Shown piece by piece: positions 1 to 64,000 of a DNA stretch of 64,000 nt; positions within the stretch are counted from its first letter, which is position 1; the number at the start of each line of letters is the position of its first letter. The notes beneath the pieces are model-generated. The model searched no databases. It saw only the letters and a list, made by a program, of their open reading frames with translations, and was not told where the DNA came from. Source of the stretch: Candidatus Sungiibacteriota bacterium (GTDB lineage: Bacteria > Patescibacteriota > Minisyncoccia > Sungbacterales > HO2-52-23). A program made the position numbers and the translations under genes. The stretch spans positions 8,152 through 72,151 of the forward strand of contig JACOYX010000015.1 of NCBI GenBank assembly GCA_016181585.1, given 5' to 3'.

Positions 1-38
1 ATTTGACGTAGCTTTGTTTTTGTATAAAGCATAATAGG

Positions 39-66
39 AAGCGTCCCGCAAGGGACGTTTTCTTGC
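39..66 (+). terminator. intrinsic terminator of an upstream (off-window) gene
   Basis: CGTCCC-GCAA-GGGACG followed by TTTTCTT. Confidence 0.6.
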
Positions 67-90
67 TTTTTAGCATATTTCTTGTATAAT
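63..90 (+). promoter_or_regulatory. putative promoter TTGCTT-N16-TATAAT
   Basis: Hexamers read directly; the -10 abuts the left end of repeat 90..249. Confidence 0.35.
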
Positions 91-249
91 AGACTCATTG
101 CACAATAACTACATCTACTGCAATTTCATAATTTTGGCGGCAATTTCAGGACTTGTCGAGTTATTATATATGATACCCTTCCTCATTCTTCATAATTTGT
201 AGCCAAAATTATGAAATTTCGTAACGAAAGTTATTGTGCGGCAGGTCTA
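90..249. repeat. F1 nested palindromic (MITE-like) element, 160 bp
   Basis: Ends TAGACTCATTGCACAATAACT / AGTTATTGTGCGGCAGGTCTA. Second tandem motif ACATCTACTGCAAT. Inner inverted repeat AATTTCATAATTTTGGC / GCCAAAATTATGAAATT. TTCGTAACGAA hairpin. Confidence 0.8.
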
Positions 250-260
250 ATTATTTATTA

Positions 261-1418
261 ATGATAGAATTTAGGATTCTCAAACAATCGAAAAAAAGCG
301 GGGCGCGTATAGGTATTTTGAAAACTACCCATGGGGAAATAGAAACACCTTCTTTGGTGCCGGTGGCGACGCGCGCCGCCATAAAAACGCTGACAGCCCG
401 CGAAACAGAGCGCACCAAGTCGCGGATTTTAATCGCGAATACATTTCATCTGCACTTGCGCCCGGGCGAACATATCATAAAGCACGCGGGAGGTCTGCAT
501 CCGTTTATGCGTTGGAATCATCCTTTGATGACGGATTCCGGCGGTTTCCAAGTATTTAGCCTTGGGTTTGGGAAGGATATGGGCGTGGGGAAACTGTTAA
601 AAATTTTCCCCGAGGGAAACGGCGGAAAAAATAAAGAAACAGTGCGGACGCATCACCAGCCGAAGGAGATGAAAATTGCCGATGAAGGGGTTTGGTTTCG
701 CTCTCCTATAGACGGCAGGAAACTTTTTTTAGGTCCCAAGGAATCAATAAAGATACAGGAGTCGCTTGGTGCGGATATTATGTTCGCCTTCGATGAGTGC
801 ACGCCGCCCTTGGCGACGCGTCCGTACATTGAGCGTTCGCTTGCACGGACGCATGCGTGGGCAAAAATTTGTTTGGATGCGCAGAAAACAAAGCAAGCGC
901 TTTTCGGTATTGTGCAGGGATCGCATTTTAAAGATTTGCGCGAGAAAAGCGCAAAATTTATCGGGGGGCTGGGATTTCCGGGATTCGGTATCGGCGGAGA
1001 TTTAGGGTCAAGCAAGGAAGATATGCTCAAGATTCTCGATTGGACAATGCCTCATCTTGCAGAAGAGAAGCCTCGGCATCTTTTGGGCATCGGCTATCTT
1101 CAGGATATGGAAGCTATTATCAAAACAGGCATAGATCTATTTGATTGTACGGTGCCGACCCACTATGCACGACGCGGCATCGCGTTTACCGCTTTGGGAA
1201 AACTCAATCTGAATCGAACTTTTTTTTTGAAAGACAAAAAACCTCTCGATAAAAAATGCAGTTGCGAGACATGCGCGGAATATACGCGTGACTATATATG
1301 CCATCTCATGCGCGCGGGAGAAATTACAGCAATGCGGCTTTTAACATTTCACAATCTTTTTTATTTCAATACGTTTGTTGAAGGAATAAGGGATAAAATA
1401 AAAAGAGGGAAAATATGA
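261..1418 (+). CDS. tgt: tRNA-guanine transglycosylase (queuine tRNA-ribosyltransferase)
   Basis: ORF track 234..1418 (TTG); first ATG at 261 gives MIEFRIL. Catalytic DSGGFQV, GIGYLQDM and Zn site CSCETC...H are typical of bacterial Tgt. Confidence 0.93.
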   Translation: MIEFRILKQSKKSGARIGILKTTHGEIETPSLVPVATRAAIKTLTARETERTKSRILIANTFHLHLRPGEHIIKHAGGLHPFMRWNHPLMTDSGGFQVFSLGFGKDMGVGKLLKIFPEGNGGKNKETVRTHHQPKEMKIADEGVWFRSPIDGRKLFLGPKESIKIQESLGADIMFAFDECTPPLATRPYIERSLARTHAWAKICLDAQKTKQALFGIVQGSHFKDLREKSAKFIGGLGFPGFGIGGDLGSSKEDMLKILDWTMPHLAEEKPRHLLGIGYLQDMEAIIKTGIDLFDCTVPTHYARRGIAFTALGKLNLNRTFFLKDKKPLDKKCSCETCAEYTRDYICHLMRAGEITAMRLLTFHNLFYFNTFVEGIRDKIKRGKI

Positions 1419-2116
1419 AACTTCATCGTTTTTTCATGCCGTTCAATTATGCTGATGCAGAAGTTGCGCTTCATTTTGCGGATCTGGCGCACCAGTTGCA
1501 AAAAGTATTTCGCTTAGGCAATGGAGACCGTTTGGTTTTGTGCGACGGGATGCGAAACGAGGTAGTGGCGGAAATCACCGAATTGGGAAAAGAGACGGTG
1601 CGGGCAGACATTATCGAGCGGACAGTCAATAATAATGAGCCGTTAATTTCCGCGGCGCTTTATTTGGCAATTTTAAAGCGGGAAAATTTTGAGCTTGCAG
1701 TGCAAAAAGCGGTTGAAGTCGGCATAGCCGAGATTATACCGCTCACCACACAAAGGACGGTGAAATCCGGATTGAATATCGAACGTTTGCAGAAAATCGC
1801 CAAAGAGGCGGCGGAGCAGTCGGGAAGAGGGATTGTCCCGCAAGTGAAAAATATTTGCACATTTGAATCAGCGGTGCGTTCCGCGGCAAAGCAGGGCAGT
1901 GTGATTCTGTTTGACTCGAGCGGCGATGCAATAAAGAGAGCAGTACGCAAATACGCGCATAGTGTAGGTATTTTTATTGGCCCGGAAGGAGGATTTGCTG
2001 AGGAAGAGGTTTTGCTCGCGAAGCAAAATAATTTTTCTATCGCAAGTTTGGGCAAGCTTACGCTTCGCGCCGAAACAGCGGCGGCGGTGGCTTCATATTT
2101 GATAGTGCAAGGATAG
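1415..2116 (+). CDS. rsmE: 16S rRNA m3U1498 methyltransferase RsmE
   Basis: MKLHRFF N-terminus, C-terminal IGPEGGF SPOUT motif; ATGA overlap with tgt. Confidence 0.85.
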   Translation: MKLHRFFMPFNYADAEVALHFADLAHQLQKVFRLGNGDRLVLCDGMRNEVVAEITELGKETVRADIIERTVNNNEPLISAALYLAILKRENFELAVQKAVEVGIAEIIPLTTQRTVKSGLNIERLQKIAKEAAEQSGRGIVPQVKNICTFESAVRSAAKQGSVILFDSSGDAIKRAVRKYAHSVGIFIGPEGGFAEEEVLLAKQNNFSIASLGKLTLRAETAAAVASYLIVQG

Positions 2117-2169
2117 TTGTGGTATTGTTGAAAACAAGTATTTATTGGCGGATAATTTTTTAAAAATTT

Positions 2170-2694
2170 ATGGAAGGAGATAAAGTGTCATTTGTTATAG
2201 CATTGATTATTATTATCGCTATTGCGGCATTGGGATATTGGTATTTGAGCAGGGTGCCGGAAATTCCGAATATTGCGGCACCAACACCGCCTGCACCCGC
2301 TCCCGCACCGGCGCCTACTCCTGTACCACAGCCTTCGGGCGGTGTCACTCCGCCTCCGGCAAACAGTTCGCAGATACAGGTAACTATACTGAAAGAAGGG
2401 GCGGGCGAGGGTGCAAAAAAAGGAGACACAATCACCGTAAATTATACCGGTATGTTTCTTGACGGCAAAGTATTCGATTCAAGCATTCCGCGCGGACAGC
2501 CTTTTGTGTTCAATCTTGGCGCAGGAGATGTGATTCAAGGCTGGGATGCGGGGCTTGTCGGTATGAAGTTGGGTGAGAAGCGAAAATTAGTTATTCCTCC
2601 GGAACTTGCGTACGGAAGCCGCGGAGCGGGTGACGGAGCGATACCTCCCAACTCAACCTTGGTGTTTGAAGTGGAAATGCTGAAGATTAACTAG
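2170..2694 (+). CDS. membrane-anchored FKBP-type peptidyl-prolyl cis-trans isomerase
   Basis: N-terminal TM helix, Pro/Ala-rich linker, FKBP domain (VNYTGMFLDGKVFDSS, VIQGWDAGLVGMKLGEKRKLVIPPELAYG). Alternative GTG start at 2185 behind AGGAG. Confidence 0.88.
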   Translation: MEGDKVSFVIALIIIIAIAALGYWYLSRVPEIPNIAAPTPPAPAPAPAPTPVPQPSGGVTPPPANSSQIQVTILKEGAGEGAKKGDTITVNYTGMFLDGKVFDSSIPRGQPFVFNLGAGDVIQGWDAGLVGMKLGEKRKLVIPPELAYGSRGAGDGAIPPNSTLVFEVEMLKIN

Positions 2695-2711
2695 CATCAC
2701 CTGGTATCATC

Positions 2712-3032
2712 ATGATTTCTTTTGAGGAATTTCAAAAAATAGAACTTCGTGTGGCAAAAATTATTGCGGCGGATCGCGTGGAAAGTTCCGAAAAATTGCT
2801 AAAATTAAAAGTGAGTTTTGGCAATGAAGAACGCCAAGTTGTTGCGGGCATAGGAAAAGCGTACGACCCCGAAAAACTTCTCGGAAGAGAGATTGTGGTC
2901 GTTGCAAATCTTGAGCCGCGTGTGCTTATGGGGCAGGAAAGCCAAGGTATGCTCCTTGCCGCCTCTGATGAAAATGGTCCGGTGCTTCTTATTCCAGACC
3001 ATGAAGTGCCGCCCGGGGCAAAGATAAAATAA
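2712..3032 (+). CDS. tRNA-binding domain protein (CsaA / EMAP-II-like OB fold)
   Basis: FQKIELRVAKII...KLLKLKVSFG...VVAGI...VVVANLEPRVLMG.ESQGMLLAA pattern of CsaA/MetRS C-terminal domain. Confidence 0.8.
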   Translation: MISFEEFQKIELRVAKIIAADRVESSEKLLKLKVSFGNEERQVVAGIGKAYDPEKLLGREIVVVANLEPRVLMGQESQGMLLAASDENGPVLLIPDHEVPPGAKIK

Positions 3033-3051
3033 TGCGCGTATTATTAAAATT

Positions 3052-3125
3052 AAAATAAGGCAAATATCCGCGATCGCGGATATTTGCCTTATTTTAATAA
3101 TAAATCTCCGATTTCTCGGAGATTT
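3052..3125. terminator. bidirectional terminator pair between convergent genes
   Basis: 44-nt perfect palindrome AAAATAAGGCAAATATCCGCGATCGCGGATATTTGCCTTATTTT, plus AAATCTCCGA-TTTC-TCGGAGATTT. Confidence 0.8.
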
Positions 3126-3129
3126 ATGG

Positions 3130-4164
3130 TTATTTTTCAATACAAGTGTTATAAAATTCCTTTATTTTTTCCCGAAGGGATCCGCTATTCTCCATCTCTT
3201 CGATAAATTTTTCCGGAATTATCGATATGCCGTGAAGCGCTCCGAGGAGGGATCCTGTAATTGCGGCGTTTGAATCGGTGTCGCCGCCCATACGGATGCA
3301 GTCCGCGATACAGTCGAAATTTTGCGGATTTCGCAGAAAAGCGGCGTATGAGGTGCCAAGCGAATTTATGGCGGAAAAAGCCGCTTTGGTGCCTCCTCCG
3401 AAACGCATGCTGATCTGGCGCGGCGTTTCGCGTGCAAGCGAGCCGTTTTCTTTCATGGCTGAAAGCAGTGCGATTTGCCGGTAAATGGGCGTTTCGGGTG
3501 AAAGGTATTGCTCAGTAAAAATAGCGTAGGCGCTTATATTCTCCAGAAAATCATTGGGGAGTTCATGGCTCGTCTGTCGGGCAAGAAAATAAACTGCATA
3601 GGCATGAACGCATCCGGCCGCGACGGCGGCAAAAGAACGGTGGGTCATGCGGGCGTAGTCTATGCACTCCTTCAGAAATCTCAAGCGGATAAATTCTTCC
3701 GGCGCTTTTGCGCACATGCTTTCCCGAAGTCCCATGGGCGAGATTTTCATCATAATGCCGTTTCCCTCGCCATGCGGTTCCCCGGATTTTGTCCAATGTG
3801 CTTCTTCTAAAAGCCTTTGGCAGGAATTTCTGGTGGACTTCCCCCATCCACGGCCGGCACTTACTTTGTATGCATCAACGTGTTTTCTCGCGAGTATCTC
3901 CATGTCGAATTTTCCGTTGGATTCAATTAGGCTTTCCATGGTAACAAGGGTGAGCTGGGTATCGTCGCTCCACGATCCTTTTGATTTGCCCACGACATCG
4001 GGAAACGGATGGGGGTTGATGGAGGGGCAAAAATATCCGTCAAGCGTGTAGCCGACCAATTCAAGTATCTCGATTTCATCCGGTGTCATGGTTTCAAACG
4101 GAACACCGAACGCATCGCATACGCCGATTGCCATAATGCATCCCATAAATTTATCAAGGTTCAT
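3130..4164 (-). CDS. ADP-ribosylglycohydrolase family protein
   Basis: C-terminal GGDTDSNAAITGSLLGALHG and N-terminal GVCDAFGVPFE motifs of the DraG/ARH family. Confidence 0.85.
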   Translation of the reverse strand: MNLDKFMGCIMAIGVCDAFGVPFETMTPDEIEILELVGYTLDGYFCPSINPHPFPDVVGKSKGSWSDDTQLTLVTMESLIESNGKFDMEILARKHVDAYKVSAGRGWGKSTRNSCQRLLEEAHWTKSGEPHGEGNGIMMKISPMGLRESMCAKAPEEFIRLRFLKECIDYARMTHRSFAAVAAGCVHAYAVYFLARQTSHELPNDFLENISAYAIFTEQYLSPETPIYRQIALLSAMKENGSLARETPRQISMRFGGGTKAAFSAINSLGTSYAAFLRNPQNFDCIADCIRMGGDTDSNAAITGSLLGALHGISIIPEKFIEEMENSGSLREKIKEFYNTCIEK

Positions 4165-4223
4165 TGTTTCGCTCCTTCTACTGTTTACTCCATAACAGTT
4201 TTTTTAAGAAGTGTCAAACGTTT

Positions 4224-4252
4224 TTGCTTTACAAAACTTTCCCATTTATTAT
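4224..4252 (+). promoter_or_regulatory. putative promoter TTGCTT-N17-TATTAT
   Basis: Lies in the divergent region. Followed by a 9-bp hairpin (4257-4265 / 4277-4285) in the leader of gene 4326. Confidence 0.4.
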
Positions 4253-4325
4253 ACTTAAAGCAGTTAATTTAATTTAAACTGCTTTATGCTCGAAGCTATT
4301 TAGTCGAGAGTTAAAAGCCATTTTT

Positions 4326-4901
4326 ATGTTCTCACTTAAAAAAACAGTAATTATCGCCGCTGTGGCGATTGTCTTTGGGGGTTTTGGCGGATATAAAATC
4401 GGGAGCATTGCGTTTGAAGAAACGAAAGCGCCCGAGAGGATGGAAGAAAAAAAGATAACCGAGGGTGCGTTGAACCTCAAGGCAAGCCCGGCGGAAGTTC
4501 CTCTGAAGAAACCTAATCTGGTGCAGGTTCCTCCGCCTGCCCCGCAAACAAGTGCAGGCGCAGGGGAAGGCGGAAAGATTGCAATGAATGAACAAGCGGC
4601 GGGAATGAGTGTTGCCGTCGCAAACGTATCGCTCCCGGTATCCGGGTGGGTGGCGATTCACGAAGATGCGGGAGGGAAACCGGGGAAAATCCTGGGTGCG
4701 CGCCGTTTCGAGAAAGGAACGCATGCGGGTGTTGTAGAACTGCTTCGCAAAACGGAGGACGGCAAGGCATACTACGCCATGCTTCATGCCGACGATGGCG
4801 ACCGCTTGTTTGATGCAAAAAAAGATATGCCCATGAAAGATGTATCCGGTGCGGCGGTGATGGCAAAATTTAATACGGATCTGGTACCTACTTTGCAATA
4901 A
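4326..4901 (+). CDS. hypothetical membrane-anchored protein
   Basis: N-terminal TM helix, Pro-rich linker, C-terminal beta-rich domain (GWVAIHEDAGGKPGKILG). TTGCTT-N17-TATTAT promoter upstream. Confidence 0.6.
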   Translation: MFSLKKTVIIAAVAIVFGGFGGYKIGSIAFEETKAPERMEEKKITEGALNLKASPAEVPLKKPNLVQVPPPAPQTSAGAGEGGKIAMNEQAAGMSVAVANVSLPVSGWVAIHEDAGGKPGKILGARRFEKGTHAGVVELLRKTEDGKAYYAMLHADDGDRLFDAKKDMPMKDVSGAAVMAKFNTDLVPTLQ

Positions 4902-4905
4902 ATTT

Positions 4906-5202
4906 GTGAAAAAAATTTATATCAGCGCATTTATTTTCTTTGGATTTCTTCTCCAGCTTTTAATGCACGGACTGCTTGAGATTTGGTATATCAATCTTCT
5001 CCTTGCCGATTTTGGGCGATATGGATTTGGATTGGAATGGGATCAGTGGGAGTTACTGCATAATGTTTTTACTCTTGTGTTTTTAGTCGGCGGATTGTGG
5101 ATGGGGTATTCGCAAGGGAAATATTGGTGGCGCCGTATTTATGAACCGATACCGTGGTTTCGGCCGCTTCAAAAAATCAATTCAACTTCTTATACGCGAT
5201 AA
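4906..5202 (+). CDS. hypothetical small membrane protein
   Basis: GTG start; two hydrophobic helices. The 3' end overlaps the prmC ORF by 62 nt, so the boundaries of one of the two are uncertain. Confidence 0.4.
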   Translation: MKKIYISAFIFFGFLLQLLMHGLLEIWYINLLLADFGRYGFGLEWDQWELLHNVFTLVFLVGGLWMGYSQGKYWWRRIYEPIPWFRPLQKINSTSYTR

Positions 5203-5914
5203 GTATAAAGGAGACAAAACACGGCTCGTGCCGGAAGATATAAGCCGCTTAAAAAAAGGGGAGCCGGTTGATTATGTAATTGGATGGATCCCTTTCCTGG
5301 ATACGGACATTGATCTCTCAAAAAAACCGCTCATTCCGCGGTCCGAAACGGAATTTTGGGCGGGTCAAGTCATAAAAGAAATCGAAGCTTTGCGCGGACG
5401 CGATGCAAAGTTTATGTCATTGGATATTTTTGCCGGTTCCGGGTGCATTGGCACCGCGGTGCTTAAGTATTTTCCGAAAGCACGAATTGATTTTGCGGAT
5501 ATTGATCCGGAAATGATTAAGCAAATTAAAATAAACATAAAGAAAAACGGTGTCCAAAAACGAGCAAGGGTTCTGCGTTCCGACGGATTTAAAAATATAA
5601 AAAATAAATACGATTTTATCTTTGCCAATCCGCCGTATGTAAGCTCCCCGGAAATGAAAAAGTTGGCGAAGTCGGTAAAAGATTTCGAGCCGATGAATGC
5701 GCTTTTTGGCGGCAAAGACGGGCTTGAAATAATTCGGCAGTTTATTTCCGGTAGCAGGAACTTTTTAAAGGCAGGCGGAGCAGTATATATGGAATTGGGA
5801 TCGACACAAAAAAAAGCGATTGAAAAAATAGCGGAAAAAGAAAACGGGCAGGATATTAATTTTTTTAGAGATCAGTATGGGAGATGGCGTTGGATGAGGC
5901 TATTAACCAAATAG
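5141..5914 (+). CDS. prmC: release-factor glutamine N5-methyltransferase (PrmC/HemK), short form
   Basis: GEPVDYVIGW, LIPRSETE, SAM motif DIFAGSGCIG, catalytic FANPPYV. Start uncertain. Confidence 0.85.
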   Translation: MNRYRGFGRFKKSIQLLIRDKYKGDKTRLVPEDISRLKKGEPVDYVIGWIPFLDTDIDLSKKPLIPRSETEFWAGQVIKEIEALRGRDAKFMSLDIFAGSGCIGTAVLKYFPKARIDFADIDPEMIKQIKINIKKNGVQKRARVLRSDGFKNIKNKYDFIFANPPYVSSPEMKKLAKSVKDFEPMNALFGGKDGLEIIRQFISGSRNFLKAGGAVYMELGSTQKKAIEKIAEKENGQDINFFRDQYGRWRWMRLLTK

Positions 5915-5924
5915 AGTTTTAAAT

Positions 5925-5999
5925 TAGGTCTACTGCATAAAGATTTTCGTTACGAAATTTCCAGCGAGAAGACGCAGGTAAAAATTACGAGGCATATAC
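5925..5999. repeat. F1 partial element
   Basis: TAGGTCTACTGCATAAAGATTTTCGTTACGAAA. 25-nt module GGTAAAAATTACGAGGCATATACAA (5977-6001) is identical to the reverse complement of 22011-22035. Confidence 0.7.
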
Positions 6000-6000
6000 A

Positions 6001-6774
6001 ATGAGATGGTTACAAACCTCCATATACATTTTGTCCAACGCAAAAAAACCTAAAAAAAATCGTCTTGATGAATGGCTCATGCAAAGCGGGTTTGTTTCGG
6101 ACGCAAAAGCCGCTTTTATTGTGGTGACGGAGGGTCGGGTTTTTGTCGACGGGCAAAAGGCGGTGTCTCCGGCGCAGGAATTCCCCGAAACGGCAAAAAT
6201 CGAAGTTCGCGGCAGAAGAAAATATGTCGGGCGCGGCGCGGAAAAACTTGCAGGTGCAATGGAAAAATTTCAGGCGGAAGCTGACGGGAAAATTTGTGCG
6301 GATATCGGTTCTGCAACAGGCGGGTTTACGCAGGTGCTTCTGGAAAACGGCGCAAAAAAAGTATATGCGATCGACACGGCAAAAGGAAAGCTTGATTTAA
6401 AATTGCGCGAAGATCCGCGTGTCGAGGTAATGGAGGGCACCGATGTTCGTGATATTAAAAAATTGCAGGATACTCCCAAACTTGTTACGATTGACGTATC
6501 GCTGGTATCGCTCCGCAATATTTTACTTGCGGTTATGCGGCTTATGCCGCAAGGAGGCGAAGTTGTTGCTTTATTTAAACCGCAATACGAAACGCGGGAC
6601 CCTAAAATGCTTAAAGCGGGCATTGTGACGGATGACATATATCGCGAGGCTCTGTTTCAAGATTTTATCGCATGGGCACGGGAAGTCGGCTGGAAAGTGA
6701 TGCAAACCATGGTATCACCCATTCGGGGCGGAGAGGGGAATGTTGAGTATTTAATACATCTTAAAAGATTATGA
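6001..6774 (+). CDS. tlyA: TlyA-family rRNA 2'-O-ribose methyltransferase (S4 + FtsJ domains)
   Basis: RLDEWLMQSGF..S4-like N-terminus, RGAEKL, SAM motif DIGSATGGFTQ. Alternative TTG start at 6031. Confidence 0.85.
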   Translation: MRWLQTSIYILSNAKKPKKNRLDEWLMQSGFVSDAKAAFIVVTEGRVFVDGQKAVSPAQEFPETAKIEVRGRRKYVGRGAEKLAGAMEKFQAEADGKICADIGSATGGFTQVLLENGAKKVYAIDTAKGKLDLKLREDPRVEVMEGTDVRDIKKLQDTPKLVTIDVSLVSLRNILLAVMRLMPQGGEVVALFKPQYETRDPKMLKAGIVTDDIYREALFQDFIAWAREVGWKVMQTMVSPIRGGEGNVEYLIHLKRL

Positions 6775-7859
6775 TCACTTTTATTTTAATTGTCATTGTC
6801 ATCAGCGTTTTAATTCTTGTCCACGAATGGGGGCATTTTTATTCTGCGCGCAAACTGGGAGTGAAAGTCGAGGAATTTGGTATTGGGTTTTCCGGCCGCG
6901 AGTTTGGGTTTCGTTTTCCGCCGAAACTTGCGACTGTTGTAAGAAGCGGAGTGCGCTATACGCTAAACCCACTGCCCTTCGGAGGGTTTGTAAAAATTTT
7001 CGGCGAGCACGGGGAGGATGAAAATAAGCCGGAAAGTTTTGCTTCCCGTCCCATTTGGCAAAGAGTGCTTATCATCGGCGCAGGGGTGCTCATGAATTTT
7101 GTTTTGGCATGGGTGCTTTTTTCGGGCGGCGCCATTCTCGGTGTTCCGGAACTGGGAGATGAAAGCGGCGGTCCGGTGTCGATAGTGGGCGTTTTGCCGA
7201 ACTCTCCGGCAGAAAAAGCGGGGTTGAAATTTGGCGATGCTATTGTTGAAATGCGTGCGCAGGACCTGACACTTCGCGTTGAAGCGGAAAAAGACGTGCG
7301 TGATTTTATTCAAGCGTATAGGGGGGAGGAAATTATGCTTTTTGTGAAGCGCGGGCAGGAAGTGCTGGAGATAAAAGCGGTGCCGCGCGCAGAAGTTCCA
7401 GAGGGCGAAGGCCCTTTGGGGGTGGCGTTAGGCTACTTAACGCTTCGCCGCACTCCATGGTATTTGGCTCCGGTAGAGGGCGCCAAAATGCTTGGCCGCA
7501 GTACGGTTGCGGTGCTTGAGGGTTTTGGCATGCTTCTTCGCGACCTTCTTACCACCGGGAAAACATCAGCTGAGGTATCGGGCCCTGTTGGTATTTTCTT
7601 TTTTGCGGATGACACACGTATGCTCGGTATTGCCTATTTCCTGCAATTTGTCGGCATTCTTTCGGTAAATTTAGCAATACTTAATGTCCTGCCTATTCCT
7701 GCGCTTGACGGCGGGCGGCTTTTCTTTCTCCTGCTCGAGAAAATAAAAGGAACAAAAATAAATCCGCAAACGGAAAATATTGTTCATGGTATCGGTTTCC
7801 TCGTGCTTATTGTTCTCATGGTGCTTATTACCTACAAAGATATTGCGCGGCTGTTTTAA
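6771..7859 (+). CDS. rseP: site-2 intramembrane zinc metalloprotease (RseP/M50)
   Basis: HEWGHF (HExxH), PDZ segment, NLAILNVLPIPALDGG. Confidence 0.9.
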   Translation: MITFILIVIVISVLILVHEWGHFYSARKLGVKVEEFGIGFSGREFGFRFPPKLATVVRSGVRYTLNPLPFGGFVKIFGEHGEDENKPESFASRPIWQRVLIIGAGVLMNFVLAWVLFSGGAILGVPELGDESGGPVSIVGVLPNSPAEKAGLKFGDAIVEMRAQDLTLRVEAEKDVRDFIQAYRGEEIMLFVKRGQEVLEIKAVPRAEVPEGEGPLGVALGYLTLRRTPWYLAPVEGAKMLGRSTVAVLEGFGMLLRDLLTTGKTSAEVSGPVGIFFFADDTRMLGIAYFLQFVGILSVNLAILNVLPIPALDGGRLFFLLLEKIKGTKINPQTENIVHGIGFLVLIVLMVLITYKDIARLF

Positions 7860-7862
7860 AAA

Positions 7863-7935
7863 TAGACCTGCTGATTAAAGATTTTCGTGACGAAATTAGA
7901 AAAAAGCAGTAGAAAAATCTTTACGCAGTAGGTGT
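7863..7935. repeat. F1 element, 73 bp
   Basis: TAGACCTGCTGATTAAAGATTTTCGTGACGAAA ... AAAATCTTTACGCAGTAGGTGT. Confidence 0.75.
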
Positions 7936-7978
7936 ATCGGCTTTTAAAAAAAAAGTAAACAAGGTACTGTATGTATGA

Positions 7979-9307
7979 ATGAAAACCTACGATTATCTCA
8001 TTATCGGAAATGGCATAGCGGGGGTTACTGCCGCGGAAACTATCCGCGAGCATGATGCTTCGGGAACCATTGCGATCGTCTCTCACGAACCGCATGTTTT
8101 GTATTCACGCGTGCTTCTCCCCGCGTATTTAAAAAAAAGAATTCCGCGTGAAAAAGTTTTTTTACGGACACAGGAGGATTTCAATATACGCCGCATTGAT
8201 TGTTATTTGAACGAAGCAGTTGTTTTCGCGGATACGGCGAGAAAGCAGATAGATTGCGAAAGCGGCTTTTCGCTGGGGTACAACAAATTGCTTATTGCTT
8301 CGGGCGGAAGGGTGCGGGACTGGGAGCACTGCAACGGCCAAGGGATTTACCCCGTTAGAACGCCGCCGACTCTGCCGGAGGTAAAAAAAGCCGATGGGGA
8401 GTATAATGCTACCATAAGCAGGTCGCGAAGCGCTCGTTCTAACGGGGTTTACCGCCTGCAGACGCTTGATGATGCGGATGTTATATTGCGCTTGCTTCCA
8501 CATTTGCAAAGTCCGCTAGTGATTGGCGCGTCTTTTATTGGTCTCGAATTTCTTGAAATTCTCACCCTCAATAATACGCCCCCGAAAGTAGTTGTGCGCG
8601 ACACGCATTTTTTGCGGCGCCTGCTCGATAGGGCGGGCGGGGAAATGCTTCAGGCGCGTTTTGAGATGAAAGGAATTTCGGTAGAATGCCAGCAGGAAAT
8701 TGTGCGTGTCTTTCTGGAAGAAGGGAAAGTCCATATCAAAACTTCGCTTGAACGCGATTTTTCGAGCGATGCGGTTTTTCTCGGGATCGGTATCCAGCGG
8801 AACATGGAATTTCTTGCCGGTTCCGGTGTGGCAATAAACGGAGGAGGTGTCGAGACGGATGAATATCTTCGTACCAATGTAGAAAACGTATTTGCCGCTG
8901 GTGATGCGGCGGATTATATGGATGTTATCGCGAAGAAGCGCCGCATGGTAGGGAACTGGACGCATGCTTTTTTGCAGGGAAAGGCTGTTGGCCGCACGAT
9001 GGCGGGGAAGCCGGAGCTTTTTAAATCAGTGCCTGCTTATTCAATTACGAACTTCGGTTTTCAAATCACGGCGGTTGGAGAAACAGATGATGCGCTTGAA
9101 ACTTTTGTGCAATTTGATGAAGAGCGAAATCGCTATGCGCGTTTTTTTATAAAAGAAGACCATATTGCGGGGGCGGCGCTGATTAATAAATTTACCGACA
9201 AGCCGCACGTTGCTCGGCTCATTGAAACCCAATCTTCCGTGAGGGATTTTCGGGCGGAACTTCGCGATCCATTGTTTGACATACAAAAGATACCAATAGT
9301 AGAATAG
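7979..9307 (+). CDS. FAD/NAD(P)-dependent pyridine nucleotide-disulfide oxidoreductase (ferredoxin/rubredoxin-reductase-like)
   Basis: YDYLIIGNGIAGVTAAE dinucleotide fold, VIGASFIGLEF second fold, AAGDAA. Carries a 34-codon in-frame insertion (see repeat 8346..8455). Confidence 0.85.
   Translation: MKTYDYLIIGNGIAGVTAAETIREHDASGTIAIVSHEPHVLYSRVLLPAYLKKRIPREKVFLRTQEDFNIRRIDCYLNEAVVFADTARKQIDCESGFSLGYNKLLIASGGRVRDWEHCNGQGIYPVRTPPTLPEVKKADGEYNATISRSRSARSNGVYRLQTLDDADVILRLLPHLQSPLVIGASFIGLEFLEILTLNNTPPKVVVRDTHFLRRLLDRAGGEMLQARFEMKGISVECQQEIVRVFLEEGKVHIKTSLERDFSSDAVFLGIGIQRNMEFLAGSGVAINGGGVETDEYLRTNVENVFAAGDAADYMDVIAKKRRMVGNWTHAFLQGKAVGRTMAGKPELFKSVPAYSITNFGFQITAVGETDDALETFVQFDEERNRYARFFIKEDHIAGAALINKFTDKPHVARLIETQSSVRDFRAELRDPLFDIQKIPIVE
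8346..8455. mobile_element. F4 110-nt palindromic element inserted in frame in the oxidoreductase CDS
   Basis: TTTACCCCGTTAGA ... CTAACGGGGTTTACCGC. 13-nt perfect inverted repeat (8350-8362 / 8435-8447). Flanking GGATTTACC / GGGTTTACC duplication. Same length and ends as 49628..49737. Confidence 0.7.
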
Positions 9308-10072
9308 ATGCATATTATAATAAATTTAATTAACATGTTTTTTATGGAAGAATCCAACAATGAAGGCAACGCACAGGCAGTGAATAGCAATAATACCCCA
9401 AGTCCATTCCTTATTCCCGGCGCTATTGTCGTGTCCGGCGTTTTGATAGCGGGCGCGATTATATATACCAACTCCTTCGGGGCGCCTGCGGGCGGCAACA
9501 ATCTTGCCGGAGCAGGCACGGCGCCCATTATCAAAGAAGATCTCTCCGACAATGACCCAATGCTCGGTAGTCCCGAAGCGCCGGTTACTGTTGTTGAGTT
9601 TGCCGACTTCCAATGTCCGTTTTGCGGAAAATTTTTTAAAACAGTAATGCCCCAGCTTACGGAAAAATATATAAAAACAGGAAAGGTTAAATTTGTATAC
9701 CGTGATTTCGCATTTTTGGGCGAAGAATCGGAATTTTCCGCTTCCGCCGCGGAGTGCGCCAAAGAACAGGGGAAATATTGGGAGTACCACGATTATCTGT
9801 TTGGTCATCAAAATGGAGAAAACCAAGGAGCTTTTGATAAAAAAAATCTGAAACAGTTTGCTCGCGCATTAGGTCTAAACGGAGGGCAATTTGATACATG
9901 CCTCAACAGCGATAAATATCTGGAGGAAGTGCGGAGTGATACGGAAGCGGGGCGTGCGGTTGGAGTCAGCGGAACACCCACAACGTTTGTGAATGGCAAG
10001 GCGATTGTGGGTGCGGTTCCTTTTGCCCAATTTGAGGCGGCGATTGCTGAAGCGTTAAAAAAAGCAAAATAA
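9308..10072 (+). CDS. DsbA-family thiol:disulfide oxidoreductase, membrane-anchored
   Basis: TM helix, then VVEFADFQCPFCGKF (CPFC active site). Start could be ATG 9335 or 9344. Confidence 0.85.
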   Translation: MHIIINLINMFFMEESNNEGNAQAVNSNNTPSPFLIPGAIVVSGVLIAGAIIYTNSFGAPAGGNNLAGAGTAPIIKEDLSDNDPMLGSPEAPVTVVEFADFQCPFCGKFFKTVMPQLTEKYIKTGKVKFVYRDFAFLGEESEFSASAAECAKEQGKYWEYHDYLFGHQNGENQGAFDKKNLKQFARALGLNGGQFDTCLNSDKYLEEVRSDTEAGRAVGVSGTPTTFVNGKAIVGAVPFAQFEAAIAEALKKAK

Positions 10073-10073
10073 T

Positions 10074-10310
10074 ATGACAAGCGTAACAATGTTTACAACT
10101 CCCTATTGCGCATACTGCAAAATGGCAAAGATTTTTTTTGAAAAGCATAATATTGAGTATTCGGAAAAAGATGTTGCGGCAGATACTGTGGCGCGCGATG
10201 ATATGATTAAAAAATCGGGGCAATTTGGGGTGCCGGTTTTTGAAATAAATGGGAAAATTATTATCGGGTTTGACCAGTCCCGATTGAAAGAATCGCTGGG
10301 AATTTCATGA
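10074..10310 (+). CDS. glutaredoxin-like protein (NrdH/YruB type)
   Basis: 78 aa; TTPYCAYCKMAK CxxC; GVPVFEING. Confidence 0.85.
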   Translation: MTSVTMFTTPYCAYCKMAKIFFEKHNIEYSEKDVAADTVARDDMIKKSGQFGVPVFEINGKIIIGFDQSRLKESLGIS

Positions 10311-10819
10311 GTTTTAAAAAATTTTTTCTACCGGTTATTTTTGCGGTTTTAATGGCAAGTTCGCTCTTTTTTTGGTTTCGGCGAGACAATACTACGGAAG
10401 AAATTCGCGAACGGAAAATTCCGCAAACGGAATTTCGTACGCTTGAAGGGAAAACTATCAATCTTGGCGGCGAAGATGTTCCGCTGATTGTGAATGTATG
10501 GGCGACGTGGTGCCCTTTTTGCCTGAAGGAAATGGAAAGCTTTGCGGAGCTTGAAAAAAAATTTGCAGGGAAAATTAAGGTTGTACTGGTGAATCGCGGG
10601 GAAGATGCGAGTGCAGTAATGGATTATATACATCGTATACCGCAATTGGCGAGTACAACCACGGTGGCGCTTGATGAAAAAGATGCCTTTTATTCCGCAA
10701 TCGGCGGATTTTCGATGCCGGAGACACTTTTTGTGGATGCGAAGGGGATCATTCGCTATCACAAGCGCGGACCGATGGAGTGGGAAGAAATAAAAAGGAG
10801 AGCGGAAGAGCTCCTATAA
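10307..10819 (+). CDS. TlpA/ResA-like thioredoxin-fold thiol-disulfide oxidoreductase, membrane-anchored
   Basis: TM helix; VNVWATWCPFCLKEM; 4-nt overlap with the upstream gene. Confidence 0.85.
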   Translation: MSFKKFFLPVIFAVLMASSLFFWFRRDNTTEEIRERKIPQTEFRTLEGKTINLGGEDVPLIVNVWATWCPFCLKEMESFAELEKKFAGKIKVVLVNRGEDASAVMDYIHRIPQLASTTTVALDEKDAFYSAIGGFSMPETLFVDAKGIIRYHKRGPMEWEEIKRRAEELL

Positions 10820-10824
10820 TTTTT

Positions 10825-11475
10825 ATGGATCAACAAAACGCAGCAACAGAAAATACTCCAAAACCCCAAGACAAAAAACTCCGCATGGAGCAGGCGATAA
10901 AGCGGAAGAAACGGAATCAGATTATGTGGGGCGTTGGTATCTTCGTACTTGGCGCCGCTCTTATCGGGAGCAGTTTTTGGTACGCGCGATGGAGCGAGAA
11001 AAATCTTCCCGGAGAATACTATCCTTCCGTAGGACAAGAGCATATCCCTTTGGGGCAGGAACCGCCAAAACCATATAATTCAAACCCACCTTCTTCGGGG
11101 GCGCATTTTGCGTCTCCCGCATTATGGAAAACATATGACTACGAAGTGCCCGATCAGCTTTTTATACATAATATGGAGCACGGCGGCGTTTGGATAAGCT
11201 ATCGTCCTGATGTTCCGAAAGAGACAATAGATCAGCTGACGCAAATTGCCGATGCGTTTGGCGGATCTAAAATAGTGATGGCGCCGCGTTCAGCAAATGA
11301 TGCGGATGTGGTGATTGCCGCATGGGAGCGGCTTTTGAAAATAGATGTAGAGGTGAAATTGAGCGATGCACAGATAAAAGAAATCGAGCGTTTTTATCGC
11401 GCGTTTAAAAATAAAGGTCCGGAATTTGTTCCGGACGGCATGGGAGGAGTGGATCCCAAGGAATTGATAAAATAA
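10825..11475 (+). CDS. DUF3105-domain membrane-anchored protein
   Basis: ORF track starts at 10780; ATG 10825 avoids overlap. TM helix; HNMEHGGVWISYRPD motif. Confidence 0.7.
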   Translation: MDQQNAATENTPKPQDKKLRMEQAIKRKKRNQIMWGVGIFVLGAALIGSSFWYARWSEKNLPGEYYPSVGQEHIPLGQEPPKPYNSNPPSSGAHFASPALWKTYDYEVPDQLFIHNMEHGGVWISYRPDVPKETIDQLTQIADAFGGSKIVMAPRSANDADVVIAAWERLLKIDVEVKLSDAQIKEIERFYRAFKNKGPEFVPDGMGGVDPKELIK

Positions 11476-11476
11476 T

Positions 11477-12463
11477 ATGCTTTACGACATCATTATCATC
11501 GGAGGCGGTCCCGCAGGGGCCGCGGCTGCGGTCTATGCCGCACGGAAAAAATTGAAAACACTTTTGCTCACGGAATCTTTCGGGGGGCAGTCTGTTGTTT
11601 CGGACGATATACAAAATTGGATTGGCGAACAGCATATATCCGGTTTTGATTTGGCGAAAAAAATGGAAGAGCATGTCCGCGCCTTTCCCGATTCGGTGGA
11701 GATAAAAATGCCGGAGCTTGCAAAAGGTGTGCGTGTTATTCCGTCCGAATCAAGCGGGCGTGCGAATGATTTTGAAGTTACTACCGGGCAAGGAAATATC
11801 TATACTGGGAAAGCGATCATTCTCGCTTCTGGCGCTCGCCGAAGGAAATTAAATATTCCCGGGGAAGATAAGTTTAATGGAAAGGGGGTGGCTTATTGCT
11901 CCACCTGCGACGCTCCGCTTTTTTCAGGCAAAAAAGTGGTAGTGGTGGGCGGCGGCAATGCGGGGCTTGAAGCGGTGCAGGATCTTTTCCCATATGCCGA
12001 GGAAGTCGTTTTGATGATACGAGGCGACTCGCTCAAGGGCGATCAGGTGGTGCAAGAGGAGATCAAAAAAAATCCGAAGTTGGCAGTTATTTTTAATGCA
12101 GAAATGCAGGAAGTTTTGGGCGACCGATTTGTGTCAGGCGTGCGGTATAAAGATAATAAAACGAATGAAGAGAAAACAATTGAAGCGGAAGGGGTGTTTG
12201 TAGAAATCGGTTCTGTGCCGAATTCCGAAGTGGTGAAAGATTTGGTGAAAATAGACCGATGGGGTCAGGTGGAGGTAAATACGAAACACTCGGCCACTTC
12301 GGCGCCCGGAATTTTTGCGGCTGGTGATGTGACCGACGATCCGTATAAGCAAAATAATATTTCCGTGGGAGACGGTGTGCGTGCCGCACTCGCGGCGTAT
12401 AACTATTTGCTTCAGCGCAAAAAAGAAAGCCCTGCGATGGCGAAAGAAAACGGCGGAAAATAA
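11477..12463 (+). CDS. trxB: thioredoxin-disulfide reductase
   Basis: [13 protein letters not shown], redox [23 protein letters not shown]. Confidence 0.88.
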
Positions 12464-12484
12464 AAATCCCCGAGAGGATCGCTC

Positions 12485-12724
12485 TTAGGGATTGTCGGAT
12501 GTTTTATACTTTTTTATGTTTTTCAAAATTTTCCAGTCAACCAAAAATATCCAGATAACCATGCTACCGATAATAAAAATAAACGAGCATACGATAATAG
12601 TCCACACCGAATACTTTTTGACGTTAAAAGCTTCATGGCGCCCGCCCCAGAGAATCCACATGCCTATTAAGACTCCGATAGAAAGATACAAATAAAGAAT
12701 GATTAGCAATATCGAAACAATCAT
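12485..12724 (-). CDS. hypothetical small membrane protein
   Basis: 79 aa, three hydrophobic segments, GAGG 5 nt upstream of the ATG. Confidence 0.55.
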   Translation of the reverse strand: MIVSILLIILYLYLSIGVLIGMWILWGGRHEAFNVKKYSVWTIIVCSFIFIIGSMVIWIFLVDWKILKNIKKYKTSDNP

Positions 12725-12778
12725 GGCCGCCTCAGTGTAAATAAAGTGCTTCTTCTAATTAAACAAAACTTAACCATT

Positions 12779-14011
12779 ATGTCAACTTTTCTCGAAAACA
12801 CCAAACAATTTATAAACCATGCCGCGGAAATGGCGCATATCGAGAGCGGAATGCTCGCGCGTCTTGAAAAGTCGGATCGGGTATTGGAGTTTGAAATTAC
12901 GGTAAAAAAAGGCGATGGCGCGGAGGAAAAATTTCAAGGGTGGCGAGTACAGCACAACAATGCGCTCGGGCCGTACAAAGGAGGCATCCGGTTTCATCAG
13001 GATTCCAGTCTTGATGAAGTGGAGGCGCTGGCTTCCATTATGACTTGGAAAACAGCGCTTATGGATTTGCCGTTTGGCGGCGCAAAAGGCGCGGTAAAAG
13101 TTGATCCCAAAAAGCTGACGCGCGAGGAACTTGAGGCGCTGTCGCGCGGGTATGTTCAGGCAATTTGGGAGAATCTTGGATCCTATAAAGACATTCCCGC
13201 TCCCGATGTGGGAACTACGCCCGAAATTCTCGATTGGATGACGGATGAATATTCAAAATTAACCGGCAAGTGGAGTCCGGCCGCATTTACGGGAAAATCG
13301 GTGGATAAGGGTGGCTCAAAAGGCCGCGAGATCGCAACGGGTTTCGGCGGATTTGTGGTTATCCGCGAATATCTTTTGCAAAGAAACATGGAACGCCCGA
13401 AAATTGCTATTCAGGGATTTGGGAATGTTGGGCTTCATATTGCGGAAATCCTTTATGAGCACGGGTATATGGTGACGGCACTTTCCGACTCAAAAGGTGG
13501 AATATACGGCGTGGGTGGCATTGATATTCCTGAGGCTGTGAGGGTTAAAAAAGAGCATGGGACAGTATCGCCGGCATTTTTCCCCGGGAAAAATTTTCAA
13601 TCGATATCCAATGAAGAATTACTTGAGCTTCCGGTGGATATTTTAATTCCCGCGGCGCTTGAAAATCAAATTACGGAGACAAATGCGGATAAAATAAATG
13701 CAAGAGTTATTTTGGAGCTTGCCAATGGTCCCGTAACGCCGGTGGCGGAAGCAAGGCTGGAAGCGCGCGGTATCGATATAGTGCCGGATATTTTGGCAAA
13801 TGGCGGCGGGGTAGTGGGTTCGTATTTCGAATGGATTCAGTCGCTTGAAGAAAATTATTGGGAAGCGAAACAAGTGCTTGAAAAAATAGATGCAAAAATG
13901 GTGGCGGCGTTTCGCGGCGTTTGCGAAACAAAAAAACAGCACGGCGCCAACTGGCGCATGGCGTCATATATTCGAGCGCTTTTGCGGGTGGCGGAGGCGA
14001 TGAAAAAGTAA
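12779..14011 (+). CDS. gdhA: glutamate dehydrogenase
   Basis: ORF from 12746; ATG 12779 gives MSTFLEN. KGGIRFH, GGAKGAV, IQGFGNVG. Confidence 0.92.
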   Translation: MSTFLENTKQFINHAAEMAHIESGMLARLEKSDRVLEFEITVKKGDGAEEKFQGWRVQHNNALGPYKGGIRFHQDSSLDEVEALASIMTWKTALMDLPFGGAKGAVKVDPKKLTREELEALSRGYVQAIWENLGSYKDIPAPDVGTTPEILDWMTDEYSKLTGKWSPAAFTGKSVDKGGSKGREIATGFGGFVVIREYLLQRNMERPKIAIQGFGNVGLHIAEILYEHGYMVTALSDSKGGIYGVGGIDIPEAVRVKKEHGTVSPAFFPGKNFQSISNEELLELPVDILIPAALENQITETNADKINARVILELANGPVTPVAEARLEARGIDIVPDILANGGGVVGSYFEWIQSLEENYWEAKQVLEKIDAKMVAAFRGVCETKKQHGANWRMASYIRALLRVAEAMKK

Positions 14012-14080
14012 AAACCGCATTAATGCGGTCGCGTTTCGTGATTTGCCCGTCTTTCGTGATAAGTGCTACAGTAAACGTAT

Positions 14081-15082
14081 ATGAAATCTATGAAAATCGC
14101 AATCAACGGATTTGGAAGAATTGGCCGGTCATTTTTTAGGGCGGCATACGAGGTGCAGGGTTTTGATATCGTAGCGATTAATGATCTGGCCGATACCAAA
14201 ACACTTGCTTATCTCTTAAAATACGATAGTGTTTACGGCCGTTTTCAAAAGGAATTAAAAGCTGGCGTCGGGAATATTGAAGTGGACGGAAAAAGCATAA
14301 AAGTTTTAGCAGAAAAAGATCCTGCCAGACTGCCGTGGAAAGAGATGGGTGTGGATATTGTGGTTGAATCTACTGGTTTTTTTACGTCGTCTGAAAAAGC
14401 GCGAGCGCATTTGGATGCAGGGGCAAAACGCGTGGTGATCACCGCGCCCGCTACGGGCGATGTGCAAATTCTGCTTGTCGGTGTCAATGATGATGGATTT
14501 AAAAACGCCAAGCCACTCACCTGCAATGCTTCCTGCACCACCAATTCCGCGGCACCGGTGATGGCGATAATGCTCGAAGCATTTGGCGTAAGAAAGGCCG
14601 CTATGACGACCGTGCACGGTTATACCGCGACACAAAAACTGGTAGATGGCGCGGACGGTAAAGATGTGCGTCGCGGGAGAGCGGCGGCGGTAAATATTGT
14701 GCCTTCCACTACCGGAGCGGCAGAAGCGGTTATTCAGGCAATTCCCGCGCTTAAGGGAAAATTTGACGCAATGTCGGTGCGGGTTCCCACGATTACGGGA
14801 TCTTTAAGCGTGATGAGTATTTTGTGCGATAGAAAGGTCTCTGCGGAAGAAATAAATGATGTGTTTCGAAGCGCCGCGAAGGAAACAAGATGGCGGAGTG
14901 TTTTAAAAGTTACCCAAGACCCGCTTGTATCCACTGATGTTATTGGCGAGCCATATGGCGCAATTTTTGACACCACACTCACTAAAGTTATTAATGATGA
15001 CTTTGCGCAAATTTTTTCATGGTATGATAATGAAGCTGGGTATACGGCGACCCTTATGGAGCATGTGCGTAGATTGGGGTAA
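14081..15082 (+). CDS. gap: glyceraldehyde-3-phosphate dehydrogenase
   Basis: INGFGRIGR, active-site ASCTTN. ATG 14090 (MKIAING) is an equally plausible start. Confidence 0.95.
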   Translation: MKSMKIAINGFGRIGRSFFRAAYEVQGFDIVAINDLADTKTLAYLLKYDSVYGRFQKELKAGVGNIEVDGKSIKVLAEKDPARLPWKEMGVDIVVESTGFFTSSEKARAHLDAGAKRVVITAPATGDVQILLVGVNDDGFKNAKPLTCNASCTTNSAAPVMAIMLEAFGVRKAAMTTVHGYTATQKLVDGADGKDVRRGRAAAVNIVPSTTGAAEAVIQAIPALKGKFDAMSVRVPTITGSLSVMSILCDRKVSAEEINDVFRSAAKETRWRSVLKVTQDPLVSTDVIGEPYGAIFDTTLTKVINDDFAQIFSWYDNEAGYTATLMEHVRRLG

Positions 15083-15095
15083 GGGTTGTAAAGCG

Positions 15096-15121
15096 AAAAA
15101 ACGGCGGAAGGCCGTTTTTTA
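15096..15121. terminator. bidirectional intrinsic terminator
   Basis: AAAAAACGGC-GGAA-GCCGTTTTTT between gap (+) and 15119..15454 (-). Confidence 0.75.
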
Positions 15122-15454
15122 GTTTTTGAAGAAGAAATAATGCGCGTAGCTTGTGGCAACTACCGCACTATAAATAATAATGAGTATATACAGCACATTG
15201 ATAACCAGACCCGCGAATACATATTTTCCGGATCGGTGTATCATGATGAGCATAATCGAAAGTGCGAATATAAAAAATATTGCAATAAGCTTGACTGTTA
15301 CGATAGTTGTTGTAAAAGAATATCCCGACAGAGACTGAATACAATTTATCAGAGGATTTGCTTCAAGGCCTATTAAACAGGTAGCATGAGCGTCGAGAAT
15401 GCTCAGTGCTATGAGAATTGCTGCAATGACTACAATCTTTTTTTCTTGAGGCAT
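15119..15454 (-). CDS. hypothetical membrane protein
   Basis: 111 aa, 3-4 TM helices, AAAGGAG 6 nt before the ATG. Confidence 0.6.
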   Translation of the reverse strand: MPQEKKIVVIAAILIALSILDAHATCLIGLEANPLINCIQSLSGYSFTTTIVTVKLIAIFFIFALSIMLIMIHRSGKYVFAGLVINVLYILIIIYSAVVATSYAHYFFFKN

Positions 15455-15513
15455 TTCAGGCTCCTTTCTCGGCTTAATTGTATTATATTTTAATCATTTT
15501 GTCAAACAAGCGC

Positions 15514-15542
15514 TTGCATTTTTTATTATGAATTGATAGAAT
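15514..15542 (+). promoter_or_regulatory. putative promoter TTGCAT-N17-TAGAAT
   Basis: Hexamers read directly, upstream of 15567. Confidence 0.4.
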
Positions 15543-15566
15543 AAAAAGGCAGGAAAGGGGGAAGGA

Positions 15567-15791
15567 ATGAAATTGATTTCCGAGCTTGTTTTTGCTGGAG
15601 GGAAAACGCAAAAAGAAATTGAGCGCATGCCGGTAAATAGTGAATGGCGGAAGTCTCGCGAGTTTATTTGCAAGCGATGCGAGGGACCGGCATATTTCCA
15701 CCCCATGACAGATTGGATTTGGGGGTGTGTCACATGCGGCACTACAACGCGCTCGATTATGACGTATTTTCATCTTGAAATTTCGCGGTAG
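15567..15791 (+). CDS. small zinc-ribbon protein
   Basis: 74 aa, CKRC...CVTC pairs, purine-rich SD (GGGGGAAGG), TTGCAT-N17-TAGAAT promoter upstream. Confidence 0.55.
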   Translation: MKLISELVFAGGKTQKEIERMPVNSEWRKSREFICKRCEGPAYFHPMTDWIWGCVTCGTTTRSIMTYFHLEISR

Positions 15792-15864
15792 CAAATTTGC
15801 TGCCGCTTTATTATTCCTTTTTGTCAATCTTTGCTTTTTACCGATTTTCGTTTAAAATAACTTT

Positions 15865-17127
15865 ATGCGCCAATCTCAGCTTTTCACTAAAACAAGAAAA
15901 GACGCCCCGAAAGGCGAGGTTTCAAAGAACGCAGATCTTTTGATTCGCGGCGGTTTTATTCACAAAGAAATGGCAGGGGTGTATGCGTATTTGCCGTTGG
16001 GGCTTCGGGTTGTAGAAAAGATTAAGCAAATTATTCGTGAAGAGATGAATAATATTGGCGGGCAAGAGATAATAATGACCGCGCTTCAACGTAAGGAATT
16101 GTGGGAGATGACCGATCGCTGGGATGATGCCAATGTTGACGTCTGGTTCAAAGCAATGCTTAAAAGCGGTACTGAAGTTGGTTTTGGGTGGTCGCACGAG
16201 GAACCTATTACCGACATGATGAAACATTATCTCAATAGTTACCGAGACTTGCCCATATATGTCTACCAATTTCAGACAAAGCTCCGCAATGAATTGCGTG
16301 CGAAGAGTGGTATTATGCGTGGCCGAGAATTTGTAATGAAGGATATGTATTCATATACGGCAAATACGGAAATGCACGAAAAATTTTATGCAGGTGTTAT
16401 TGATGCGTATCACCGAGTGTTTGAGCGCATTGGGTTGGGTGACCGAACGTTTCTCACGTTTGCTTCGGGTGGCTCGTTTACGCAATTTAGTCATGAATTT
16501 CAAACGCTGACTGATGTTGGTGAAGATACGATATATTTGCATCGAACAAAAAAACTTGCAATAAACCAAGAAGTACTTACGCCCGAAGTTATGTCACAGC
16601 TCGGAGTTTCGCGCGAAGATCTTGAAGAGGTGCGGGCAGTAGAAGTTGGAAACATTTTTAACTTTGGCGAGGTGAAATCAAAACAGCTCGGGTTATTTTA
16701 TCGAGACGAACAAGGCAATGAAAAGCCAGTAATATTGGGTTCATACGGTATTGGCATCACACGCCTTATGGGAACGATTGTTGAAATTCTTGCTGACGAA
16801 AAAGGTCTCGTGTGGCCGGAGAGCATAGCCCCCCATAAAGTGCATTTAATTGAGCTTTCTGCAAAAGACGATGCGGCGCGGCAAACCGTGAAAAAAGCGG
16901 CCGAAGAGTATTACGCAAAATTGCTTGCGCGAGGAATCGAGGTGTTATACGATGACCGTGCGGACCGTTCCGCCGGAGAAAAATTTGCCGATTCTGATTT
17001 GATCGGCATACCATGGCGCGTAGTGGTAAGCGAGAAAACATTGGCGCAGAAGATCATAGAAGTGAAAAAACGCGCGGAGAAAGAAGCAAGATTGTCGACA
17101 TTTGAACATTTCATCGAAGAGTTATAA
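15865..17127 (+). CDS. proS: prolyl-tRNA synthetase, short form without INS editing domain
   Basis: MRQSQLF.KT.K, class II motifs, anticodon-binding C-terminus. 420 aa. Confidence 0.93.
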   Translation: MRQSQLFTKTRKDAPKGEVSKNADLLIRGGFIHKEMAGVYAYLPLGLRVVEKIKQIIREEMNNIGGQEIIMTALQRKELWEMTDRWDDANVDVWFKAMLKSGTEVGFGWSHEEPITDMMKHYLNSYRDLPIYVYQFQTKLRNELRAKSGIMRGREFVMKDMYSYTANTEMHEKFYAGVIDAYHRVFERIGLGDRTFLTFASGGSFTQFSHEFQTLTDVGEDTIYLHRTKKLAINQEVLTPEVMSQLGVSREDLEEVRAVEVGNIFNFGEVKSKQLGLFYRDEQGNEKPVILGSYGIGITRLMGTIVEILADEKGLVWPESIAPHKVHLIELSAKDDAARQTVKKAAEEYYAKLLARGIEVLYDDRADRSAGEKFADSDLIGIPWRVVVSEKTLAQKIIEVKKRAEKEARLSTFEHFIEEL

Positions 17128-17160
17128 AAGCCACCAGATTCGTTCTGGTGGCATGTATTT
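17127..17160. terminator. hairpin terminator between proS and a convergent sORF
   Basis: GCCACCAGA-TTCGT-TCTGGTGGC. Confidence 0.6.
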
Positions 17161-17374
17161 AGTCGTCTAAATCATCAATGCCCGATGTATAGAGCAATCG
17201 AAACCCTTGGGCGAGTCTCTTTTGAAAATTGGAATATGTCGGCAGGGACGGCGGATCTTCATCATCTTGCAATGCTGGTCCTCTGCACGATGAACAAATT
17301 CTACCCTTTATTTTCGGATCCACCGGTTCTCCGCATATCTTACACTCAAGTTTACGCAACCATTTTCTTGCCAT
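17159..17374 (-). CDS. small zinc-ribbon protein
   Basis: ORF track 17159..17428; internal ATG 17374 (MARKWLRKLECKICG...CSSC) avoids overlap with the mreB start. Confidence 0.5.
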   Translation of the reverse strand: MARKWLRKLECKICGEPVDPKIKGRICSSCRGPALQDDEDPPSLPTYSNFQKRLAQGFRLLYTSGIDDLDD

Positions 17375-17421
17375 AATCTCCCACTCTGGTGCTAACTGTA
17401 TAGTTATATAAAACAAAAAAA

Positions 17422-18480
17422 ATGTCAATGTTTGAAAAATTATTCGGAAAATTTGCGCACGATATCGGCATAGACCTGGGTACGGCCAATACTCTGGTGT
17501 ATGTTCGCGGAAAAGGGATTGTGATCAACGAACCTTCGGTAGTGGCGATCAACCAGAAAACCGGACAGATTGTTGCGATTGGCGAAGAGGCAAAACGCAT
17601 GGTAGGGCGCACTCCTGCCTATATTACCGCGATCCGTCCTTTGGTGGCGGGGGTGGTTTCGGATTTTGAGGTGACGGAAGAAATGCTCAAATATTTTATC
17701 CGCAAAGTGCATGAAAAAACCTTTAGCATGCTGGCGCGTCCCATGGTGGTGATCGGTATTCCTTCGGGAATTACTGAAGTGGAAAAACGTGCGGTTGAGG
17801 ATGCCGCAAAAAACGCCGGTGCGCGGGAAGTTTTTTTAGTGGAGGAGCCGATGGCGGCCGCTATAGGTGTGCGTCTTCCGGTGCAGGAGGCGGTGGGTTC
17901 GATGATTGTGGATATTGGCGGCGGCACGACCGATATCGCAGTCATTTCTCTTGGCGGGATTGTGGTCTCAAAAGATTTGAAGATAGCGGGAGACAAACTG
18001 AACGACGATATTATCCGCTTTGCCCGCGAGGAATTTAAACTGCTTTTGGGAGAGCGGACGGCAGAAGACATTAAAATCGCAATCGGTTCGGCATATGAAC
18101 TTCCCGAAGGGTATGAAGCCACCATGCGGGGAAGGGATTTGGTAACGGGGCTTCCGCGGGAAATTTTAGTAGATGATGCCGATATCCGCCGTGCCATACG
18201 GCATTCTATTCATATTTTGGTAAATGCCATTAAAGGCGCTATCGAAGAGACACCGCCGGAGCTGGTGGCGGATATTATGCATCGCGGCATTACCCTCGTG
18301 GGCGGCGGGTCTCTTTTGCGGGGACTTGACCGATTGATACACGAAGAGACCAAAATTCCGGTGAGGGTTGCGGAAGATCCGTTGTCGTCCGTAGTGCGGG
18401 GAACGGGGATTATTCTTGAGGATATCGAATCGGTGAAAAATGTGCTGGCAAAAATTGAAAACGAAACGGCAATTTTGTGA
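17422..18480 (+). CDS. mreB: rod-shape protein MreB
   Basis: IGIDLGTANTLVY, DIGGGTTDIAV, actin fold throughout. Confidence 0.95.
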   Translation: MSMFEKLFGKFAHDIGIDLGTANTLVYVRGKGIVINEPSVVAINQKTGQIVAIGEEAKRMVGRTPAYITAIRPLVAGVVSDFEVTEEMLKYFIRKVHEKTFSMLARPMVVIGIPSGITEVEKRAVEDAAKNAGAREVFLVEEPMAAAIGVRLPVQEAVGSMIVDIGGGTTDIAVISLGGIVVSKDLKIAGDKLNDDIIRFAREEFKLLLGERTAEDIKIAIGSAYELPEGYEATMRGRDLVTGLPREILVDDADIRRAIRHSIHILVNAIKGAIEETPPELVADIMHRGITLVGGGSLLRGLDRLIHEETKIPVRVAEDPLSSVVRGTGIILEDIESVKNVLAKIENETAIL

Positions 18481-18609
18481 TTTTAAGTGTTGTCTCCGCT
18501 TGGCATTGCGCTTTCTCGATACGCTCGGCCGCTTCTCAAAATTGTCTCGGAAGCGTAACGCCTAGCTTAGACATGCCAACTAGATGTATTGATCGACTTT
18601 TTAAAATCA
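18478..18609. repeat. F5 palindromic element between mreB and mreC
   Basis: Outer TGATTTTAA / TTAAAATCA. Core ACGCTCGGCCGCTTCTCAAAATTGTCTCGGAAGCG. Confidence 0.6.
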
Positions 18610-18634
18610 CAAAATTACTGTTTGTGGGGGTGGT

Positions 18635-19402
18635 ATGGTGAAGAGGAATATGAATATGAACCGAAAAAAGAGTTGGGGAAAATATATTTTGTTTCTGCTC
18701 TTTCTGCTGGCGGCAGGAGGAATTTTTATTTTTTGGGGTTTTTCAATACGGGGAATATTGATGAAAGGAATATCGCCGCTATTTCGCTTATCTGTCTATC
18801 TCGGTGGATATGATGCGGGAAGTGAAGAAAAAGAGAGGATACGGCGAGTGTACGAAGTAAGAGCAGAAGAGTATGAAAAAGAAATCGAGTCGTTGCATCG
18901 CTTGCTCGATATGAAAGCGCGGATCAAAACAAAATCACAGGTCGCTGGTATACTGTGGTACGGCAAAGAATTTGGTCGGGAGTTTTTGGTTGCAGACAAA
19001 GGAAAAGATGCAGGCATCGAAATCGGGGATATTGCGGCGGATGCAGAAGGATTTATCATAGGAACCATTCGTGAGGCGGGAGAGAATTTCTCCAAAATTT
19101 CTGTGGCGTCCAATGCCGGTGAAGTATATGAAATAAATTTCTTACCGGCGGAAGGCAAGGCGCTGGCCAGAGGGTTTGGCGCGCGCACATTTGGAATAGA
19201 ACTTATTCCTTCCGATTTTACCGTGAGAAGGGGGGATTTTATCTTGTTGAGAGAAACCGGCGGGCATTTGTTTTTTCTTGGAGAAGTTGTGCGTGAGGAA
19301 CCTAGCGGAGGCGCGGCGCTTAAACAGGCGCGTGCAGTGCTTCTTGCTGATCCTTCAAGCGTATCGCATGTTTTAATTGTAAAAGTAAAGCCTCCTCTAT
19401 GA
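18635..19402 (+). CDS. mreC: rod-shape protein MreC
   Basis: TM helix, coiled coil, beta-barrel domain; position after mreB. Confidence 0.75.
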   Translation: MVKRNMNMNRKKSWGKYILFLLFLLAAGGIFIFWGFSIRGILMKGISPLFRLSVYLGGYDAGSEEKERIRRVYEVRAEEYEKEIESLHRLLDMKARIKTKSQVAGILWYGKEFGREFLVADKGKDAGIEIGDIAADAEGFIIGTIREAGENFSKISVASNAGEVYEINFLPAEGKALARGFGARTFGIELIPSDFTVRRGDFILLRETGGHLFFLGEVVREEPSGGAALKQARAVLLADPSSVSHVLIVKVKPPL

Positions 19403-19914
19403 AAACCTTTTTCATTTTAATCAGTATAGCGTGTGCATTTTTAATTGAAAGTGCTCTAGCAAGAATTTTGCCGGTTATCACCTTTGCTCCACCGCTCACT
19501 CTGCTTACTGTTTTTTATTGGCTGTGGCACGGAGAGAAAAAAGATTACTTGGCGATTATCGCGTCAGCCGGATTTTTTTTGGAGAGCGTGTCACTGTTTT
19601 TCCCAGGAAGTTATGTTGTGGTATTATTGACATTGAGTTTTTTTACTCCGGTATTGAAGCGCTATGCGGCCAATCAGGGCTCTTTACGGGTTCAGACTGC
19701 GGTATTCGCACTTTTTCTTTTTTTTACGGCGACGATTATGGATCTTTATATGTTTTTTGCCGGAAAAATATACGGTCTGGATATTCCGGTTGGATGGCGG
19801 CGTACGGAGCTTTTTATGTGGATGGCGGTATGGCCGCTGGTGTATGTGCTTTTTCTTAATTTTATATTAAGGCCTATTGCAGTCACGTGGCCGTTTAGCT
19901 TCATGCGTTACTAA
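19399..19914 (+). CDS. mreD: MreD-like membrane protein
   Basis: 171 aa polytopic protein; 4-nt overlap with mreC; called by synteny. Confidence 0.55.
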   Translation: MKTFFILISIACAFLIESALARILPVITFAPPLTLLTVFYWLWHGEKKDYLAIIASAGFFLESVSLFFPGSYVVVLLTLSFFTPVLKRYAANQGSLRVQTAVFALFLFFTATIMDLYMFFAGKIYGLDIPVGWRRTELFMWMAVWPLVYVLFLNFILRPIAVTWPFSFMRY

Positions 19915-19923
19915 ATTTATTCC

Positions 19924-21894
19924 ATGTTTTTCAAAAAACGCTATGCAAAATATTCGCTCGATGCGCATGAGATTTTAGCGGATTCAATGGGGTTTGACTC
20001 ACTTCGATCGCAAGAGTATCTCGAAGGGAAAATTGAGCGGCCTATCGGCCCGCGCGCCCCGCTTGTTTTTATTTTGGCGATCGGTTTGGGGATTTTATAT
20101 CTCGGAGCTGAAGCCGCTTCTCTTCAACTGAAAGAAGGGGGTGATCTTTTTGCAAAATCTCAAGAGAATCGTTTTGTGGTGCGCACTGTTTTCCCGCCGC
20201 GTGGGGTTATATACGACGCGGAACATAAGCCGTTTGTGGACAACGTGCCTTCGCTCGGATTGGTGTTTGAAAAAAATGAATTTATCCGGAGCGGAAAAGC
20301 CGATGTGGAATTTATTGTCAGGGAATTGGGCGTGCTTCTGCATAAGGAAAAAAGTTTTTTTTATGAAATCGGATTTCCGGAAGACGGGGACAAAAGCAAG
20401 CTTCCCCCGAATATTTTTATTGTGCGTGATTTGACACCGGAGGAAGTGGTTGCGATTGCGACGCGGCTCGACGGGCTCCCGGGGGTGAAAGTATATGAAG
20501 GATACCGCCGTGTGTATCGCGAGCCGTATGCATGGTCGCATCTCATTGGATTTATCGGCAAGGTTTCAAAAGAAGACCTTGAAAGAACACCGGAGCTTTC
20601 CCGTGAGGAATTCGTGGGCAAAGGAGGTATTGAGGCGTTTTATGATCCTTTGCTTCGCGGGCAGAGCGGCAAAAAAATAGTTGAAATCGATTCGGCCGGC
20701 AGAGAAACGCGCTATCGCCTGGCGGAAGATCCGAAGGACGGCGATTCGCTGGAACTTACCATAGACAGCGAACTTCAGCGCGTGTCGTATAACTTGCTCC
20801 AAAGTTATACGGAAGGCAGGTTTGGCGCGAGTGTCGTAGTTTTAGATCCGAAAACCGGAGCGGTTCGTGCGCTTTTGAGCTATCCCGGATTTGATTCCAA
20901 TAAATTTGGATTAAATCTTACTAAAAAGGAATTTGATGCGACTATTGAAAATTCGCTTCAGCCGCTGTTTAATCGAGCCGTTAGCGGAGAATTTCCTTCG
21001 GGATCGGTGCTGAAACCTATGGTTGCGGCGGCGGCATTGGAAGAGCATCTGATAGATCCCAAAAAGAAAATTTATGATGACGGCGCACTTAAAATTCCGA
21101 ACCCTTACAAACCCGGCGAGTTTTCTATTTTCAAAGATTGGCGCGCGCACGGTTGGGTGGATTTTTATGATGCCATTGCTTTTTCCGCAAACGTGTATTT
21201 TTATATGATCGGTGGCGGATATGGCGATCAAAAAGGACTCGGCATACAAAAGCTGAAAGAATACGCTTTGCGCTTCGGTCTTGGCGTAAAATCAGGGATC
21301 GATATTCCCGGAGAAAAAAGTGGTTTTTTCCCCGACCCCGATTCAAAGGCAAAACAAGAACCCAATGACCCGACTTGGCGGATTGGTGATACTTATAATA
21401 CTTCAATTGGGCAGGGCGGAGTGAAAGTAACTCCTCTACAGATGGCATCGCTTACGGCGGCGATCGCAAATGGAGGCGTGCTTTATAAACCATTTATTTT
21501 AAACAAAGCGTTGGACGCGGAAGGGAATATTGTGAAAGGCGCCGGAGCTTCCATGGTTCGCGATAATTTGGTGAGCAAAGAAAGCCTGCGGCATGTGGTG
21601 GAAGGAATGCGCCAGACGGTAACCGTGGGTACGGCAAGGCGGCTCGCGAGTTTGCCGGTATCGGCAGGAGCCAAAACCGGTACAGCGCAAGCGGGAGCGG
21701 GAAAACCGCATGCGTGGGTGACGGTATTTGCTCCGCTTGAAAATCCGGAAGTGGTGGCAGTAGTTATGGTGGAGCATGCCGGCGAGGGTTCGACCGTTGC
21801 GGTTCCGATTATGCATGATATACTGGAGTGGTATTTTACGCATAAGAGCGATCAGAAGTTGCCTATTGCGACCTCGACGGATGAAATTCAATAA
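19924..21894 (+). CDS. mrdA: penicillin-binding protein 2 (elongasome transpeptidase)
   Basis: SGSVLKP (SxxK), SAN, KTGTA; N-terminal TM. Confidence 0.9.
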   Translation: MFFKKRYAKYSLDAHEILADSMGFDSLRSQEYLEGKIERPIGPRAPLVFILAIGLGILYLGAEAASLQLKEGGDLFAKSQENRFVVRTVFPPRGVIYDAEHKPFVDNVPSLGLVFEKNEFIRSGKADVEFIVRELGVLLHKEKSFFYEIGFPEDGDKSKLPPNIFIVRDLTPEEVVAIATRLDGLPGVKVYEGYRRVYREPYAWSHLIGFIGKVSKEDLERTPELSREEFVGKGGIEAFYDPLLRGQSGKKIVEIDSAGRETRYRLAEDPKDGDSLELTIDSELQRVSYNLLQSYTEGRFGASVVVLDPKTGAVRALLSYPGFDSNKFGLNLTKKEFDATIENSLQPLFNRAVSGEFPSGSVLKPMVAAAALEEHLIDPKKKIYDDGALKIPNPYKPGEFSIFKDWRAHGWVDFYDAIAFSANVYFYMIGGGYGDQKGLGIQKLKEYALRFGLGVKSGIDIPGEKSGFFPDPDSKAKQEPNDPTWRIGDTYNTSIGQGGVKVTPLQMASLTAAIANGGVLYKPFILNKALDAEGNIVKGAGASMVRDNLVSKESLRHVVEGMRQTVTVGTARRLASLPVSAGAKTGTAQAGAGKPHAWVTVFAPLENPEVVAVVMVEHAGEGSTVAVPIMHDILEWYFTHKSDQKLPIATSTDEIQ

Positions 21895-21930
21895 ACAACT
21901 GTTTGACTTTTATTTTTTAAGTCTGCATAA

Positions 21931-22102
21931 TAGACTTGCTCCCTAATAACAAATCTACTGCAATTCCAGAATTTTGGCTGAGACTTGGTAAAAATTTCTC
22001 GACAGATACCTTGTATATGCCTCGTAATTTTTACCAAGTCTCGCCTAAAATTCTGTCCCGACGCGTCGGGATCGTAACGAATGTTATTAGGGAGCAAGTC
22101 TA
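21931..22102. repeat. F1 composite element, 172 bp
   Basis: TAGACTTGCTCCCTAATAAC + AAATCTACTGCAATTCC ... GTTATTAGGGAGCAAGTCTA. Inner ~30-bp arms CAGAATTTTGGCTGAGACTTGGTAAAAATT / AATTTTTACCAAGTCTCGCCTAAAATTCTG. Confidence 0.85.
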
Positions 22103-22136
22103 ATGAATCTCACCTTTTAATTCTAATTATTTTTTT

Positions 22137-22589
22137 ATGGAATATGTATCCGAAGAAGGGTTAAGCAAGCTTAAGCAGGAGCTGAACGAATTAAAAACGG
22201 CGCGGCGCAAAGATATCGCAGTGCGCCTGGAGCACGCAAAGTCGCTGGGAGATTTGTCGGAAAACGCGGAGTACCAAGAGGCAAAAGAAGAGCAATCGCT
22301 TCTTGAGTCGGAAATTGCGGAGCTTGAAGAGACTATCCGCAATGCGGTGCTCATTCAAAAAACGAATGATACTGATCGCGTAAGAGTGGGTTCCACGATC
22401 AGAGTGAATTCGGTGCATGGTGATGAGACATTTACTATTGTGGGTTCGGAAGAAGCGGATCCGGTGGGAGGGAAAATTTCCAATGAATCGCCCCTCGGCA
22501 AATCTTTCTTAAACAGAAAACCGGGAGACAAAGTTGAAGTAAAAACTCCGGGAGGGCTTACCCTCTATGAAATAGCGGAGATACAGTAG
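22137..22589 (+). CDS. greA: transcription elongation factor GreA
   Basis: LGDLSENAEYQEAKEEQ coiled coil, C-terminal FKBP-like domain. Confidence 0.93.
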   Translation: MEYVSEEGLSKLKQELNELKTARRKDIAVRLEHAKSLGDLSENAEYQEAKEEQSLLESEIAELEETIRNAVLIQKTNDTDRVRVGSTIRVNSVHGDETFTIVGSEEADPVGGKISNESPLGKSFLNRKPGDKVEVKTPGGLTLYEIAEIQ

Positions 22590-22607
22590 ATATACTGACC
22601 ACAGGTT

Positions 22608-22636
22608 AAAACCGCGTCTCTCGACGCGGTTTTATG
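22608..22636 (+). terminator. intrinsic terminator after greA
   Basis: AAAACCGCGTC-TCTC-GACGCGGTTTT. Confidence 0.8.
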
Positions 22637-22677
22637 ATTTATGTTATTGTAATTGAAGCATCTTGAAAGGAGTGAAT

Positions 22678-23862
22678 ATGAAAAAATATCGGCACATTCC
22701 GCATGTTGTTGCGGTACATCAAAAGGAATGGGGCATGATTGATCCGCTAATGGTGATTTCAAATTGTGACCATGGCGGGTGTATATATCAAACCGCGGCG
22801 GATCAAAGAGATAAGATTAAACTGATTTTTGGAAATAAGGTGATGGCGGAAGTCCACTATATGTCCGATAAGAATATTGCTTTATCACCTGACGGTAAAA
22901 AACTCGCTCTTTGTAATATGGATTCGGAACAGAAATATGTCGTGTCGATAAACGGAGAAGTGAAATATGAAGTATTGTCTGATAGTGTATATTCAATTGA
23001 ATGGCTTGATAACGAGCGTCTTGTGTGGCAAGGATGGAATAAATATGAATCCAACCATGATGCCAAAGGCACGCGCTATTTCCTGGACGGCAAAGATGTT
23101 ACCGGAACATTGCGCATGGAGCACTTTTTGGATGAGAGGATGACACGCATGGTTGCGGTTGAAGAAGATGGTATTCAATATGTAATTCGGGCAGATGGCA
23201 GTGTTTCAGAAAAAGTGCCGGCTGGAGCGAATGTACCTCAAGATCATAGTTTTGACGAGTGGAACAGCACACTGTTTAATCGAAAAAACAATGCGGCACC
23301 CAGGACATACTGTAATGAGGATTTAGATAAAATCGAGATTATATTCGATCAAGCAGGCACACTTCAGTTTGATACGATCGGGTATAATCATGGTGTTCAT
23401 TTTATGTTCAATAATGACGGAAGCAAGGTTGCGTGTATTGGCATCAGATATTCGCCTCTTGCCAGGAAAGTGGGCATATTTATAAACAAAGCATTACGCG
23501 ATATGGATGAAAGTAAGTGGTGGAATCATTTATGGGGATGGCCTGCCGCGTTGCTTTTCAATCCGTATTTTGGCCCAGGGCATATCTTGGTGGAATTAAC
23601 CAAACGGTGGTATCCGGTAAATAATGGTCATGTCTGGCAAAAAGGATATATGTTTGCGTACGATCATTTTTATACATCTCTTGATCAGCTTGCAGTGCAA
23701 GTGCAAGAGGGACAAAAATGGCGTGTTGTGATTGATGAGGATGAAGGGCCTTTGTTCGATAGGGTTTATAATCCGCGATGTCTCGATCGAAATGGCCCGA
23801 AACTTTTTTATCTTGGTTTATCCAGCGATACGTTTTATCAAGTAGAAGTGCCGCTTGCATAG
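22678..23862 (+). CDS. hypothetical protein, beta-propeller-like repeats
   Basis: AAAGGAG SD before ATG 22678 (track start 22663). Repeated SPDGKK.A / NNDGSKVA strands; W-rich. No family recognised. Confidence 0.65.
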   Translation: MKKYRHIPHVVAVHQKEWGMIDPLMVISNCDHGGCIYQTAADQRDKIKLIFGNKVMAEVHYMSDKNIALSPDGKKLALCNMDSEQKYVVSINGEVKYEVLSDSVYSIEWLDNERLVWQGWNKYESNHDAKGTRYFLDGKDVTGTLRMEHFLDERMTRMVAVEEDGIQYVIRADGSVSEKVPAGANVPQDHSFDEWNSTLFNRKNNAAPRTYCNEDLDKIEIIFDQAGTLQFDTIGYNHGVHFMFNNDGSKVACIGIRYSPLARKVGIFINKALRDMDESKWWNHLWGWPAALLFNPYFGPGHILVELTKRWYPVNNGHVWQKGYMFAYDHFYTSLDQLAVQVQEGQKWRVVIDEDEGPLFDRVYNPRCLDRNGPKLFYLGLSSDTFYQVEVPLA

Positions 23863-23867
23863 AACGC

Positions 23868-23896
23868 AAACCCGTTTTCAAAACGGGTTTTCTTAA
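23868..23896 (+). terminator. intrinsic terminator
   Basis: AAACCCGTT-TTCAA-AACGGGTTTTCTT. Confidence 0.8.
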
Positions 23897-23904
23897 TATC
23901 TTGT

Positions 23905-23933
23905 TTGCGAATTTCCACATTTTTTTGTATAGT
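23905..23933 (+). promoter_or_regulatory. putative promoter TTGCGA-N17-TATAGT
   Basis: Between terminator 23868..23896 and the lysS ATG. Confidence 0.45.
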
Positions 23934-23942
23934 ATATTCATT

Positions 23943-25400
23943 ATGGCATTTGAAGAGATCCGCAATGAGCGGATAAAAAAACTAGGAATTCTGCGCGAAC
24001 AGGGAATAGATCCCTATCCTTCGGCAGTGGCGCGCACGCACGAAATTGCGGAAGCCATAAAAAAGTTTTCGGCGCTTTCGCGTTCAAAAAAAGCGGCGGT
24101 TATTGCGGGGCGGATAACGGCAAAGCGCGAGCATGGCGGTTCAATGTTTTTGGATATTCAAGATGGCACGGGCGCTCTGCAAGTGTTTTTTAAAGAAGAC
24201 GTTTTGAACGTTGAATACAAACTAGCCGTAGAGACGCTTGATATCGGCGATTTTGTTGAAGTTTCCGGAAAACCGTTTCAAACCAAACGGGGAGAAAAAA
24301 CAATAGAGGCGAGCCAGTGGAAAATGCTTGCAAAATCGTTGCGGCCTTTGCCGGAAAAGTGGCATGGTCTTCAGGATGTGGAAGAGCGTTTTCGCAAGCG
24401 GTATCTGGATTTGGTAATGAGCGAAGATGTTCGCAGGAGATTTACTCTCCGTTCTCTTACCGTGCGTGCAATTCGCAATTTTTTTGATAGTGAAGGATTT
24501 TTGGAAGTGGAAACGCCGCTTCTGCATCCGATTGCCGGCGGGGCGCTCGCCAAGCCTTTTATGACTCACCACAATGCGCTGGATATTGATTTATACTTGC
24601 GCGTGGCGCCGGAACTTTATTTGAAGCGGCTTTTGGTGGGAGGGTTTGATCGGGTATATGAGCTCGGAAAAAGTTTTAGAAACGAAGGGATTGATCCTTC
24701 GCATAATCCTGAATTTACTTCAATTGAGTGGTATGCGGCGTATTGGGACGAAAACAAAATGATGGAAAATGTGGAAGAATGCATGCGCAGTATTTTAAAA
24801 GAGGTGGGGCTGGGGAGCGGGGTTATGTTTGATGGAAAAGAAATTAATTTTGAAAATCCGTTTACGCGGATTGAATTTAAGGAAGTGCTCAAGCGCTATG
24901 CGCTGATTACGGACTATGATCGCGAAACGCGGGATTCGCTCGCGACCCGCGCGCGCCAGCTTGGCGTTGACGCAAAGGCGCACGAATCTAAAGGAAAAAT
25001 TGCGGATGAGATTTATAAAAAAGTATGCCGGCCGTATTTAGTGCAACCCACGTTTATCACGCGCCATCCATTGGATATTTCTCCATTGGCAAAAAAATCG
25101 GAAAAATCGGATGAAGTGCGGCGTTTTCAACTTATTGCGGGGGGACTTGAGATCGTTAATGCATTTGCGGAGCTGAATGATCCGTTGGATCAAAAAAACC
25201 GGCTTGAGGATCAGACGAAAATGAAAGAGGGTGGTGAAGAAGAGACGCATCCTTTCGACGAAGATTTTGTGGAGGCGCTGGAGTATGGGATGCCGCCGGC
25301 GGCCGGTTCCGCAATTGGCATCGATCGCTTAATTATGCTTTTGACGGATACGAAGAATATCAAGGAGGTTATATTATTTCCGACAATGAGGCCGAAATAG
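23943..25400 (+). CDS. lysS: lysyl-tRNA synthetase, class II
   Basis: ORF from 23778; ATG 23943 gives MAFEEIRNERIKKL. OB fold plus class II motifs (FRNEG, GIGIDRL). Confidence 0.95.
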   Translation: MAFEEIRNERIKKLGILREQGIDPYPSAVARTHEIAEAIKKFSALSRSKKAAVIAGRITAKREHGGSMFLDIQDGTGALQVFFKEDVLNVEYKLAVETLDIGDFVEVSGKPFQTKRGEKTIEASQWKMLAKSLRPLPEKWHGLQDVEERFRKRYLDLVMSEDVRRRFTLRSLTVRAIRNFFDSEGFLEVETPLLHPIAGGALAKPFMTHHNALDIDLYLRVAPELYLKRLLVGGFDRVYELGKSFRNEGIDPSHNPEFTSIEWYAAYWDENKMMENVEECMRSILKEVGLGSGVMFDGKEINFENPFTRIEFKEVLKRYALITDYDRETRDSLATRARQLGVDAKAHESKGKIADEIYKKVCRPYLVQPTFITRHPLDISPLAKKSEKSDEVRRFQLIAGGLEIVNAFAELNDPLDQKNRLEDQTKMKEGGEEETHPFDEDFVEALEYGMPPAAGSAIGIDRLIMLLTDTKNIKEVILFPTMRPK

Positions 25401-25409
25401 CATAAAAAT

Positions 25410-25862
25410 ATGAATTCTAAAAAGAAGGAATTTGGAGTATATCAGGTGGGGCAGAAGATTTTACTGCATCGTGCGGACGGCAAGGTTTTGATTTTGCGCT
25501 TAAAAAGCGGCAGATTTGATTTGCCTGGCGGGAGGATAGATAATATAGAATATCGCATGCCGCTTGAGAAAATTTTGGCGCGCGAGATTAGGGAGGAGCT
25601 TGGCGGGGAAGTGAAATATAAACTTGGACCCACGGCATTCCAATATCATTTTCCGCATAAAAACGGAGGGATTTTCCAGACAGTATATGAAGCCGATTAT
25701 TTAGCGGGCGAGATAAAACTTTCCTCCGAACACCGATCGTTTATGTGGGTGAGTCCGGAATCATTTCGTTTCCATCGGAAAGATTTTCCGGTATTTGCAA
25801 CATATCTCGGGTTTAAAAAATATTTTCAAAAATATCATGAAGGAGAAAATACCGCAAAATAA
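25410..25862 (+). CDS. NUDIX hydrolase
   Basis: Nudix box GGRIDNIEYRMPLEKILAREIREELG. Confidence 0.85.
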   Translation: MNSKKKEFGVYQVGQKILLHRADGKVLILRLKSGRFDLPGGRIDNIEYRMPLEKILAREIREELGGEVKYKLGPTAFQYHFPHKNGGIFQTVYEADYLAGEIKLSSEHRSFMWVSPESFRFHRKDFPVFATYLGFKKYFQKYHEGENTAK

Positions 25863-26005
25863 AAAACTGCAAGAGGACACAAGCTTTGAGGAGTTTGTCG
25901 GGCGAGCCGAAATTCATCAGCTTGATAAAGAGATGGGAAAGGAGGAAGGTGGTATATAGTTTAATTTTCCGAGCGGCGAGAAGCGAGCCGCTCGCGGTTA
26001 TCTCT

Positions 26006-27388
26006 ATGTTGGACATAAACTTTATCCGTGAAAATCCGGAAAAAGTAAAAGAAGGGCTCAAAAAAAAAGGAGTCGATATTGACATTGAAAATTTGTTGAA
26101 GCTAGATGAAGCGCGGCGTGAGAAGATCAAAGAAGTCGACGATCTGCGTGCGAAACAAAATGTTATTTCAGAGGAAATTGCCAGGCTTCAGAGAGAGGAG
26201 AGAAATATAAAAATCAATGAATCTAAAGAGCTAAAAAATTTACTGCAAACTGCGGAGCGCGAGCGAAGTCAATTTGAAGAAGAATTTACGGCCGAAATGT
26301 ACAAATTGCCCAATCTTCCTTTTGAAGATGTGCCTGCAGGGAAGGATGAGACAGAAAACATTGTTTTGTGGGAGGATGGTGAAAAACCAGTTTTTTCTTT
26401 TACGCCAAAAGATTATGTCACACTGGGAGAAGAACTTGATTTGATTGATACCAAGCGTGCAGCAAAAATATCTGGTTCGCGATTCGGATATTTAAAGCAC
26501 GAAGCGCCCTTATTGGAATTTGCTCTTGTCCAATATATCATGAAAAATCTCTCAGACCGTGTCTGGGTTCGGGAAGCGTGCAAGTTTGCAAATAATACCA
26601 AAATATTAAATCACCAGAGTATTTATTATAAAGATGCAACACACAGAATATTGCCGGAAGACAAAACTTTTATCCCTTTGGTTCCTCCCGTCATGATTAA
26701 GCCTGAAGTGTTTCGCGCAATGGGCAAACTTGATCCTGGTCAAGAAGAAGAGAGATATTTTATTCCCAAAGATAATCTTTACTTAGTGGGCAGTGCTGAG
26801 CATAGTGTGGGACCTCTTCATATGGATGAAACACTGGACGAAGAAAAGCTTCCTCATCGGCACATCGCGTTTTCTACATCGTTTAGACGGGAAGCCGGAT
26901 CATATGGCAAAGATACCAAGGGAATCTTGCGTGTCCATCAGTTTGATAAACTGGAAATGTTTTCTTATGTGCATCCCGAATTGTCTCGAGTTGAGCATGA
27001 CCTTTTTTTGGCAATTCAGGTTAAACTGATGCGCGAACTCAGGCTTCCTTTTCAAGTTATGTTGATTTGTGCGGGGGATATGGTGTGGACTGATGCCAAA
27101 CAATACGATATCAATACATGGCTTCCCGGGCAAAATGGCGGCAAAGGAGAATATAGAGAAACTCATTCCACTTCAAACTCTACAGATTTTCAAGCTCGGC
27201 GTCTTAACGCAAAATTCCGAAACAGTGATGGGAAAACTCATCTATTGCACACGATAAACGGCACTGCGTTCGCCATTGGGCGGACGATTATCGCCATTCT
27301 TGAAAATTATCAGCAAGCGGACGGCTCGGTAAAAATTCCGGAGGCGCTTCAGCCGTTTATGCATGGTATTAAAGAAATACGGAGATAG
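26006..27388 (+). CDS. serS: seryl-tRNA synthetase
   Basis: ATG 26006 gives canonical MLDINFIRENPE. In-frame GTG 25949 directly behind AGGAGG is an alternative start. Class II motifs. Confidence 0.93.
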   Translation: MLDINFIRENPEKVKEGLKKKGVDIDIENLLKLDEARREKIKEVDDLRAKQNVISEEIARLQREERNIKINESKELKNLLQTAERERSQFEEEFTAEMYKLPNLPFEDVPAGKDETENIVLWEDGEKPVFSFTPKDYVTLGEELDLIDTKRAAKISGSRFGYLKHEAPLLEFALVQYIMKNLSDRVWVREACKFANNTKILNHQSIYYKDATHRILPEDKTFIPLVPPVMIKPEVFRAMGKLDPGQEEERYFIPKDNLYLVGSAEHSVGPLHMDETLDEEKLPHRHIAFSTSFRREAGSYGKDTKGILRVHQFDKLEMFSYVHPELSRVEHDLFLAIQVKLMRELRLPFQVMLICAGDMVWTDAKQYDINTWLPGQNGGKGEYRETHSTSNSTDFQARRLNAKFRNSDGKTHLLHTINGTAFAIGRTIIAILENYQQADGSVKIPEALQPFMHGIKEIRR

Positions 27389-28354
27389 ATGAATATTATC
27401 CAAAAAATCAAAGATACATTGAAGTCCCCACACAAACCGAGTGTGGGGTTTTATGAAACAGCGCAAAAATATACGGTAAGTTTTTCCGCTGAAATCCGCA
27501 ACAATGATTCCGAAGAGCGTTCTTGCCGCATTGTGTTTCCTATTCCATTTTCCGATGCTTTTCAGGAATGCGGGGATGTGCTTTTTTTTCCGCAGGGAAA
27601 TGTTCGTGCGCACGATCCTGTGCACAATAACACCTATGCCTATTGGAAGATACTCCTTGCGCCTAAAAATACGGCAGTGATCCGGGAAAATTTTGAAGTG
27701 CTCGCGCGTCCGCGCCGTATCGCGTTTGATGAGGTGAGGGGTACACTTGAGGATTATGCCGCGTTTGATCAAACTCTTGTCGGGCGCCATATGCACAGCA
27801 ATCGATTTGTTAGCGGCGAAGATGAAAGGATTAAAAAAATTGCAGGCGCGATTGCGGGTAGCGAAAAAAATATCGCAAAAATAATCACCAGCATAAACAA
27901 ATACACCATTTCTCGGTTGTTTTATGGAAACCCTATCAAGGGACTTTATTCCTTTTCGGATGCGCTGGAGAAAGAAAAAGTGGATTGCGGCGGTTTTGAT
28001 ACTCTGCTGGTCTCTCTTCTCATAGCGGCAGGGGTTCCTGCACGCGTGGTCTCCGGATTTTTTGCCGGATATCCTGGAAACTCCATGCATGCATGGGCTG
28101 AAGCCTTGCTTCCGGACGGAAGGTGGTTTCCGCTTGATCCTTCAATAGAAAAATTATCGGGTGAAAAGAAAACCAAAAAATCCGGAAGGGCTGGCTTTAC
28201 GGGAAGCGATCGCATAGCGCTTTCGGTGGGCTGTGATATACGGATTATTGTCGATGGCGTTGAGCATCAAATTGATATTTTGCAAAACCCCGTTATTTTT
28301 GCGGATGGCAGGGAAAAAGATTTTTCGCTACGCGTTAATTTTTCTACGCAATAG
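27389..28354 (+). CDS. transglutaminase-like cysteine protease superfamily protein
   Basis: Cys-His-Asp core: VDCGGF, SMHAWAE, FPLDPS. The TAG stop lies inside repeat 28352..28425. Confidence 0.8.
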   Translation: MNIIQKIKDTLKSPHKPSVGFYETAQKYTVSFSAEIRNNDSEERSCRIVFPIPFSDAFQECGDVLFFPQGNVRAHDPVHNNTYAYWKILLAPKNTAVIRENFEVLARPRRIAFDEVRGTLEDYAAFDQTLVGRHMHSNRFVSGEDERIKKIAGAIAGSEKNIAKIITSINKYTISRLFYGNPIKGLYSFSDALEKEKVDCGGFDTLLVSLLIAAGVPARVVSGFFAGYPGNSMHAWAEALLPDGRWFPLDPSIEKLSGEKKTKKSGRAGFTGSDRIALSVGCDIRIIVDGVEHQIDILQNPVIFADGREKDFSLRVNFSTQ

Positions 28355-28425
28355 ATCCGTCCCCTAATAACAAATCTACTGCAATTCCGGAATTTCGTAA
28401 CGAAAGTTATTAGGGGGCAGGTCTA
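28352..28425. repeat. F1 minimal unit, 74 bp
   Basis: TAGATCCGTCCCCTAATAAC AAATCTACTGC AATTCCGGAATT TCGTAACGAAA GTTATTAGGGGGCAGGTCTA. Its first TAG is the stop codon of CDS 27389..28354. Confidence 0.85.
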
Positions 28426-28438
28426 ATCAAAACAGTAA

Positions 28439-29683
28439 ATGGAAAAACCCATATTTACATCTTTGTCTCCCAATGTTGAAGGCGATGATATACTGCGATC
28501 ACTTATCTATTTTTGCATGCCGTGGAAATGGCGAACGGGGAGTTATCCGGCAAAAATTGAAGAGGAATTTCGTGTTCGGCTCGGCGTGCCATTTGCCTAT
28601 TCATTTGAGAGCGGACGCAGTGCGCTCTGTGCTATTTTAAATCAACTCGGGCTTCGTTCGGGTGATGAAGTTATCGTGCAAGCGTTTACTTGTGTTGCGG
28701 TTCCCAATGCCGTGCTGTGGGCCGGCGCGAAACCTGTTTATGCGGATATCGACGCCCGGACATTCAACATATCTTTGGGCGAATTTGAAAAAAAAATTAT
28801 GCCGCATACCCGCGCGGTGATTATCCAGCATACGTTTGGTTTTCCCGCAGATATGCAAAAAATTATTGCAATCGCGCATGCGCATAATATTTTTGTGATA
28901 GAGGACTGTGCGCATGCGCTGGGGGTTTTTTATCAAGGCCGGCCGATGGGCACGTTCGGGGATGCCGCTTTTTTTAGTTTTGGCCGCGATAAGGTGCTCT
29001 CTTCGGTGTTTGGGGGAGTTGCGGTGACACGCGACGAAGCGCTCGGGGGAAAACTGGCATCTTTCCAAAAAACGCTTCCAAAAGCAAATCTTTCTTGGGC
29101 GGCAAAACAGATAATTCATCCGGCGCTTACCGCTTTTATCCGTTCAACGCATTGCAAATGTGCCGGGAAAATAGGCAAGATTTTTTTGAAGTTTTTGCTG
29201 GGATTGCGGATTATCACCAAAGCGGTTATGCCCGAAGAAAGAAAGGGTGGCCAGCCTCGGTGGATTTTGCGCCAAATGCCAAATGCGCTTGCGGCGTTTG
29301 CTTATTATCAAATGCAAAAACTCGAGCGTTTTAATAGCCATCGAAGAAAAATTGCTTTGCGTTACCGCGAACTTCTGGCGGGTATTTTGGCACAACCCCT
29401 AAACCCGGATGCCATCTATCTTCGCTATGCTATTCGCCTGCCGAATAAAGAAAATATTTTTTTGAAAGCAAAAAAGCGCGATATATTTTTAGGAGACTGG
29501 TATGGGCAGGGAGTGGCGCCAGCAGGAGTGGATTACCGCGCAATAGGATATGATCCCGCTTCATGCCCTGAAGCTGAAAAGGCGGCGCGAAAAGTTATTA
29601 ATTTGCCGACGGATATACATATTGGCGAAAAGGAGGTTGAAAGAATTGTAAAATTTTTGAGAAATAATACCGAATTAGTCTAA
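28439..29683 (+). CDS. DegT/DnrJ/EryC1/StrS-family PLP aminotransferase
   Basis: Family-wide pattern incl. IEDCAHALG and FSFGRDK (PLP lysine). Confidence 0.88.
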   Translation: MEKPIFTSLSPNVEGDDILRSLIYFCMPWKWRTGSYPAKIEEEFRVRLGVPFAYSFESGRSALCAILNQLGLRSGDEVIVQAFTCVAVPNAVLWAGAKPVYADIDARTFNISLGEFEKKIMPHTRAVIIQHTFGFPADMQKIIAIAHAHNIFVIEDCAHALGVFYQGRPMGTFGDAAFFSFGRDKVLSSVFGGVAVTRDEALGGKLASFQKTLPKANLSWAAKQIIHPALTAFIRSTHCKCAGKIGKIFLKFLLGLRIITKAVMPEERKGGQPRWILRQMPNALAAFAYYQMQKLERFNSHRRKIALRYRELLAGILAQPLNPDAIYLRYAIRLPNKENIFLKAKKRDIFLGDWYGQGVAPAGVDYRAIGYDPASCPEAEKAARKVINLPTDIHIGEKEVERIVKFLRNNTELV

Positions 29684-29790
29684 TTGTTCTAATAGACCTG
29701 CTGATTAAATCCCGATGATCCAATATGAAAAACCAAAAAATTACAGACATTAGATGTTTTAGCATTTTGTAATTGATTAGAACAATTAGA
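29679..29790. repeat. F1-containing palindromic element, 112 bp
   Basis: Outer inverted repeat TCTAATTGTTCTAAT / ATTAGAACAATTAGA enclosing TAGACCTGCTGATTAAA. Overlaps the stop of the DegT gene. Confidence 0.7.
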
Positions 29791-29809
29791 TCCATTAGAA
29801 ATTGTACAC

Positions 29810-30850
29810 ATGTATTTGATTTCAGAAGTAAAATCAAAAGAGCTTTGGGATAGTTTTCTTGCCGAGGCCAAGCCTCATACTTTTTTACACTCATGGAATT
29901 GGGGAGAATTTCAGCGTGAGTCTGAAGTGAACATTTGGCGGTTTGGCGTTTACAACGGCAACAGGCTTACCGCATTAATGCTTGTTTTGCGCATTGATGC
30001 GCGGCGAGGATCTTTTTTATTTTGTCCGCATGGGCCAATTTTTTTGGATCAAGAATCAGGAATAAGGAATCAAGCGGTTGAGTTTGTGTTCAAAGCATTG
30101 GTTGTTCGCTTAAAGGAACTTGCCAAAAAAGAAAATGTCGGTTTTATCCGCATAAGTTCTTTATTGTCAGATTCTTCGTATCATAGGTCGCTTTTTTATA
30201 ACCTTGGATTTCGGCGATCGCCGATTCATATGCATCCGGAACGCGCATGGATGCTTGATTTATCGCGGTCTGAAGACGAATTATTAAAAAGCATGCGCAA
30301 ACAGACGCGTCATTGTATTCGAAATGCCGCTATGGCAGGAGTTGCGGTCAGCCAAAGTACCGATTCGCGCGATATTGGCGAATTTTACAAAATCTACAAG
30401 GCAACGGTGGCGCGGCAGGATTTTGTGCCGTTTTCCCGCGAATATCTTGAAAAAGAATTCTCTCTATTTGCAAAAGACGGACAAGCGGCGGTTTTTCTGG
30501 GGAGATATAACGGAGAGGTGATATCCGGCGCCATTGTGATATTTGCTAATGGTTCGGGGTTTTACCATCACGGCGCTTCGAATCCGCAATTTGCAAAAGT
30601 GCCTGCGGCGCATCTCCTGCAGTGGGAAATTATCCGCGAAGCTAAAAAACGCGGCTTTTTGTGGTATAATTTCTGGGGAGTGGCGCCTGAAAATGCAGTG
30701 CGGCACCCTTGGGCTGGACTCTCGCTTTTTAAAAAGGGATTTGGCGGCTCAAGCGAAGAATATATTCCTGCACAAGATCTTGTATTGAAACCAGTGTATT
30801 GGATAACCTATTGTGTTGAGCGAATAAGAAGATGGAAGAGGGGACTTTAA
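29810..30850 (+). CDS. FemAB-family peptidoglycan interpeptide-bridge aminoacyltransferase
   Basis: HSWNWGEF N-terminus, GAS..FAK..A..LLQWEIIREAKKRG, YNFWG. Confidence 0.85.
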   Translation: MYLISEVKSKELWDSFLAEAKPHTFLHSWNWGEFQRESEVNIWRFGVYNGNRLTALMLVLRIDARRGSFLFCPHGPIFLDQESGIRNQAVEFVFKALVVRLKELAKKENVGFIRISSLLSDSSYHRSLFYNLGFRRSPIHMHPERAWMLDLSRSEDELLKSMRKQTRHCIRNAAMAGVAVSQSTDSRDIGEFYKIYKATVARQDFVPFSREYLEKEFSLFAKDGQAAVFLGRYNGEVISGAIVIFANGSGFYHHGASNPQFAKVPAAHLLQWEIIREAKKRGFLWYNFWGVAPENAVRHPWAGLSLFKKGFGGSSEEYIPAQDLVLKPVYWITYCVERIRRWKRGL

Positions 30851-30855
30851 TAATG

Positions 30856-30968
30856 CAAAAAGCAAAATGACAGTTCAAAATGTTAAAATTATATAAATTC
30901 ATTCCGCCCGCCCGCGGCGGGCTGGATACCAAACTTTCACTTTCATTTTTATATTTTAATTTTTTAAC
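30856..30968. repeat. F2 element (AT-rich AAAATG arms + GC hairpin)
   Basis: Arms GCAAAATGACAGTTCAAAATGTTAAAATT / CTTTCATTTTTATATTTTAATTTTT. Core CCGCCCGCCCGCGGCGGGCTGG. Confidence 0.6.
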
Positions 30969-31862
30969 GTGCGCAATCGCGTTGTCTATAATCCGCGTGA
31001 GCGGAAGAAGTATAAACAGCCTTCTAAAATACGTTGGAAGGCTCTTTTGGCTGCCGCGATACTGCTTGCGCTCACGGCAGGGGTTGTTTATACAATTCGT
31101 CTCCCGCGTTTTCAAATAGGCATCATTTCGATTTCAGGGAATCAAGCAGTGAATGAAGAAATAATTCGCGGAAGCATTACTGATTTGATCCAAGGAAACT
31201 ATGCTTTTATTCTCCCGCGAAGTTTTGTTTTGTTTTTGCAGGAGGAAGAAATTGCCTCAGCGCTTAAAAAAGATTTTCCGCTTATTGAGCATGCGGAAGT
31301 GAAAAAGCAATATCCCGATTCTCTGGCCGTCCATATTACCGAGCGGAAGCTTTTTGCTATTTTTTGCAACGGAGGCGTTGAGCCAAAAAAAGAAATTTCC
31401 AATATTGGCACCTCGTCCCCCGAAACAGCAGTGAATGCAAAAGAGAGCGGCGAAGGGGAGATCCAATGCGTTTATATCGACAAAAACGGGTTTGCGTACG
31501 ATACGGCGCCTCGTTCTTCCGGCACTCTGATCACCCGCATTACGGCGTCTCAAAAGGAGCTTCCCGTGCCGTCGCAAGTGATGGGCGGAGAGCTTGTAAA
31601 GAAGATGGAATATATCGCCGCGTATCTGCCGGAAACCATCCAAGAGCGCGTCGCGGGTTTTGAATTTATCCCCGAAATTCGCGGCGAATTCAAGGTGAAA
31701 ACGCGCACCGGCTTCACGCTTCTTTTGAGGGAAGAGGACGATCCGGAAAAGATGCTCAAGATTTTAAAAACGGTGCTTGAAAGCGAGGTGAAGGATAAAA
31801 GAAAGGCGCTGGATTATGTGGATTTGAGGTTTGGAAATAAAGTTTTTTTTAAGTGGAAATAA
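30969..31862 (+). CDS. ftsQ: FtsQ/DivIB-like cell-division protein (POTRA)
   Basis: GTG start, basic N-terminus, TM helix, I..I.ISGN POTRA start. Confidence 0.65.
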   Translation: MRNRVVYNPRERKKYKQPSKIRWKALLAAAILLALTAGVVYTIRLPRFQIGIISISGNQAVNEEIIRGSITDLIQGNYAFILPRSFVLFLQEEEIASALKKDFPLIEHAEVKKQYPDSLAVHITERKLFAIFCNGGVEPKKEISNIGTSSPETAVNAKESGEGEIQCVYIDKNGFAYDTAPRSSGTLITRITASQKELPVPSQVMGGELVKKMEYIAAYLPETIQERVAGFEFIPEIRGEFKVKTRTGFTLLLREEDDPEKMLKILKTVLESEVKDKRKALDYVDLRFGNKVFFKWK

Positions 31863-31872
31863 AATTTTGTAT

Positions 31873-32026
31873 GCGGCTTTCTCGGCATTGTCTTTCTGCG
31901 GTCCGCTTGTCCGCCCAGCGGCGGACTCGCTAAGGGATCGTCGGGTTTTCATGCGAGTACGCATGAACCATGCAAACCCGACGATCCAATTACCGCAGAA
32001 AGACAATGCCGAGGTCGCTATTTTTA
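31873..32026 (+). ncRNA. candidate ~150-nt Y-shaped structured RNA or elaborate ftsQ 3' terminator
   Basis: 21-bp perfect closing stem (31881-31901 / 31993-32013). Two arms: GTCCGCC-CAGC-GGCGGAC (31909-31926) and a 13-bp stem (31936-31948 / 31974-31986) capped by CATGCG-AGTA-CGCATG. Followed by TATTTTT. Strand tentative. Confidence 0.45.
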
Positions 32027-32067
32027 CATTTTCTTTCCTGTTGTGTGTGGATGATGTGATGATTGGA

Positions 32068-32100
32068 AGAAAAAAATCAGCCCTATCCGTGGATAGGGCT
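32068..32100 (-). terminator. intrinsic terminator of the ncRNA candidate
   Basis: Minus strand: AGCCCTAT-CCACGG-ATAGGGCT followed by GATTTTTTT. Confidence 0.8.
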
Positions 32101-32442
32101 TTAAACGTTTTTACCTCTTCTTTCAAGAAAGAGCAAAAAATGGGCGAGGCGCTGTTATGTGGGAAGCGCTATCAGCGGCCTCGCCCGCGATCAGCCGATC
32201 AGACTCTTGGGCATTATTATCCCAGGAGATATCGGCTGGAGCCACCTACTCCCGCCATGCGCGTACAAAAAATATGGCCGGGGAGTAGATGAAAGGACAC
32301 GAGTCGGGCGGCGCATGAGCGTATCGCCCGACTCTGCAAAAGGAACCCGGTTTCAGGTTATTTTCCACCATCCGGGTGTGAGACGTTGAGTCTCGCCTTT
32401 CCCGCTTATCGCTAAGACGAGATATTCCTTTCGCCTTAGAAC
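32068..32442 (-). ncRNA. candidate ~375-nt structured ncRNA, class unknown
   Basis: Bounded by promoter TTGACT-N17-TATACT (32477..32449) and terminator 32100..32068. GC-rich. Perfect hairpins at 32142-32188, 32192-32238, 32246-32289, 32301-32334, 32345-32377, 32380-32394. No credible ORF. Confidence 0.6.
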
Positions 32443-32448
32443 CTCTCC

Positions 32449-32477
32449 AGTATAGCGCATTCCTATAAATAAGTCAA
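32449..32477 (-). promoter_or_regulatory. sigma70-type promoter TTGACT-N17-TATACT
   Basis: Reverse complement of 32441..32480 reads cacTTGACTtatttataggaatgcgcTATACTggagagg. Confidence 0.6.
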
Positions 32478-32561
32478 GTGAAATTTGGTATCATAGCAAA
32501 AAATGGCTTAGATAAGGCATTTTAGTATCTTCTCGACAAACTCGAAAAGTATTCACAAATA

Positions 32562-34373
32562 TTACGGCAATTTATATATAAATATTGAAGTTCCGGCGCG
32601 CGCGACGGGTTCGTATGGCTGAAGCCAGATATACGAATCTTCCGGTCCGCGGAAAAATCCGGGTGCGGTGTTTCCAAAAGTGCCCTGTTGGAATGTAGCG
32701 GAAATTGCAAACCAGCCGGATGCGGGACCTTTCGAAGATTGCCACGGCACAAACTTATCTCCCAAATAATATTTCGGATTGCTCCCGCCGAAATAATCCA
32801 CGGCAATAGTTTCTATGTTATTTTCTTCCACGAATTTGCGAAGGCGCAATAAGTCTTGCCCCCAATCGTAGTTGGAGTCAACCGCGATCTTGTATCCGTT
32901 TTTAGTGCCTCCGGCGAGTTCGTTGTAGAAACTCAAGAAATACGGATATGTTGCGATGGTTTCTGCGATAAGCCACAACACTAGTAAAGCAATCAAGCCG
33001 TATTTCGGTATTGTCGCAATAAATCTCCGCGAGAGCTCAAGAAAAACACTCATCATATTTTTTGGATTTACGGTAATGTGCATTTCCACCCATTCGGCGA
33101 GTTTTTTTCCTACCAAAAAATAAATAAAAGGAAACGTAGGGAGCACATGGCGCACCCCGATATTCAGCGGAGATATGACCGAACTTGCCCAATAGAGTGT
33201 AATAAACGAAATTGCGGAAAATTCGGTAAAGTGGGAGTGTATCCATTCTCCAATATCCGGCAATCCGTAGCCTGTTTTTTTGCGGCGGATATTTTGTATG
33301 CCGATCCAAAGCGCAAGGATCGTCAAAAGATGAAACGGCAGAGGCTCTTTATACAAATACATTACCGGAAAATATATACGGGATCCTGCGGCAGAAACTT
33401 CTCCCAAAAAATATGCCGTGTTTCCTCCGCTGGCACGCTGGGTTACCATCAAAAATCCTAGCATATATTGCCCGAGCGGGCGGGTGGCGGGATGCCGGAT
33501 GAAAAAAAGATCCAGCGAAGCAAGCGTTTTATTCGGATAAGATTCTAAAATAGCCTCCGTGTCGCGTAGTTGCTTTTCTTGCGGATAGTGCAGTACCAGC
33601 GGAATATATGCAATCCAGATAATCGCAATGCCAATACATCCGATTGCCGCTGTTTTTCCGGCAAGCGCAAAAAAATGTTTTATGCGTGCGTGCATGCGAA
33701 TTTGCGGTAGGGTAAGTGTCCACGTCAAAAGCATGATTCCATACAGCGGGATCAGGAGTACGAGTGAATATTTTAAAAGCTCTGCCATGCCGAAAAGTAA
33801 TCCGGCAATAAAAGTATTTTTCCATGTCGGATTTTCAAGAAACTTTAAAAACGCAATGAACCCGATAAAAAAGCCGAACGCCGCGCCGAGGTCGGTGGTA
33901 ACTAAGCGGCCATGCGCGAGAATGGTGGGGGAAAATGCAAAAAATATAAGGGTAAAAAGCGCGGTAAGGGGACCGAAGCGTTCGCGGGTCCAGCGCCACA
34001 AAAGCATAGCGAAAAAAAGCGTCAAGAGAATAAAAGGAACGCGCGACCAGAAAATTATGGCATCAGCGTTATTTCCGGATTCATATAAAAATATGCGGCC
34101 ATGATCCCACTGTCCGTTTATATCGCTCTGCCAAGCGCGAGTATCGGTGGGGAAATAGGGATTCACGGCAAGTTCCGCAAAAAGCGCGGAAACCATTTTC
34201 AAAAGCGGCGGATGTTCCGGATTGAGCCGTCCGTCAATTTGGGTGACATACCCGAACCCCGCGGGAATATGGGCAAGCTCATCCATGGTTGCCGAGTCGT
34301 TCCAGACCGATCCGAAAAGGAGAAGTGCTGTTAGGATAAGAATATAGGTAAGTGGTGATTTAAGTATGTGCAT
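32562..34373 (-). CDS. GT39/PMT-like (ArnT-type) lipid-carrier-dependent glycosyltransferase
   Basis: 603 aa polytopic; N-terminal loop MDELAHIPAGFGY (DE motif). Confidence 0.8.
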   Translation of the reverse strand: MHILKSPLTYILILTALLLFGSVWNDSATMDELAHIPAGFGYVTQIDGRLNPEHPPLLKMVSALFAELAVNPYFPTDTRAWQSDINGQWDHGRIFLYESGNNADAIIFWSRVPFILLTLFFAMLLWRWTRERFGPLTALFTLIFFAFSPTILAHGRLVTTDLGAAFGFFIGFIAFLKFLENPTWKNTFIAGLLFGMAELLKYSLVLLIPLYGIMLLTWTLTLPQIRMHARIKHFFALAGKTAAIGCIGIAIIWIAYIPLVLHYPQEKQLRDTEAILESYPNKTLASLDLFFIRHPATRPLGQYMLGFLMVTQRASGGNTAYFLGEVSAAGSRIYFPVMYLYKEPLPFHLLTILALWIGIQNIRRKKTGYGLPDIGEWIHSHFTEFSAISFITLYWASSVISPLNIGVRHVLPTFPFIYFLVGKKLAEWVEMHITVNPKNMMSVFLELSRRFIATIPKYGLIALLVLWLIAETIATYPYFLSFYNELAGGTKNGYKIAVDSNYDWGQDLLRLRKFVEENNIETIAVDYFGGSNPKYYLGDKFVPWQSSKGPASGWFAISATFQQGTFGNTAPGFFRGPEDSYIWLQPYEPVARAGTSIFIYKLP

Positions 34374-34384
34374 GATTATTAGAC

Positions 34385-36094
34385 TTATTCAAAATTCCTT
34401 AGCATCATAAAATCCTCCGGCACCCATGTTTTCAACAGAGGATTTTGTTTTTGGATGCGTGTGACAAGTGACATATCTTCCCCATTGGTGATAAAGATGG
34501 CGGTTTTTTCGTCGGCTGATATGCTTGAAAAGAGAGTATCGCTCACTTGAGCCGGTGCCAGGTACTCAATATTTTTCGCGCGGCGGCTTTCTTCGGTAAA
34601 AGAGCCGGACAAAAACATTACGGTTTGCGCAGGCATGGAAATACCGCGTACTTCGACACCGGAGTTATTGACTACGATATATTTTTTTATGTCGGGCGGC
34701 AGAGAGTTGAGATAATTTCCCATGTGGGCGAGATCGGTGGCAAATGCAGAGTAAGTATTCGGATTAGGCCCCCAACTGAAAAAATAGATATAGTATGTTT
34801 GAAAAGGAATCACCAAAAAGATGACGGCAAGGAAAAAAGAAAGTTCGCGCTGGATGCGGGAAATTTTCTGGCGCAGTTCTGAAAAATCTTCCTTTTTTCG
34901 TGAAAGCCAATTATACAATCCATAATAGAGCGATGTGGTGCCGAATGCGGCGAGAATCATGACCGGAGGAATGGTGCCGATAGCGCGAAGTGCGTGTGGA
35001 AGTCCCTCGCGCGTGAGCGTTGCGGGAAGCGTCATCATCATAAACCACACCAGCAAAATTCCCATTTCCCACTTAGCGGTTCCACTGCCAAGCGGGTTTG
35101 GGGTTTTGGCCTTTTTAAAAGGCGCAAGAAATGCAAAAAATATTCCGAGGGCAAACGAAGCCGCCACAAGCGGGTGGAGCTGGGGCGCACAATTGAAATT
35201 GTGCCGCCAATTGCAATCGCCCGAGAAAAAATACATGCCCAGTATCGACAAATTGGAGCGCATAAATTCTTTTATGGGGGAACCGGCGGAAAAAATCGAA
35301 ACTTGTTCGCTTCGTCCCACAAAATCTTGCGGATTTTGCAAAAAATAAATGCCGATAGGGAGTGCGGTGATAAAGGTAATAAAAAGAAACAGCGCCGCTG
35401 TACAAGGAGCGCAGTTTTTTATTATGGTGCTGGCGGTAAGTTTTCTCTCACGGAGCCATTGCCACAAGTACCAAATAATCGGCACTGCAATCACAAACGG
35501 CATAAAGCGGAAAGCGATATAGGTATGGAATCCAAGGCCCATGAAAATGCCGCCAAAAACCAAAGCGGAAATTTTCCCTGTGCGCAGTCCTTTCAAAAGA
35601 AAATAAAGCGCAAAGGTTGCAAAAAAGGGAACGGAAATCGCGCGAAACCCTATGCGGGAGAAATTGACGTGCCAATAATTTGTTGCGAGAAAAAAGGCAG
35701 AGAGAATTGCGACCAATTGTCCATACTCCAATCCGAATGCATGTTTTTGATCCTCTGTTCCTGATTTCCTGTCTCTGAAAAGTTCTTTTGCCAGAAGATA
35801 TATTCCTAAAATCGTTAACGTTCCGAATATGCCGGACACAGTGCGCAATGCCCATGCGGTATTGCCGAAAAGCCAGACCGAAAGCGCCTGGATATTAATA
35901 AAAAATCCCTCACGCCCATTGTTTTCAGGATAAAACCACTTAAATTCCCCGGTAGAGAGCGCTTCAAGAGCGTTGGAGCCATTCATTGCTTCGTCCGGAT
36001 AGAGCCCAAGCGGGAATTCTCCAATCCACCAAAAACGCAAAAACGCGCCGATAATGAGTACTGCTATAAGAAGTGTGAATTCTTTATTTTTCAT
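34385..36094 (-). CDS. GT39/ArnT-like glycosyltransferase
   Basis: 569 aa polytopic; LYPDEAMNGSNALE loop. Tandem with 32562..34373. Confidence 0.8.
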   Translation of the reverse strand: MKNKEFTLLIAVLIIGAFLRFWWIGEFPLGLYPDEAMNGSNALEALSTGEFKWFYPENNGREGFFINIQALSVWLFGNTAWALRTVSGIFGTLTILGIYLLAKELFRDRKSGTEDQKHAFGLEYGQLVAILSAFFLATNYWHVNFSRIGFRAISVPFFATFALYFLLKGLRTGKISALVFGGIFMGLGFHTYIAFRFMPFVIAVPIIWYLWQWLRERKLTASTIIKNCAPCTAALFLFITFITALPIGIYFLQNPQDFVGRSEQVSIFSAGSPIKEFMRSNLSILGMYFFSGDCNWRHNFNCAPQLHPLVAASFALGIFFAFLAPFKKAKTPNPLGSGTAKWEMGILLVWFMMMTLPATLTREGLPHALRAIGTIPPVMILAAFGTTSLYYGLYNWLSRKKEDFSELRQKISRIQRELSFFLAVIFLVIPFQTYYIYFFSWGPNPNTYSAFATDLAHMGNYLNSLPPDIKKYIVVNNSGVEVRGISMPAQTVMFLSGSFTEESRRAKNIEYLAPAQVSDTLFSSISADEKTAIFITNGEDMSLVTRIQKQNPLLKTWVPEDFMMLRNFE

Positions 36095-36110
36095 AGGAGT
36101 GATATACTTA

Positions 36111-36163
36111 AGACCTATCGCACTACGAAAGTTATTGAAGCTGTCTTTTTGTGCAGTAGGTCT
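36111..36163. repeat. F1 short element, 53 bp
   Basis: AGACCTATCGCAC TACGAAAGTTATT ... GTGCAGTAGGTCT. Confidence 0.75.
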
Positions 36164-36192
36164 TTATAGTATATTTATAATACAGAACTCCT

Positions 36193-36618
36193 ATGGATAC
36201 AACTAAAAGCCAAGAAGCGAATAATGCGCTTCAAGAAGAGATTCGCGTGCTTGAGCAAAAACTTGAACAAAAAAAACAAGAAGCGGGCGATGCGAACAAG
36301 GAAAAGCCTGAAAAAGAAATATTTCGCGAGGTACTGAAGGAGCACGTTGAATCGGTGCGAACACCGTCTGCTTCCACACCGTCTTTTCCTGCTTCTGCAG
36401 TGCCATTGCAGCCAGTATTGAAATCTGATGATAAAGCGAAAGCGGCGCAGGACGAGGAAATTCGCGCATTGGTGGAACTCGCACTGGCGAAATCTGTCGA
36501 ATACGCAGTACGTTTGGCGGAAAAAGAAAGTCCGTATCTTCTGGACGAATTACACGATCATTTGGCGGATGAATATTATGACAAGTTAGTACAACTGCGT
36601 AAAATTAATACCTTTTAA
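36193..36618 (+). CDS. hypothetical acidic coiled-coil protein
   Basis: 141 aa, E/K-rich helix, Pro/Ser linker. No family recognised. Confidence 0.55.
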   Translation: MDTTKSQEANNALQEEIRVLEQKLEQKKQEAGDANKEKPEKEIFREVLKEHVESVRTPSASTPSFPASAVPLQPVLKSDDKAKAAQDEEIRALVELALAKSVEYAVRLAEKESPYLLDELHDHLADEYYDKLVQLRKINTF

Positions 36619-36623
36619 TTTAA

Positions 36624-39083
36624 GTGGATCCCTATACTCTTTTTCTTCTCTATCTTGGTTTTATCGCCATCGTGGTGTGTGCCATCGCGATATTGCTTTT
36701 TCGTTTGCGTGTGGTGCGCCGCGGTGTGGTGAGTCGTTCGCTCAATCTCGAATTGATCAGTGTCCGCTTTGCTCCGCGTGAAGCCGCACAGAACGCTTCC
36801 CAACAAAACGACAATCTTCAGCAGGCACGGGAAAAAATCGCGCTCATGGAGCAATGCTTCGTGAATCTGCACCAAATTCGGGATTCATTTTTGCGTACGG
36901 TCATGTACGGCAAGCCTGTGTTTGGTTTGGAGCTTACCATTCCTGCGGCAAGCGAGGAGTTGGCTTTTTATATCGCGGTTCCGCGCCGTTTTGCGCGTAC
37001 GGCTGAAAAAGTGATTCAAGGCATTTTCCCCGATGCCCATCTTGAAATTTCCAAGGACTACAATATTTTCAATCCAAATGGCGTTGCGGTGGGGAGTCGA
37101 ATTAGGCTGAAGGAAAATAGCTTCTATCCCATTCGCACTTATCAAAAACTTGAAGGCGATCCCATGCGTGCGGTTACCAATGTTTTCACAAAACTTGCGC
37201 GCGAAGGCGAAGGCGCCGCTTTGCAAATCATTGCATATCCGGCGCCGGCAAAGTGGAAAGCCAAATTAAAAAAGCATGCAAAAAATATTTTTCAAGGTAA
37301 ACCGAATTACAATGCGCTGGGAAAGGCGGTGCGTGCCGTGGAAGTAGTTACCGGCACCGGCGCGCCCTTGCAAAACCAGCAGCAACAGATGAATATGCAA
37401 CAGCGCATTACGCCGCTTGAGGAGGAAAAAGTGCGTGCGATGGAGGGTAAAGCGGGAAAGGCGCTTTTTGAAACCAATATACGCATTGTCGCATCTGCGG
37501 CGGATATCCCGCGCGCAGAAGCTATTTTGCAGTCTCTTGAAGTTGCTTTTGCGCAATTTACCGACCCCAATCTCAATGGATTTTCAGTGGAGCGCTTGCA
37601 TAATAAATCTCTTAAAAATCTTCTTTTTAATTTTTCGTTTCGCATATACGACGGTCGCTCGCGCGCCGTTTTAAGCACCGAAGAACTTACCTCGATTTTC
37701 CATTTTCCGAATGTGACGATCGAGACGCCCCATATTAAAAGTATGAAAGCAAAGGAAGCGCCGGCTCCGGTAAATGTGCCGGGTGAAGGACTTCTCCTGG
37801 GCTATAATACGTTTCGAGGGGAGAAGCGTGATATTCGTCTTTCAGACGATGATCGCCGGCGGCACTTATATATAATCGGGCAAACCGGCACAGGAAAGAC
37901 TTCTTTTATGAAAACGCTCATTCAGCAGGATATTATGGAAGGCCGCGGGGTCTGCTACATCGATCCGCATGGGCAGGACATCGAAGATATTTTAGCCATG
38001 ATTCCGCGCCACCGCGCGCAGGATGTGATTTACTTTAATCCCGGGGATATCGAGCGGCCGATGGGGCTTAATTTTCTTGAATACGATACTAATTTTCCCG
38101 AGCAGAAAACATTTATCGTGAACGAACTTTTCAGTATTTTTCAAAAGCTCTACGGCGCGGTGCCCGAATCTTTGGGGCCGATGTTTGAACAATATTTTCG
38201 CAATGCGACCATGCTCGTGATGGACGATCCGCAGTCGGGCAATACCCTTCTTGAAATTTCACGAGTTATGTCGGACAAGGATTTTCGAGACCTTAAACTT
38301 TCGCGCGCTAAAAATATTGTAGTGAAAAACTTTTGGACTGAAGTTGCGGAGAAAGCGGGCGGCGAAGGTGAGCTTCGCAATATGGTGCCGTATATCACAT
38401 CAAAATTCGATGTGTTTTTGGCAAACGAAATTATGCGGCCGATCGTGGCGCAGGAAAAATCCGCTTTTAATTTCCGCGACATCATGGACAGCCGCAAGAT
38501 TTTTCTGGTCAATCTTTCAAAAGGGCGTCTTGGGGATATTAATTCCTCGCTTATAGGGCTCATTATTATCGGGAAAATTTTGATGGCCGCTTTTTCCCGT
38601 GTGGATATCGCGGATCAGGAGAGACGGCAGGACTTCTATTTATATATCGATGAATTTCAAAATGTTACGACCGATTCCATTGCGACTATCCTCTCCGAAG
38701 CGCGGAAGTTCCGTCTCGATCTTACGATTGCGCATCAATTTGTGGGACAGCTTCAGGAAAATATCAAAAAGGCGGTTTTTGGCAATGTCGGCTCCATGGC
38801 TTCGTTTCGCATCGGTGCGGATGACGCTGAATTTATTTCCAAACAATTCAAGCCGATTTTCAGCGAGCAGGATTTGTTGAATCTAGACAACTACAATTGC
38901 TATATAAAGCTTTTGGTGGGCGGACAGACGGCTCCTGCGTTTAGCATGAAGACCTATCCTACGGCAAAAGGAGATCGGGAAGCCGCTGAAATCATAAAAG
39001 AAATTTCCCGCACTAAATACGGAAAACCGCGGGAAGAGGTCGAGCAAGATGTGATGGAAAGGTATGAAAAGCAAGCGGTTTAG
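36624..39083 (+). CDS. membrane-anchored TraD/VirD4-like (type IV coupling protein / HerA-FtsK superfamily) P-loop ATPase
   Basis: GTG start, N-terminal TM, Walker A IIGQTGTGKTS, Walker B LYIDEFQN, AHQ motif. Confidence 0.75.
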   Translation: MDPYTLFLLYLGFIAIVVCAIAILLFRLRVVRRGVVSRSLNLELISVRFAPREAAQNASQQNDNLQQAREKIALMEQCFVNLHQIRDSFLRTVMYGKPVFGLELTIPAASEELAFYIAVPRRFARTAEKVIQGIFPDAHLEISKDYNIFNPNGVAVGSRIRLKENSFYPIRTYQKLEGDPMRAVTNVFTKLAREGEGAALQIIAYPAPAKWKAKLKKHAKNIFQGKPNYNALGKAVRAVEVVTGTGAPLQNQQQQMNMQQRITPLEEEKVRAMEGKAGKALFETNIRIVASAADIPRAEAILQSLEVAFAQFTDPNLNGFSVERLHNKSLKNLLFNFSFRIYDGRSRAVLSTEELTSIFHFPNVTIETPHIKSMKAKEAPAPVNVPGEGLLLGYNTFRGEKRDIRLSDDDRRRHLYIIGQTGTGKTSFMKTLIQQDIMEGRGVCYIDPHGQDIEDILAMIPRHRAQDVIYFNPGDIERPMGLNFLEYDTNFPEQKTFIVNELFSIFQKLYGAVPESLGPMFEQYFRNATMLVMDDPQSGNTLLEISRVMSDKDFRDLKLSRAKNIVVKNFWTEVAEKAGGEGELRNMVPYITSKFDVFLANEIMRPIVAQEKSAFNFRDIMDSRKIFLVNLSKGRLGDINSSLIGLIIIGKILMAAFSRVDIADQERRQDFYLYIDEFQNVTTDSIATILSEARKFRLDLTIAHQFVGQLQENIKKAVFGNVGSMASFRIGADDAEFISKQFKPIFSEQDLLNLDNYNCYIKLLVGGQTAPAFSMKTYPTAKGDREAAEIIKEISRTKYGKPREEVEQDVMERYEKQAV

Positions 39084-39100
39084 TTTTGGGTGATGATGTA

Positions 39101-39241
39101 ATGGGGATGCAATATAAAAATATACAAAAAGAACTTGATGCGTATCTTCGCAAATTTGCCGAGCTCGAAAAAGAAAAGGAGCGGATTTTGGCGCAATATA
39201 AAAAATATCTTGAGGCGATAAAGAGAAGAAAAAGTCATTAG
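39101..39241 (+). CDS. possible 46-aa coiled-coil sORF
   Basis: Own translation: MGMQYKNIQKELDAYLRKFAELEKEKERILAQYKKYLEAIKRRKSH. Weak SD; the stop lies in the F1 repeat half-site. Below the ORF-track cutoff. Confidence 0.35.
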   Translation: MGMQYKNIQKELDAYLRKFAELEKEKERILAQYKKYLEAIKRRKSH

Positions 39242-39253
39242 GGGACAGGTCTA
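39234..39253. repeat. F1 solo right end
   Basis: GTCATTAGGGGACAGGTCTA versus GTTATTAGGGGGCAGGTCTA at 28406. Confidence 0.6.
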
Positions 39254-39267
39254 TAGTCAGCAACCAT

Positions 39268-40773
39268 ATGCGTGAAGGAATTTTTGGAGAAAAAAATAAA
39301 TTGCCGTTGCGCGAAAATATCCGCTCCAAGCAAAGTGTTGAAAGTTCTCCCGAGGCGTTTGTGGAGAAAGTTTCGATTTCTCCCAACATAATGCGTGCAT
39401 CTGAAATAATCACGGAACGTGTGCAAAATTTTAAGGAAAAGAGCCGAAATGAGCTTGTTGGTCTTGAGGATAAATCCGGCTTGCCGCCTGAAGGCGTGCG
39501 AGAAGCCAGAAGTAGGTCCGGTGTCCTCCAGCGTATTGACAGGCTTTTTTTGGAAGTAGATATTCTCGTGAAGGAGATAAAATCTTTTTTTATCGTGCAA
39601 TTTCCCCGCAAAGAGAAAATTTTTAATCCAGAAAAAGATCTAAAAAAAATTCGCGATCTTTCACCTGCTGATAAGAGGAAGTCCTTAGAACGATATAAAG
39701 AAAAATTGGCAGATCTTTGGGAAAAAATGGCGCTATTGCAGGATGGCGTCGTGCAGGAAATTCGCAAAAATCCCGATTTGGCGGTTGACGTCTACATGAA
39801 TTTTGTTCGTATTTTTGCGGCGCGGGAAAAGTTGGGAGAACCTTATATCGAAATTGCTAAAAATATCCTGCAGGAATATAAGGAAAAACACGATGCGATT
39901 GAGCGGGTGTTGAAACAATTTCCAAGCCAAATAGATCTTTTCAGGGAGGTATTCGGACAAGAATCTGAAGGAAAAATTGAAATTGTCAAAGGGCCAATGA
40001 TAATTTTTTTCCGATGTTACGATATCGAGGATTATGTGCGTGCTGTAGAGAGCGTGACAAAACCGAAAGAACGGCAAGCGCTGGCTTCAATAAGAACTAC
40101 CCATGCGTTGCATTTCGTCGGATCGCCAAAAATTCCGGAGCTTGCGAATACGCTCGTTATAGAGAATGCGAGCCTGCCTAATTTTCTGGAAGAAGAAAAG
40201 AGAGTTTTTGACCACGAGGAACAGCATGCAATTCATGACTTGTTTTTTAAGCATATCAATAAAATCACGCTCCGCGAGGGTTGGAAGAGATTTGAATATT
40301 TTAAAAATTCACCGGAATTCGGAATCAATCCGCAAACGAAAACATTTATGAAGGGCTATCTGCGGGCGTTCCGGCTATTTGCGGAAACAAATGCCAAAAA
40401 TGAGATATTGGCCTATAAAAAAGAAAGAGTGTCTTCGCAGATAATTTTGAACGGACTCGTTGCAACCAAAGATGAAGGTGGTTCATATGATTTTTTATGG
40501 CGGACTTCCCGTGATTGCGAAGATAGAATAGCAGATATGTTTGCAAAAAAACATGCAGACGGACGGCCAACGCCGCAAGAAGTGCGTTTTGTGCTTGATG
40601 CAAGTCATGAGGTATTCCGCGACGAATACGTGGAAATGATCGGCCGCGGCATTGCGGCGTTTGATGATCTTACGGACTACGGACTTTCGGTGGATCAAGC
40701 GATAGGATTTTTGATTGCGGTGCCGCTTGATAAATGGCAGAAAACAGTACTAAGATTCTTAAAAGAAAAATAA
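39268..40773 (+). CDS. hypothetical protein with HExxH motif
   Basis: 501 aa, helical; DHEEQHAIHD. No family recognised; start uncertain. Confidence 0.6.
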   Translation: MREGIFGEKNKLPLRENIRSKQSVESSPEAFVEKVSISPNIMRASEIITERVQNFKEKSRNELVGLEDKSGLPPEGVREARSRSGVLQRIDRLFLEVDILVKEIKSFFIVQFPRKEKIFNPEKDLKKIRDLSPADKRKSLERYKEKLADLWEKMALLQDGVVQEIRKNPDLAVDVYMNFVRIFAAREKLGEPYIEIAKNILQEYKEKHDAIERVLKQFPSQIDLFREVFGQESEGKIEIVKGPMIIFFRCYDIEDYVRAVESVTKPKERQALASIRTTHALHFVGSPKIPELANTLVIENASLPNFLEEEKRVFDHEEQHAIHDLFFKHINKITLREGWKRFEYFKNSPEFGINPQTKTFMKGYLRAFRLFAETNAKNEILAYKKERVSSQIILNGLVATKDEGGSYDFLWRTSRDCEDRIADMFAKKHADGRPTPQEVRFVLDASHEVFRDEYVEMIGRGIAAFDDLTDYGLSVDQAIGFLIAVPLDKWQKTVLRFLKEK

Positions 40774-40854
40774 AATATGCAAAAAAGTTTGCGGGGAAAT
40801 TAAATTCGCGATAGTATAACCGGATAATATTTCTCTCAAACAGTTTCTCAATAT

Positions 40855-41454
40855 ATGCTCACAAAACTTGATTATGCTATCGGAGGATTTGCGGGGTTTT
40901 TCACCGGAATTTTTTTGATACCGATGCTCTATAACCTCGGCGTGCGCGAGCCTTTCGTTTTGATGGCTTTGCCGCTTGCGGCGGCTTTGCTTTTTGCATT
41001 TGGCGTCTGGCTCGGCAAATTTCTCTCGCGCTGGGTTCCGCTTATGGGACAGCTCGCAAAATTTGCGGCAGTCGGATTTTTGAATACCGCATTGGATTTT
41101 GGGATATTGAATTTGTTGAGTGCGGCAACCGGTGTAACGGCGGGCGTAGTGGTGGGCGGCGTAAATATTCCCGGCTTCAGCGTGGCAGTGTTTAATAGTT
41201 TTTTTTGGAATAAGCTCTGGGTGTTTCGAGGACGACAGCACAGTGCGCTTTTGCAAGATTTTCCGCAGTTTTTCGCAGTCACTTTTATCGGTCTGCTTAT
41301 CAACAGCGGAATTATTGTCGCTGTTACTACGTTCGTTGAGCCTGCGTTCGGGCTTTCGGATCAGGCATGGCTCAATACCGCAAAAGCGGGGGCTACGATT
41401 GTTTCGTTTATCTGGAATTTTATCGGCTATAAATTTTTCGTGTTTAGGCGCTAG
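40855..41454 (+). CDS. GtrA-family membrane protein
   Basis: 4 TM; KFAAVGFLNTALDFGILNLL and FIWNFIGYKFFVF signatures. Confidence 0.8.
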   Translation: MLTKLDYAIGGFAGFFTGIFLIPMLYNLGVREPFVLMALPLAAALLFAFGVWLGKFLSRWVPLMGQLAKFAAVGFLNTALDFGILNLLSAATGVTAGVVVGGVNIPGFSVAVFNSFFWNKLWVFRGRQHSALLQDFPQFFAVTFIGLLINSGIIVAVTTFVEPAFGLSDQAWLNTAKAGATIVSFIWNFIGYKFFVFRR

Positions 41455-41549
41455 GTTTCTCATTTGACTTGCAATAAATTTTAAAATATGGTTTAATATA
41501 AACAGAACTCTAGGTTAAAAAATTAGAAAAGAGAAAGGTGGTATACGAT

Positions 41550-41834
41550 ATGCCGGTTACGCCAGAAATTATAGAGTGTATTTGTTGCGGGAAAAGTTTT
41601 GCGGTGTTGCGGTACGGCAGGGGTATACCCTGTCCGCACTGCAGAAACCGGCTCGATATTTTTCCGGATCCGCTTGTACAAGTTGATACGGCGTGGGGAG
41701 GCTTTACTGTGGGTTTCCTCCAACCAGGATTCATGGAGGATATGATTGCGGAAGCAATCAAAGATGGGGTCAAAACCGCCGCTGGAGAAATGCTTTCTCC
41801 AGTCAATATATTGAAAAAAATTCTGGGGAAGTAG
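41550..41834 (+). CDS. small zinc-ribbon protein
   Basis: GAAAGGTGG SD 8 nt before ATG 41550 (track start 41538). CICC...CPHC. Confidence 0.5.
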   Translation: MPVTPEIIECICCGKSFAVLRYGRGIPCPHCRNRLDIFPDPLVQVDTAWGGFTVGFLQPGFMEDMIAEAIKDGVKTAAGEMLSPVNILKKILGK

Positions 41835-41855
41835 CAAAACGAGTGATAAGACGTA

Positions 41856-41885
41856 CCGCCTAAGCAACTTGCTTAGGCGGTTTTA
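41856..41885 (+). terminator. intrinsic terminator
   Basis: CCGCCTAAGC-AACTT-GCTTAGGCGGTTTT. Confidence 0.8.
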
Positions 41886-41887
41886 GA

Positions 41888-41914
41888 TTGGCACTCTTGA
41901 CGCGAGAGTGCTAA
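41888..41914 (+). promoter_or_regulatory. CIRCE operator (HrcA binding site)
   Basis: TTGGCACTC-N9-GAGTGCTAA versus consensus TTAGCACTC-N9-GAGTGCTAA, 29 nt upstream of hrcA. Confidence 0.85.
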
Positions 41915-41942
41915 CCGATTATACTTTTCAGTAGTTATAATA

Positions 41943-42650
41943 ATGAATATGCTGAAAGATCGGCAAAAATCTATCTTGGAGGCGGCGATACTGGAGCATA
42001 TCCGCACGGCGCGCCCCGTGGCTTCGCAAGAAATCATGGAGTGTCTGCGTCTCGGGGTGAGCCCCGCTACTATCCGCAGTGAAATGCAGACTCTTGATGA
42101 AGAGGGATATTTGGAGCAGCCCCATACTTCCGCAGGGCGTGTTCCTACTGACAAGGGATATCGATTTTTTGTAGATAATGTGATCGAGCAGTCCATGCTA
42201 GAAAAAGGCGAGAAGCGGAAAATGGACGAAGTCTTTAACGCGAAGGAAGTTGATGAATTTATAAAATATTTAAGCCGGAGCGTTGCGGAAATTTCCGGAG
42301 TGTTTGCGGCGGTGGGTGCTTTTGACGACGATGTTTTTTATGACAATGGCCTTGCGGAAATTCTCGATGAGCCGGAGTTTAAAGAAGCAAGTTCTATCCG
42401 CGCATTTAGCAGGTTGGTAGATTTACTCGACGAAACCATACCCGAGCTTTTCCGCGCACATGACATAGAAGAGGAAGCGATGTTTATTGGAAGTGAGAAT
42501 CCTTTGCATGAGGCTCGGGATTATGCGATGACGGTTTCTCGCTGGCACCACCCCGAAGGGTTTGAAGGATTTGTGGCTATGGTGGGTCCCAAACGAACGC
42601 ATTATGAAAAACACATGGCGATCGTCAGGTATTTGGAAAAAATAAGATAA
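41943..42650 (+). CDS. hrcA: heat-inducible repressor HrcA (short, 235 aa)
   Basis: Winged-helix N-terminus, HTSAGRVPTDKGYRFFVD. CIRCE operator 30 nt upstream. Confidence 0.85.
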   Translation: MNMLKDRQKSILEAAILEHIRTARPVASQEIMECLRLGVSPATIRSEMQTLDEEGYLEQPHTSAGRVPTDKGYRFFVDNVIEQSMLEKGEKRKMDEVFNAKEVDEFIKYLSRSVAEISGVFAAVGAFDDDVFYDNGLAEILDEPEFKEASSIRAFSRLVDLLDETIPELFRAHDIEEEAMFIGSENPLHEARDYAMTVSRWHHPEGFEGFVAMVGPKRTHYEKHMAIVRYLEKIR

Positions 42651-42701
42651 TAAGGGGTGCGGTACTGAAGAATTTTAACGAATCTGAATATTTTAAACAT
42701 T

Positions 42702-43223
42702 ATGAATCAACACACATCACCAACAGAGCAAGATGCGGGAACTTCGAAAGAAAATACCAATGAATCCGCCCGTCTTAAGGAGGAGTTACAGCAATGCGAG
42801 TTACGCTCGAAAGAATATCTCGAGGGATGGCAGAGGGCAAAAGCTGATTTTATAAATTATAAAAGTGAGGAGGGGAAAAGGTTGGAAGACATGGCGCGGT
42901 TTATTACCACTGGCTTGATTCAGGATATATTGCCGGTGCTGGATAGTTTCGATCTTGCGTTTCAATACAAGATGCCGAAGGAAATGGAGCGCGGGGTACT
43001 GTTGATCCGTTCGCAGTTCGAGGATGTGCTGAAAAAACGCGGACTTGAAGAGATTTCGGTTGTGAAGGGAGAGCCGTTTAATCCGGAAAAACATGAAAGC
43101 ATTGGAGAAATTGCGTCAGATGTTCCGGAGGGGGCAATAGTGGAAGTATTGCAAAAAGGATATACATTGCGCGGCAAAGTTTTGCGTCCGGCGCGGGTAA
43201 GATTATCTAAAAATAACAATTAA
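42702..43223 (+). CDS. grpE: nucleotide exchange factor GrpE
   Basis: RAKADFINYK, ILPVLDSFDLA, GYTLRGKVLRPARV. Confidence 0.9.
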   Translation: MNQHTSPTEQDAGTSKENTNESARLKEELQQCELRSKEYLEGWQRAKADFINYKSEEGKRLEDMARFITTGLIQDILPVLDSFDLAFQYKMPKEMERGVLLIRSQFEDVLKKRGLEEISVVKGEPFNPEKHESIGEIASDVPEGAIVEVLQKGYTLRGKVLRPARVRLSKNNN

Positions 43224-43227
43224 TCCT

Positions 43228-43306
43228 GAATTATGAATCAAGAATTATGAATTGTGTATAAGAAATTTTTTCCATGATTCATGCTTCGTAATTCATAATT
43301 CAATTT
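43228..43306. repeat. F3 ATTCATG-heptad palindromic element in the dnaK leader
   Basis: GAATTATGAATCAAGAATTATGAATT ... CATGATTCATGCTTCGTAATTCATAATTC. Confidence 0.65.
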
Positions 43307-43308
43307 CA

Positions 43309-45216
43309 ATGTCAAAAATTTTAGGAATAGATTTGGGGACGACTAACTCCGCGATGGCGGTGATTGAACACGGCGAGCCGAAAATTATTGAGAATAAAGA
43401 GGGGAACCGCACCACTCCTTCGATTGTCGCTATTTCCAAATCCAGCGATCGTCTGGTGGGACTTTTGGCAAAGCGCCAAGCGGTAACCAATCCGAAAAAC
43501 ACCATTTTTTCGGTGAAGCGCTTGATCGGGCGCAAATTTTCAGATGCCGAAATTAAAAAAGACCGTGAGTGGCTTCCCTATGAAATTCGCGAGGCGGCAA
43601 ATGGCGGTGTTGAGGTTAAAATGAATGAAAAATGGTATCGGCCGGAAGAAATATCGGCCATGATTCTGCAAAAGCTCAAACAGGATGCGGAGGAAAAACT
43701 TGGTGAAAAAATTACGGAGGCGGTGATAACCGTTCCTGCGTATTTTGACGATGCCCAGCGCAAAGCCACGCAAGCCGCCGGAGAAATTGCGGGCTTCAAA
43801 GTACGCCGCATTTTAAACGAGCCGACGGCAGCAGCCCTTGCATATGGATTTAACAAAAAGAAAAACGAGCAGATTGTGGTATACGACTTTGGTGGAGGAA
43901 CATTCGATGTTTCCGTGCTTGAAGTAACCGAAGATACGGTGGAGGTGAAAGCGGTGGATGGCGATACGCATTTGGGAGGCGATGATTTTGACCAGCGGAT
44001 TATCAAATGGATCGCGGAGGAATATAAGAAAAGCGAAGCGATCGATCTTTCCAAAGATACGCTGGCGCTCCAGCGCTTGAAAGAGGCTGCGGAAAAAGCG
44101 AAGCACGAGCTTTCGACCACTCCGGAAACAGAAATCAATCTTCCTTTTATCACTTCAACCGCCGATGGCCCGAAGCATTTAGTTATGAAGTTCGGTCGTT
44201 CAAAGCTTGAGGAATTGGTGCATGACATGATTGAAAAATCGATTGAGATCACCAAACGTGCCGTTGTTTCGCCAGCTTCCAAGGGAGCTGGCCTTCAACT
44301 TGCCGATATTGATGAGGTTATTTTAGTGGGCGGACAGACGAGAATGCCCGCCATGATAGATGCCGTTCGCAAACTATTCAATAAAGAGCCGAATCGTACC
44401 ATTAATCCGGATGAAGTGGTGGCGATAGGTGCGGCGGTACAAGGAGGCATTTTACAGGGAGAAGTAAAAGACGTTCTGCTTCTTGATGTAACTCCGCTGT
44501 CGCTTGGCATTGAAACGCTGGGAGGTGTGATGACAAAAGTTATTGAAAAAAATACCACCGTGCCAACGGCAAAATCGCAAGTATTTTCGACGGCGGCTGA
44601 CAATCAAACTTCAGTAGAAATTTTAGTCTTGCAAGGAGAGCGGGAAATGGCGGCAGACAACAAAGTGCTTGCGCGATTTATGCTTGACGGTATTCCTCCT
44701 TCTCCTCGCGGTACTCCGCAGGTGGAAGTGACTTTTGATATTGATGCCAATGGAGTTTTGTCGGTGAAGGCGCGTGATAAAGCTACGAGCAAAGAGCAAT
44801 CGGTGCGTATCGAAGCTTCCGCTTCGCTTACAAAGGAAGAGATCGAAAAAATGAAGCGCGATGCGGAAATGCATGCGGAAGATGATCGAAAAAAGCGGGA
44901 AAGCATTGAAGCAAAAAACGTAGCGGATGCTTTGATATATACCGCAGAAAAATCGCTTCGAGACGCGGGCGCGAAGATTCCCGAAGCGATAAAAACCGAA
45001 GTGGAATCGAAAATCAGCGCACTGAAAAGCGTGAAGGAAGGCGTTGATTTCGATGCGACAAAGCGCGCCACGCAGGAGCTCTCGGCTTCGCTTCAGAAAA
45101 TAGGTGCGGAAATGTACAAAGGCGGAGAGGAGAAAAAAGCGGAGGGGAAAGAGGATGAAGGGAATGTGAAAGAGGCGGAGTTTGAGGAGAAAAAAGATGG
45201 TGAGGAGAAAAAATGA
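43309..45216 (+). CDS. dnaK: chaperone DnaK (Hsp70)
   Basis: ORF from 43252; ATG 43309 gives [22 protein letters not shown]. Confidence 0.97.
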
Positions 45217-45278
45217 TTTACTCAAAGCGCATCTTTTTCTTCACTGTTGCGGCATGGAAGTGATGACAAAAACAGAAA

Positions 45279-45314
45279 ACCAAAAAGAGCAGAGAATCTG
45301 CTCTTTTTGGTTTA
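45279..45314 (+). terminator. intrinsic terminator after dnaK
   Basis: CCAAAAAGAGCAGA-GAA-TCTGCTCTTTTTGGTTT. Confidence 0.8.
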
Positions 45315-45343
45315 TGCTGTTTATCTTTTTTTAGTTTTTTTGT

Positions 45344-45452
45344 ATAATGGGTCTGTTGTCAAATACGCTTTCTCCTGCAAATGATGAATTTCTGCCAAAA
45401 TAGCTTCAAAACTTTTTGGCTTATCTTCCAGATAGGCCTCAAAGTTTGTTCA
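45344..45452. repeat. F1b element copy A (right end degenerate)
   Basis: 67 nt (45369-45435) identical to 62219-62285. Confidence 0.85.
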
Positions 45453-45485
45453 GCAATTTTGTCTAGATTAATATAAATTATATTA

Positions 45486-46457
45486 ATGGAAAAGTCAAAT
45501 ATATATCTGAAAGAATTAATTCTTGCGGCAATTGCCGTTGCGGCGAGTATTGCGGTGTTTTGGCTGTGGAGCGGACGGGTGGCAGTGGTGCAGGGGACTG
45601 ATATCCGCGGTTATTCGGCGCTCATTTTGCCCATTGCGGGGATTTGCTTGAGCGGCGCGTTCTTTGCTTTTGCGATGCTTTTTGTACGCAATGTGCGGAT
45701 TGCGTATCTTTCTGCAGGACTGTCAGTGGGTACGCCATATCTTCTGCTTCCAGCGAGTAGCGTTGTGTTTGGCACGTTTGTGTTGAGTATTTTTTTGATA
45801 TTGTTTTCGGCGCGGCGCATGCGCAGTGAGTATGCGCTTTCAAACGGGTTTAGCATATCAAAAATTGCAAGAGAAGGACTGCCGCTTTATTTCACGGTTG
45901 CCTCACTCGTGATTTCGGTTTTTTATTTGCACCAATTGAACCAACAAAATGGCGCGGAGGCTTTGATTCCTCGCCCTGCGCTGGATTATACCCTGCGATG
46001 GCTTACCAAAAATCCGTCGCTTTTTGAATCGCTCGATGTTCCGGCAATTAATCCGGATATGTCGATTGATGAGGTTTTAAAAAACTTTCTCCAGAAAGAA
46101 TTGGAGGATGCCGGTGGTGTGAATAAAATACCGGAGCAAGAGCTATCGCGGCTTATCCTTGAACAGCGGACGGTTCTGTCGCGCCAGTACGGCATTTCAT
46201 TGCGGGGAAATGAAAAAGTAGGAGATGTTTTGAACCATGCGGTGCAAAGCTATATGGCGCGGCTTTTGGGACCATATCAGGAGTATCTGCCGTTCGCTTC
46301 CGCCGCCGCCTTTTTTCTGGCATTCAAAACCTTAACACTTCCGCTGTATTATGTTACTCTGCTTTTGAGCAATATTTTGATTAAATTGGCTTTTTATGGT
46401 AAAATTTTGAAACGAGAAAAAGAGAAAATAGAAGTAGAGCGGGTGATGCTTGCATAA
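45486..46457 (+). CDS. hypothetical polytopic membrane protein
   Basis: 323 aa, about 6 hydrophobic helices, located between dnaK and dnaJ. Confidence 0.6.
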   Translation: MEKSNIYLKELILAAIAVAASIAVFWLWSGRVAVVQGTDIRGYSALILPIAGICLSGAFFAFAMLFVRNVRIAYLSAGLSVGTPYLLLPASSVVFGTFVLSIFLILFSARRMRSEYALSNGFSISKIAREGLPLYFTVASLVISVFYLHQLNQQNGAEALIPRPALDYTLRWLTKNPSLFESLDVPAINPDMSIDEVLKNFLQKELEDAGGVNKIPEQELSRLILEQRTVLSRQYGISLRGNEKVGDVLNHAVQSYMARLLGPYQEYLPFASAAAFFLAFKTLTLPLYYVTLLLSNILIKLAFYGKILKREKEKIEVERVMLA

Positions 46458-46472
46458 AAACAGAAATAAACT

Positions 46473-47588
46473 ATGGCAAAAGACTACTACAAAGTCCTCG
46501 GTGTGCCGCGCAATGCGACCAAAGAGGAAATAAAAAAGTCCTATCGCATGCTTGCGCATAAATTCCATCCGGACAAAGGAGGCAATGAGGCTCAGTTTAA
46601 AGAAATCAACGAAGCGTACCAAGTGCTTTCGGACGAAAAAAAACGCGCTCAATACGATCAATTTGGACAAGTTTTTGAGGGTGCGGCGGGACAACAGCAC
46701 GCGGGTGCCGGCGGGTTCGAATGGCCGGGCGGCATTAAGTTTGATTTTGGCGAGGGTGGCGCCGGCGGCAGGAATTTTGCCGACTTTGACCTCTCGGATC
46801 TTTTTGAAGATTTTTTCAGCGGTGCCGGAGCTGGCGGCAGAGGAGGACGCGCGCGGGAGCGAAAAGGCAAAGATATACAAATGGAACTTGAGATCTCATT
46901 TCAAGAGTCCATTTTTGGGGCAAAAAAAGAAATAGAATTTTCAAAAATCGGCAAATGCGTCCATTGCGGCGGAACCGGAGGTGAGCCGGGTGCTAAAATG
47001 AAAACATGTCCCGCTTGCCAAGGGAAAGGTAATATCCAAAAAACACAGCGCACATTTTTGGGAGCTTTTACGCAGGTCGCCACCTGTCCTGATTGTTTTG
47101 GGAGCGGTAAAAAACCGGAGGAAGTCTGCCGGCAGTGCCGCGGCCGCGGCATCAAAGAAATGCGCGAGCGCCTGGAAATTTATGTCCCGAAAGGCATTCG
47201 CGACGGGGAAGTTTTAAAACTTACCGGAAAGGGCGAGGTATCTTTTGCCGGGAGCGTTCCGGGGGATTTGTTTATAAAAATCCGCGTGCTTCCGCATCCT
47301 GTGTTTCGCCGGCAGGGGGATGATATTGTGATGCGCCTTCCGATAAAGCTTTCACAGGCGATTCTTGGAGATACGATGACGCTTGATACGCTTGATGGGA
47401 CATTAAAAATAAAAATTCCCGAAGGCACGCAGTCGGGAGATGTTTTGAAAGTGCGCGGCAAAGGAGCTTATGCTGTATCCGGTTACGGCCGCGGGGATTT
47501 GCTGATTGAAACCAACGTCGAGATCCCGAAAAAACTTTCTAGAAAAACCAAGGAGACTGTGGAGGAACTGAAAAAAGAAGGGTTTTAG
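46473..47588 (+). CDS. dnaJ: co-chaperone DnaJ
   Basis: J domain with HPD, G/F region, four CxxCxGxG repeats. Confidence 0.95.
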
Positions 47589-47607
47589 GGATAGTTTTGG
47601 ATATATT

Positions 47608-47838
47608 GGATATATCTTTTGAAGACACGTTCGGCCGCTTCCATCGGCGTCCTCGTGAACTTAAGCGCGGCGTCCCGATTTTCCTTTATAAATTTATTTA
47701 ATGGATATCTGGAACCAATGTTTCGTCTTTCGACGGACGAACCCCCGGGAAGTTTTAAGCGCTTCGCTAAACTTCACGCTCGAGCCAAGCAGTTGGCTCA
47801 AGCCCGCGCTTCCAAATTGTCTTCAAAAGATATAATCC
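47608..47838. repeat. F5 element with a nested ~170-nt insertion
   Basis: 20-nt inverted repeat GGATATATCTTTTGAAGACA / TGTCTTCAAAAGATATAATCC. The F5 core is split: ACGTTCGGCCGCTTCC (47628-47642) ... GCGCTTCCAAATTGTCTTC (47806-47824). Confidence 0.6.
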
Positions 47839-47881
47839 CAAACTCTCAAGTTTTTTTTCGATGATGGATTGATTGAAGCAC

Positions 47882-47930
47882 AAAAACGCTTCGTCCGCTT
47901 TGCGGATAGAGGCGTTTTTTCTTTTTCTTT
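47882..47930 (+). terminator. intrinsic terminator about 300 nt after dnaJ
   Basis: AAAAACGC..TCCGC-TTT-GCGGA..GCGTTTTTTCTTTTTCTTT. Confidence 0.65.
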
Positions 47931-47994
47931 CCACGTCGCTCGGATTTTATTTCTTTTTGAGCATGTCTTGACATAATTACCCACTAAACTTATA

Positions 47995-48221
47995 AGACCC
48001 TGTTCAACATCTTTCTTCCAGAGACATTTTAGTGATATTTTGAGCCACGCTAGAAATATAATGATTTCTAACGGAGTGAGCGAAAAACCTGAAGACCGGC
48101 GAGGCGTAGCGAATAGCTACGCTGAGGATGTCTGAAGGTTTTGCAGCTGAATTAGCAAATTCATGACTTGGTCCAAAATAGCACAAAATGGAGTCGGGAG
48201 AAGAGATGTTGAACAGGGTCT
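47995..48221. repeat. 227-bp element with 18-26-bp terminal inverted repeats (F1-like ends)
   Basis: AGACCCTGTTCAACATCTTTCTTCC ... GGAGAAGAGATGTTGAACAGGGTCT. No credible ORF inside. Confidence 0.75.
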
Positions 48222-48242
48222 AAGGTTCGGCCTCGTAAGTTT

Positions 48243-49571
48243 TTATTTTGCTCGATAGCTCATTTCCCGCAACTTGTGGTGGTATTTTTTAGCGAATCGG
48301 TGGGATTCGTTGCGGACGTGCTCGAGAAAAAATTCCGCATCACGTGGAAGGGTGCGGAGCAAAATTGGTTCGGCGCGACAGGGTGTGTAGAGTTCTTCTT
48401 CGCGTTTTGCGAGTCCCACAATCATAATTTCTTTGGCAACGCCAAGCTCTTTTTGAGCGGTGTTTAGTGCTGAAAGCGCCACGCTGAGCTGTGGTTTTCC
48501 TCCGTCTATCAATATTACATCAGGATACTGCCATTCAGGATGCTGGAGACGGCGTTGAAGCACTTCCTGCATCATGGCAGAGTCATTTGGACCTAAGACT
48601 GTTTTAATTTTAAATTTTCGATACTCTGATTTTTTTGGATACCCGTTTACAAATACCACCATCGAACCGGTAGCTTCGGTGCCGGAAATATTGGATATAT
48701 CGTAGCCCTCCACACGCTTCAGGGTATTTGCGGTTTCGAGCGCCGTTTGAAGTGTTTTTTCGATATGAGCCCAGTTTCGTTTTGTGCGAAGAACTTTTTG
48801 CCGGTCAAGAGTGGTCGTATGCAAAAAGATATTTTTAAGTCCTTCAATTTGATTGCGCCGGAGCGCCGCTTTTTCAAACTGTTGGTTTTTTGCCGCTTCT
48901 TTCATTTCTTTTTTTAATTGTACAATGATTCGTTTTTTCTTGCCATTGAGTATTCCAATAATATCTTGGATATTCTTTTTATATTCCTCTTTTTTAATTT
49001 CCCACTCATGATTCATGATTCGTGATTCGTTATTCATGAATATACAGCAGTATCCAAGGCATCGGCCGATCTCGGTATTAAGGCAGGGACGCTTATGCGG
49101 CTTGAAACATGTGCAATAAGGAAAAATTTTGCGTAAAAAATGCAATACGGATTTTAATGCGGCGCCGCTGGTAAAAGGGCCGATGTGGTAAGCGATGGTT
49201 TTTGAGCTCCTGGCGGTTTGTTTTTGCGTAAACGAGCTATGGGTGATAAAAATTTTTGGAAATGCTTCGCGGGTGATGGCGGCATAAAAATAGCTCTTGT
49301 CGTCCCGAAGGACAATGTTGTACTTTGGGATATGATTTTTGATGTATTCAGCTTCCTTTATAAGTGCGTCTATTTCCGATTCCAATTCGCGCCATTCGAC
49401 ACGATCCGCTTCTGCAAGAAGCGATGTGACTTTTGTTCCGGCATTTTTCCGCCAATAGCTCGACAAGCGGCTCCGGAGATCGCGTGCTTTCCCGACATAT
49501 AGCATGTTTATACCCTTTTTAAAAAAATATATGCCTGGAGTATGGGGAATTTGTTCTGGTTTTTTCAGCAT
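48243..49571 (-). CDS. uvrC: excinuclease subunit UvrC, short form lacking C-terminal (HhH)2
   Basis: GIY-YIG (PGIYFF..YVGKA), UVR helix (FEKAALRRNQIEGL), RNase-H-like endonuclease (EGYDISN). 442 aa. Confidence 0.9.
   Translation of the reverse strand: MLKKPEQIPHTPGIYFFKKGINMLYVGKARDLRSRLSSYWRKNAGTKVTSLLAEADRVEWRELESEIDALIKEAEYIKNHIPKYNIVLRDDKSYFYAAITREAFPKIFITHSSFTQKQTARSSKTIAYHIGPFTSGAALKSVLHFLRKIFPYCTCFKPHKRPCLNTEIGRCLGYCCIFMNNESRIMNHEWEIKKEEYKKNIQDIIGILNGKKKRIIVQLKKEMKEAAKNQQFEKAALRRNQIEGLKNIFLHTTTLDRQKVLRTKRNWAHIEKTLQTALETANTLKRVEGYDISNISGTEATGSMVVFVNGYPKKSEYRKFKIKTVLGPNDSAMMQEVLQRRLQHPEWQYPDVILIDGGKPQLSVALSALNTAQKELGVAKEIMIVGLAKREEELYTPCRAEPILLRTLPRDAEFFLEHVRNESHRFAKKYHHKLREMSYRAK
49007..49040. 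repeat. F3 half-element inside the uvrC CDS
   Basis: CATGATTCATGATTCGTGATTCGTTATTCATGAA matches the dnaK-leader arm (about 25/30). Encodes FMNNESRIMNHE on the minus strand. Confidence 0.6.
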
Positions 49572-49627
49572 ATATTAATAGTATGTCAATACTCACCTAA
49601 TGACAAATCTCTAATTTTGATGTATAC

Positions 49628-49737
49628 TTTACCCCGTTAGAGATTTATATAGTACTAAACCAGTTTAAGAAAAAACCGACGTTATGCATTTATACCGCTA
49701 AGGTTTTTTCTTTCCATATCCCTAACGTGGTTTACGC
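49628..49737. repeat. F4 110-nt element, intergenic copy
   Basis: TTTACCCCGTTAGA ... CTAACGTGGTTTACGC with shared central AAAAAACCGA. Ends 2 nt before the uvrA ATG. Confidence 0.7.
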
Positions 49738-49739
49738 TT

Positions 49740-52652
49740 ATGAAGGCTTCAAAAACCCAGCAATACATATCGATCAAGGGTGCGCGGGTGCATAATCTGA
49801 AAAATATCAGTGTTGATATTCCGAAGCATAAGCTTGTGGTGATCACCGGGCTTTCCGGTTCCGGAAAATCTTCATTGGCGTTTGATACGATTTATGCTGA
49901 GGCGGAGCGGCGGTTTGTGGAATCACTGTCTTCCTATGCGCGCCAGTTTCTTGGGGTGAAAGATAAGCCGGATGTGGATTCGATTGACGGACTTTCGCCG
50001 GCGATTTCCATAGACCAGAAATCTATTTCCAAAAACCCGCGTTCAACCGTGGGAACCATTACGGAGATTTATGATTATCTCCGGATTTTATTTGCACGGG
50101 TGGGGAAGCCGTATTGTCCGAATTGCGGAAAAGCGGTGGGAAAGCAGACTGCGGATCAGATGGTAAGCGCAATTGAAAAAGTAAAAACAAAAAATGAAGT
50201 TTTAATATTGGCACCGATGGTGCGCGGAAAAAAAGGGGAGCACCACGGCATTTTGGAAGAAGTACAGCGTGCGGGATTTTTGCGCGTGCGCATCGACGGA
50301 GATATCCGCACGCTCGAGGATGCGCTTCAGGCGGTGCTCGATAAAAAGAAACAGCATTCCATCGAAGTGGTGGTTGATCGATTTTTTCTTGATGCAGATC
50401 TTGAGCGGAGCCGTATTCTGGATTCGGTGGAAAGCGCTTTAAAAATCGGCAAAGGTATTTTGATTGTGGCGAGCCGCAAAAACAGCCGCCCGCATGATGA
50501 AGACAAAATGGCGCAGGAACTTGCAGGAGATATTGTGTTTTCCGAGCACTTCGCTTGTTCCGACTGCGGCATCAATTTTCCTGCCATAGAACCGCGGACA
50601 TTTAGTTTTAATAGTCCCTATGGCGCATGTCCTGCTTGTACCGGGTTGGGTTCGACGCTTGAAGTTGATCCCGAGCTTGTATTTCCCAATAAGCGATTGA
50701 GTATTGCGGAAGGCGCGATTCGCCCGTGGGCCGCGGCGTCGCACCGGGTGGGACGGCAAAGTTGGTATTGGTGGATTTTATCCGATCTTGCGGAACGGCA
50801 TGGCTTTTCGCTTAATACGCAGCTTGAAAAACTTCCGCCTGAGGTGCTCAATCTTTTGCTCTATGGAGAAGGAAAAAAACAGGAAGGAGACAAGCGATCG
50901 GAGATTTTCGAAGGCATTGTATCGAATTTGAAACGCCGTTGGAAAGAAACCGACTCTGAATTTACGCGAGCGGAGATAGAAAGATATATGCTCGTCAAAG
51001 CATGCGAACTTTGCGGTGGCAAGCGCCTGCGAAGCGAGGCGCTGGCAGTGAAAATTGCAGGGAAATCCATTGCCAATGTTGCCGCGCTTCCTGTGGGAGA
51101 TGCTATTCCATTGTTTAAAAGCATCACGGGAGCCGGACAGACTACTTTTTCCGCCAATGAATTGAAAGTCGTGGCTCCGCTCATAAAAGAAATCGAGAAA
51201 CGGCTTGAATTTTTAAATGATGTAGGACTCGATTACTTGACGCTTGACCGCGAATCAACAACTCTTGCTGGCGGCGAGGCACAGCGGATACAGCTTGCAA
51301 CACAGATAGGCTCGCGCCTCACCGGCATTATTTATATTCTCGATGAGCCTTCGATCGGGTTGCACCCGCGCGACCACTCGCGGCTGATTAAGACGATTAA
51401 AGATCTCCGCGACCTCGGCAATTCCGTGGTGATGGTAGAGCACGATGCGGAAACCATGAGCGAGGCGGACTGGATTATCGACTTGGGGCCCGGAGCGGGG
51501 AAACATGGCGGTAAAGTGATATTCTCGGGAACGCCGAAACGGATTTTTAAGGCAAAGACCCTTACCGGCGATTATTTGTCCGGAAAAAAACACATCAAAC
51601 GCCCACTTGGAAGCTTAGCTTCCAAGTGGGAAAAAGGGGAGAAAAAATATCTTGTCATAATCGGCGCCAAGGAACATAACTTAAAAAATATCGACATAAA
51701 AATTCCGCTTGGGAAATTGGTTTGCATATCGGGGGTTTCCGGCTCCGGGAAATCGACGCTAATCAATGATATTCTCGCCAAAGCTTTGCTGGCGAAATTT
51801 TATAAAGCGCATCTCTTCCCAGGAGCTCACAAAGAAATTCTAGGAACGGAGTATCTTGATAAAGTGGTAGTGGTGGATCAGTCGCCCATCGGCAGAACGC
51901 CGCGTTCAAATCCGGTTACTTATACGGGCGCGTTCCAATTTATCCGTTCTCTCTTTGCGCAAACGCCCGAAGCGCGGGTGCGAGGATACGAAGCCGGAAG
52001 ATTTAGCTTTAATGTAAAAGGCGGTCGGTGCGAAGTTTGCGAAGGACAGGGAACAAAAAAAATAGAGATGTATTTTTTGCCGGATGTGTATGTAGAATGT
52101 GAAGAATGCCGCGGCCGGCGCTACAATCGCGAGGCGCTGGAAATTGAATATAATGGAAAAAATATTGCGGAAGTCCTTGAATTGTCGGTGGAAGAGGGGG
52201 TCGCATTTTTTTACGCAATCCCTTCCATCCATGCAAAGCTCGAAACTTTGCAGAAGGTGGGTCTTGGGTATGTGAAGCTGGGACAGCCGGCGCCCACGCT
52301 TTCCGGCGGGGAGGCGCAACGCGTAAAACTTGCCGCCGAGCTTTCGCGCCGTGACACCGGTGATACATTATATATACTTGATGAGCCGACTACGGGACTT
52401 CATTTCGAAGATGTGCAAAAACTTCTTCTGGTGCTGGACGCGTTGGTGCAGAAGGGGAATACGGTTCTTGTTATCGAGCATAATCTCGATATGCTTCGCA
52501 ATGCGGACTGGATTATTGATTTGGGGCCTGAAGGAGGCGCCAAGGGCGGTGAGCTTGTTGCCGAAGGAACTCCGGAAGATATATCAAAAGTGAAGCGGTC
52601 GTATACGGGACAGTGGCTGAAGATTAGGAAATTATCAGATTTAAGCCGATGA
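49740..52652 (+). CDS. uvrA: excinuclease subunit UvrA
   Basis: Two ABC modules ([18 protein letters not shown]), Zn modules, LSGGEAQR twice. Confidence 0.97.
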
Positions 52653-53323
52653 TTGAACAGAAAAAAATAACAGCCGGAATTTTTGCTGTATATAAACCGA
52701 AAGGGCCGACATCGCACGACATTGTGGACGAGGTGCGGCATATTACCGGAGAGAGCAGGGTGGGACATGCGGGCACCCTCGATCCCTTGGCGAGCGGGGT
52801 TTTGGTAATTGGCGTGGGGCGCGAAGCGACACGGAAATTGCAGAAAATAGTAGGAAAAGAAAAAGAATATATTGCAAAAATACGGTTCGGCGTGGAAAGC
52901 GTCACTGATGACGAAGAGGGAGAAAAAACTGAATTCGCCGTCACAGAAATTCCCAAAAGGAAACATATTAATCAGGTTTTAAAGAAGTTTGTCGGAGCTA
53001 TAACACAGGTGCCTCCGGCGTATAGTGCCGTAAAGATCGGCGGCAGGGCGGCATACAAACGCGCCCGAGCCGGACAAAAAACCGAGCTAAAGCCGCGCGA
53101 TGTTTTTGTTAAAAAAATTGTGGTAATGCGCTATGCATGGCCATTCCTTGAAATCCGTGCGGTTACCGGACCTGGGGTATACATTCGCGCACTTGCGCGC
53201 GATATTGGCCGCGCACTGGAGGTAGGCGGATATTTAGCCGAGCTTGAGCGAGTGCGGGTAGGAGAATTTAGAATGCAAAATGCTACAGCACTTGATTTTT
53301 CCGCAAAAACTCGTATACTCTAA
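52649..53323 (+). CDS. truB: tRNA pseudouridine55 synthase TruB, without PUA domain
   Basis: GHAGTLDPLASGVL catalytic Asp motif. 224 aa. Confidence 0.88.
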   Translation: MIEQKKITAGIFAVYKPKGPTSHDIVDEVRHITGESRVGHAGTLDPLASGVLVIGVGREATRKLQKIVGKEKEYIAKIRFGVESVTDDEEGEKTEFAVTEIPKRKHINQVLKKFVGAITQVPPAYSAVKIGGRAAYKRARAGQKTELKPRDVFVKKIVVMRYAWPFLEIRAVTGPGVYIRALARDIGRALEVGGYLAELERVRVGEFRMQNATALDFSAKTRIL

Positions 53324-53326
53324 TTT

Positions 53327-54079
53327 ATGCTGCACATCCAGATAGCCGCTGAAAAAATAACGGAGGTGTTCGGTTTTCCCATTACCAATGCGCTTTTGAC
53401 GAGCTGGGTGGTGTTTGCCGTGCTTACGGCACTGGTATTTTTTTTATACCGCAACATCCGCATGGTGCCTGCAGGAATTCAAAACGTGTTCGAGGCGGCG
53501 ACCGAAGCTTTTTTGGGGCTGATGGAAGGCATGTTTGGTTCGCGCGAAAAAGCGGAGCGCTATTTTCCCCTGATAGCTACAATTTTCTTTTTTGTAGTGA
53601 TTTCCAACTGGCTTGGCATTTTGCCCGGCGTGGGGTCGATTGGGTTTTTTGAGGAGCATGCGGGCGAGCATGGAGAAACTGAACGTCTTTTTGTGCCGCT
53701 TTTTCGCTCGGCGGCAAGCGATCTCAATTTTACGCTGGCGCTTGGTGTGATCGCGGTGCTTTTTGTTAATTTTCTGGGTGCGTCAGAACTTGGAATAGGG
53801 AAGCATTTGGCGAAGTATTTTTCACTTAAAAACCCTATTGACTTTTTTGTCGGCATCCTTGAATTTATTTCAGAATTTGCTAAGATGGTATCGTTTTCGT
53901 TTCGGCTCTTCGGCAACGTATTTGCGGGGGAGGTGCTTCTTGCGATTACCGGTTTTTTGGCGCCATACCTTGTGCCGGTGCCGTTTTTGGGGCTTGAAGT
54001 ATTTGTGGGGTTTATTCAGGCTTTGGTATTTGCAATGCTTACTATGGTGTTTGTGAGTATTGCGGTGAGCCAGCATTAA
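53327..54079 (+). CDS. atpB: F-type ATP synthase subunit a
   Basis: FSFRLFGNVFAGEVLL (essential Arg), 5-6 TM. Confidence 0.9.
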   Translation: MLHIQIAAEKITEVFGFPITNALLTSWVVFAVLTALVFFLYRNIRMVPAGIQNVFEAATEAFLGLMEGMFGSREKAERYFPLIATIFFFVVISNWLGILPGVGSIGFFEEHAGEHGETERLFVPLFRSAASDLNFTLALGVIAVLFVNFLGASELGIGKHLAKYFSLKNPIDFFVGILEFISEFAKMVSFSFRLFGNVFAGEVLLAITGFLAPYLVPVPFLGLEVFVGFIQALVFAMLTMVFVSIAVSQH

Positions 54080-54085
54080 TTTGCT

Positions 54086-54264
54086 TAAAATTAAAAAATC
54101 AAAATGAAAAATGACAATGTAAAATGAAAAATTGACTGCTCTTTGGTCATCCTGAAGGAGCGAAGTGACTTAGGGATACTCTTTAATACAATGAGATCCT
54201 TACGCTAGCTCAGGATGACACTTCGCATCAATTTTCCATTTTTATATTTCATTTTTAATTTATC
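54086..54264. repeat. F2 element between atpB and atpE
   Basis: Arms TTAAAAAATCAAAATGAAAAATGACAATGTAAAATGAAAAATTGA / TCAATTTTCCATTTTTATATTTCATTTTTAATTT. Core inverted repeat GTCATCCTGAAGGAGCG... / ...GCTAGCTCAGGATGAC. Confidence 0.7.
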
Positions 54265-54267
54265 TTT

Positions 54268-54495
54268 ATGGATACAGAATCAATTCGTATGTTAGCGGCA
54301 GGAGGCGTTATGGCATTAGGCGCAATTGCTCCGGCGCTTGCGATTGGCTATATGGCGGCTAAAGGTCTTGAGGCAATGGGAAGAAATCCGGAGGCTTCGA
54401 CCAAGATTCAGACGGCGATGGTGCTTTCGATTGCGTTTGCGGAGGCGATTGCTATTTATGCTTTGGTAGTGGCGTTGATAATTAAGTTTGTTTAG
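54268..54495 (+). CDS. atpE: F-type ATP synthase subunit c
   Basis: 75 aa hairpin, GRNPE loop, carboxylate in AFAEAIAIYALVV. Confidence 0.9.
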   Translation: MDTESIRMLAAGGVMALGAIAPALAIGYMAAKGLEAMGRNPEASTKIQTAMVLSIAFAEAIAIYALVVALIIKFV

Positions 54496-54566
54496 TTTTT
54501 CTTTGATTTAGTATTTCATATTTATCAATTATCAGCTGGGATTGGTGTTGATGAAGGGGATAAGGT

Positions 54567-55082
54567 ATGTCCGAACTTATTCATAATTTTGGAATAGATT
54601 GGAAACTGCTCGCGGCACAGGCGGTGAATTTTTTTGTACTCCTTATTATTTTAAAAAAATTCGCGTACGGTCCGGTATTAACCATACTGCGCCAGCGGCG
54701 GGAGCGTATTGAGCAGGGAATCAGCGATGCAGAAGCGGCTGGAGAGAAACTGCGGGAAAGTGAGCAGGAAAAGGAGCAAATTTTGAAAACGGCGCATGTG
54801 GAGGCGCTTTCTATTGTAAATACCGCGGAAGAAACCGCCAAAAAACACGGAGAAGAGATTATTGTACATGCAAATAAAAAAGTGGAAACAGTTGTTGCGG
54901 ACGCAAAACGGCTCATAGAGGAGGAAAAATCAAAAATGGGCGATGATGTGTTGCGGGGAGGACGCGAGCTTGTTCGGCTCGGCATTGTGAAGGTTTTAGG
55001 AAAGCTTCCGGCGGCGGAACGGGATGAAGTGCTTATCGAAGAAGCGCTTAAAGAACTTAAAACTATTAACGTCAGGCGATGA
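54567..55082 (+). CDS. atpF: F-type ATP synthase subunit b
   Basis: N-terminal TM plus long charged helix; operon position. Confidence 0.8.
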   Translation: MSELIHNFGIDWKLLAAQAVNFFVLLIILKKFAYGPVLTILRQRRERIEQGISDAEAAGEKLRESEQEKEQILKTAHVEALSIVNTAEETAKKHGEEIIVHANKKVETVVADAKRLIEEEKSKMGDDVLRGGRELVRLGIVKVLGKLPAAERDEVLIEEALKELKTINVRR

Positions 55083-55456
55083 AATATACCATTAAGCAAT
55101 ATGCCGAAGCGCTCTACAACGCGCTGGAAAAAAAGAAAGCCAAGGAAGCGGCAGAAATAGGGCGCAGGTTTTTTGCTGTCGTAAGAAAAAATGGCGATTC
55201 GCCGAGGATGGAGCTTATTCTCCGCGAGTTTCATAAGGAATATTTGAAACAAAAAAATCTTCGCGCGGTGAAAATTGAAATGGCATCCGCGGTGCCTGCA
55301 CGGGTGAAGCGGGAAATTAAAAATATTTTAGGCGGAGAGATTATGTTTACGGAGCAGGAAAATTCTTCGCTTGGTGCGGGCATACGGATTACGATTGATG
55401 GGGAAATCTTGATAGACGCCAGTGCCAAAAAACAGCTCGAAAAAATATATGCATAA
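55079..55456 (+). CDS. atpH: F-type ATP synthase subunit delta (OSCP), short 125-aa form
   Basis: C-terminal domain pattern (V.MASAVP...LGAGIRITIDGEILIDAS). The N-domain is only about 55-60 aa. Confidence 0.7.
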   Translation: MKYTIKQYAEALYNALEKKKAKEAAEIGRRFFAVVRKNGDSPRMELILREFHKEYLKQKNLRAVKIEMASAVPARVKREIKNILGGEIMFTEQENSSLGAGIRITIDGEILIDASAKKQLEKIYA

Positions 55457-55462
55457 GTTAAT

Positions 55463-55612
55463 TAGACCTGCTGCTTAATTATTTTCATCGCGAAATTTTC
55501 ATATTTTGAGCGAGTGTTGCAAAAATTTTGAAGCATATATAAGCGGTATATGTTGAGAAATTTTTGCAAAGCCACAGCCAAAATATGAAGATTGCAGTAG
55601 AAAAATAATTAA
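55463..55612. repeat. F1 composite element, 150 bp, between atpH and atpA
   Basis: TAGACCTGCTGCTTAATTATTTTC ... GCAGTAGAAAAATAATTAA. Inner arms ATTTTCATATTTTG / GCCAAAATATGAAGAT and GTTGCAAAAATTTT / GAAATTTTTGCAAAG. Confidence 0.8.
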
Positions 55613-55639
55613 ATTAAAGCGGAAAAAATCGGCCGTGTT

Positions 55640-57088
55640 TTGGAGGTTGGCGACGGTATCGCGAAAATTTACGGGCTTGCCGGTGCGGCTTCGCAGGAAA
55701 TGCTTTCGTTTGAAACGTCGGCCGGAGAAGTGATCGGCATTGCCTTCAATCTTGAAGAGGATTTTGTGGGAGCGGTGATTGTGGGCGATTATTCGCGCAT
55801 CAAAGAAGGGGATTTGGTAAAACCAACAGGAAAAGTGCTTTCGGTACCGGTGGGTGACGAGCTTATCGGCCGCGTACTGGATCCTTTGGGCAATCCGCAG
55901 GATGGCAAGGGTCCGGTTTTCAGCGGCAAAAAAGTGCTGGAATTATTCCCTGTGGAGCGTATGGCGCCTTCGGTTACCGCCCGCGAATCGGTTAATACGC
56001 CATTGCACACCGGCATAAAAGCGATAGACAGCATGATCCCCATCGGCCGCGGACAGCGCGAGCTTATTATCGGCGACCGGCAAATCGGCAAAACTTCCAT
56101 TGCGGTTGATACGATTATCAACCAAGGTCGCGACAAACGGTACCGCACTCCTATCTGCATTTACGCGGCGATCGGCCAAAAGGAGTCAAAAGTCGCAAAA
56201 ATAGTACAGACACTTAAAGAGCAGGGAGCGCTCGAATATACAATAGTAGTTTCAGCTCCCGCCTCAATGCCTGCCTCTCTTTGGTATTTAGCTCCCTATA
56301 CCGCTTGCGCCATTGGAGAGTATTTTATGCAAAAAGGGCAGGATGCGCTGGTAATTTATGACGATTTGTCCAAGCATGCATGGGCGTATCGCGAACTTTC
56401 TCTGCTCCTGCGCCGCCCGCCGGGCCGTGAAGCGTATCCAGGAGATATTTTTTATCTTCATTCGCGGCTTCTTGAGCGCGCGGCGAAGTTGAACAAAGAG
56501 CTTGGCGGAGGATCGCTTACGGCGCTTCCGATCATCGAGACGCAGTTGGGCGATGTGTCGGCATATATTCCCACCAACGTCATTTCCATTACCGATGGGC
56601 AGATTTATCTTGAGCCCGAACTTTTTTACAAAGGGACTCGCCCTGCGGTGAATGCGGGACTTTCGGTATCGCGCGTGGGTTCTGCAGCGCAGACGAAAGC
56701 CATGAAAAAAGTAGCCGGAAAACTGCGCCTTGAACTTGCGCAGTTCCGAGAACTTGCGGCGTTTGCGCAATTCGCTTCCGAACTCGACGAGTCAACGCGA
56801 AAGCGCCTTGTCCGCGGGCAGGTTTTGACAGAGCTTTTAAAGCAACCTGAACTTGGGCCTCTGCCGTTTGAAAAGCAAGTTGCAGTTATTTTTGCAGGAA
56901 CACAAGGATATTTTGATGCGATAGAAATTTCTCTTGTCTCGCGCCGAGCCGCTCTTTTGACGGAGTATCTCGAAAAAATGCACCGCGAAGCTATTTTGGA
57001 TGCGATCCGCGAATCGGGCGAATTGACGAAAGAAATCGAGGAAAAATTGCGTGCGGCGATCGAAGAATTTAATACTATAGAGCATTAG
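55640..57088 (+). CDS. atpA: F-type ATP synthase subunit alpha, N-terminally short
   Basis: TTG 55640 ([13 protein letters not shown]). The frame is open only back to the stop at 55610 (possible ATT 55613: IKAEKIGRV). Walker [10 protein letters not shown]. About 20-25 canonical N-terminal residues are absent. Confidence 0.93.
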
Positions 57089-57123
57089 AATACGAATAGT
57101 CTTTTCAAGCATTTTCTTAAACC

Positions 57124-58044
57124 ATGCAATCCACCCGCGACATAAAAAAACGCATTCGGTCAGTGAAAAATATCTCGCAAATTACCAAAGCGATGGAGGT
57201 TGTTTCTGCGACAAAAATGCGTAAATCACAAGAGTTTGCGATCCGCGCGCGTCCGTTCGCTACCGCCTCGCTTGAACTTTTAAATAATTTACTTCTGCGT
57301 ACCGAGACACTTCCGCCGTTTCTTATTCCCCGTCCGGTGAAAAAAACTGCAGTGCTTGTCGTAACTTCCGACAAGGGACTTGCGGGGGCATTTAATGCCA
57401 ATGTTTTGCGGAAAGCCGAAGCGCATATCGCTGGAATAAATATCCCTTACACTCTTGTAACGGTTGGGAAAAAAGCACGCGATCATTTCTTTCTTCGCAA
57501 TATCTCCATTGATAGAAGTTTTTGGGGATTTGGCGACTACACTAAAATTCAGGATACCCTGCCGGTTGCCGATTATCTTCTGAACGGATTTTCAAGCGTG
57601 GCGTGGGACGAGCTCTATGCGGTGTATACCAATTTCCGCTCGACATTGCGGCAGGAAACGGTAGTAAAAAAAATCCTCCCTGCAACGCGGGAGGGGCTTG
57701 AAGATGCGGTACGTGGAATTTTGCCGGAGCGCGGACGGTTTGCCGAGGGCGTATCGGGGGAGTCAAAATTTGCGGCGGGCTACAACTTCGAGTATGCCTT
57801 TGAACCTTCATCTGCTGAAATTCTTGAATCGCTTATTCCGCAGATTCTTCGCATGCACCTGCATCATATTATTCTTGAATCGAACGCGTCGGAACATTCG
57901 GCGCGAATGGTGGCAATGAAAAATGCTTCGGAGAGCGCCGGAGAGCTTATCACCGATCTTTCGCTGGTATACAACAAAACGCGCCAAGCGGGGATTACGC
58001 GGGAGCTCACGGAGATTACGGCAGGATCAACGTCAACTGCTTGA
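57124..58044 (+). CDS. atpG: F-type ATP synthase subunit gamma
   Basis: I..VKNISQITKAMEVVSATKMRK and C-terminal ITRELTEI. Confidence 0.9.
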   Translation: MQSTRDIKKRIRSVKNISQITKAMEVVSATKMRKSQEFAIRARPFATASLELLNNLLLRTETLPPFLIPRPVKKTAVLVVTSDKGLAGAFNANVLRKAEAHIAGINIPYTLVTVGKKARDHFFLRNISIDRSFWGFGDYTKIQDTLPVADYLLNGFSSVAWDELYAVYTNFRSTLRQETVVKKILPATREGLEDAVRGILPERGRFAEGVSGESKFAAGYNFEYAFEPSSAEILESLIPQILRMHLHHIILESNASEHSARMVAMKNASESAGELITDLSLVYNKTRQAGITRELTEITAGSTSTA

Positions 58045-58130
58045 CGTTGACGGGAGATTTTGGCGTCCCCGCGAGTCGTTAAAAATCGCCCAGGGCTTCG
58101 CCGAGGGAGCGAAGATAGGCACTGGGGAAA

Positions 58131-58149
58131 TAGACCGATCCTAATAAAA
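58131..58149. repeat. F1 solo left end
   Basis: TAGACCGATCCTAATAAAA versus TAGATCCGTCCCCTAATAAC. Confidence 0.45.
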
Positions 58150-58193
58150 TATGCCGGAGAGATTCCGACATATGAGTGCTTTTAGACGATTTT

Positions 58194-58274
58194 TTAAGGA
58201 ACTTGATTATTGCGGCAGGTGTTCCAAGCGACCCAAACGGCAAATGCTACAATTACAGCTAATGGTCCGAACAT
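58194..58274 (-). CDS. sORF-3, 26-aa hydrophobic peptide
   Basis: Own translation: AGGGGG-N5-ATG. The SD overlaps the last codons of sORF-2 and the ATG is 2 nt after its stop. MFGPLAVIVAFAVWVAWNTCRNNQVP*. Confidence 0.5.
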   Translation of the reverse strand: MFGPLAVIVAFAVWVAWNTCRNNQVP

Positions 58275-58276
58275 GG

Positions 58277-58354
58277 TTACCCCCTTATAAGTATATAAAT
58301 AATGGCAACTGTAGCCAAAGCACCGACGACGTATCGAATAGTCTCTCCGTCCAT
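58277..58354 (-). CDS. sORF-2, 25-aa hydrophobic peptide
   Basis: Own translation: TAAGGAG-N8-ATG; MDGETIRYVVGALATVAIIYILIRG*. Starts 20 nt after the sORF-1 stop. Confidence 0.5.
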   Translation of the reverse strand: MDGETIRYVVGALATVAIIYILIRG

Positions 58355-58374
58355 TTTCACTTCTCCTTAATTTC

Positions 58375-58446
58375 TTATAGGTTAAGCAATTTATATATCA
58401 CAACTCCACAAAGAACAACAAGCCCTACCAAAAGTAATGACATCAT
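58375..58446 (-). CDS. sORF-1, 23-aa hydrophobic peptide
   Basis: Own translation: AAGGAG-N11-ATGATG; MMSLLLVGLVVLCGVVIYKLLNL*. Single predicted TM helix. Confidence 0.4.
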   Translation of the reverse strand: MMSLLLVGLVVLCGVVIYKLLNL

Positions 58447-58448
58447 AA

Positions 58449-59879
<1,431 letters not shown>

Positions 59880-59880
59880 A

Positions 59881-60000
59881 ATGCAAAATTTAAAAATTAA
59901 AATGTAAAGGAAGCGTGTCGCTTCGCGGAGAATTTATATAAAAATTTATGAGCGAAACGAATACCAAATTTTTTTCATTTTGATTTTTAAATTTTTAATT
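59881..60000. repeat. F2 element between atpD and atpC
   Basis: Arms AAAATTTAAAAATTAAAATG / CATTTTGATTTTTAAATTTTTAATTT. Core GAAGCG-TGT-CGCTTC. Confidence 0.65.
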
Positions 60001-60003
60001 TCT

Positions 60004-60267
60004 ATGAAAGTTTCCATCTACTCCATTCAAAATACCCTCTATGAAGGGGATGCGGAAAAACTCATCATCAAAACGCCGATGGGGGAGATTGCGGTACTTG
60101 AAAACCACTTGCCGATAGTTTCTAAAGTCATCGGCCCGTCAGCAAAAATTATTGACAAAAATAAAAAAGAGCATACAATTAAACTATCATCCGGTTTTAT
60201 TGAGGTACGCCATCAAGAGACTGGCGGAGAAAGCCGTGTAGTCATTTTGGCGGAAGGAGAGAAATAA
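60004..60267 (+). CDS. atpC: F-type ATP synthase subunit epsilon (beta-sandwich only, 87 aa)
   Basis: ATG 60004 (MKVSIYS...) within ORF 59980..60267. G.I.VL.NH.P pattern. No C-terminal helical hairpin. Confidence 0.8.
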   Translation: MKVSIYSIQNTLYEGDAEKLIIKTPMGEIAVLENHLPIVSKVIGPSAKIIDKNKKEHTIKLSSGFIEVRHQETGGESRVVILAEGEK

Positions 60268-60273
60268 AATCTT

Positions 60274-60735
60274 ATGCTCCCTGAACCATTTCTCAAGTTC
60301 AAATATTCCATGGAGCACTACACTGCCGGAGCGTATGTGGTGCGGTGTTTCGATGACCGCGAGCAGTTTCGAAAAGGTTTTGACGATGTTATGCATACGC
60401 TCGATTTGGAGCACTACGACGGTCCGGTGTCGCTTGCCGGAGGCGCAAAAGTTCTTGCAAAACCGGAACATGAGCATATTGCCGATTTTTTTTCAGGTGA
60501 AATCGCAAAATCGGAGAAACTGCATCATACTAAGCGGGTTATACTTTTTTCCCATCATGACTGCGGCGCATGCGGAGGGTTTGCGGCGTTCGATAACGAC
60601 TACGAAAAAGAGTTTGAATTTCATAAAGAAGAATTGCATCGAAAAGCGCGGGAAAGTATTTTACAAAAATTTCCCAATATGCATATTGATTGCTTCTTTA
60701 TTGGGCACAACGGTGCACACAAATTTTCTTTTTAG
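60274..60735 (+). CDS. hypothetical protein with beta-carbonic-anhydrase-like zinc motifs
   Basis: VVRCFDDR (CxDxR) at residues 25-29 and SHHDCGACGG (HxxC) at 94-97, with an intervening LAGG. Fold assignment is tentative. Confidence 0.45.
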   Translation: MLPEPFLKFKYSMEHYTAGAYVVRCFDDREQFRKGFDDVMHTLDLEHYDGPVSLAGGAKVLAKPEHEHIADFFSGEIAKSEKLHHTKRVILFSHHDCGACGGFAAFDNDYEKEFEFHKEELHRKARESILQKFPNMHIDCFFIGHNGAHKFSF

Positions 60736-60783
60736 CGTGCCCGGAAAATTAAAATACCCCACTATCGGGGTATTTGTTATATC

Positions 60784-60854
60784 AGATCTACTGCAAATAA
60801 TGTGTTTCAGCGATTTTGGCGCGAATTTAATTTTCGCATTGTGCAATGGGTCTA
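60784..60854. repeat. F1 element, 71 bp
   Basis: AGATCTACTGCAAATAATGTG ... CATTGTGCAATGGGTCTA (the right end matches the left end of the copy at 90). Abuts the IDO-like stop codon. Confidence 0.75.
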
Positions 60855-60856
60855 CC

Positions 60857-62107
60857 TTATTTTTTTATCACTCTGCGCGGCGGCGGATGGATTAAAAAAG
60901 ATTTTGCGTGCTCGTGCAAACGCTCGAGCCATGCAAGCGGTGTTCCTCCCGTGCCGTGGGTGTCGCCAAATTCTTTAATATAGTCGCTGGCAAGAGAGAA
61001 ATGCTCCGCACGCCAATCCACTACGAACTGCGCAAGCGCGTTGTAACTCCGGACTAGCCGGGGATTTTTTTTACCGTAGAGATCAACAAACGAGCGGATA
61101 TTCCAGTGTGCAAGCGTGCTCTCTACCAGCGCGCGGTGATGGCCGGACATATACAGCCTCATTTCCGGAAAATATGGAATATGCGCAGGATACATTCCCA
61201 AAAGGGAAAGGATGGTGTGCATGAATGGTGTCTGTCCTCCGGTTTCCCCATAAAAACTCTTAGGCGTCTCACTTACTCCCTCAAACACTACATTTTTTGG
61301 AAAAATATAGAATTTACGGACACTATCGAAGTATGTGCGATAGTCACACTGCTCGCGCATGCGTTTGAATATCGCAAGAGTTGTTTCAAGCGCAATCACC
61401 GCATCCTGCATTTTCACGATAACAACATCTGTCGCCTCTTTTTTATGATCAATCAGTTCAATGAAGTGCGCGGCAATAAGCAAGTCGGTTAAGGCTGGCG
61501 CCACGGTTTTCTCGATCACCTGGTGAATATTTACAAACCACTCCTCGTCTCTGGTGCCCGTGAACGAGTGTACGAGCTTGATGTTTTTAAGCGAAATCTT
61601 TTTTGTTTTGTCGGGAATGTCGTAGTTATAAAGAGAATACAGCATATAGGAAAATGATGGAACGGTTTTTATCTCTTGCGCAACCAACCATAACGGCTTT
61701 GCAAGTTTTGCAGGTAGTATTTTTATTGAGGAATCTTTTTGCACTTCGCCCGCCGTTTCATATTCCAGTGTTTCATTGAAATATGAATGAGTCAGGATTC
61801 CCAGCATGTGCATAAGCCAATATTGCTGGCGCGTGCTAATATACCTAAAAAAGTAATAGTTCGAGATGGGTGGAAGATGCGCCAGCGTTTCTGTAATGCG
61901 TTTTTCCCGAATAAGATTCGGCAGATTGTCTGTTGCGGTTTGCAACGCTTCAAAGTATTCGGTATATAGATTGTTGAAATTCTCCATTGGAGACAATGTA
62001 AGTACTGGATTTTCAGCTAAAAAACCGAATTCCGGTGATGCATAATGCGTTTCAAGCAATGCACGAACTTGTATATTCGCCGTATCAAGCGCTTTACTGG
62101 AGTTCAT
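60857..62107 (-). CDS. indoleamine 2,3-dioxygenase (IDO/PrnB)-family haem protein
   Basis: ETGGQTPFMHTILSLLGM, FPEMRLYMSGHHRALV, WRAEHFSLASDYI...THGTGGT (proximal His region) match IDO signatures. Confidence 0.75.
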   Translation of the reverse strand: MNSSKALDTANIQVRALLETHYASPEFGFLAENPVLTLSPMENFNNLYTEYFEALQTATDNLPNLIREKRITETLAHLPPISNYYFFRYISTRQQYWLMHMLGILTHSYFNETLEYETAGEVQKDSSIKILPAKLAKPLWLVAQEIKTVPSFSYMLYSLYNYDIPDKTKKISLKNIKLVHSFTGTRDEEWFVNIHQVIEKTVAPALTDLLIAAHFIELIDHKKEATDVVIVKMQDAVIALETTLAIFKRMREQCDYRTYFDSVRKFYIFPKNVVFEGVSETPKSFYGETGGQTPFMHTILSLLGMYPAHIPYFPEMRLYMSGHHRALVESTLAHWNIRSFVDLYGKKNPRLVRSYNALAQFVVDWRAEHFSLASDYIKEFGDTHGTGGTPLAWLERLHEHAKSFLIHPPPRRVIKK

Positions 62108-62198
62108 ATGTAGCCTCTCTTTCTTTTTTAATATTATTAATGTTCAGGTACTATATAAATATACTATTTTTTAATATTTGTCAACGCGTGCGCATAAT

Positions 62199-62316
62199 GG
62201 ATCTCCTGCCAAATACCATTTCTCCTGCAAATGATGAATTTCTGCCAAAATAGCTTCAAAACTTTTTGGCTTATCTTCCAGATAGACCTCAAGGTTTTGG
62301 TATTTGGCAGGAGACC
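62199..62316. repeat. F1b element copy B, 118 bp with intact terminal inverted repeats
   Basis: GGATCTCCTGCCAAATACCA ... TGGTATTTGGCAGGAGACC. Lies between the IDO-like and dinB starts. Confidence 0.85.
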
Positions 62317-62323
62317 CATAATC

Positions 62324-63400
62324 ATGAAAATTATCGGACATCTTGATATGGACGCATTTTTCGCTTCAGTAGAGGAACGGGATCATGAATTTCTCCGCGG
62401 CTTTCCCATTGTTGTCGGCGCCGACCCAGATGAAGGGAGAGGAAGGGGGGTGGTTTCGACGGCAAATTATAAAGCGCGCAAATTCGGCATCCATTCCGCC
62501 ATGCCGATCAGTAAAGCGTGGCGGCTTGCGGAAGATGCACGAAAACGCGGTGAAGAAAAAACAATGTTTCTTGTGCCATACTTTTTACGGTATCGAGAAT
62601 CATCCGCGAAAGTATTTTCCATTTTGCGCGCGTATGCGCCGCACATAGAAGAGGCGAGCGTGGATGAGGCGTATTTCGATATCAGTTTTGCAGGATCATA
62701 TGAACAAGCGGAAATAATTTGCCTGAATATAAAAAATGAAATTCGGGAGAAAGAAAAATTAACCGCGTCAATCGGTGTCGGCCCCAATAAATTAATTGCT
62801 AAAATCGCTTCCGACCGGCAAAAGCCCGACGGTCTTACTGTGGTAGAGGAAAGCGAGGCAGAGGAATTTTTGGCGCCTCTTTCGATTCGCGTAATTCCTG
62901 GCATTGGTCCCAAAACCGAGCTTCTTTTGAATGCACAAGGAGTGAAATATATCGCGGATTTAAAACACTATTCGAAAGATAAACTTCAAACAATGCTCGG
63001 CAAAGGGGGGCTTGTATTATATGAGAAGATCAGAGGCCGGGGAAGCGCGGTTATTCAAGAAAAACCGAACATAGCTAAATCGGTAGGGGAGCAGGAAACA
63101 TTCAGCCGCGACACACTCGATTCGGTATTTATTCTCGAACGGCTTCAGGATTTATCGCGCACGGTGCTTTCTCGATTTCGGCAGGAAGGCTTTTTGGTAT
63201 TCAGTACCGTAACTATCACTGTGCGTTTCGCAAATTTTAAAACAGTTACGCGTGCGCATACGCTCGCAAAATCTGCTGAAACCGCAGAAGTTTTATATTT
63301 TGAAGCGCTTAAATTGCTTATGCCGTTTTTGGACAGCCGCGAAAATCCGAAGAAAAAGTTGATACGTTTGGTGGGAGTAAGAGTGGAAAAATTGGGGTAG
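62324..63400 (+). CDS. dinB: DNA polymerase IV (Y-family)
   Basis: ORF from 62231 runs through a repeat; ATG 62324 gives MKIIGHLDMDAFFASVE. SIGVGPNKLIAKIASD. Confidence 0.93.
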   Translation: MKIIGHLDMDAFFASVEERDHEFLRGFPIVVGADPDEGRGRGVVSTANYKARKFGIHSAMPISKAWRLAEDARKRGEEKTMFLVPYFLRYRESSAKVFSILRAYAPHIEEASVDEAYFDISFAGSYEQAEIICLNIKNEIREKEKLTASIGVGPNKLIAKIASDRQKPDGLTVVEESEAEEFLAPLSIRVIPGIGPKTELLLNAQGVKYIADLKHYSKDKLQTMLGKGGLVLYEKIRGRGSAVIQEKPNIAKSVGEQETFSRDTLDSVFILERLQDLSRTVLSRFRQEGFLVFSTVTITVRFANFKTVTRAHTLAKSAETAEVLYFEALKLLMPFLDSRENPKKKLIRLVGVRVEKLG

Positions 63401-63492
63401 GCGACAATGAAAATTTAATTCGTACAAACCTTGAAATTCTGGTATGATAATGGCAATTATTCAGTAAGCAGTGTGGTGTATAGATTAATTTT

Positions 63493-64000
63493 ATGGAATC
63501 AACATCTTCGTTATCATCGGTACCTGTGGTTAATTTACCGGAGACGCAGGGAACTTTGCCTCCGGCGCTAAAGTTTTTTGCCGATGCGTTTGCGTTTTAC
63601 AAAGCGCATTTTGCAATTATTGCCGCTATTGGTCTTGTGCCTATTGCATTGGGTGTGCTTGGCACAATAGCCGGTATTATTTCAGCGCCAGCTTCATTAA
63701 TCTTGGGATTACTTTCGTTTGTAGCGGGAATTTTTGCGTGGCTTGCGTTTTTTGATTTAGTTCGCGCGGATGGCAATCCGGAAGGCGGCACCAAAGGCGC
63801 ATATCTTCGCGGCAGAAAAATGTTTGCGCCGTATGCGATCATTTTGCTTTTGCAGAACCTTGCCGTGGTTGGCGGCGCTTTTCTTTTTATTATTCCCGGT
63901 GTTATTTTCTCTATTTTGCTTGGCCAAGCGGTGTATGCCTATATTTTTGAAAATAAAAAAGGCATGGATGCGTTGATAACCAGTTGGCATTATGTGCGGG
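63493..64000 (+). CDS. hypothetical membrane protein (5' partial, runs off the window)
   Basis: Own translation from ATG 63493: open to the window end (169 codons), several hydrophobic helices. Absent from the ORF track because there is no stop. Confidence 0.6.
   Translation, partial: MESTSSLSSVPVVNLPETQGTLPPALKFFADAFAFYKAHFAIIAAIGLVPIALGVLGTIAGIISAPASLILGLLSFVAGIFAWLAFFDLVRADGNPEGGTKGAYLRGRKMFAPYAIILLLQNLAVVGGAFLFIIPGVIFSILLGQAVYAYIFENKKGMDALITSWHYVR

Follow-up and report, generated by a model that had tools for sequence, protein, structure and literature searches.

A probable new MITE family that folds into a long hairpin in Parcubacteria-type bacteria

Palindromic repeats are dispersed between the genes of a 64-kb stretch of DNA (hereafter the window) from a tiny-genome Candidatus Sungbacteria MAG. 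What are these repeats, and how did they reach their positions? We conclude that they form a new MITE family. It probably consists of gene-less, hairpin-forming elements of Parcubacteria-type (CPR/Patescibacteria) bacteria that are mobilised in trans by a putative transposase. No description of this hairpin family was found in the papers searched.

Copies of the family in the window

The 14 sites listed in a preliminary description were checked by profile-HMM (nhmmer) and covariance-model (CM) searches. Nine are solid copies and four are short or degenerate remnants (Table 1), while the site at 58131 has only TAGACC in common with the family and was rejected. The regular expression proposed for counting the motif, TAGAYCYRYTGC, matches only 2 sites of the window as written; the chance expectation is 0.05, and a real family is present. 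Members are found in 13 of the 33 spacers of at least 50 nt and cover 1,362 nt, about 23% of the intergenic DNA of the window, so that the claim of most intergenic spacers was overstated. They occur in both orientations and also within operons.

Table 1. Members and remnants of the repeat family in the window
Position	Strand	Feature	Support
90..249	-	Full-length (160 nt), located upstream of tgt	CM 110.8 bits, E=6e-27; nhmmer E=5e-27
5925..6005	+	Truncated copy: one terminus, TTTCGTTACGAAA motif, half of long hairpin	nhmmer model positions 77-160, E=1.2e-10
7863..7936	+	74-nt short form, long hairpin deleted; between M50 protease and oxidoreductase genes	CM 56.3 bits, E=1e-12
21931..22102	-	Full-length copy, 172 nt, between PBP2 and greA	CM 127.7 bits, E=2.6e-31; inverted repeat
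28352..28425	-	Short form, 74 nt, with the variable stem of the 21931 copy; AAT direct repeat	CM 67.7 bits
29693..29710	.	Terminal fragment only, TAGACCTGCTGATTAAA, identical to end of 7863 copy; downstream of DegT-like gene	sequence
36110..36164	.	Degenerate, rearranged short copy flanked by TTA direct repeat	CM 20 bits, E=0.003
39238..39253	.	Terminal fragment, TTAGGGGACAGGTCTA, resembling right end of 28352 copy	sequence; no HMM or CM match
45344..45470	-	Copy with diverged ends and another hairpin subtype; between dnaK and next gene	nhmmer E=2.7e-8; CM 29.8 bits
47995..48222	+	Related foldback element, termini AGACCCTGTTCAAC...GTTGAACAGGGTCT	inverted repeat; nhmmer E=1.8e-4; CM 31.4 bits, E=3e-6
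55463..55622	+	Full-length copy without one of its termini; between atpH (delta) and atpA of the ATP synthase operon	CM 98.7 bits, E=9e-24; nhmmer E=1.6e-29
60783..60854	.	Degenerate short copy, AGATCTACTGCAA...GCAATGGGTCTA	nhmmer E=0.037; CM 11 bits, not significant
62198..62322	-	Copy of the 45344 subtype, terminal repeat GGATCTCCTGCC/GGCAGGAGACCC, upstream of dinB	inverted repeat; CM 38.7 bits, E=4e-8; nhmmer E=9e-10

The copy at 90 has an AAT direct repeat on both sides, and its better-folding strand is the minus strand of the window. The 21931 copy combines a perfect 21-nt terminal inverted repeat with an AAT direct repeat and carries an extra 18-nt GC hairpin adjoining its TCGTAACGA motif. 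At 62198, (C)ATAAT is repeated on both flanks, and the insertion point of the 45344 copy lies immediately 3' of TGTATAAT. The 47995 element contains a small nested hairpin (CGCTAGAAAT...ATTTCTAACGG). The transglutaminase-like gene (27389-28354) ends on the first TAG of the 28352 copy, which is its stop codon. The 5925 copy ends at the ATG (6001) of an FtsJ/TlyA-like gene (Pfam FtsJ, 6001-6774), and a GAGG from this element sits 8 nt upstream of that ATG. The genes beside the 55463 copy were also assigned by Pfam.

Structure and folding of the element

The canonical element is about 161 nt long, with 60 of the 78 complete copies recovered measuring 160-164 nt. Complete copies range from 66 to 466 nt, with shorter variants also found, the smallest of 63 nt. 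No conserved ORF is present, and the size falls within that of prokaryotic MITEs (<~600 bp, no transposase ORF). The element reads AGACCTRCTGC / variable stem / TCTACTGCAA / long variable hairpin / TTTCGNNNCGAAA / complementary stem / GCAGYAGGTCT, and the window, GTDB MAGs and 108 metagenome contig stretches all show these motifs in the same order. The terminal inverted repeat, a further feature of prokaryotic MITEs, is near-invariant over 11-12 bp (AGACCTRCTGC...GCAGYAGGTCT), and pairing reaches about 20 bp.

The 74-nt forms had been described as a minimal unit to which modules were added. This order is backwards: they are independent internal-deletion derivatives of the canonical 160-164-nt element rather than its base unit, and their variable-stem sequences are shared with full-length subfamilies (28352 with 21931 in the window, and L097 with L084 among other loci). 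Likewise, the 25-nt block shared by 5977 and 22011, initially taken for module exchange, is the hairpin tip of two oppositely oriented copies.

The entire element forms a single long imperfect foldback hairpin. Of its 56 predicted pairs, 42 have changes on both sides, and 93.9% of the alignment cells are paired. Compensatory cells number 353; shuffling gives 103.8±9.4 (0 of 500 shuffles reach this value) and slid registers 37-77. The conserved motifs TTTCGNNNCGAAA and TTGCAGTAGA are not complementary; they stand opposite each other in the hairpin and create an asymmetric internal loop, the conserved unpaired motifs being unlike between the two arms.

In addition, the two strands do not fold equally well. 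In 33 of 34 copies the more stable strand is one and the same (mean -71.5 vs. -60.5 kcal/mol), and that strand carries 184 G·U wobbles vs. 47 on the other strand. This bias, about 3-4:1 overall, is unaffected by the direction of the flanking genes (46:11 and 44:12). The ratio is 79:31 with related copies collapsed, 49:24 when counted by distinct column pairs, and 149:45 on a fixed structure. Wobble positions shared by descent explain part of the asymmetry, and the most conservative tests give p ~0.005-0.03. In only 26 of 42 tandem contexts is the strand that folds better also sense for the neighbouring genes, with an equal wobble bias in both classes.

Target-site duplication

AGACC...GGTCT has the same 3-mer on both sides in 46 of 79 unique insertions, whereas permutation predicts 19.9 (0 of 20,000 permutations reach 46). 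This direct repeat, mostly AAT or ATT (A-W-T; A-N-T sites), corresponds to the target-site duplication of prokaryotic MITEs. Its middle base agrees in 60 of 79 insertions vs. 33.2 expected, C..C and G..G cases included, and the flanking 4-mers match in just 1 of 79. Perfect 3-bp repeats make up only 58% of insertions, and a 2-bp duplication with an asymmetric end may be an alternative.

The TA flanks of the preliminary description were imprecise, as T and A belong to the 3-bp A-N-T repeat. The TATAAT/CATAAT-like sequence noticed before the left ends is real and reflects the AAT/ATT target together with T/A/Y-rich positions on its upstream side. A pyrimidine preference is found at position -4 of the left flank, with no mirror on the right flank.

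Genomic distribution and site occupancy

The motif scan detected the family in 108 metagenome contig stretches and in MAGs of several Parcubacteria-type lineages. The family is present in many groundwater Parcubacteria-type contigs, with hundreds of copies outside the window and 3-4 copies per 8-14-kb locus in other contigs. As for prokaryotic MITEs, many copies are dispersed in one genome (9 solid copies and 4 fragments in the 64-kb window). About 30 contigs break off 80-123 nt into a copy. A single copy of the 79 falls within an ORF; relative to the neighbouring genes, 16 copies have the same direction and 26 the opposite one, while 11 lie between convergent and 7 between divergent genes. 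Since copies are located within transcription units, among them the atp and dnaK operons, they must be transcribed.

Presence and absence at orthologous sites, another property of MITEs, was found by comparing spacers between the window and related loci; these relatives are fairly distant (64-74% amino-acid identity for DegT, 85% for DnaK) and do not provide strain-level alleles with an exact footprint of excision or insertion. Two spacers that carry a copy in the window are empty in relatives. The transglutaminase-DegT spacer has 84 nt and a copy in the window vs. 0-5 nt in L117 and L118, with a solo end remnant in L116; the spacer between dnaK and the next gene has 269 nt and a copy vs. 41 nt, empty, in L119. 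The reverse is observed upstream of hrcA, where a copy is present in L119 and none in the window. Downstream of the DegT-like gene, where the 29693 fragment lies, an element terminus is also found in L117, and L118 has no spacer. Given the target duplication and these filled and empty sites, we consider that copies arise by insertion. The first suggestion of a dispersed, palindromic, non-autonomous mobile family, Correia/RPE-like in type, is supported by the duplication, the intergenic copies in both orientations, the filled and empty spacers, the contig breaks and the abundance elsewhere.

As already stated in the preliminary description, the window encodes no transposase: the main ORFs, scanned with Pfam, either encode housekeeping functions or gave no Pfam match. 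The ~700 kb of related loci likewise contain no transposase, and no single protein family turns up repeatedly beside the copies there. No autonomous copy, with a transposase gene between matching ends, was detected among 124 left-end hits, the window, the ~700 kb of loci and viral contigs. For this reason, the mobilising enzyme and a DDE-type mechanism can only be inferred.

Mobilisation and rival explanations

A transposase encoded elsewhere would bind both ends, cut the target with a 3-nt stagger and place the element at gene boundaries, in A/T-rich A-N-T sites. In these compact genomes, the insertions that survive sit just 3' of stops or 5' of starts and fall inside transcription units in either orientation, where the terminal TAG sometimes acts as a stop codon and purine-rich segments as a ribosome-binding site. 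Copies then decay by internal deletion, giving the 63-104-nt short forms, and by truncation, and other small foldback elements insert into them. Compensatory changes have preserved the hairpin, with wobble pairs tolerated on one particular strand. This strand would presumably be single-stranded, as DNA or RNA, during part of the element's life cycle.

In ordinary MITEs, terminal repeats suffice. A plain cut-and-paste, double-stranded model does not predict the fixed length, the internal motifs conserved across hairpin subtypes, the heavy covariation or the strand-specific wobble bias. There is some chance, although we think it unlikely, that this is not an ordinary double-stranded MITE and that one defined strand must fold into the ~160-nt hairpin with its asymmetric loop, as ssDNA during transposition or as an RNA on which the element or its host depends. 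If so, transposition would proceed via a strand-specific foldback intermediate that still yields a 3-bp target duplication, or a class of mobile structured non-coding RNA would have spread across Parcubacteria-type genomes. The first form of this idea, which we regard as improbable, is a single-strand transposon or foldback element, like IS200/IS605-derived palindromes or REP/RAYT or with a new mechanism, of which one strand is excised or copied, folds and is recognised via the conserved asymmetric loop. The consistently better-folding strand, the G·U bias and its persistence whatever the gene direction, after collapsing related copies and on a fixed structure, the difference between the unpaired motifs of the two arms and the one-sided -4 pyrimidine preference all point this way. 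However, this family has a target duplication and terminal inverted repeats, and the HUH single-strand transposons (IS200/IS605, IS91, Helitrons) are not known to have either. Moreover, Pfam scans of the window gave no transposase family, Y1/HUH or other, the orientation bias that insertion into the lagging-strand template would give is not strong (26 vs. 16 in the loci; 5 vs. 4 in the window, which has a uniform GC skew), and the strand asymmetry is partly shared by descent.

The strong covariation and one-strand G·U tolerance are also typical of RNA. The elements might then be a multi-copy ncRNA, or an mRNA stability or processing hairpin cut by RNase III-type enzymes, with mobility secondary. 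Their location within operons would suit such a role, and Correia and ERIC elements are reported to influence transcript processing via such hairpins (PMC10969869). We nevertheless judge this very improbable. With the better-folding strand sense in only 26 of the 42 tandem contexts, and a wobble bias that does not differ between the classes, many copies would have to be read antisense. By eye, the consensus contains no properly spaced promoter. No curated Rfam model matched the window at gathering thresholds, permissive searches gave chance-level matches only, and the duplication and site occupancy show an origin by insertion. Protein-recognition or DNA-uptake sequences in inverted pairs, or simple terminators, are hardly credible. 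The ends do form a 12-bp inverted pair, and TTTCG-N3-CGAAA resembles a binding site for a dimeric protein. Yet a DUS/USS should be over-represented on its own, inside genes too; in the window, near-exact matches of the end motif are confined to the listed sites, save a weak coding match (GCAGTTCTA at 4735). The uptake idea of the preliminary description was therefore not retained. Its terminator or punctuation role fares no better, since the hairpin is followed by no U-tract and copies separate genes of essential operons (atp, dnaK) that need co-transcription. Neither role explains the conserved 161-nt architecture or the target duplication. A hairpin-forming MITE family remains our preferred explanation.

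Comparison with known systems

Integron attC sites share with this family a variable sequence within a conserved imperfect palindrome, conserved boxes at both ends and the importance of folding one specific strand. Identity was rejected: most copies lack the R''/R' core (RYYYAAC/GTTRRRY), many stems such as GTAAAGAT/ATCTTTAC have no AAC/GTT, and the duplication-flanked copies are scattered among housekeeping genes in both orientations instead of forming a co-oriented array beside an integrase (intI). REP/BIME-RAYT and IS200/IS605-derived palindromes are likewise intergenic hairpin repeats, with strand-specific recognition of folded DNA as a further likeness. GTAG-like tetranucleotides mark the stem foot in such elements, and GCAGTAGG is found in this family. 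REPs measure 20-40 nt, go with a linked Y1 (RAYT) transposase and are not known to have terminal inverted repeats or a target duplication, whereas the unit here is 161 nt with a duplication, and no window gene has a Y1_Tnp domain. The terminal repeats, together with a duplication of variable middle base, also set the family apart from IS200/IS605-derived palindromes, which have subterminal hairpins but no terminal inverted repeats and insert 3' of a fixed tetra- or pentanucleotide with no duplication.

Correia elements (CREE) resemble it in their terminal inverted repeats, target duplication, hairpin formation when transcribed, gene-adjacent position with the ability to supply expression signals, and occurrence in two size classes, full-length and internally deleted. 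Correia elements are known only from Neisseria and have a TA duplication and ~26-bp repeats of another sequence, against a 3-bp duplication and an invariant terminus of 11-12 bp in this family. We rejected identity on the 3-bp duplication, as the bases outside TA are identical to each other and not complementary. ERIC elements are close in form: both are imperfect palindromes of ~130-160 nt with no ORF, intergenic within transcription units whatever the orientation, present in many genera at widely varying copy number, with no known transposase and with short and long variants through internal deletions and insertions. Unlike ERIC, this family has an unrelated sequence, a Parcubacteria-type CPR host, a clear 3-bp A-N-T duplication, a length fixed near 161 nt and conserved asymmetric internal motifs.

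Canonical Harbinger transposons make 3-bp duplications (PMC12730594). Tourist-type MITEs and the PIF/Harbinger-IS5 superfamily share with this family such duplications at A/T-rich trinucleotides and short terminal repeats, and their non-autonomous copies far outnumber the autonomous parents. The Harbinger target is TWA, vs. A-W-T in this family, and no related transposase was found here. The bacterial ISL2 subgroup of IS5 uses ANT.

The 161-nt repeat family in the window

Pfam scans of the main ORFs show that the genes of the window are housekeeping only: tgt, rRNA/tRNA methyltransferases, an M50 protease, PBP2, MreB/C, GreA, several aminoacyl-tRNA synthetases, the hrcA-grpE-dnaK-dnaJ cluster, uvrA/uvrC, the ATP synthase operon and dinB. 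The GC content is about 45% and the GC skew is positive over the entire length. The DnaK encoded here is 100% identical to a protein of a Candidatus Sungbacteria MAG. Part of the sequence is also contained in the Logan assembly SRR12113430. The preliminary description had reported a dispersed palindromic repeat in most intergenic spacers. The regular expression it proposed for the repeat ends has only 2 literal matches in the window, but shared sub-motifs occur well above chance at the reported sites (TCTACTGC 8 times, GCAGGTCTA 5 times and TTTCGNNNCGAAA at 4 sites), and these sites, read directly, follow one architecture. We then trained a profile HMM and a covariance model on copies outside the window and ran them against it. 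Family members were found in 13 of the 33 spacers of at least 50 nt and make up about 23% of the intergenic DNA, so that "most" spacers was too strong; site 58131 was rejected as a member.

Coordinates of family members and of other features in the window and in loci outside it (L-numbers); canonical, truncated, diverged and remnant copies are from the HMM/covariance-model search
Sequence	Position	Feature	Remark
Window	90-249	Canonical copy	
Window	7863-7936	Canonical copy	
Window	21931-22102	Canonical copy	
Window	28352-28425	Canonical copy	
Window	55463-55622	Canonical copy	
Window	5925-6005	Truncated copy	
Window	45344-45470	Diverged ends or other hairpin subtype	
Window	47995-48222	Diverged ends or other hairpin subtype	
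Window	62198-62322	Diverged ends or other hairpin subtype	
Window	36110-36164	Weak remnant	
Window	60783-60854	Weak remnant	
Window	29693	Terminal fragment	16-18 nt only
Window	39238	Terminal fragment	16-18 nt only
Window	48040-48085	Mini-version CGCTAGAAAT...ATTTCTAACGG	Inside the 47995-48222 element
Window	47611-47834	GC-rich stretch, ~220 nt	Perfect 17-nt inverted repeat TATATCTTTTGAAGACA / TGTCTTCAAAAGATATA at bounds
L121	~2560-2760	Clearly similar to window 47611-47834	After dnaK, not dnaJ
Window	3044-3103	Non-family intergenic inverted repeat	30-nt arms, 93% complementarity
Window	18464-18623	Non-family intergenic inverted repeat	
Window	29666-29803	Non-family intergenic inverted repeat	
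Window	31881-32013	Non-family intergenic inverted repeat	Perfect 22-nt arms (31881/31992)
Window	43227-43302	Non-family intergenic inverted repeat	
Window	54088-54261	Non-family intergenic inverted repeat	
Window	59879-60001	Non-family intergenic inverted repeat	
Window	60857-62107 (-)	Indoleamine 2,3-dioxygenase (IDO) family protein	Pfam E=1e-45
L065	2792-3146	Second foldback family	
L089	984-1227	Second foldback family	
L048	6164-6628	Second foldback family	
L102, L115		Second foldback family	
L034, L100, L079, L014; L065, L102, L048	11821-12056 (L014)	Further nested inserts	
L005	5286-7877	RecG with PD-(D/E)XK-type domain (PF13366)	Domain inserted mid-helicase
L062	9503-10699	1.2-kb segment	
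L050	4883-4888	Site corresponding to the L062 segment	

Anatomy and distribution

To collect copies elsewhere, species-representative genomes were scanned with TCGTNACGAAA-N11-GCAGGTCTA, which gave 6 loci, 5 of them in CPR MAGs with the same architecture and often several copies per 8 kb. Metagenomes scanned with TAGACCTNCTGC-N11-TCTACTGCAA yielded 108 contig stretches, among others from 0.1/0.2-µm filtrates of the Hainich aquifer and several JGI projects. About 30 contigs terminate 80-123 nt inside a copy, as expected for an assembly-breaking repeat. In the orientation initially used, the consensus reads T/AGACCTRCTGC, a variable stem A of 8-9 nt, TTTCTACTGCAAT, a long hairpin of about 85 nt, ATTTCGNNNCGAAA, stem A' and GCAGYAGGTCT/A. 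The sequence of the long hairpin differs between several subtypes, which all have the same length and share a conserved base, TTTTGGCTGC...CTCGCTCAAAAT. Among the 78 copies having both ends, 60 are 160-164 nt long and 4 are 66-104 nt; in the remaining ones (183-466 nt), the central hairpin contains other small foldback elements as nested inserts. The variable stems of short forms match particular full-length subfamilies (28352 and 21931 have the same stem, and L097 matches L084, apparently after a deletion between TACGA repeats), and short forms are therefore independent internal deletions. This applies to both 74-nt copies of the window, which had been taken as the basic unit. The repeat family was partly confirmed and its reading as mobile DNA is supported by the results below, but the anatomy proposed for it needed correction.

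Two of the MAG loci are titled Parcubacteria (L004 and L007). Three others (TPA MAGs L003, L005 and L006) are titled "Saccharibacteria", probably as a generic label for Patescibacteria, because the RecG of L005 ("Candidatus Saccharibacteria") is nearest to that of Candidatus Staskawiczbacteria, a Parcubacteria-type lineage (81% identity). We therefore withdrew an extension of the family to Saccharibacteria. As far as shown, the family extends over several lineages of the Parcubacteria type and many metagenome contigs from groundwater. The same RecG carries a mid-helicase insertion; many of its close homologues lack PF13366 in precomputed Pfam domains, and they align over only 47% of the query.

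Several other repeats were noticed. A second small foldback family, CCCCGTTAGAAGTCT...AGACTTCTAACGGGG, lies within the long hairpin of 161-nt elements and shows an apparent TTCA duplication. Two further nested inserts have no Rfam match: CCCCACACCTAATT...AATTAGGTGTGGGG, which invariably occupies one point in the 3' arm of the hairpin, and a unit of about 110 nt, CCATTCCATCTGTAT...TATGGAAGGGTATA, located in the hairpin tip and found twice in tandem in L048. The GC-rich stretch after dnaJ, also without Rfam match, may represent either a non-coding RNA gene not yet recognised or a further mobile element. As for the non-family inverted repeats, some may be terminators and others further small repeat families. 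The clear IDO family protein is unexpected in a reduced CPR genome.

Evidence for mobility

Taking AGACC...GGTCT as the element proper, we scored the flanks of 79 non-redundant insertions. The flanking 3-mers are identical on both sides in 46 of them, while permutation expects 19.9 (0 of 20,000 permutations reach 46). These triplets are ATT (25), AAT (14), ACT (3), TAT (2), TAG (1) and TTT (1). The variable middle base agrees in 60 of the 79 insertions, and flanking 4-mers agree in only one. The 3-bp repeat is a target-site duplication, with A-N-T, mostly A-W-T, as target. The bases just upstream of this target are T/A/Y-rich, which explains the TATAAT/CATAAT noticed before the left ends. Copies are intergenic, with a single one of the 79 inside an ORF. 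Where the neighbouring genes are in tandem, 16 copies share their direction and 26 run against it; 11 copies lie between convergent and 7 between divergent genes.

The comparison of orthologous spacers with relatives, which had been suggested as a check, revealed filled and empty sites. In the window, a copy occupies the 84-nt spacer between the transglutaminase-like and DegT genes; the corresponding spacer measures 0 nt in L117 and 5 nt in L118, and that of L116 is 57 nt long and contains a solo "AATAGGTCTATT". Downstream of DegT, L117 has a filled spacer, the window a vestigial one and L118 none. A copy also lies in the 269-nt spacer that follows dnaK in the window; in L119 this spacer is empty and 41 nt long. 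The reverse applies upstream of hrcA, with a copy in L119 but not in the window. The 45344 copy lies directly after TGTATAAT, and an uninterrupted TGTATAAT follows the equivalent terminator in L121, which is suggestive only. In addition, in some contigs the left and right flanks come from two different insertions (L082 joins the left flank of L027 to the right flank of L026; L009 and L041 are also involved), resulting either from recombination between copies or from assembly chimeras formed through the repeat.

Many neighbouring ORFs stop 1 nt before the element (TAA-T/AGACC) or use the junction T/AG as stop. The window's transglutaminase-like gene ends on the element's TAG, and its L116 homologue is a few codons longer with its own TAA. 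The truncated copy provides a GAGG 8 nt upstream of the ATG of an FtsJ/TlyA-like gene. As copies lie within the atp operon (atpH/atpA gap) and the dnaK cluster, transcription runs through them and they do not function as terminators. Internal promoters were rejected as well: by eye, the consensus contains no -35/-10 pair with proper spacing.

Folding and strand asymmetry

RNAalifold, run on an alignment of 45 copies, predicted a single long hairpin of 56 pairs, 42 of which show compensatory double changes, and 93.9% of cells are paired on this structure. There are 353 compensatory cells; shuffling gave 103.8±9.4 (0 of 500) and sliding the register 37-77. In the model, TTTCGNNNCGAAA and TTGCAGTAGA would be opposed as an asymmetric internal loop; alternatively, the first motif may form its own 5-bp hairpin. 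Their positions are invariant, so that covariation does not discriminate between the two.

In 33 of 34 copies the reverse complement of the initial orientation is more stable (mean -71.5 vs. -60.5 kcal/mol). This better-folding strand holds 184 G·U wobbles and the other 47, a signal of uncertain strength because some wobble positions are inherited by many copies. After collapsing related copies, the ratio is 79:31 (75%-identity clusters) or 49:24 (distinct column pairs). On a fixed consensus structure, 149 G·U were counted against 45 A·C, and 25 vs. 11 pairs favour the better-folding strand (P = 0.03). The asymmetry ignores the direction of flanking genes (46:11 with the element, 44:12 against) and thus cannot be explained by a transcription- or replication-linked mutation bias. 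We infer that one particular strand is single-stranded and folded for some of the time, either as DNA or as RNA. Such an asymmetry was unexpected and is foreign to textbook cut-and-paste MITEs. A conserved small peptide encoded on this strand was rejected: a 16-codon ORF exists in one subtype, and stops occur there in the other subtypes.

Search for a partner protein

Pfam scans of the window genes found no transposase, in agreement with the preliminary description. All-against-all clustering of 564 ORFs near copies gave no recurrent family beyond housekeeping proteins, the largest cluster (7 loci) being a P-type ATPase. No autonomous copy, i.e. a left end with no right end nearby, was found, as all candidates either ran into the end of a contig or had a right end that was slightly diverged; a 1,819-nt "element" proved to be two separate copies. 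The left-end pattern had no match in viral contigs. L062 and L050, otherwise 99.8-99.9% identical, differ by a 1.2-kb segment with an ORF open over 396 aa (likely internal M start, about 380 aa), predicted to encode a protein without assigned function. This unrelated gene was rejected as part of the family.

Significance and comparison with known elements

CPR/Patescibacteria genomes, of about 1 Mb, are usually held to be streamlined and repeat-poor. Here, in a contig of Candidatus Sungbacteria, one gene-less element family accounts for about a quarter of the intergenic DNA. Its near-invariant termini and motifs recur in many metagenome contigs from groundwater and in several Parcubacteria-type lineages. 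As contigs end inside copies, the family contributes to the fragmentation of CPR metagenome assemblies. Gene calling is affected, since stop codons and ribosome-binding sites can come from copies, and filled or empty sites are natural markers for strain tracking. Its fixed length, heavy covariation and strand-specific wobble tolerance make the family a good test case for a single-stranded stage in some MITEs.

The family appears to be new: Rfam gave no match at gathering or permissive thresholds (window, single copies and nested inserts), the searchable literature held nothing relevant on MITEs, palindromic repeats or these terminal sequences in CPR/Patescibacteria, and these phyla go unmentioned in a 2024 review of prokaryotic MITEs. 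With attC sites and IS200/IS605 ends it shares a conserved structure, a variable sequence and one functional strand, but it fails the defining features of both. The attC, REP/RAYT, DUS and terminator readings were rejected, their defining features being absent. The best explanation, and a probable one, is a new MITE family mobilised in trans. A DDE-type staggered cut, suggested solely by the target duplication, would then be part of the mechanism. The strand-specific folding signature leaves some room for a more novel mechanism, which we consider rather unlikely. In being 3 bp long and A/T-rich, the duplication is reminiscent of Tourist, PIF-Harbinger and IS5-type elements. The Harbinger target is TWA, and the ISL2 subgroup of IS5 may duplicate ANT; a search of the IS5-subgroup literature gave no confirmation of the latter. 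Canonical Harbinger elements produce 3-bp duplications (PMC12730594). The 161-nt family has every structural feature of a MITE, bar an identified parent IS, and in its behaviour it is most similar to the ERIC and Correia elements.

Follow-up and report, generated by a model that had tools for sequence, protein, structure and literature searches.

An in-frame 102-nt palindromic insert in an oxidoreductase gene and a family of putative small mobile elements whose termini also bound GIY-YIG nuclease genes

The 102-nt insert in an oxidoreductase gene of the window, meaning the whole 64-kb stretch of DNA that was analysed, is best explained as a mobile-element insert: an ORF-less, MITE-like copy from a family of small palindromic mobile elements, with mobilisation in trans probably supplied by a GIY-YIG nuclease (a probability of roughly 0.7 for the two parts jointly). 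The same termini, ACCCCGTTAGA...TCTAACGGGGT, bound both ORF-less copies and GIY-YIG nuclease genes. A palindromic repeat in frame within an enzyme gene is already known, and the window copy taken alone is of modest interest; the wider interest lies in an 11-nt terminus that is common to hundreds of hairpin elements in distant, mostly uncultivated phyla, and that also bounds thousands of copies of a very small 'selfish gene', a single-domain GIY-YIG nuclease. Features of the window, all on the + strand, with the basis of each call in brackets:

7979..9307, + strand: host gene, FAD/NAD(P)-dependent pyridine-nucleotide-disulfide oxidoreductase, 442 aa (ORF call)
8346..8349, + strand: left flanking TTTA (target site), codons for I123-Y124 (with C8350 it reads TTTAC)
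8349..8362, + strand: left terminal inverted repeat, ACCCCGTTAGAACG (arm pairing and family consensus)
8350..8447, + strand: element core, CCCC...GGGG, 98 nt (gap in the protein alignment and DNA alignment to the orthologous locus, L001)
8363..8434, + strand: interior of the oxidoreductase copy (subfamily alignment and consensus structure)
8435..8448, + strand: right terminal inverted repeat, CGTTCTAACGGGGT (arm pairing)
8448..8452, + strand: right TTTA(C), part of the codons for V157-Y158 (sequence inspection)
49628..49734, + strand: second copy, of a different subfamily, with its core at 49632-49730 (scan and arm pairing)

Homologues of the host protein belong to Pfam PF07992/PF00070/PF18267, and among solved structures the nearest are those of NADH oxidase and rubredoxin/ferredoxin reductases; the neighbouring DsbA/thioredoxin-like, redoxin and TrxB-like genes place it in a redox cluster. 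The ORF translates as ..NGQGIY-PVRTPPTLPEVKKADGEYNATISRSRSARSNGVY-RLQTLDDA.. without a stop, and the first-pass annotation, which had described a 34-codon, stop-free, in-frame insert of 102 nt, agrees with both the coordinates and this translation: the 98-nt core and one TTTA together account for the 102 nt, or residues 125-158. The inverted repeat at its ends was rightly called perfect, although its length is 14 nt and not the 13 nt first given, the two arms being 100% complementary over that distance. The direct duplication reported at the ends is likewise present, as TTTA(C) of 4-5 nt; it does not extend over the 9-mer originally proposed, in which the 'GG(A/G)' arises by chance, a Gly codon happening to match the GGGG of the right terminus. 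The interior holds the two hairpins of its subfamily in a partly decayed form, CCGCCGAC..GTCGGCGG and GCCGATGGGAG-TGTAATG-CTCCCATCGGC.

The segment is missing from all 80 of the aligned homologues, with an alignment gap of exactly 34 columns, which bears out the earlier statement that family members lack it. The closest homologue (P0002, 408 aa, 83% identity) is among them, and the DNA of the orthologous locus runs uninterrupted through ..GGA ATC TAC CGT.., the empty site. In the AlphaFold model, pLDDT falls below 50 at residues 121-152 against a model mean of 91, and the insert, which had been expected to map to a loop, comes out as a disordered loop, while the rest of the fold is confident. 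The element would have landed in the TTTAC that forms the Ile-Tyr codons of the oxidoreductase, and core and duplication would together add 102 nt, free of stops in the reading frame of the host; the gene would thus stay open, and translation of the insert would place a loop after the FAD-domain strand (GxG-I/V-Y) and before the RLQTLDDA strand. From the open frame, translation into 34 residues is likely. The interrupted oxidoreductase may still be active.

The second copy that had been noted between uvrC and uvrA is real, and both its arms and its TTTA flanks have been located. It lies within the 168-nt divergent gap between uvrC (48243-49571, - strand) and uvrA (49740-52652, + strand) and stops 9 nt short of the uvrA ATG; its arms (49631-49644 and 49718-49731) are 86% complementary, and the TTTA flanks stand at 49628-49631 and 49731-34. 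The match between the ends of the two window copies is more than chance: in scans of the window, TTTACCCCGTTAGA with at most two mismatches gave three matches versus 0.36 expected, and the pattern CCGTTAGN{50,80}CTAACG gave two versus 0.04 expected. The interiors are unrelated, placing the copies in different subfamilies, and the 'shared central AAAAAACCGA' of the first reading is a chance match. By alignment the oxidoreductase copy is assigned to a subfamily of ~104 nt, and the interior of the second copy resembles the inner element of another locus, L135. No third copy was found in the 64-kb window, for a total of two.

As implied by the initial idea of a mobile hairpin, further copies with the same ends are many and carry flanking duplications. 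A scan of the contigs of species-representative genomes with ACCCCGTTAGN{65,95}CTAACGGGGT found these termini bounding at least 120 loci in many phyla, among them Patescibacteria, Omnitrophota, Desulfobacterota, Planctomycetota and Nitrospirota, and over all subfamilies there are more than 200 unique sites; a scan of viral contigs gave 0 matches. The family terminus measures 14 bp, made up of the 11 conserved bases ACCCCGTTAGA and three covarying bases. Among the matches listed, position 11 is A in 124 of 124, positions 12-14 can pair in 92%, 84% and 69% despite variable sequence, and from position 15 on the complementarity of the arms is down to ~25-30%. Where one arm departs from the terminus consensus, the other arm carries the complementary change in about half of the cases (54, versus 56 that are one-sided), and arm complementarity appears to be maintained. 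Elements range from 31 to ~280 nt and ORF-less hairpins from 31 to ~130 nt, and the interiors of most copies are unrelated.

The flanks follow a pattern of their own. Identical TNNA is found on both sides in 85 of 126 elements among the matches listed, where T occupies position -3 in 122 and A position +3 in 121 of the 126. The usual flank is TTTA or its complement TAAA, and the centre of the TNNA is almost never palindromic (TTAA once, TATA never); when oriented, the target approximates TT[T/G/C]A[C/T], with C following TTTA in 18 of 23 cases and TTGA in 10 of 11. In the other 41 of the 126 elements, again among the matches listed, the flanks are non-identical and often inverted (TTCA..TGAA), so that a simple duplication model is insufficient for them. 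The subfamily of the oxidoreductase copy is represented in metagenomes by 41 unique insertion sites; alignment columns average 81% identity, and the GC content of the contigs is 37-60%. The subfamily has TAAA/TAAA at 33 of 40 unique sites in one orientation and at 0 in the other. Its internal hairpin 2 shows compensatory changes at pairs 63/92 and 64/91, with both sides changed in 6 and 13 sequences, respectively.

Long ORFs read through 5 of 132 copies (~4%), and in five out of five the insertion is a multiple of three, in keeping with the earlier suggestion that the hairpin survives inside a gene by staying in frame; the termini themselves are open in two of three frames (..PVR..SNGV.. and ..TPLE..LTGF..). 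Rickettsia palindromic elements (RPEs) are palindromes of ~100-150 nt found in frame in unrelated housekeeping genes, where they are translated into additional peptide stretches that the fold can accommodate, and also in intergenic DNA (PMC10969869). The insert resembles them in being a palindromic repeat, and a probably translated one, in frame within an otherwise conserved protein, and the RPE-like reading holds as an analogy of behaviour, but no homology was demonstrated. RPEs are limited to Rickettsia and its relatives, whereas the host here is a Candidatus Sungbacteria MAG and the present family spans many phyla and hence is not lineage-specific; sharp 14-bp termini, a TNNA duplication and GIY-YIG-encoding relatives are features for which RPEs are not known, and intragenic copies make up nearly half of the RPEs in R. 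conorii compared to the ~4% seen here.

Such in-frame placement also bears on whether the hairpin could be removed at the RNA level, or be a structured RNA or regulatory element, which would leave the protein unaltered and the frame incidental; this is considered extremely improbable. The RNA fold of the oxidoreductase copy is good (z = -3.3 to -4.0), internal hairpin 2 stays paired through compensatory changes, and the second copy would fall in the uvrA leader. However, no Rfam family overlaps the elements, either at the gathering threshold on the whole window and 13 loci or at a permissive setting on 8300-8500, and most copies have unrelated interiors, while the stop-free multiples of 3 nt in all five copies within long ORFs are expected only if these copies are translated. 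We also know of no bacterial mechanism by which such hairpins are excised from mRNA.

At the upper end of the size range, elements of ~280 nt with the same termini carry a single gene, encoding an 86-aa single-domain GIY-YIG nuclease. The C-terminus of the nuclease (..SLTG) is the translation of the right terminus, and N-extended forms start with MNPVRE.., the left terminus translated. The terminus-ORF-terminus arrangement is seen in loci L150 (1139-1415), L003 (3771-4161), L178, L181, L182, L186, L187 and L197; the GIY-YIG family amounts to more than 5193 protein clusters, and the exact ..LTG end (CTAACGGGG translated) is present in 89 of 120 proteins among the matches listed. The domain is PF01541, with a TIGR01453 match below cut-off, and the closest solved structure is the UPF0213 protein BH0048 (1ZG2, E 7.6e-10, residues 2-66), followed at a distance by I-TevI (E 0.31). 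By these matches the nuclease belongs with the Slx1/UPF0213 proteins of prokaryotes, a group of single-domain GIY-YIG proteins of about 85-100 aa. In prokaryotes, Slx1-like proteins consist of a minimal GIY-YIG domain (PMC1564403), and Slx1 cleaves branched DNA close to the branch point (PMC6902002). A clean flank duplication is absent in four of the GIY-YIG elements (L178, L181, L186 and L150), and identical GIY-YIG proteins occur in one genomic context each, which gives no direct indication that ORF-bearing elements were recently active in multiple copies. No GIY-YIG gene of this family was found in the 64-kb window. The idea that ORF-less copies arose through deletions in the GIY-YIG element found no support, as nothing beyond the termini is similar.

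With regard to mobilisation, the GIY-YIG nuclease would move its own element and, in trans, the ORF-less hairpins; it may recognise the paired termini, at the base of a hairpin or cruciform, and would cut the T-NN-A flanks, leaving a short stagger. Both the mobilising role and the cleavage chemistry are what we infer from the shared termini and the nuclease type. To our knowledge GIY-YIG nucleases are hydrolytic and none performs cut-and-paste transposition, and rejoining would therefore, speculatively, need host ligation or repair. A further reading, which can be put forward only tentatively, is that these termini define a new minimal class of mobile element, a ~280-bp unit whose sole gene is a nuclease partly encoded by the terminus, with this Slx1-like nuclease moving both the unit and a swarm of hairpins by structure-specific cleavage at a 2-nt stagger followed by host ligation. 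Cleavage of this kind would explain the TNNA flank, the rarity of palindromic centres and why the identity of the flank is heritable and locked to orientation in each subfamily. Horizontal transfer would carry the elements between CPR bacteria, Omnitrophota, Desulfobacterota, Planctomycetota and other groups, with proteins sometimes gaining loops as a result. Were the nuclease the engine, it would amount to a transposition route beyond the DDE, HUH, serine and tyrosine recombinase families, would provide a function for many 'GIY-YIG nuclease family protein' annotations, and would account for one way in which the streamlined genomes of CPR bacteria come by lineage-specific loops and altered ends of genes.

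Bacterial MITEs are small, non-coding and multi-copy, with terminal inverted repeats and a target site duplication, and are mostly intergenic with some in-frame intragenic cases (PMC10969869, PMC5896051). The window element has terminal inverted repeats, a target duplication with an empty site, a small size, no ORF and multiple copies, and can be likened to Correia/NEMIS, RUP, ERIC, Chunjie, QMITE and others. Classical MITEs, however, have the ends of a DDE insertion sequence from the same genome or lineage, whereas between the ends described here only the 86-aa nuclease ORF is found, interiors are unrelated over sizes of 31 to ~280 nt, and the 11-nt terminus is cross-phylum. An ordinary MITE moved by an unseen DDE transposase, for example an IS1380/piggyBac-like one, with the GIY-YIG ORF as cargo or as a gene that gained these ends, is considered unlikely. 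Terminal inverted repeats combined with a short duplicated target classically mark DDE elements, the flank consensus pooled over orientations is palindromic (R-TNNA-Y), and within subfamilies the two flanks in some cases change in concert (TTTA to TTCA), as expected for a flank copied from the target. On the other hand, no transposase ORF or IS-length terminus pair was found in ~1.3 Mb around more than 200 copies, and reading the N-termini of the ORFs in the window by eye revealed no obvious transposase-like ORF. The flank is tied to the orientation of an asymmetric interior (33/40 versus 0), which is unusual for a symmetric DDE synapse, and thousands of GIY-YIG ORFs have a C-terminus encoded by the terminus.

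The ends of piggyBac and IS1380 start with CCC, and their 4-bp T..A target (TTAA in piggyBac) is duplicated; this likeness serves as a lead only, and it differs from the present case in that no DDE transposase was found and the target centre is rarely palindromic. A search for IS-sized terminus pairs (0.4-4 kb) with matching flanks returned only pairs of separate small copies, as did maps of the metagenome loci for IS-length pairs, and no recurrent neighbour family was found when ORFs of 150 aa or more were compared across the 120 listed loci. Two candidates for longer elements were discarded: the inverted copies around 2.7 kb at L006 enclose a gene for a secreted protein and no transposase, and the 'long' element at L159 proved to be a truncated left end. 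Likenesses to attC, REP, Tn3 and IS91 also failed on arm order, self-palindromy, end sequence or a missing duplication.

Movement as ssDNA through an HUH (Y1) enzyme, as for IS200/IS605-derived palindromes or REPIN/RAYT, would involve insertion beside a short asymmetric motif, with the element carrying its own copy of the motif at one end; it is regarded as very unlikely. The oriented target TT[T/G/C]A[C/T], with its strong preference for C after TTTA and TTGA, and the fixed orientation of insertion relative to this motif resemble IS200/IS605-derived elements, a likeness insufficient for membership since perfect terminal inverted repeats, which IS200/IS605 lack, are present. IS200/IS605-derived palindromes have subterminal hairpins that differ between left and right, and they insert 3' of a fixed tetra- or pentanucleotide that is not duplicated. 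With REPIN/RAYT systems, in which the stem is conserved, the loop is variable and a gene is flanked by repeats, the family shares hairpin-rich doublets of ~100 nt, a conserved stem with a variable loop, and a small single-copy nuclease-type gene between the inverted repeats of a dispersed element; one ORF at L104 resembles IS200-like/RAYT transposases by eye. Yet the gene found between the termini encodes a GIY-YIG nuclease and not an HUH tyrosine transposase, no Y1 transposase gene lies beside or inside any element examined, and the arms pair only with each other, without the self-palindromy of REP sequences (PMC3733652) or a GTAG/CGTC tag. REPIN repeats are also species-specific, in contrast to the flank duplication and cross-phylum similarity of the elements described here.

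In returning to the preferred reading, mobilisation by the GIY-YIG nuclease, the enzyme shares its catalytic domain (PF01541) with the phage T4 Seg proteins, I-TevI, YhbQ and BH0048. Homing endonucleases bind DNA with a domain apart from the catalytic one, reach homologous sites via repair, and have neither inverted termini nor ORF-less derivatives, whereas the present nuclease consists of an 86-aa catalytic domain only, copies lie at unrelated sites and the window element is ORF-less. UPF0213 proteins have been treated as cellular proteins of unknown role. Searches of the literature by terminus sequence yielded chance primer matches only, and the family was not described in the literature searched on MITEs in Patescibacteria or on GIY-YIG proteins with inverted repeats, MITEs or target site duplications. 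A likeness exists to free-standing GIY-YIG genes, which are selfish intergenic genes inside conserved operons: at L186 the GIY-YIG element lies within the yidC-jag operon. No empty site for the ORF-bearing element was found there, as in the closest relative, at 63% Jag identity, the yidC-jag site is filled too, by an ORF-less copy together with an orphan terminus.

The window, from a Candidatus Sungbacteria MAG, encodes a 442-aa FAD-dependent oxidoreductase of the NADH oxidase / rubredoxin-ferredoxin reductase-like family, whose nearest relatives are 408-409 aa long. Residues 125-158 (34 aa) occur in this protein only, being missing from all other homologues in alignments of 21 and 80 sequences, and the flanks align without a shift. 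The closest relative (locus L001; 83% protein and 77% nucleotide identity) holds the empty site, reading ..GGA ATC TAC CGT CTG CAG.. uninterrupted where the window reads ..GGG ATT TAC (98-nt core + TTTA) C CGC CTG CAG..; this comparison indicates that the insertion event added the core and one extra TTTA, that is 102 nt or 34 codons. The sequence at window 8346-8452 is TTTA-CCCCGTTAGAACG...CGTTCTAACGGGG-TTTAC, with GGGATTTACC / GGGGTTTACC spaced 102 nt apart. The first-pass annotation had proposed an in-frame, stop-free palindromic insert, and this holds: ORF 7979-9307 is uninterrupted across the copy and the 14-nt arms (8349-8362 / 8435-8448) are perfectly complementary. Its expectation of a loop is likewise supported by AlphaFold (mean pLDDT 91, pTM 0.88), as pLDDT falls below 50 only at residues 121-152, so that the model shows the insert as an unstructured loop of low confidence, placed between an FAD-domain strand and the RLQTLDDA strand, upstream of the NAD(P)-binding domain. 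The interrupted gene leads a redox cluster (window 9308-12463; DsbA/thioredoxin-like, redoxin-like, DUF3105-like, TrxB-like) whose gene order is kept in L001. A homologue on another CPR contig (P0060; L204 ~909-1004) carries a different 78-nt in-frame insertion in another loop, a strong palindrome (MFE -46 kcal/mol over 96 nt) whose inner inverted repeat (CTGTCCCGACT/AGTCGGGACAG) is perfect over 11 nt. This insertion also has the outer repeat CCCGGTA../..TACCGGG, with CTTGCCCG repeated directly on either side, and its ends bear no relation to the 14-bp terminus family of the window copy. The insertion in the protein P0017 (L205) is not a palindrome.

A second element had been reported in the window:

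49628-49734, second copy, in the 168 nt that separate the divergent genes uvrC and uvrA

This copy is present and its ends are like those of the oxidoreductase copy, but the two interiors are unrelated. Within the window, TTTACCCCGTTAGA (up to 2 mismatches) is matched 3 times against 0.36 expected and CCGTTAG-N50-80-CTAACG twice against 0.04, so the matches are not due to chance; no copies were found in the window besides these two. Both are predicted to fold into a long terminal stem around internal hairpins (z-scores -2.4 to -4.0). The second copy starts 2 bases past a promoter-like -10 (TATACT, 49623-49628; -35-like ATGACA from 49600), and 9 nt separate its right terminal arm from the uvrA ATG (5 nt if the flanking TTTA is counted), a position from which a 100-nt hairpin would form in the uvrA leader. 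A promoter scan of window 49600-49740 gave no excess over shuffle expectation.

Further copies elsewhere, as the annotation had anticipated, are numerous: an exact scan of species-representative genomes for ACCCCGTTAG-N65-95-CTAACGGGGT returned at least 120 loci in many phyla, where a few tens of chance matches are estimated for the whole collection. The matches listed come from CPR (Saccharibacteria, Moran-, Kaiser-, Uhr-, Buchanan-, Doudna-, Komeili-, Kerfeld-, Portnoy-, Staskawicz-, Zambryski-, Gribaldo- and Sungii-bacteria) and from Omnitrophota, Desulfobacterota and other 'Deltaproteobacteria', Planctomycetota including Brocadiaceae, Nitrospirota, Cloacimonadota, Clostridia, Gammaproteobacteria and Bdellovibrionales. 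Among them, 124/124 have A at position 11 of the terminus, the two arms pair at positions 12-14 in 92, 84 and 69% with variable sequence, and arm complementarity is at background level from position 15; conservation and covariation beyond the 10 enforced bases thus mark the loci as real elements. The listed elements have T-NN-A flanks on both sides, duplicated with the same NN in 85/126; TT/AA (46), TG/CA (16) and GA/TC (17) predominate, palindromic dinucleotides are almost absent, and the target, in consistent orientation, resembles TT[T/G/C]A[C/T]. The smallest family members are bare hairpins of 31 nt, the main class measures 96-113 nt and the largest are 263-277 nt; some copies abut or are nested, and viral contigs gave 0 matches. 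At locus L006, ~320-bp inverted repeats (2046-2369 / 4832-5155), each with one element copy, surround the gene for a 686-aa predicted secreted protein, and a further contig of that MAG (L031) also carries the repeat unit. The 5960-nt metagenome contig L150 is very densely populated, with at least 8 copies of differing size (47-277 nt) within 6 kb, one of them GIY-YIG-bearing. In three Brocadiaceae loci (L016, L054, L112) the palindrome reaches ~11 nt past the element (..CAGGGGCTTC-ACCCC...GGGGT-GAACCCCTG..); this could reflect insertion into another hairpin's loop, or the flanks may be part of a longer variant.

ORF-less elements have been amplified, as seen in the window copy's own subfamily; the first 23 nt of this copy are found in 56 metagenome contigs and two Saccharibacteria MAGs. 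The subfamily's 41 unique insertion sites (contig GC 37-60%) have a mean column identity of 81%, the window copy being somewhat decayed relative to the consensus, which folds as a terminal stem and two hairpins with pairing in the second kept by compensatory changes (columns 63/92 and 64/91). Almost every copy lies between TTTA and TTTAC. When copies are oriented by their asymmetric interior, TAAA/TAAA (TTTA/TTTA in window orientation) is found at 33/40 unique sites and the reverse-complement flank at 0, so the flank is locked to element orientation, with occasional concerted switches (TGAA/TGAA, TTCA/TTCA). Subfamilies from Desulfobacterota, CPR and Clostridia (L118, L119, L047, L041, L091, L045 and the window's) have two GC-rich internal hairpins in common and are otherwise unrelated; the second-hairpin loop, like TATAATG, TGTAATG or TTTAAAG, might act as a promoter -10 or be contacted by a protein.

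The same termini also bound GIY-YIG genes. A 277-nt element in L150 (1139-1415) encodes an 86-aa GIY-YIG protein between family termini, an architecture found in L033, in L003 (here a nested ORF-less copy interrupts the ORF) and in DNA of five further independent contexts. A protein search returned more than 5193 clusters (90% identity), from sources named Patescibacteria, Omnitrophota, Elusimicrobiota and Flavobacteriales; among the best 120 of these, 61 have a length of precisely 86 aa and 89 terminate in ..LTG; more distant representatives likewise end in ..YLTG, and N-extended forms begin MNPVRE... The ..LTG C-terminus is the translation of the right terminus and the MNPVRE.. start that of the left, and the stop codon comes from the T-RR-A flank. 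Clustering at 50% leaves 4 representatives at E<=1e-30 (1033 at E<=1e-10); this collapse of the tight family to a handful implies a protein ~70-80% identical across phyla. Identical proteins were each seen in a single genomic context, and ORF-less interiors have no similarity to the GIY-YIG gene. Among these contexts, one element lies between yidC and jag and two directly upstream of TspO; the latter (L187-L196 and L197-L203) are different elements in different contexts, each preceding a TspO_MBR gene whose start is overlapped by the nuclease stop TGA (GGGATGAAG), so the downstream start codon is made by terminus and flank. Among solved structures UPF0213 BH0048 is nearest, and no NCBIfam model matched at its cut-off. 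Prokaryotic Slx1-like proteins are minimal stand-alone GIY-YIG domains (PMC1564403), and Slx1 cuts branched DNA close to the branch point (PMC6902002). Where a terminus departs from the consensus, the opposite arm carries a compensating change in about half of cases, a fraction biased upward by pair selection; together with the Slx1-like traits, this fits an enzyme recognising paired termini.

GIY-YIG enzymes such as I-TevI leave 2-nt 3' overhangs. The element nuclease may cut the T-NN-A flanks with a short stagger, after which host functions would rejoin the ends; such a sticky-end model would explain both the heritable, orientation-locked flank and the rarity of palindromic NN. The concerted flank switches within subfamilies fit better with copying from the target than with sticky ends, and simple flank duplication does not account for the non-identical, often inverted flanks of 41/126 listed elements. 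No IS-length terminus pairs were found around elements, no recurrent protein family among their neighbours, and no obviously transposase-like ORF by eye among the N-terminal sequences of the window's 56 ORFs. About 3 kb from an element in L104, an ORF (~3179-4170, beginning ..MPRQARLDAPGILHHVMVRG..; similar ORF in one other locus) looks by eye like an IS200-like/REP-associated tyrosine transposase.

The Rickettsia palindromic element (RPE)-like reading stands for behaviour, which is that of the RPE/MITE phenomenon (PMC10969869); in architecture the family is closest to REPIN/RAYT, but differs by its enzyme and by flank duplication. A literature search of incomplete coverage returned nothing that describes GIY-YIG genes bounded by inverted termini, or the family repeat, making novelty provisional: the in-frame window insert is of a known kind, and the nuclease link is provisionally the new aspect.

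In-frame survival is a property of the family, with 5/132 copies (insertions of 93, 102, 108, 108 and 111 nt) lying within ORFs that read through them and extend 150 nt or more to each side. As the termini are palindromic, two of the frames read ..PVR..SNGV.. and ..TPLE..LTGF.. whichever way the element lies, and the remaining frame stops at the TAG in CGTTAG. At 12/208 unique ORF-less sites, including those of yidC in two Elusimicrobiota loci, this TAG terminates an ORF of at least 100 codons that lies upstream. Between yidC and jag in two Elusimicrobiota, L186 (2975-3261) carries a GIY-YIG element and L206 (1559-1700) a 109-nt ORF-less copy with an orphan left terminus behind it; yidC ends in both genomes at the TAG within the left terminus.

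Follow-up and report, generated by a model that had tools for sequence, protein, structure and literature searches.

A predicted structured non-coding RNA gene with an orphan body at a conserved GT39-ftsQ locus of Sungbacteria

What occupies the gap between the GT39 (PMT_2) gene and the convergent ftsQ gene, both of them cell-envelope genes, in the 64-kb stretch analysed here (hereafter, the window), from the genome of an uncultured groundwater bacterium of Candidatus Sungiibacteriota? The initial annotation, made from the letters of the sequence, had placed on the minus strand of this gap a stand-alone, highly expressed structured RNA of about 375 nt that it could not classify. CPR/Patescibacteria account for much of bacterial diversity and have tiny genomes that discard most non-essential DNA and, to our knowledge, almost no lineage-specific non-coding RNAs have been described in them; our literature search on the ncRNAs of CPR and on patescibacterial RNase P yielded no relevant report. 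The neighbouring genes of the window (mreBCD, lysS, serS, ftsQ, dnaK/J, uvrA/C, and ATP synthase) provide a core-chromosome context, and an assembly artefact is excluded, since the locus is identical in an independent Logan assembly. The FtsQ and GT39 sequences show 100% identity to proteins named Candidatus Sungbacteria. The gap had been described as devoid of a credible ORF and visibly GC-rich. Minus-strand ORFs within the RNA indeed do not exceed 41 aa, the longest (40-41 aa) being without a Shine-Dalgarno sequence, and the two ORFs that span the gap had no Pfam match. The GC content is higher than in the surroundings (0.51-0.55 vs. 0.36-0.47 in the flanks), but the contrast is modest.

On sequence grounds, the strongest evidence for a stand-alone RNA unit is its promoter. 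The near-consensus TTGACT-N17-TATACT reported at 32477-32449 of the minus strand was confirmed and agrees with the consensus at 10 of 12 positions. A simple scanner returned one promoter match and one terminator match, neither of them above shuffle expectation, and the significance of both elements therefore comes from their conservation in relatives rather than from single-scan matches. The strict pattern TTGAC[AT]-N16-18-TA[TC]A[AC]T was found at the same position and in the same orientation in 21 of 158 ftsQ loci, and also in four of the five newly fetched GT39-anchored loci. Across the 1.84 Mb scanned, this pattern has 41 matches, about 26 of which are located at the GT39-ftsQ locus. The promoter region of the window aligned locally with that of its closest relative (locus L165, with a GT39 that is 78% identical) at z = 12.3. 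Hexamers, a 17-nt spacer, and retention at orthologous positions are all in agreement with a sigma-70-type promoter. The high expression of the RNA that was initially claimed is a prediction from the promoter sequence. The window has one other strong promoter (at 15505 on the minus strand), and this one serves a gene for a 111-aa membrane protein rather than an RNA.

The same order of elements, namely GT39, a terminator, a consensus promoter, an ORF-free structured RNA, and ftsQ, was observed in about 26 related loci, and ftsQ is convergent to the RNA in all syntenic loci. Close relatives differ in the content of the locus: L165, L088, and L171 have additional small ORFs, L166 and L169 contain another gene, and a 185-aa ORF occupies the site in L162. 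The features of the window are listed in Table 1.

Table 1. Predicted features of the GT39-ftsQ gap and of the second module copy, in window coordinates.
Feature	Position	Strand	Basis
GT39 intrinsic terminator, hairpin AAAAUGCCUUA/UAAGCCAUUUU and U-run	32500..32523	-	Inverted repeat I9; alignable with L082 and L165
-35 hexamer TTGACT	32472..32477	-	Scan; TTGACA in ~25 syntenic loci
-10 hexamer TATACT	32449..32454	-	Context GCGCTATACT; TTTGCTATAAT in relatives
ncRNA body, orphan sequence	32135..32442	-	Inferred start ~7 nt past the -10 hexamer, to end of U6 after H5
5' multi-branch domain, closed by GCGAAAGGA/UCCUUUUGC	32336..32434	-	MFE and centroid fold; I19
Hairpin H2, GAGUCGGGCG/CGCCCGACUC, 10 perfect pairs	32301..32334	-	I5; fold
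Hairpin H3, CUACUCCC(CG)GCCAU/AUGGCGGGAGUAG	32243..32291	-	I12; fold
Hairpin H4, CAGCCGAU/AUCGGCUG, inner helix CUGGG/CCCAAG	32192..32238	-	I24; fold
Hairpin H5, GGGCGAGGC/GCCUCGCCC (32186-32142), then A and U6 (32140-32135) (T1)	32135..32186	-	I16; sequence
boxA-like heptamer GCUCUUU, context UUUUUUGCUCUUUCUUG	32128..32134	-	Motif enrichment in syntenic RNAs
Module 5' flank: purine-rich GAAAGAAGAGGUAAAAACG, hairpin AGCCCUAUCC/GGAUAGGGCU, U7 (T2)	32070..32124	-	Paralogous to 47860-47950 (alignment A10)
C/A-rich, G-poor spacer CUUCCAAUCAUCACAUCAUCCACACACAAC...	32014..32069	-	Conserved upstream of both module copies and also in L165 and L002
Element 2, three-way-junction RNA	31881..32013	-	CM matches, covariation
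Second module copy (flank and element 2, with a 128-nt insertion in P2a)	47606..47950	-	Model R2, 38.1 bits

The six hairpins reported initially were all recovered, either by an inverted-repeat scan or in the MFE fold. Inverted repeats I16 (GGGCGAGGC/GCCTCGCCC), I24 (CAGCCGAT/ATCGGCTG), I12 (CTACTCCC..), and I5 (GAGTCGGGCG/CGCCCGACTC) correspond to reported hairpins, and the ACCCGG/CCGGGT and GAGAC/GTCTC hairpins were seen in the MFE fold. Both the MFE and the centroid predictions consist of a 5' multi-branch domain followed by four long hairpins in tandem; the domain carries three hairpins (a GCGA-loop hairpin, GAGAC/GUCUC, and ACCCGG/CCGGGU). The MFE was -164.7 kcal/mol, compared to -119.9 +/- 5.5 in dinucleotide shuffles (z = -8.2), and none of 100 shuffles was as good. 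A z of -7.4 was obtained for 32125-32442, and 15 coding controls of 375 nt from the same window ranged from -1.9 to +1.6. The plus strand folded nearly as well (MFE -162.4, z = -8.1), so that no strand call can be drawn from folding, and among 18 RNAs of relatives, the MFE was better for the sense strand in 11 and for the antisense strand in 7. Taken together, promoter conservation, the ORF scan, and the fold z support the proposal of a stand-alone, minus-strand, non-coding, and highly structured transcription unit.

This unit does not belong to any of the known families that were considered. With Rfam 15, no family matched the RNA at gathering thresholds over the 64-kb window, at E<=10 with permissive filters over 31800-32620, or at E<=0.1-1 in 28 related loci; the permissive scans of the window and of these 28 loci returned only miRNA, snoRNA, or leader noise. 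Neither the window nor any of 20 related loci yielded a tmRNA or tRNA with ARAGORN. RNase P RNA is recognized by its P1-P4 core, CR-I (GGAAAGUCC), and CR-V, tmRNA by a tag reading frame and a tRNA-like domain formed from its 5' and 3' ends (T-arm, acceptor, and CCA), and SRP RNA by a helix 8 with a GNAR tetraloop and conserved symmetric and asymmetric loops. RNase P RNA types A and B (RF00010/RF00011) were rejected, having no Rfam match and a fold without long-range P1/P4 pairing, as were SRP RNA (RF00169/RF01854), without Rfam match in the window or in relatives, and 6S RNA (RF00013), without Rfam match and with tandem local hairpins instead of a rod. ROOL, GOLLD, OLE, HEARO, and raiA, all represented in Rfam 15, had no match at E<=10 and none in relatives. 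Group I introns have a P3-P8 core with the P7 G-site, and the hallmark of group II introns is domain V. Neither class was matched by Rfam, no tRNA or rRNA exon halves flank the RNA, and a GAGACUCAACG string that is reminiscent of the R element of group I introns folds into a local hairpin. Group I introns have reportedly been described in tRNA genes of Patescibacteria, which prompted the idea of an intron-split tRNA, but ARAGORN found none.

The size range of RNase P RNA and tmRNA, the housekeeping-type promoter, and the core-genome location would nevertheless suit a universal RNA (RNase P RNA, tmRNA, SRP RNA, or 6S RNA) so divergent in CPR that the models missed it, and short look-alike strings occur in relatives, such as GGAGGAAAG in L095 and GUCCGAAAGGAGGCA in L086. 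We consider this very improbable, given the lack of Rfam and ARAGORN tmRNA matches in these scans, the tandem local hairpins with neither a P1-P4 pseudoknotted core nor a 6S rod, and bodies that cannot be aligned between genomes whose GT39 is 78% identical, which would be unexpected for a universal RNA.

The body itself was compared with its relatives, in which, by the criterion of the initial annotation, an RNA gene should have homologous regions with covarying pairs. None were found for the body: local alignment gave z = -0.1 with L165 and 0.3 with L082, whereas these two bodies are similar to one another (z = 28). As the body of the window has no homologue, covariation of its own hairpins is not demonstrable. 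Searches of the gap by nhmmer and blastn against 160+ loci matched only element 2 (described below) and the flanks, iterative nhmmer from the L082, L165, and L167 blocks brought no further recruits, and MAFFT/RNAalifold misaligned the window and L082. A phage origin of the body found no match, and its derivation as a pseudogene from the 185-aa protein of L162 found no tblastn similarity. The body has no copy elsewhere in the 64-kb window, and a dispersed repeat, MITE, or REP was rejected on this basis. Promoter and downstream DNA, however, are conserved between the window and its closest relative.

The syntenic RNAs of relatives are 270-1000 nt long and strongly structured, with z from -3.4 to -11.1 in 19 of 19 tested. 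Most of their bodies cannot be aligned, and several types, unalignable with one another, can be distinguished; in the alignable sub-types (L088/L004 and L009/L171), compensatory changes are present, and the L088/L004 comparison showed conserved junctions with swapped peripheral hairpins. Alternatively, the body may be non-functional, the gap being a recombination- or insertion-prone hotspot that gathers hairpin-forming DNA, and the promoter may be kept for another reason, such as transcriptional insulation between GT39 and the convergent ftsQ, or expression of a downstream element. An orphan body without similarity to its closest relatives, the variable locus content among these, and the equal folding of both strands are consistent with this explanation. 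However, fold z-scores in this range in all 19 lineages and perfect stems of 9-13 bp are unexpected of neutral sequence, the promoter that is conserved at exactly this locus ranks among the best sigma-70 matches of the 1.84 Mb, the alignable sub-types show the changes just described, and the stretch is not repeated in the window. Such an accumulation of non-functional DNA thus seems unlikely to us. We conclude that a real RNA gene probably lies at this conserved socket and that its body is an orphan, for which only structure is kept. The retention of a top-strength promoter and of several hundred nucleotides of folded RNA in more than 25 lineages with minimal genomes argues for an unrecognised function. 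Structure kept without sequence is unusual among large bacterial RNAs, and RNA evolution driven by conflict or by structure alone could be examined at this locus.

The promoter-defined unit proposed initially was retained, but not its length of ~375 nt: the RNA more likely measures ~310 nt and ends at H5 and U6 (32186-32135). The terminator previously assigned to it at 32100-32068 is present, with a hairpin AGCCCUAUCC/GGAUAGGGCU at 32100-32079, GA, and U7 at 32076-32070, but belongs to a repeated module. Judging from the sequence, H5 with U6 (T1) is the probable terminator of the RNA itself, and L082 has an equivalent hairpin and U-run at the place of T1. T2, identified by the scanner, and T1, identified by reading the sequence, are both predicted intrinsic terminators.

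A boxA-like motif follows the body and, in the window, overlaps the U-rich terminator tail. In 25 syntenic RNAs, G[CU]UCU[UC]U was found 20 times in sense and 6 times in antisense orientation, compared to 3.7 +/- 1.8 in shuffles, and its density was 2.8x the all-loci background (P = 5e-5). The published boxA consensus is GYTCTTTAANA (PMC5725501), and boxA is used on untranslated RNAs (PMC5725501, PMC7665894), among them long ones such as the transcripts of CRISPR arrays (PMC7665894). Exact matches to the full consensus were found in L085 and L113 (two perfect 11-mers, P = 0.005). In the window, GCUCUUU is followed by CUUG and thus agrees at 7/7 core and 0/3 AANA positions with the published consensus, which may not be the clade's own boxA. 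GUUCUUU was not specifically placed after helices (11/20 vs. 127/300 random positions), nor is it a mere terminator tail of the clade, as GT39 terminators carry plain U-runs on inspection. Seed-pairing of GCUCUUUCUU to purine-rich ribosome-binding sites was rejected, with a single unconvincing site. The motif hints at an rRNA-style antitermination. The window contains neither nusB or rho genes nor an rRNA leader.

Downstream of the RNA, the hairpin with U7, the C/A-rich spacer, and the three-way-junction RNA (element 2) form a separate duplicated module, which represents a distinct and well-conserved RNA motif that is new. The 5' flank of this module is alignable with L165 and L082. The second copy in the window (E 1e-6 over all loci, 2e-9 locally, with its flank aligned in A10) lies between uvrC (48243-49571, minus strand) and dnaJ (46473-47588, plus strand), both assigned by Pfam. 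In the first copy, the P1 stem of element 2 is a 22-bp perfect helix (32013-31992/31902-31881), arm P2/P2a contains the conserved internal loop GCAUGGUU, arm P3 has the loop GCUGG, and the conserved junction strands are GACAAUGGGAGG, CCCUUAGCGAG, and GAGCGUGUC. The element 2 CM scored 103-130 bits in seven further loci from six other genomes and 75 bits in a second copy in L084/L162; no Rfam family matched. In the alignment of nine sequences, 88.8% of cells were paired, and compensatory changes occurred in 37 of 44 pairs; no shuffle among 500 was as good, and slid controls reached 37-48%. G-U pairs outnumber A-C pairs (18 vs. 7), favouring the minus strand. P1 is a near-perfect duplex of 17-22 bp in every copy. 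The terminal stems differ and covary and the internal loops are conserved, which is the opposite of a MITE. The spacer might act as a Rho-loading (rut-like) site.

In another reading, the promoter may mainly serve the module, the 310-nt body being a dispensable leader structured against Rho loading; a boxA-modified polymerase would pass T1, T2, and the C-rich spacer, and RNase III would excise element 2 at the 22-bp P1, as in rRNAs. In line with this, the module of the window is as conserved as coding DNA in a comparison with L165 (73%, z = 43), and the body varies, the boxA-like motif is located just ahead of the module, P1 is a long duplex in all copies, and element 2 always lies behind a co-oriented upstream unit. 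Nevertheless, two good intrinsic terminators (H5 with U6; a 10-bp stem with U7) separate the promoter from element 2, the syntenic RNAs of L098, L086, L106, L006, L167, and L171 have no element 2 behind them, and neither in L162 nor at 47606-47840 is element 2 preceded by such a promoter or leader. We therefore regard a leader or precursor function as rather unlikely.

Convergence with ftsQ, conserved in all syntenic loci, and a boxA-like antitermination signal ahead of the terminators might also indicate a regulator acting in cis, in which transcription towards ftsQ would modulate this gene either through collision or, where the polymerase passes the terminators, through an antisense RNA. However, tandem terminators, the rut-like spacer, and a 22-bp stem stand between the promoter and ftsQ, and a simple antisense role needs no 300-1000 nt of elaborate structure. 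Regulation of ftsQ in this manner is, in our opinion, quite improbable.

On balance, with a confidence slightly above even, we favour an independent minus-strand ncRNA gene with a conserved promoter and socket and an orphan structured body, whose transcription would be aided by boxA and whose product would be stable and act in trans. Such a product would be an abundant structural RNA, with an activity that would derive from its shape or stability, for instance as a decoy or as a scaffold that binds proteins, and not from a conserved sequence core. The recurrent GYUCUUU would be a boxA that loads NusB/NusE, and RNA polymerase would transcribe and fold this RNA, which is not translated, in the manner of rRNA and with resistance to Rho. 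Should the boxA interpretation be correct, Nus-factor-assisted transcription of non-ribosomal structured RNAs would extend to CPR. More tentatively, and with a probability well below even, the GT39-ftsQ gap could be a conserved 'expression socket', composed of the near-consensus promoter, a boxA-type signal for antitermination, and terminators, for extremely structured, rapidly replaced RNAs that are not homologous between Sungbacteria lineages, with a new multi-copy class of three-way-junction RNAs at its flank. The structural RNAs of this socket may then be hypervariable, with selection that is diversifying or acts on structure only, for example for a decoy or scaffold in phage/host conflict. 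The element 2 class may represent a ribozyme, a sensor of a ligand or a protein, or a stable RNA matured by RNase III.

The independent RNA that we favour shares features with several known systems. Like OLE, ROOL, GOLLD, and raiA, it has its own promoter and terminator, several hundred nucleotides, many hairpins, no coding capacity, and no obvious target; these RNAs, however, have conserved cores, extensive covariation, and Rfam models, whereas the Sungbacteria RNA has no conserved core and occurs in a CPR lineage. 6S RNA and Ms1 are also housekeeping RNAs that are presumed to be abundant, with little sequence conservation and a definition based mainly on structure, but 6S is a ~180-nt rod with a central open-promoter-like bubble, and the Sungbacteria RNAs are multi-branch and tandem-hairpin molecules of 270-1000 nt. 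The consensus-strength promoter and the sense-enriched GYUCUUU recall rRNA leaders and nut-like boxB-boxA sites (NusB-NusE-NusA-NusG-SuhB complex), although no rRNA, tRNA, or CRISPR array lies 3' of the RNA, and the window has only the 5' heptamer. The CsrB/RsmZ sponge RNAs likewise vary in their number of hairpin modules, change quickly in sequence and length between relatives, and have a strong promoter as well as a rho-independent terminator; in contrast to these, no repeated loop motif was seen by inspection, and GGA, with about 7 occurrences in 375 nt, is near random expectation. No csrA gene was seen in the window.

With its compact three-way junction, invariant junction strands, and covarying helices, element 2 resembles TPP and purine riboswitches and the hammerhead, but its P1 (17-22 bp) is far longer than that of riboswitches, and neither a hammerhead (CUGAUGA...GAAA) nor a T-loop signature was found in it. 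The long terminal duplex is similar to Y RNA stems and to RNase III processing stems. Covariation in element 2 is as strong as in accepted Rfam families, and several copies occur per genome. Most copies have no gene downstream; in L162, element 2 is located directly before serS, with the 3' arm of P1 over the Shine-Dalgarno region.

The promoter TTGACT-N17-TATACT, all the hairpins listed in the initial annotation and the lack of a credible ORF were seen again in the gap between the GT39 and ftsQ-like genes, and the fold together with an inverted-repeat scan placed all these hairpins in the ~310 nt following the promoter. No minus-strand ORF longer than 41 aa was found inside the RNA, and two longer ORFs crossing the gap had no Pfam match. 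Both flanking proteins, FtsQ-like and GT39, match entries deposited as Candidatus Sungbacteria at 100% identity, and an identical locus was found in an independent Logan assembly. The window is core chromosome, with tgt, rsmE, mreB/C, PBP2, greA, lysS, serS, FemAB, ftsQ, two GT39 genes, a VirD4-like ATPase, hrcA-grpE-dnaK-dnaJ, uvrC, uvrA, truB, and ATP synthase.

Features of the GT39-ftsQ gap and related sites (window coordinates unless a fetched related locus, L, is named)
Feature	Position	Strand	Basis or remark
GT39 (PMT_2) gene end	32562	-	sequence reading
hairpin and U-run of GT39 gene	32523-32500	-	inverted repeat I9
-35 TTGACT	32477-32472	-	promoter scan; 17-nt spacer to -10
-10 TATACT	32454-32449	-	promoter scan
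A+U6, then GCUCUUUCUU	A+U6 at 32141-32135	-	sequence reading
small A/U hairpin	between GCUCUUUCUU and the 32100 hairpin	-	sequence reading
hairpin AGCCCUAUCC/GGAUAGGGCU	32100-32079	-	U7 at 32076-32070 behind
element 2	31881-32013	-	directly downstream of the reported RNA; 22-bp perfect closing stem, invariant junction strands
second module copy, diverged (element 2 and ~95-nt 5′ flank)	47606-47950	-	between uvrC and dnaJ
small-ORF insertion	L088 4191-4346	-	
small-ORF insertion	L171 4482-4600	+	
small-ORF insertion	L165 3216-3437	+	
small-ORF insertion	L009 ~4780-4920	-	

We compared 160 loci around FtsQ homologues and eight around GT39 homologues. A strict consensus promoter was found in 21 of 158 FtsQ loci, and also in L165, L167, L168, L170, and L171, usually as TTGACA-N17-TTTGCTATAAT, on the strand opposite to ftsQ and directly behind the GT39 terminator; the strict pattern had only 41 matches in the 1.84 Mb of fetched DNA. 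Downstream of it, the relatives carry 270-1000 nt without credible ORFs, followed by terminators. All 19 syntenic RNAs tested folded much better than their shuffles (z from -3.4 to -11.1). The window RNA has an MFE of -164.7 kcal/mol versus -119.9 ± 5.5 for shuffles (z = -8.2), with coding controls from the window (n = 15) at z -1.9 to +1.6. The main argument for a real RNA gene under selection is the conservation of the promoter between the GT39 terminator and convergent ftsQ, together with structure in relatives. Promoter conservation, synteny, and structure statistics support the stand-alone, promoter-bounded, unclassifiable minus-strand RNA first proposed, although not its quoted 3′ boundary. 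Because the plus strand folds as well as the minus strand, the strand call must rest on promoter and terminators, as had been cautioned; across 18 RNAs, sense versus antisense MFE gave no clear strand preference. One of the main rival explanations is that the RNA regulates ftsQ by convergent transcription.

The Rfam search proposed in the initial annotation was run and leaves the body, i.e., the RNA from behind the promoter to the U6 of its last hairpin, without a known family within the reach of these tools. A search of the whole 64-kb window against Rfam 15 gave no match at gathering thresholds, only terminator look-alikes and miRNA/snoRNA noise at E ≤ 10 within 31800-32620, and likewise no family match on 28 related loci; ARAGORN reported no tRNA or tmRNA in the window and related loci. 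A divergent universal RNA, which a gene so positioned in core chromosome might represent, is unlikely. The window is 64 kb of core chromosome without any tRNA, tmRNA, or Rfam family. A phage origin (no similarity to phage genomes) and a repeated body (second copy absent from the rest of the window) were rejected.

Among most bodies, nhmmer and blastn detected no similarity. The nearest relative, L165 (78% GT39 protein identity), is 74% identical to the window DNA across the GT39 gene and 73% from the spacer via element 2 into ftsQ; from the promoter to the second terminator, no alignment whatever was obtained. Local alignment of the window body stayed at shuffle level (z = -0.1 with L165, 0.3 with L082), in contrast to the promoter region (12) and the downstream module (43); L165 versus L082 gave z = 28. 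Judged from these alignments, the window body is an orphan, either replaced or diverged past recognition in its own lineage. A body without an alignable homologue makes a covariation test of its hairpins impossible, so the homologous regions with covarying pairs sought by the initial annotation are absent here; the body is lineage-specific, and the RNA-gene claim is qualified by the absent covariation evidence. Such divergence speaks for another main rival, in which the body is non-functional filler and the promoter is kept for other reasons. On the other side, structure is maintained wherever sub-types can be aligned: the L088/L004 sub-type shows compensatory pairs and keeps a long-range helix, with the enclosed hairpin swapped for another, and L009 and L171 share a ~90% identical body with differing terminators and downstream elements. 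In the best mechanistic reading, the product would be an abundant and stable structural RNA whose expression resembles that of rRNA and whose function is set by fold and not by sequence.

Unexpectedly, nhmmer matched 31873-32058 to L002 and L009. Covariance models of this three-way-junction RNA, element 2 (R1, then the refined R2), gave matches of 103-130 bits in L002, L009, L088/L090, L004, L082, and L165, directly downstream of ftsQ and convergent with it. L084/L162 have two matches, one in front of serS, behind the terminator of lysS, and one between two GT39 genes. In nine sequences, 88.8% of cells are paired, with compensatory changes at 37 of 44 pairs; none of 500 shuffles reached any observed measure, and slid controls paired at 37-48%. 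The three-way junction is strongly supported on these nine sequences. G-U pairs outnumber A-C mismatches (18 versus 7) in the modelled orientation, which is that of the upstream neighbour at every locus, and Rfam has no match for element 2. Its 17-22-bp closing stem, P1, suggests possible processing by RNase III or a partner that binds double-stranded RNA, and the invariance of the junction strands points to a specific role, with a ligand or protein or in catalysis.

A second window copy in the uvrC-dnaJ gap (47606-47840; 38 bits, with a 128-nt insertion in arm P2a) makes the family multi-copy in one genome. The ~95 nt 5′ of both window copies are paralogous, with a purine-rich GAAAGAAGAGGUAAAAACG, a CUAUCC hairpin and U-run, and CUUC(C)AAUCA..CAUCAUC. 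This flank includes the hairpin and U7 initially assigned as the terminator (32100-32068), which is present but belongs to the adjoining, separately conserved module (32124-31881). The 310-nt RNA therefore most likely ends at H5, the last hairpin of the body (32186-32142), and its U6, the probable 3′ boundary. The constant shared orientation speaks for a further main rival, in which the body serves element 2 as leader or precursor.

A weak R2 match at 18500-18564 (-), in the mreB-mreC gap (23.8 bits, E 0.005), spans only 65 nt and is probably merely a long hairpin. The copy at L162 1104-1263 (+), which separates the lysS terminator from the start codon of serS, is the sole one resembling a cis-regulator, the 3′ arm of P1 (..GCGGAAGGCGAACGAAAUG) covering the likely Shine-Dalgarno sequence. 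The uvrC-dnaJ gap also holds, at 47995-48221, a perfect inverted repeat of 18 nt, AGACCCUGUUCAACAUCU/AGAUGUUGAACAGGGUCU, whose arms (48221-48204 and 48012-47995) enclose about 190 nt.

The heptamer G[CU]UCU[UC]U was present in 15 of 25 RNAs, with 20 sense and 6 antisense occurrences versus 3.7 ± 1.8 in shuffles, an enrichment of 2.8-fold over the fetched DNA as a whole (P = 5e-5). It resembles boxA (GYTCTTTAANA, PMC5725501), for which antitermination of long untranslated transcripts is documented (PMC7665894). Perfect consensus matches occur in L085 (GUUCUUUAAAA) and L113 (GUUCUUUAAUA), i.e., 2 in 17 kb versus 11 in 1.84 Mb (P = 0.005). The window has the core only, GCUCUUU-CUUG at 32134-32124, within the U-rich tail of H5. 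Since neighbouring GT39 terminators carry plain U-runs, the idea that the motif merely marks terminator tails in general was rejected by inspection; its apparent placement behind helices did not exceed what random positions give in RNAs this structured. The window heptamer may tentatively be read as boxA, a plausible assignment that we rate somewhat below even.

Two other strict promoter matches occur in the window. One, at 15505 (-) in a 780-bp gap (15083-15864), drives not an RNA but a 111-aa hydrophobic protein (15454-15119) with an GAAAGGAG ribosome-binding site and leaves ~350 nt of the gap (15506-15864); the other, at 60152 (+) (TTGACAAAAATAAAAAAGAGCATACAAT), precedes ORFs at 60274 and 60335.

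Different relatives have small ORFs of ~40-75 aa, several of them carrying CxxC pairs, inserted at differing points of this intergenic region, and the gap is a hotspot of gain and loss. A tRNA T-arm-like hairpin occurs in "unit A" type bodies of L167 (GCAG-UUCGAGU-CUGC, 5235-5260 (+)) and L082 (about 2310-2330 (-)), with a conserved GAAGGUGAA behind; ARAGORN called no tRNA or tmRNA there. In L085 (3990-4100 (-)) and L113 (780-880 (-)), a different conserved, structured element shared by the two, with closing stem AACGGUUGCGAG/CUCGCAACCGUU and hairpins inside, takes the place of element 2. Between ftsQ and the RNA gene, L006 (3880-3950 (-)) and L021 (3800-3990 (-), two copies) carry long AT-rich hairpins whose GCGACCGC loop is conserved. 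Finally, L082 (1905-2612 (-)) and L168 (4428-5034 (+)) have two structured units in tandem behind a single promoter, each ending in a hairpin and GUUCUUU, which recalls the leader and spacer boxA sites of rRNA operons.
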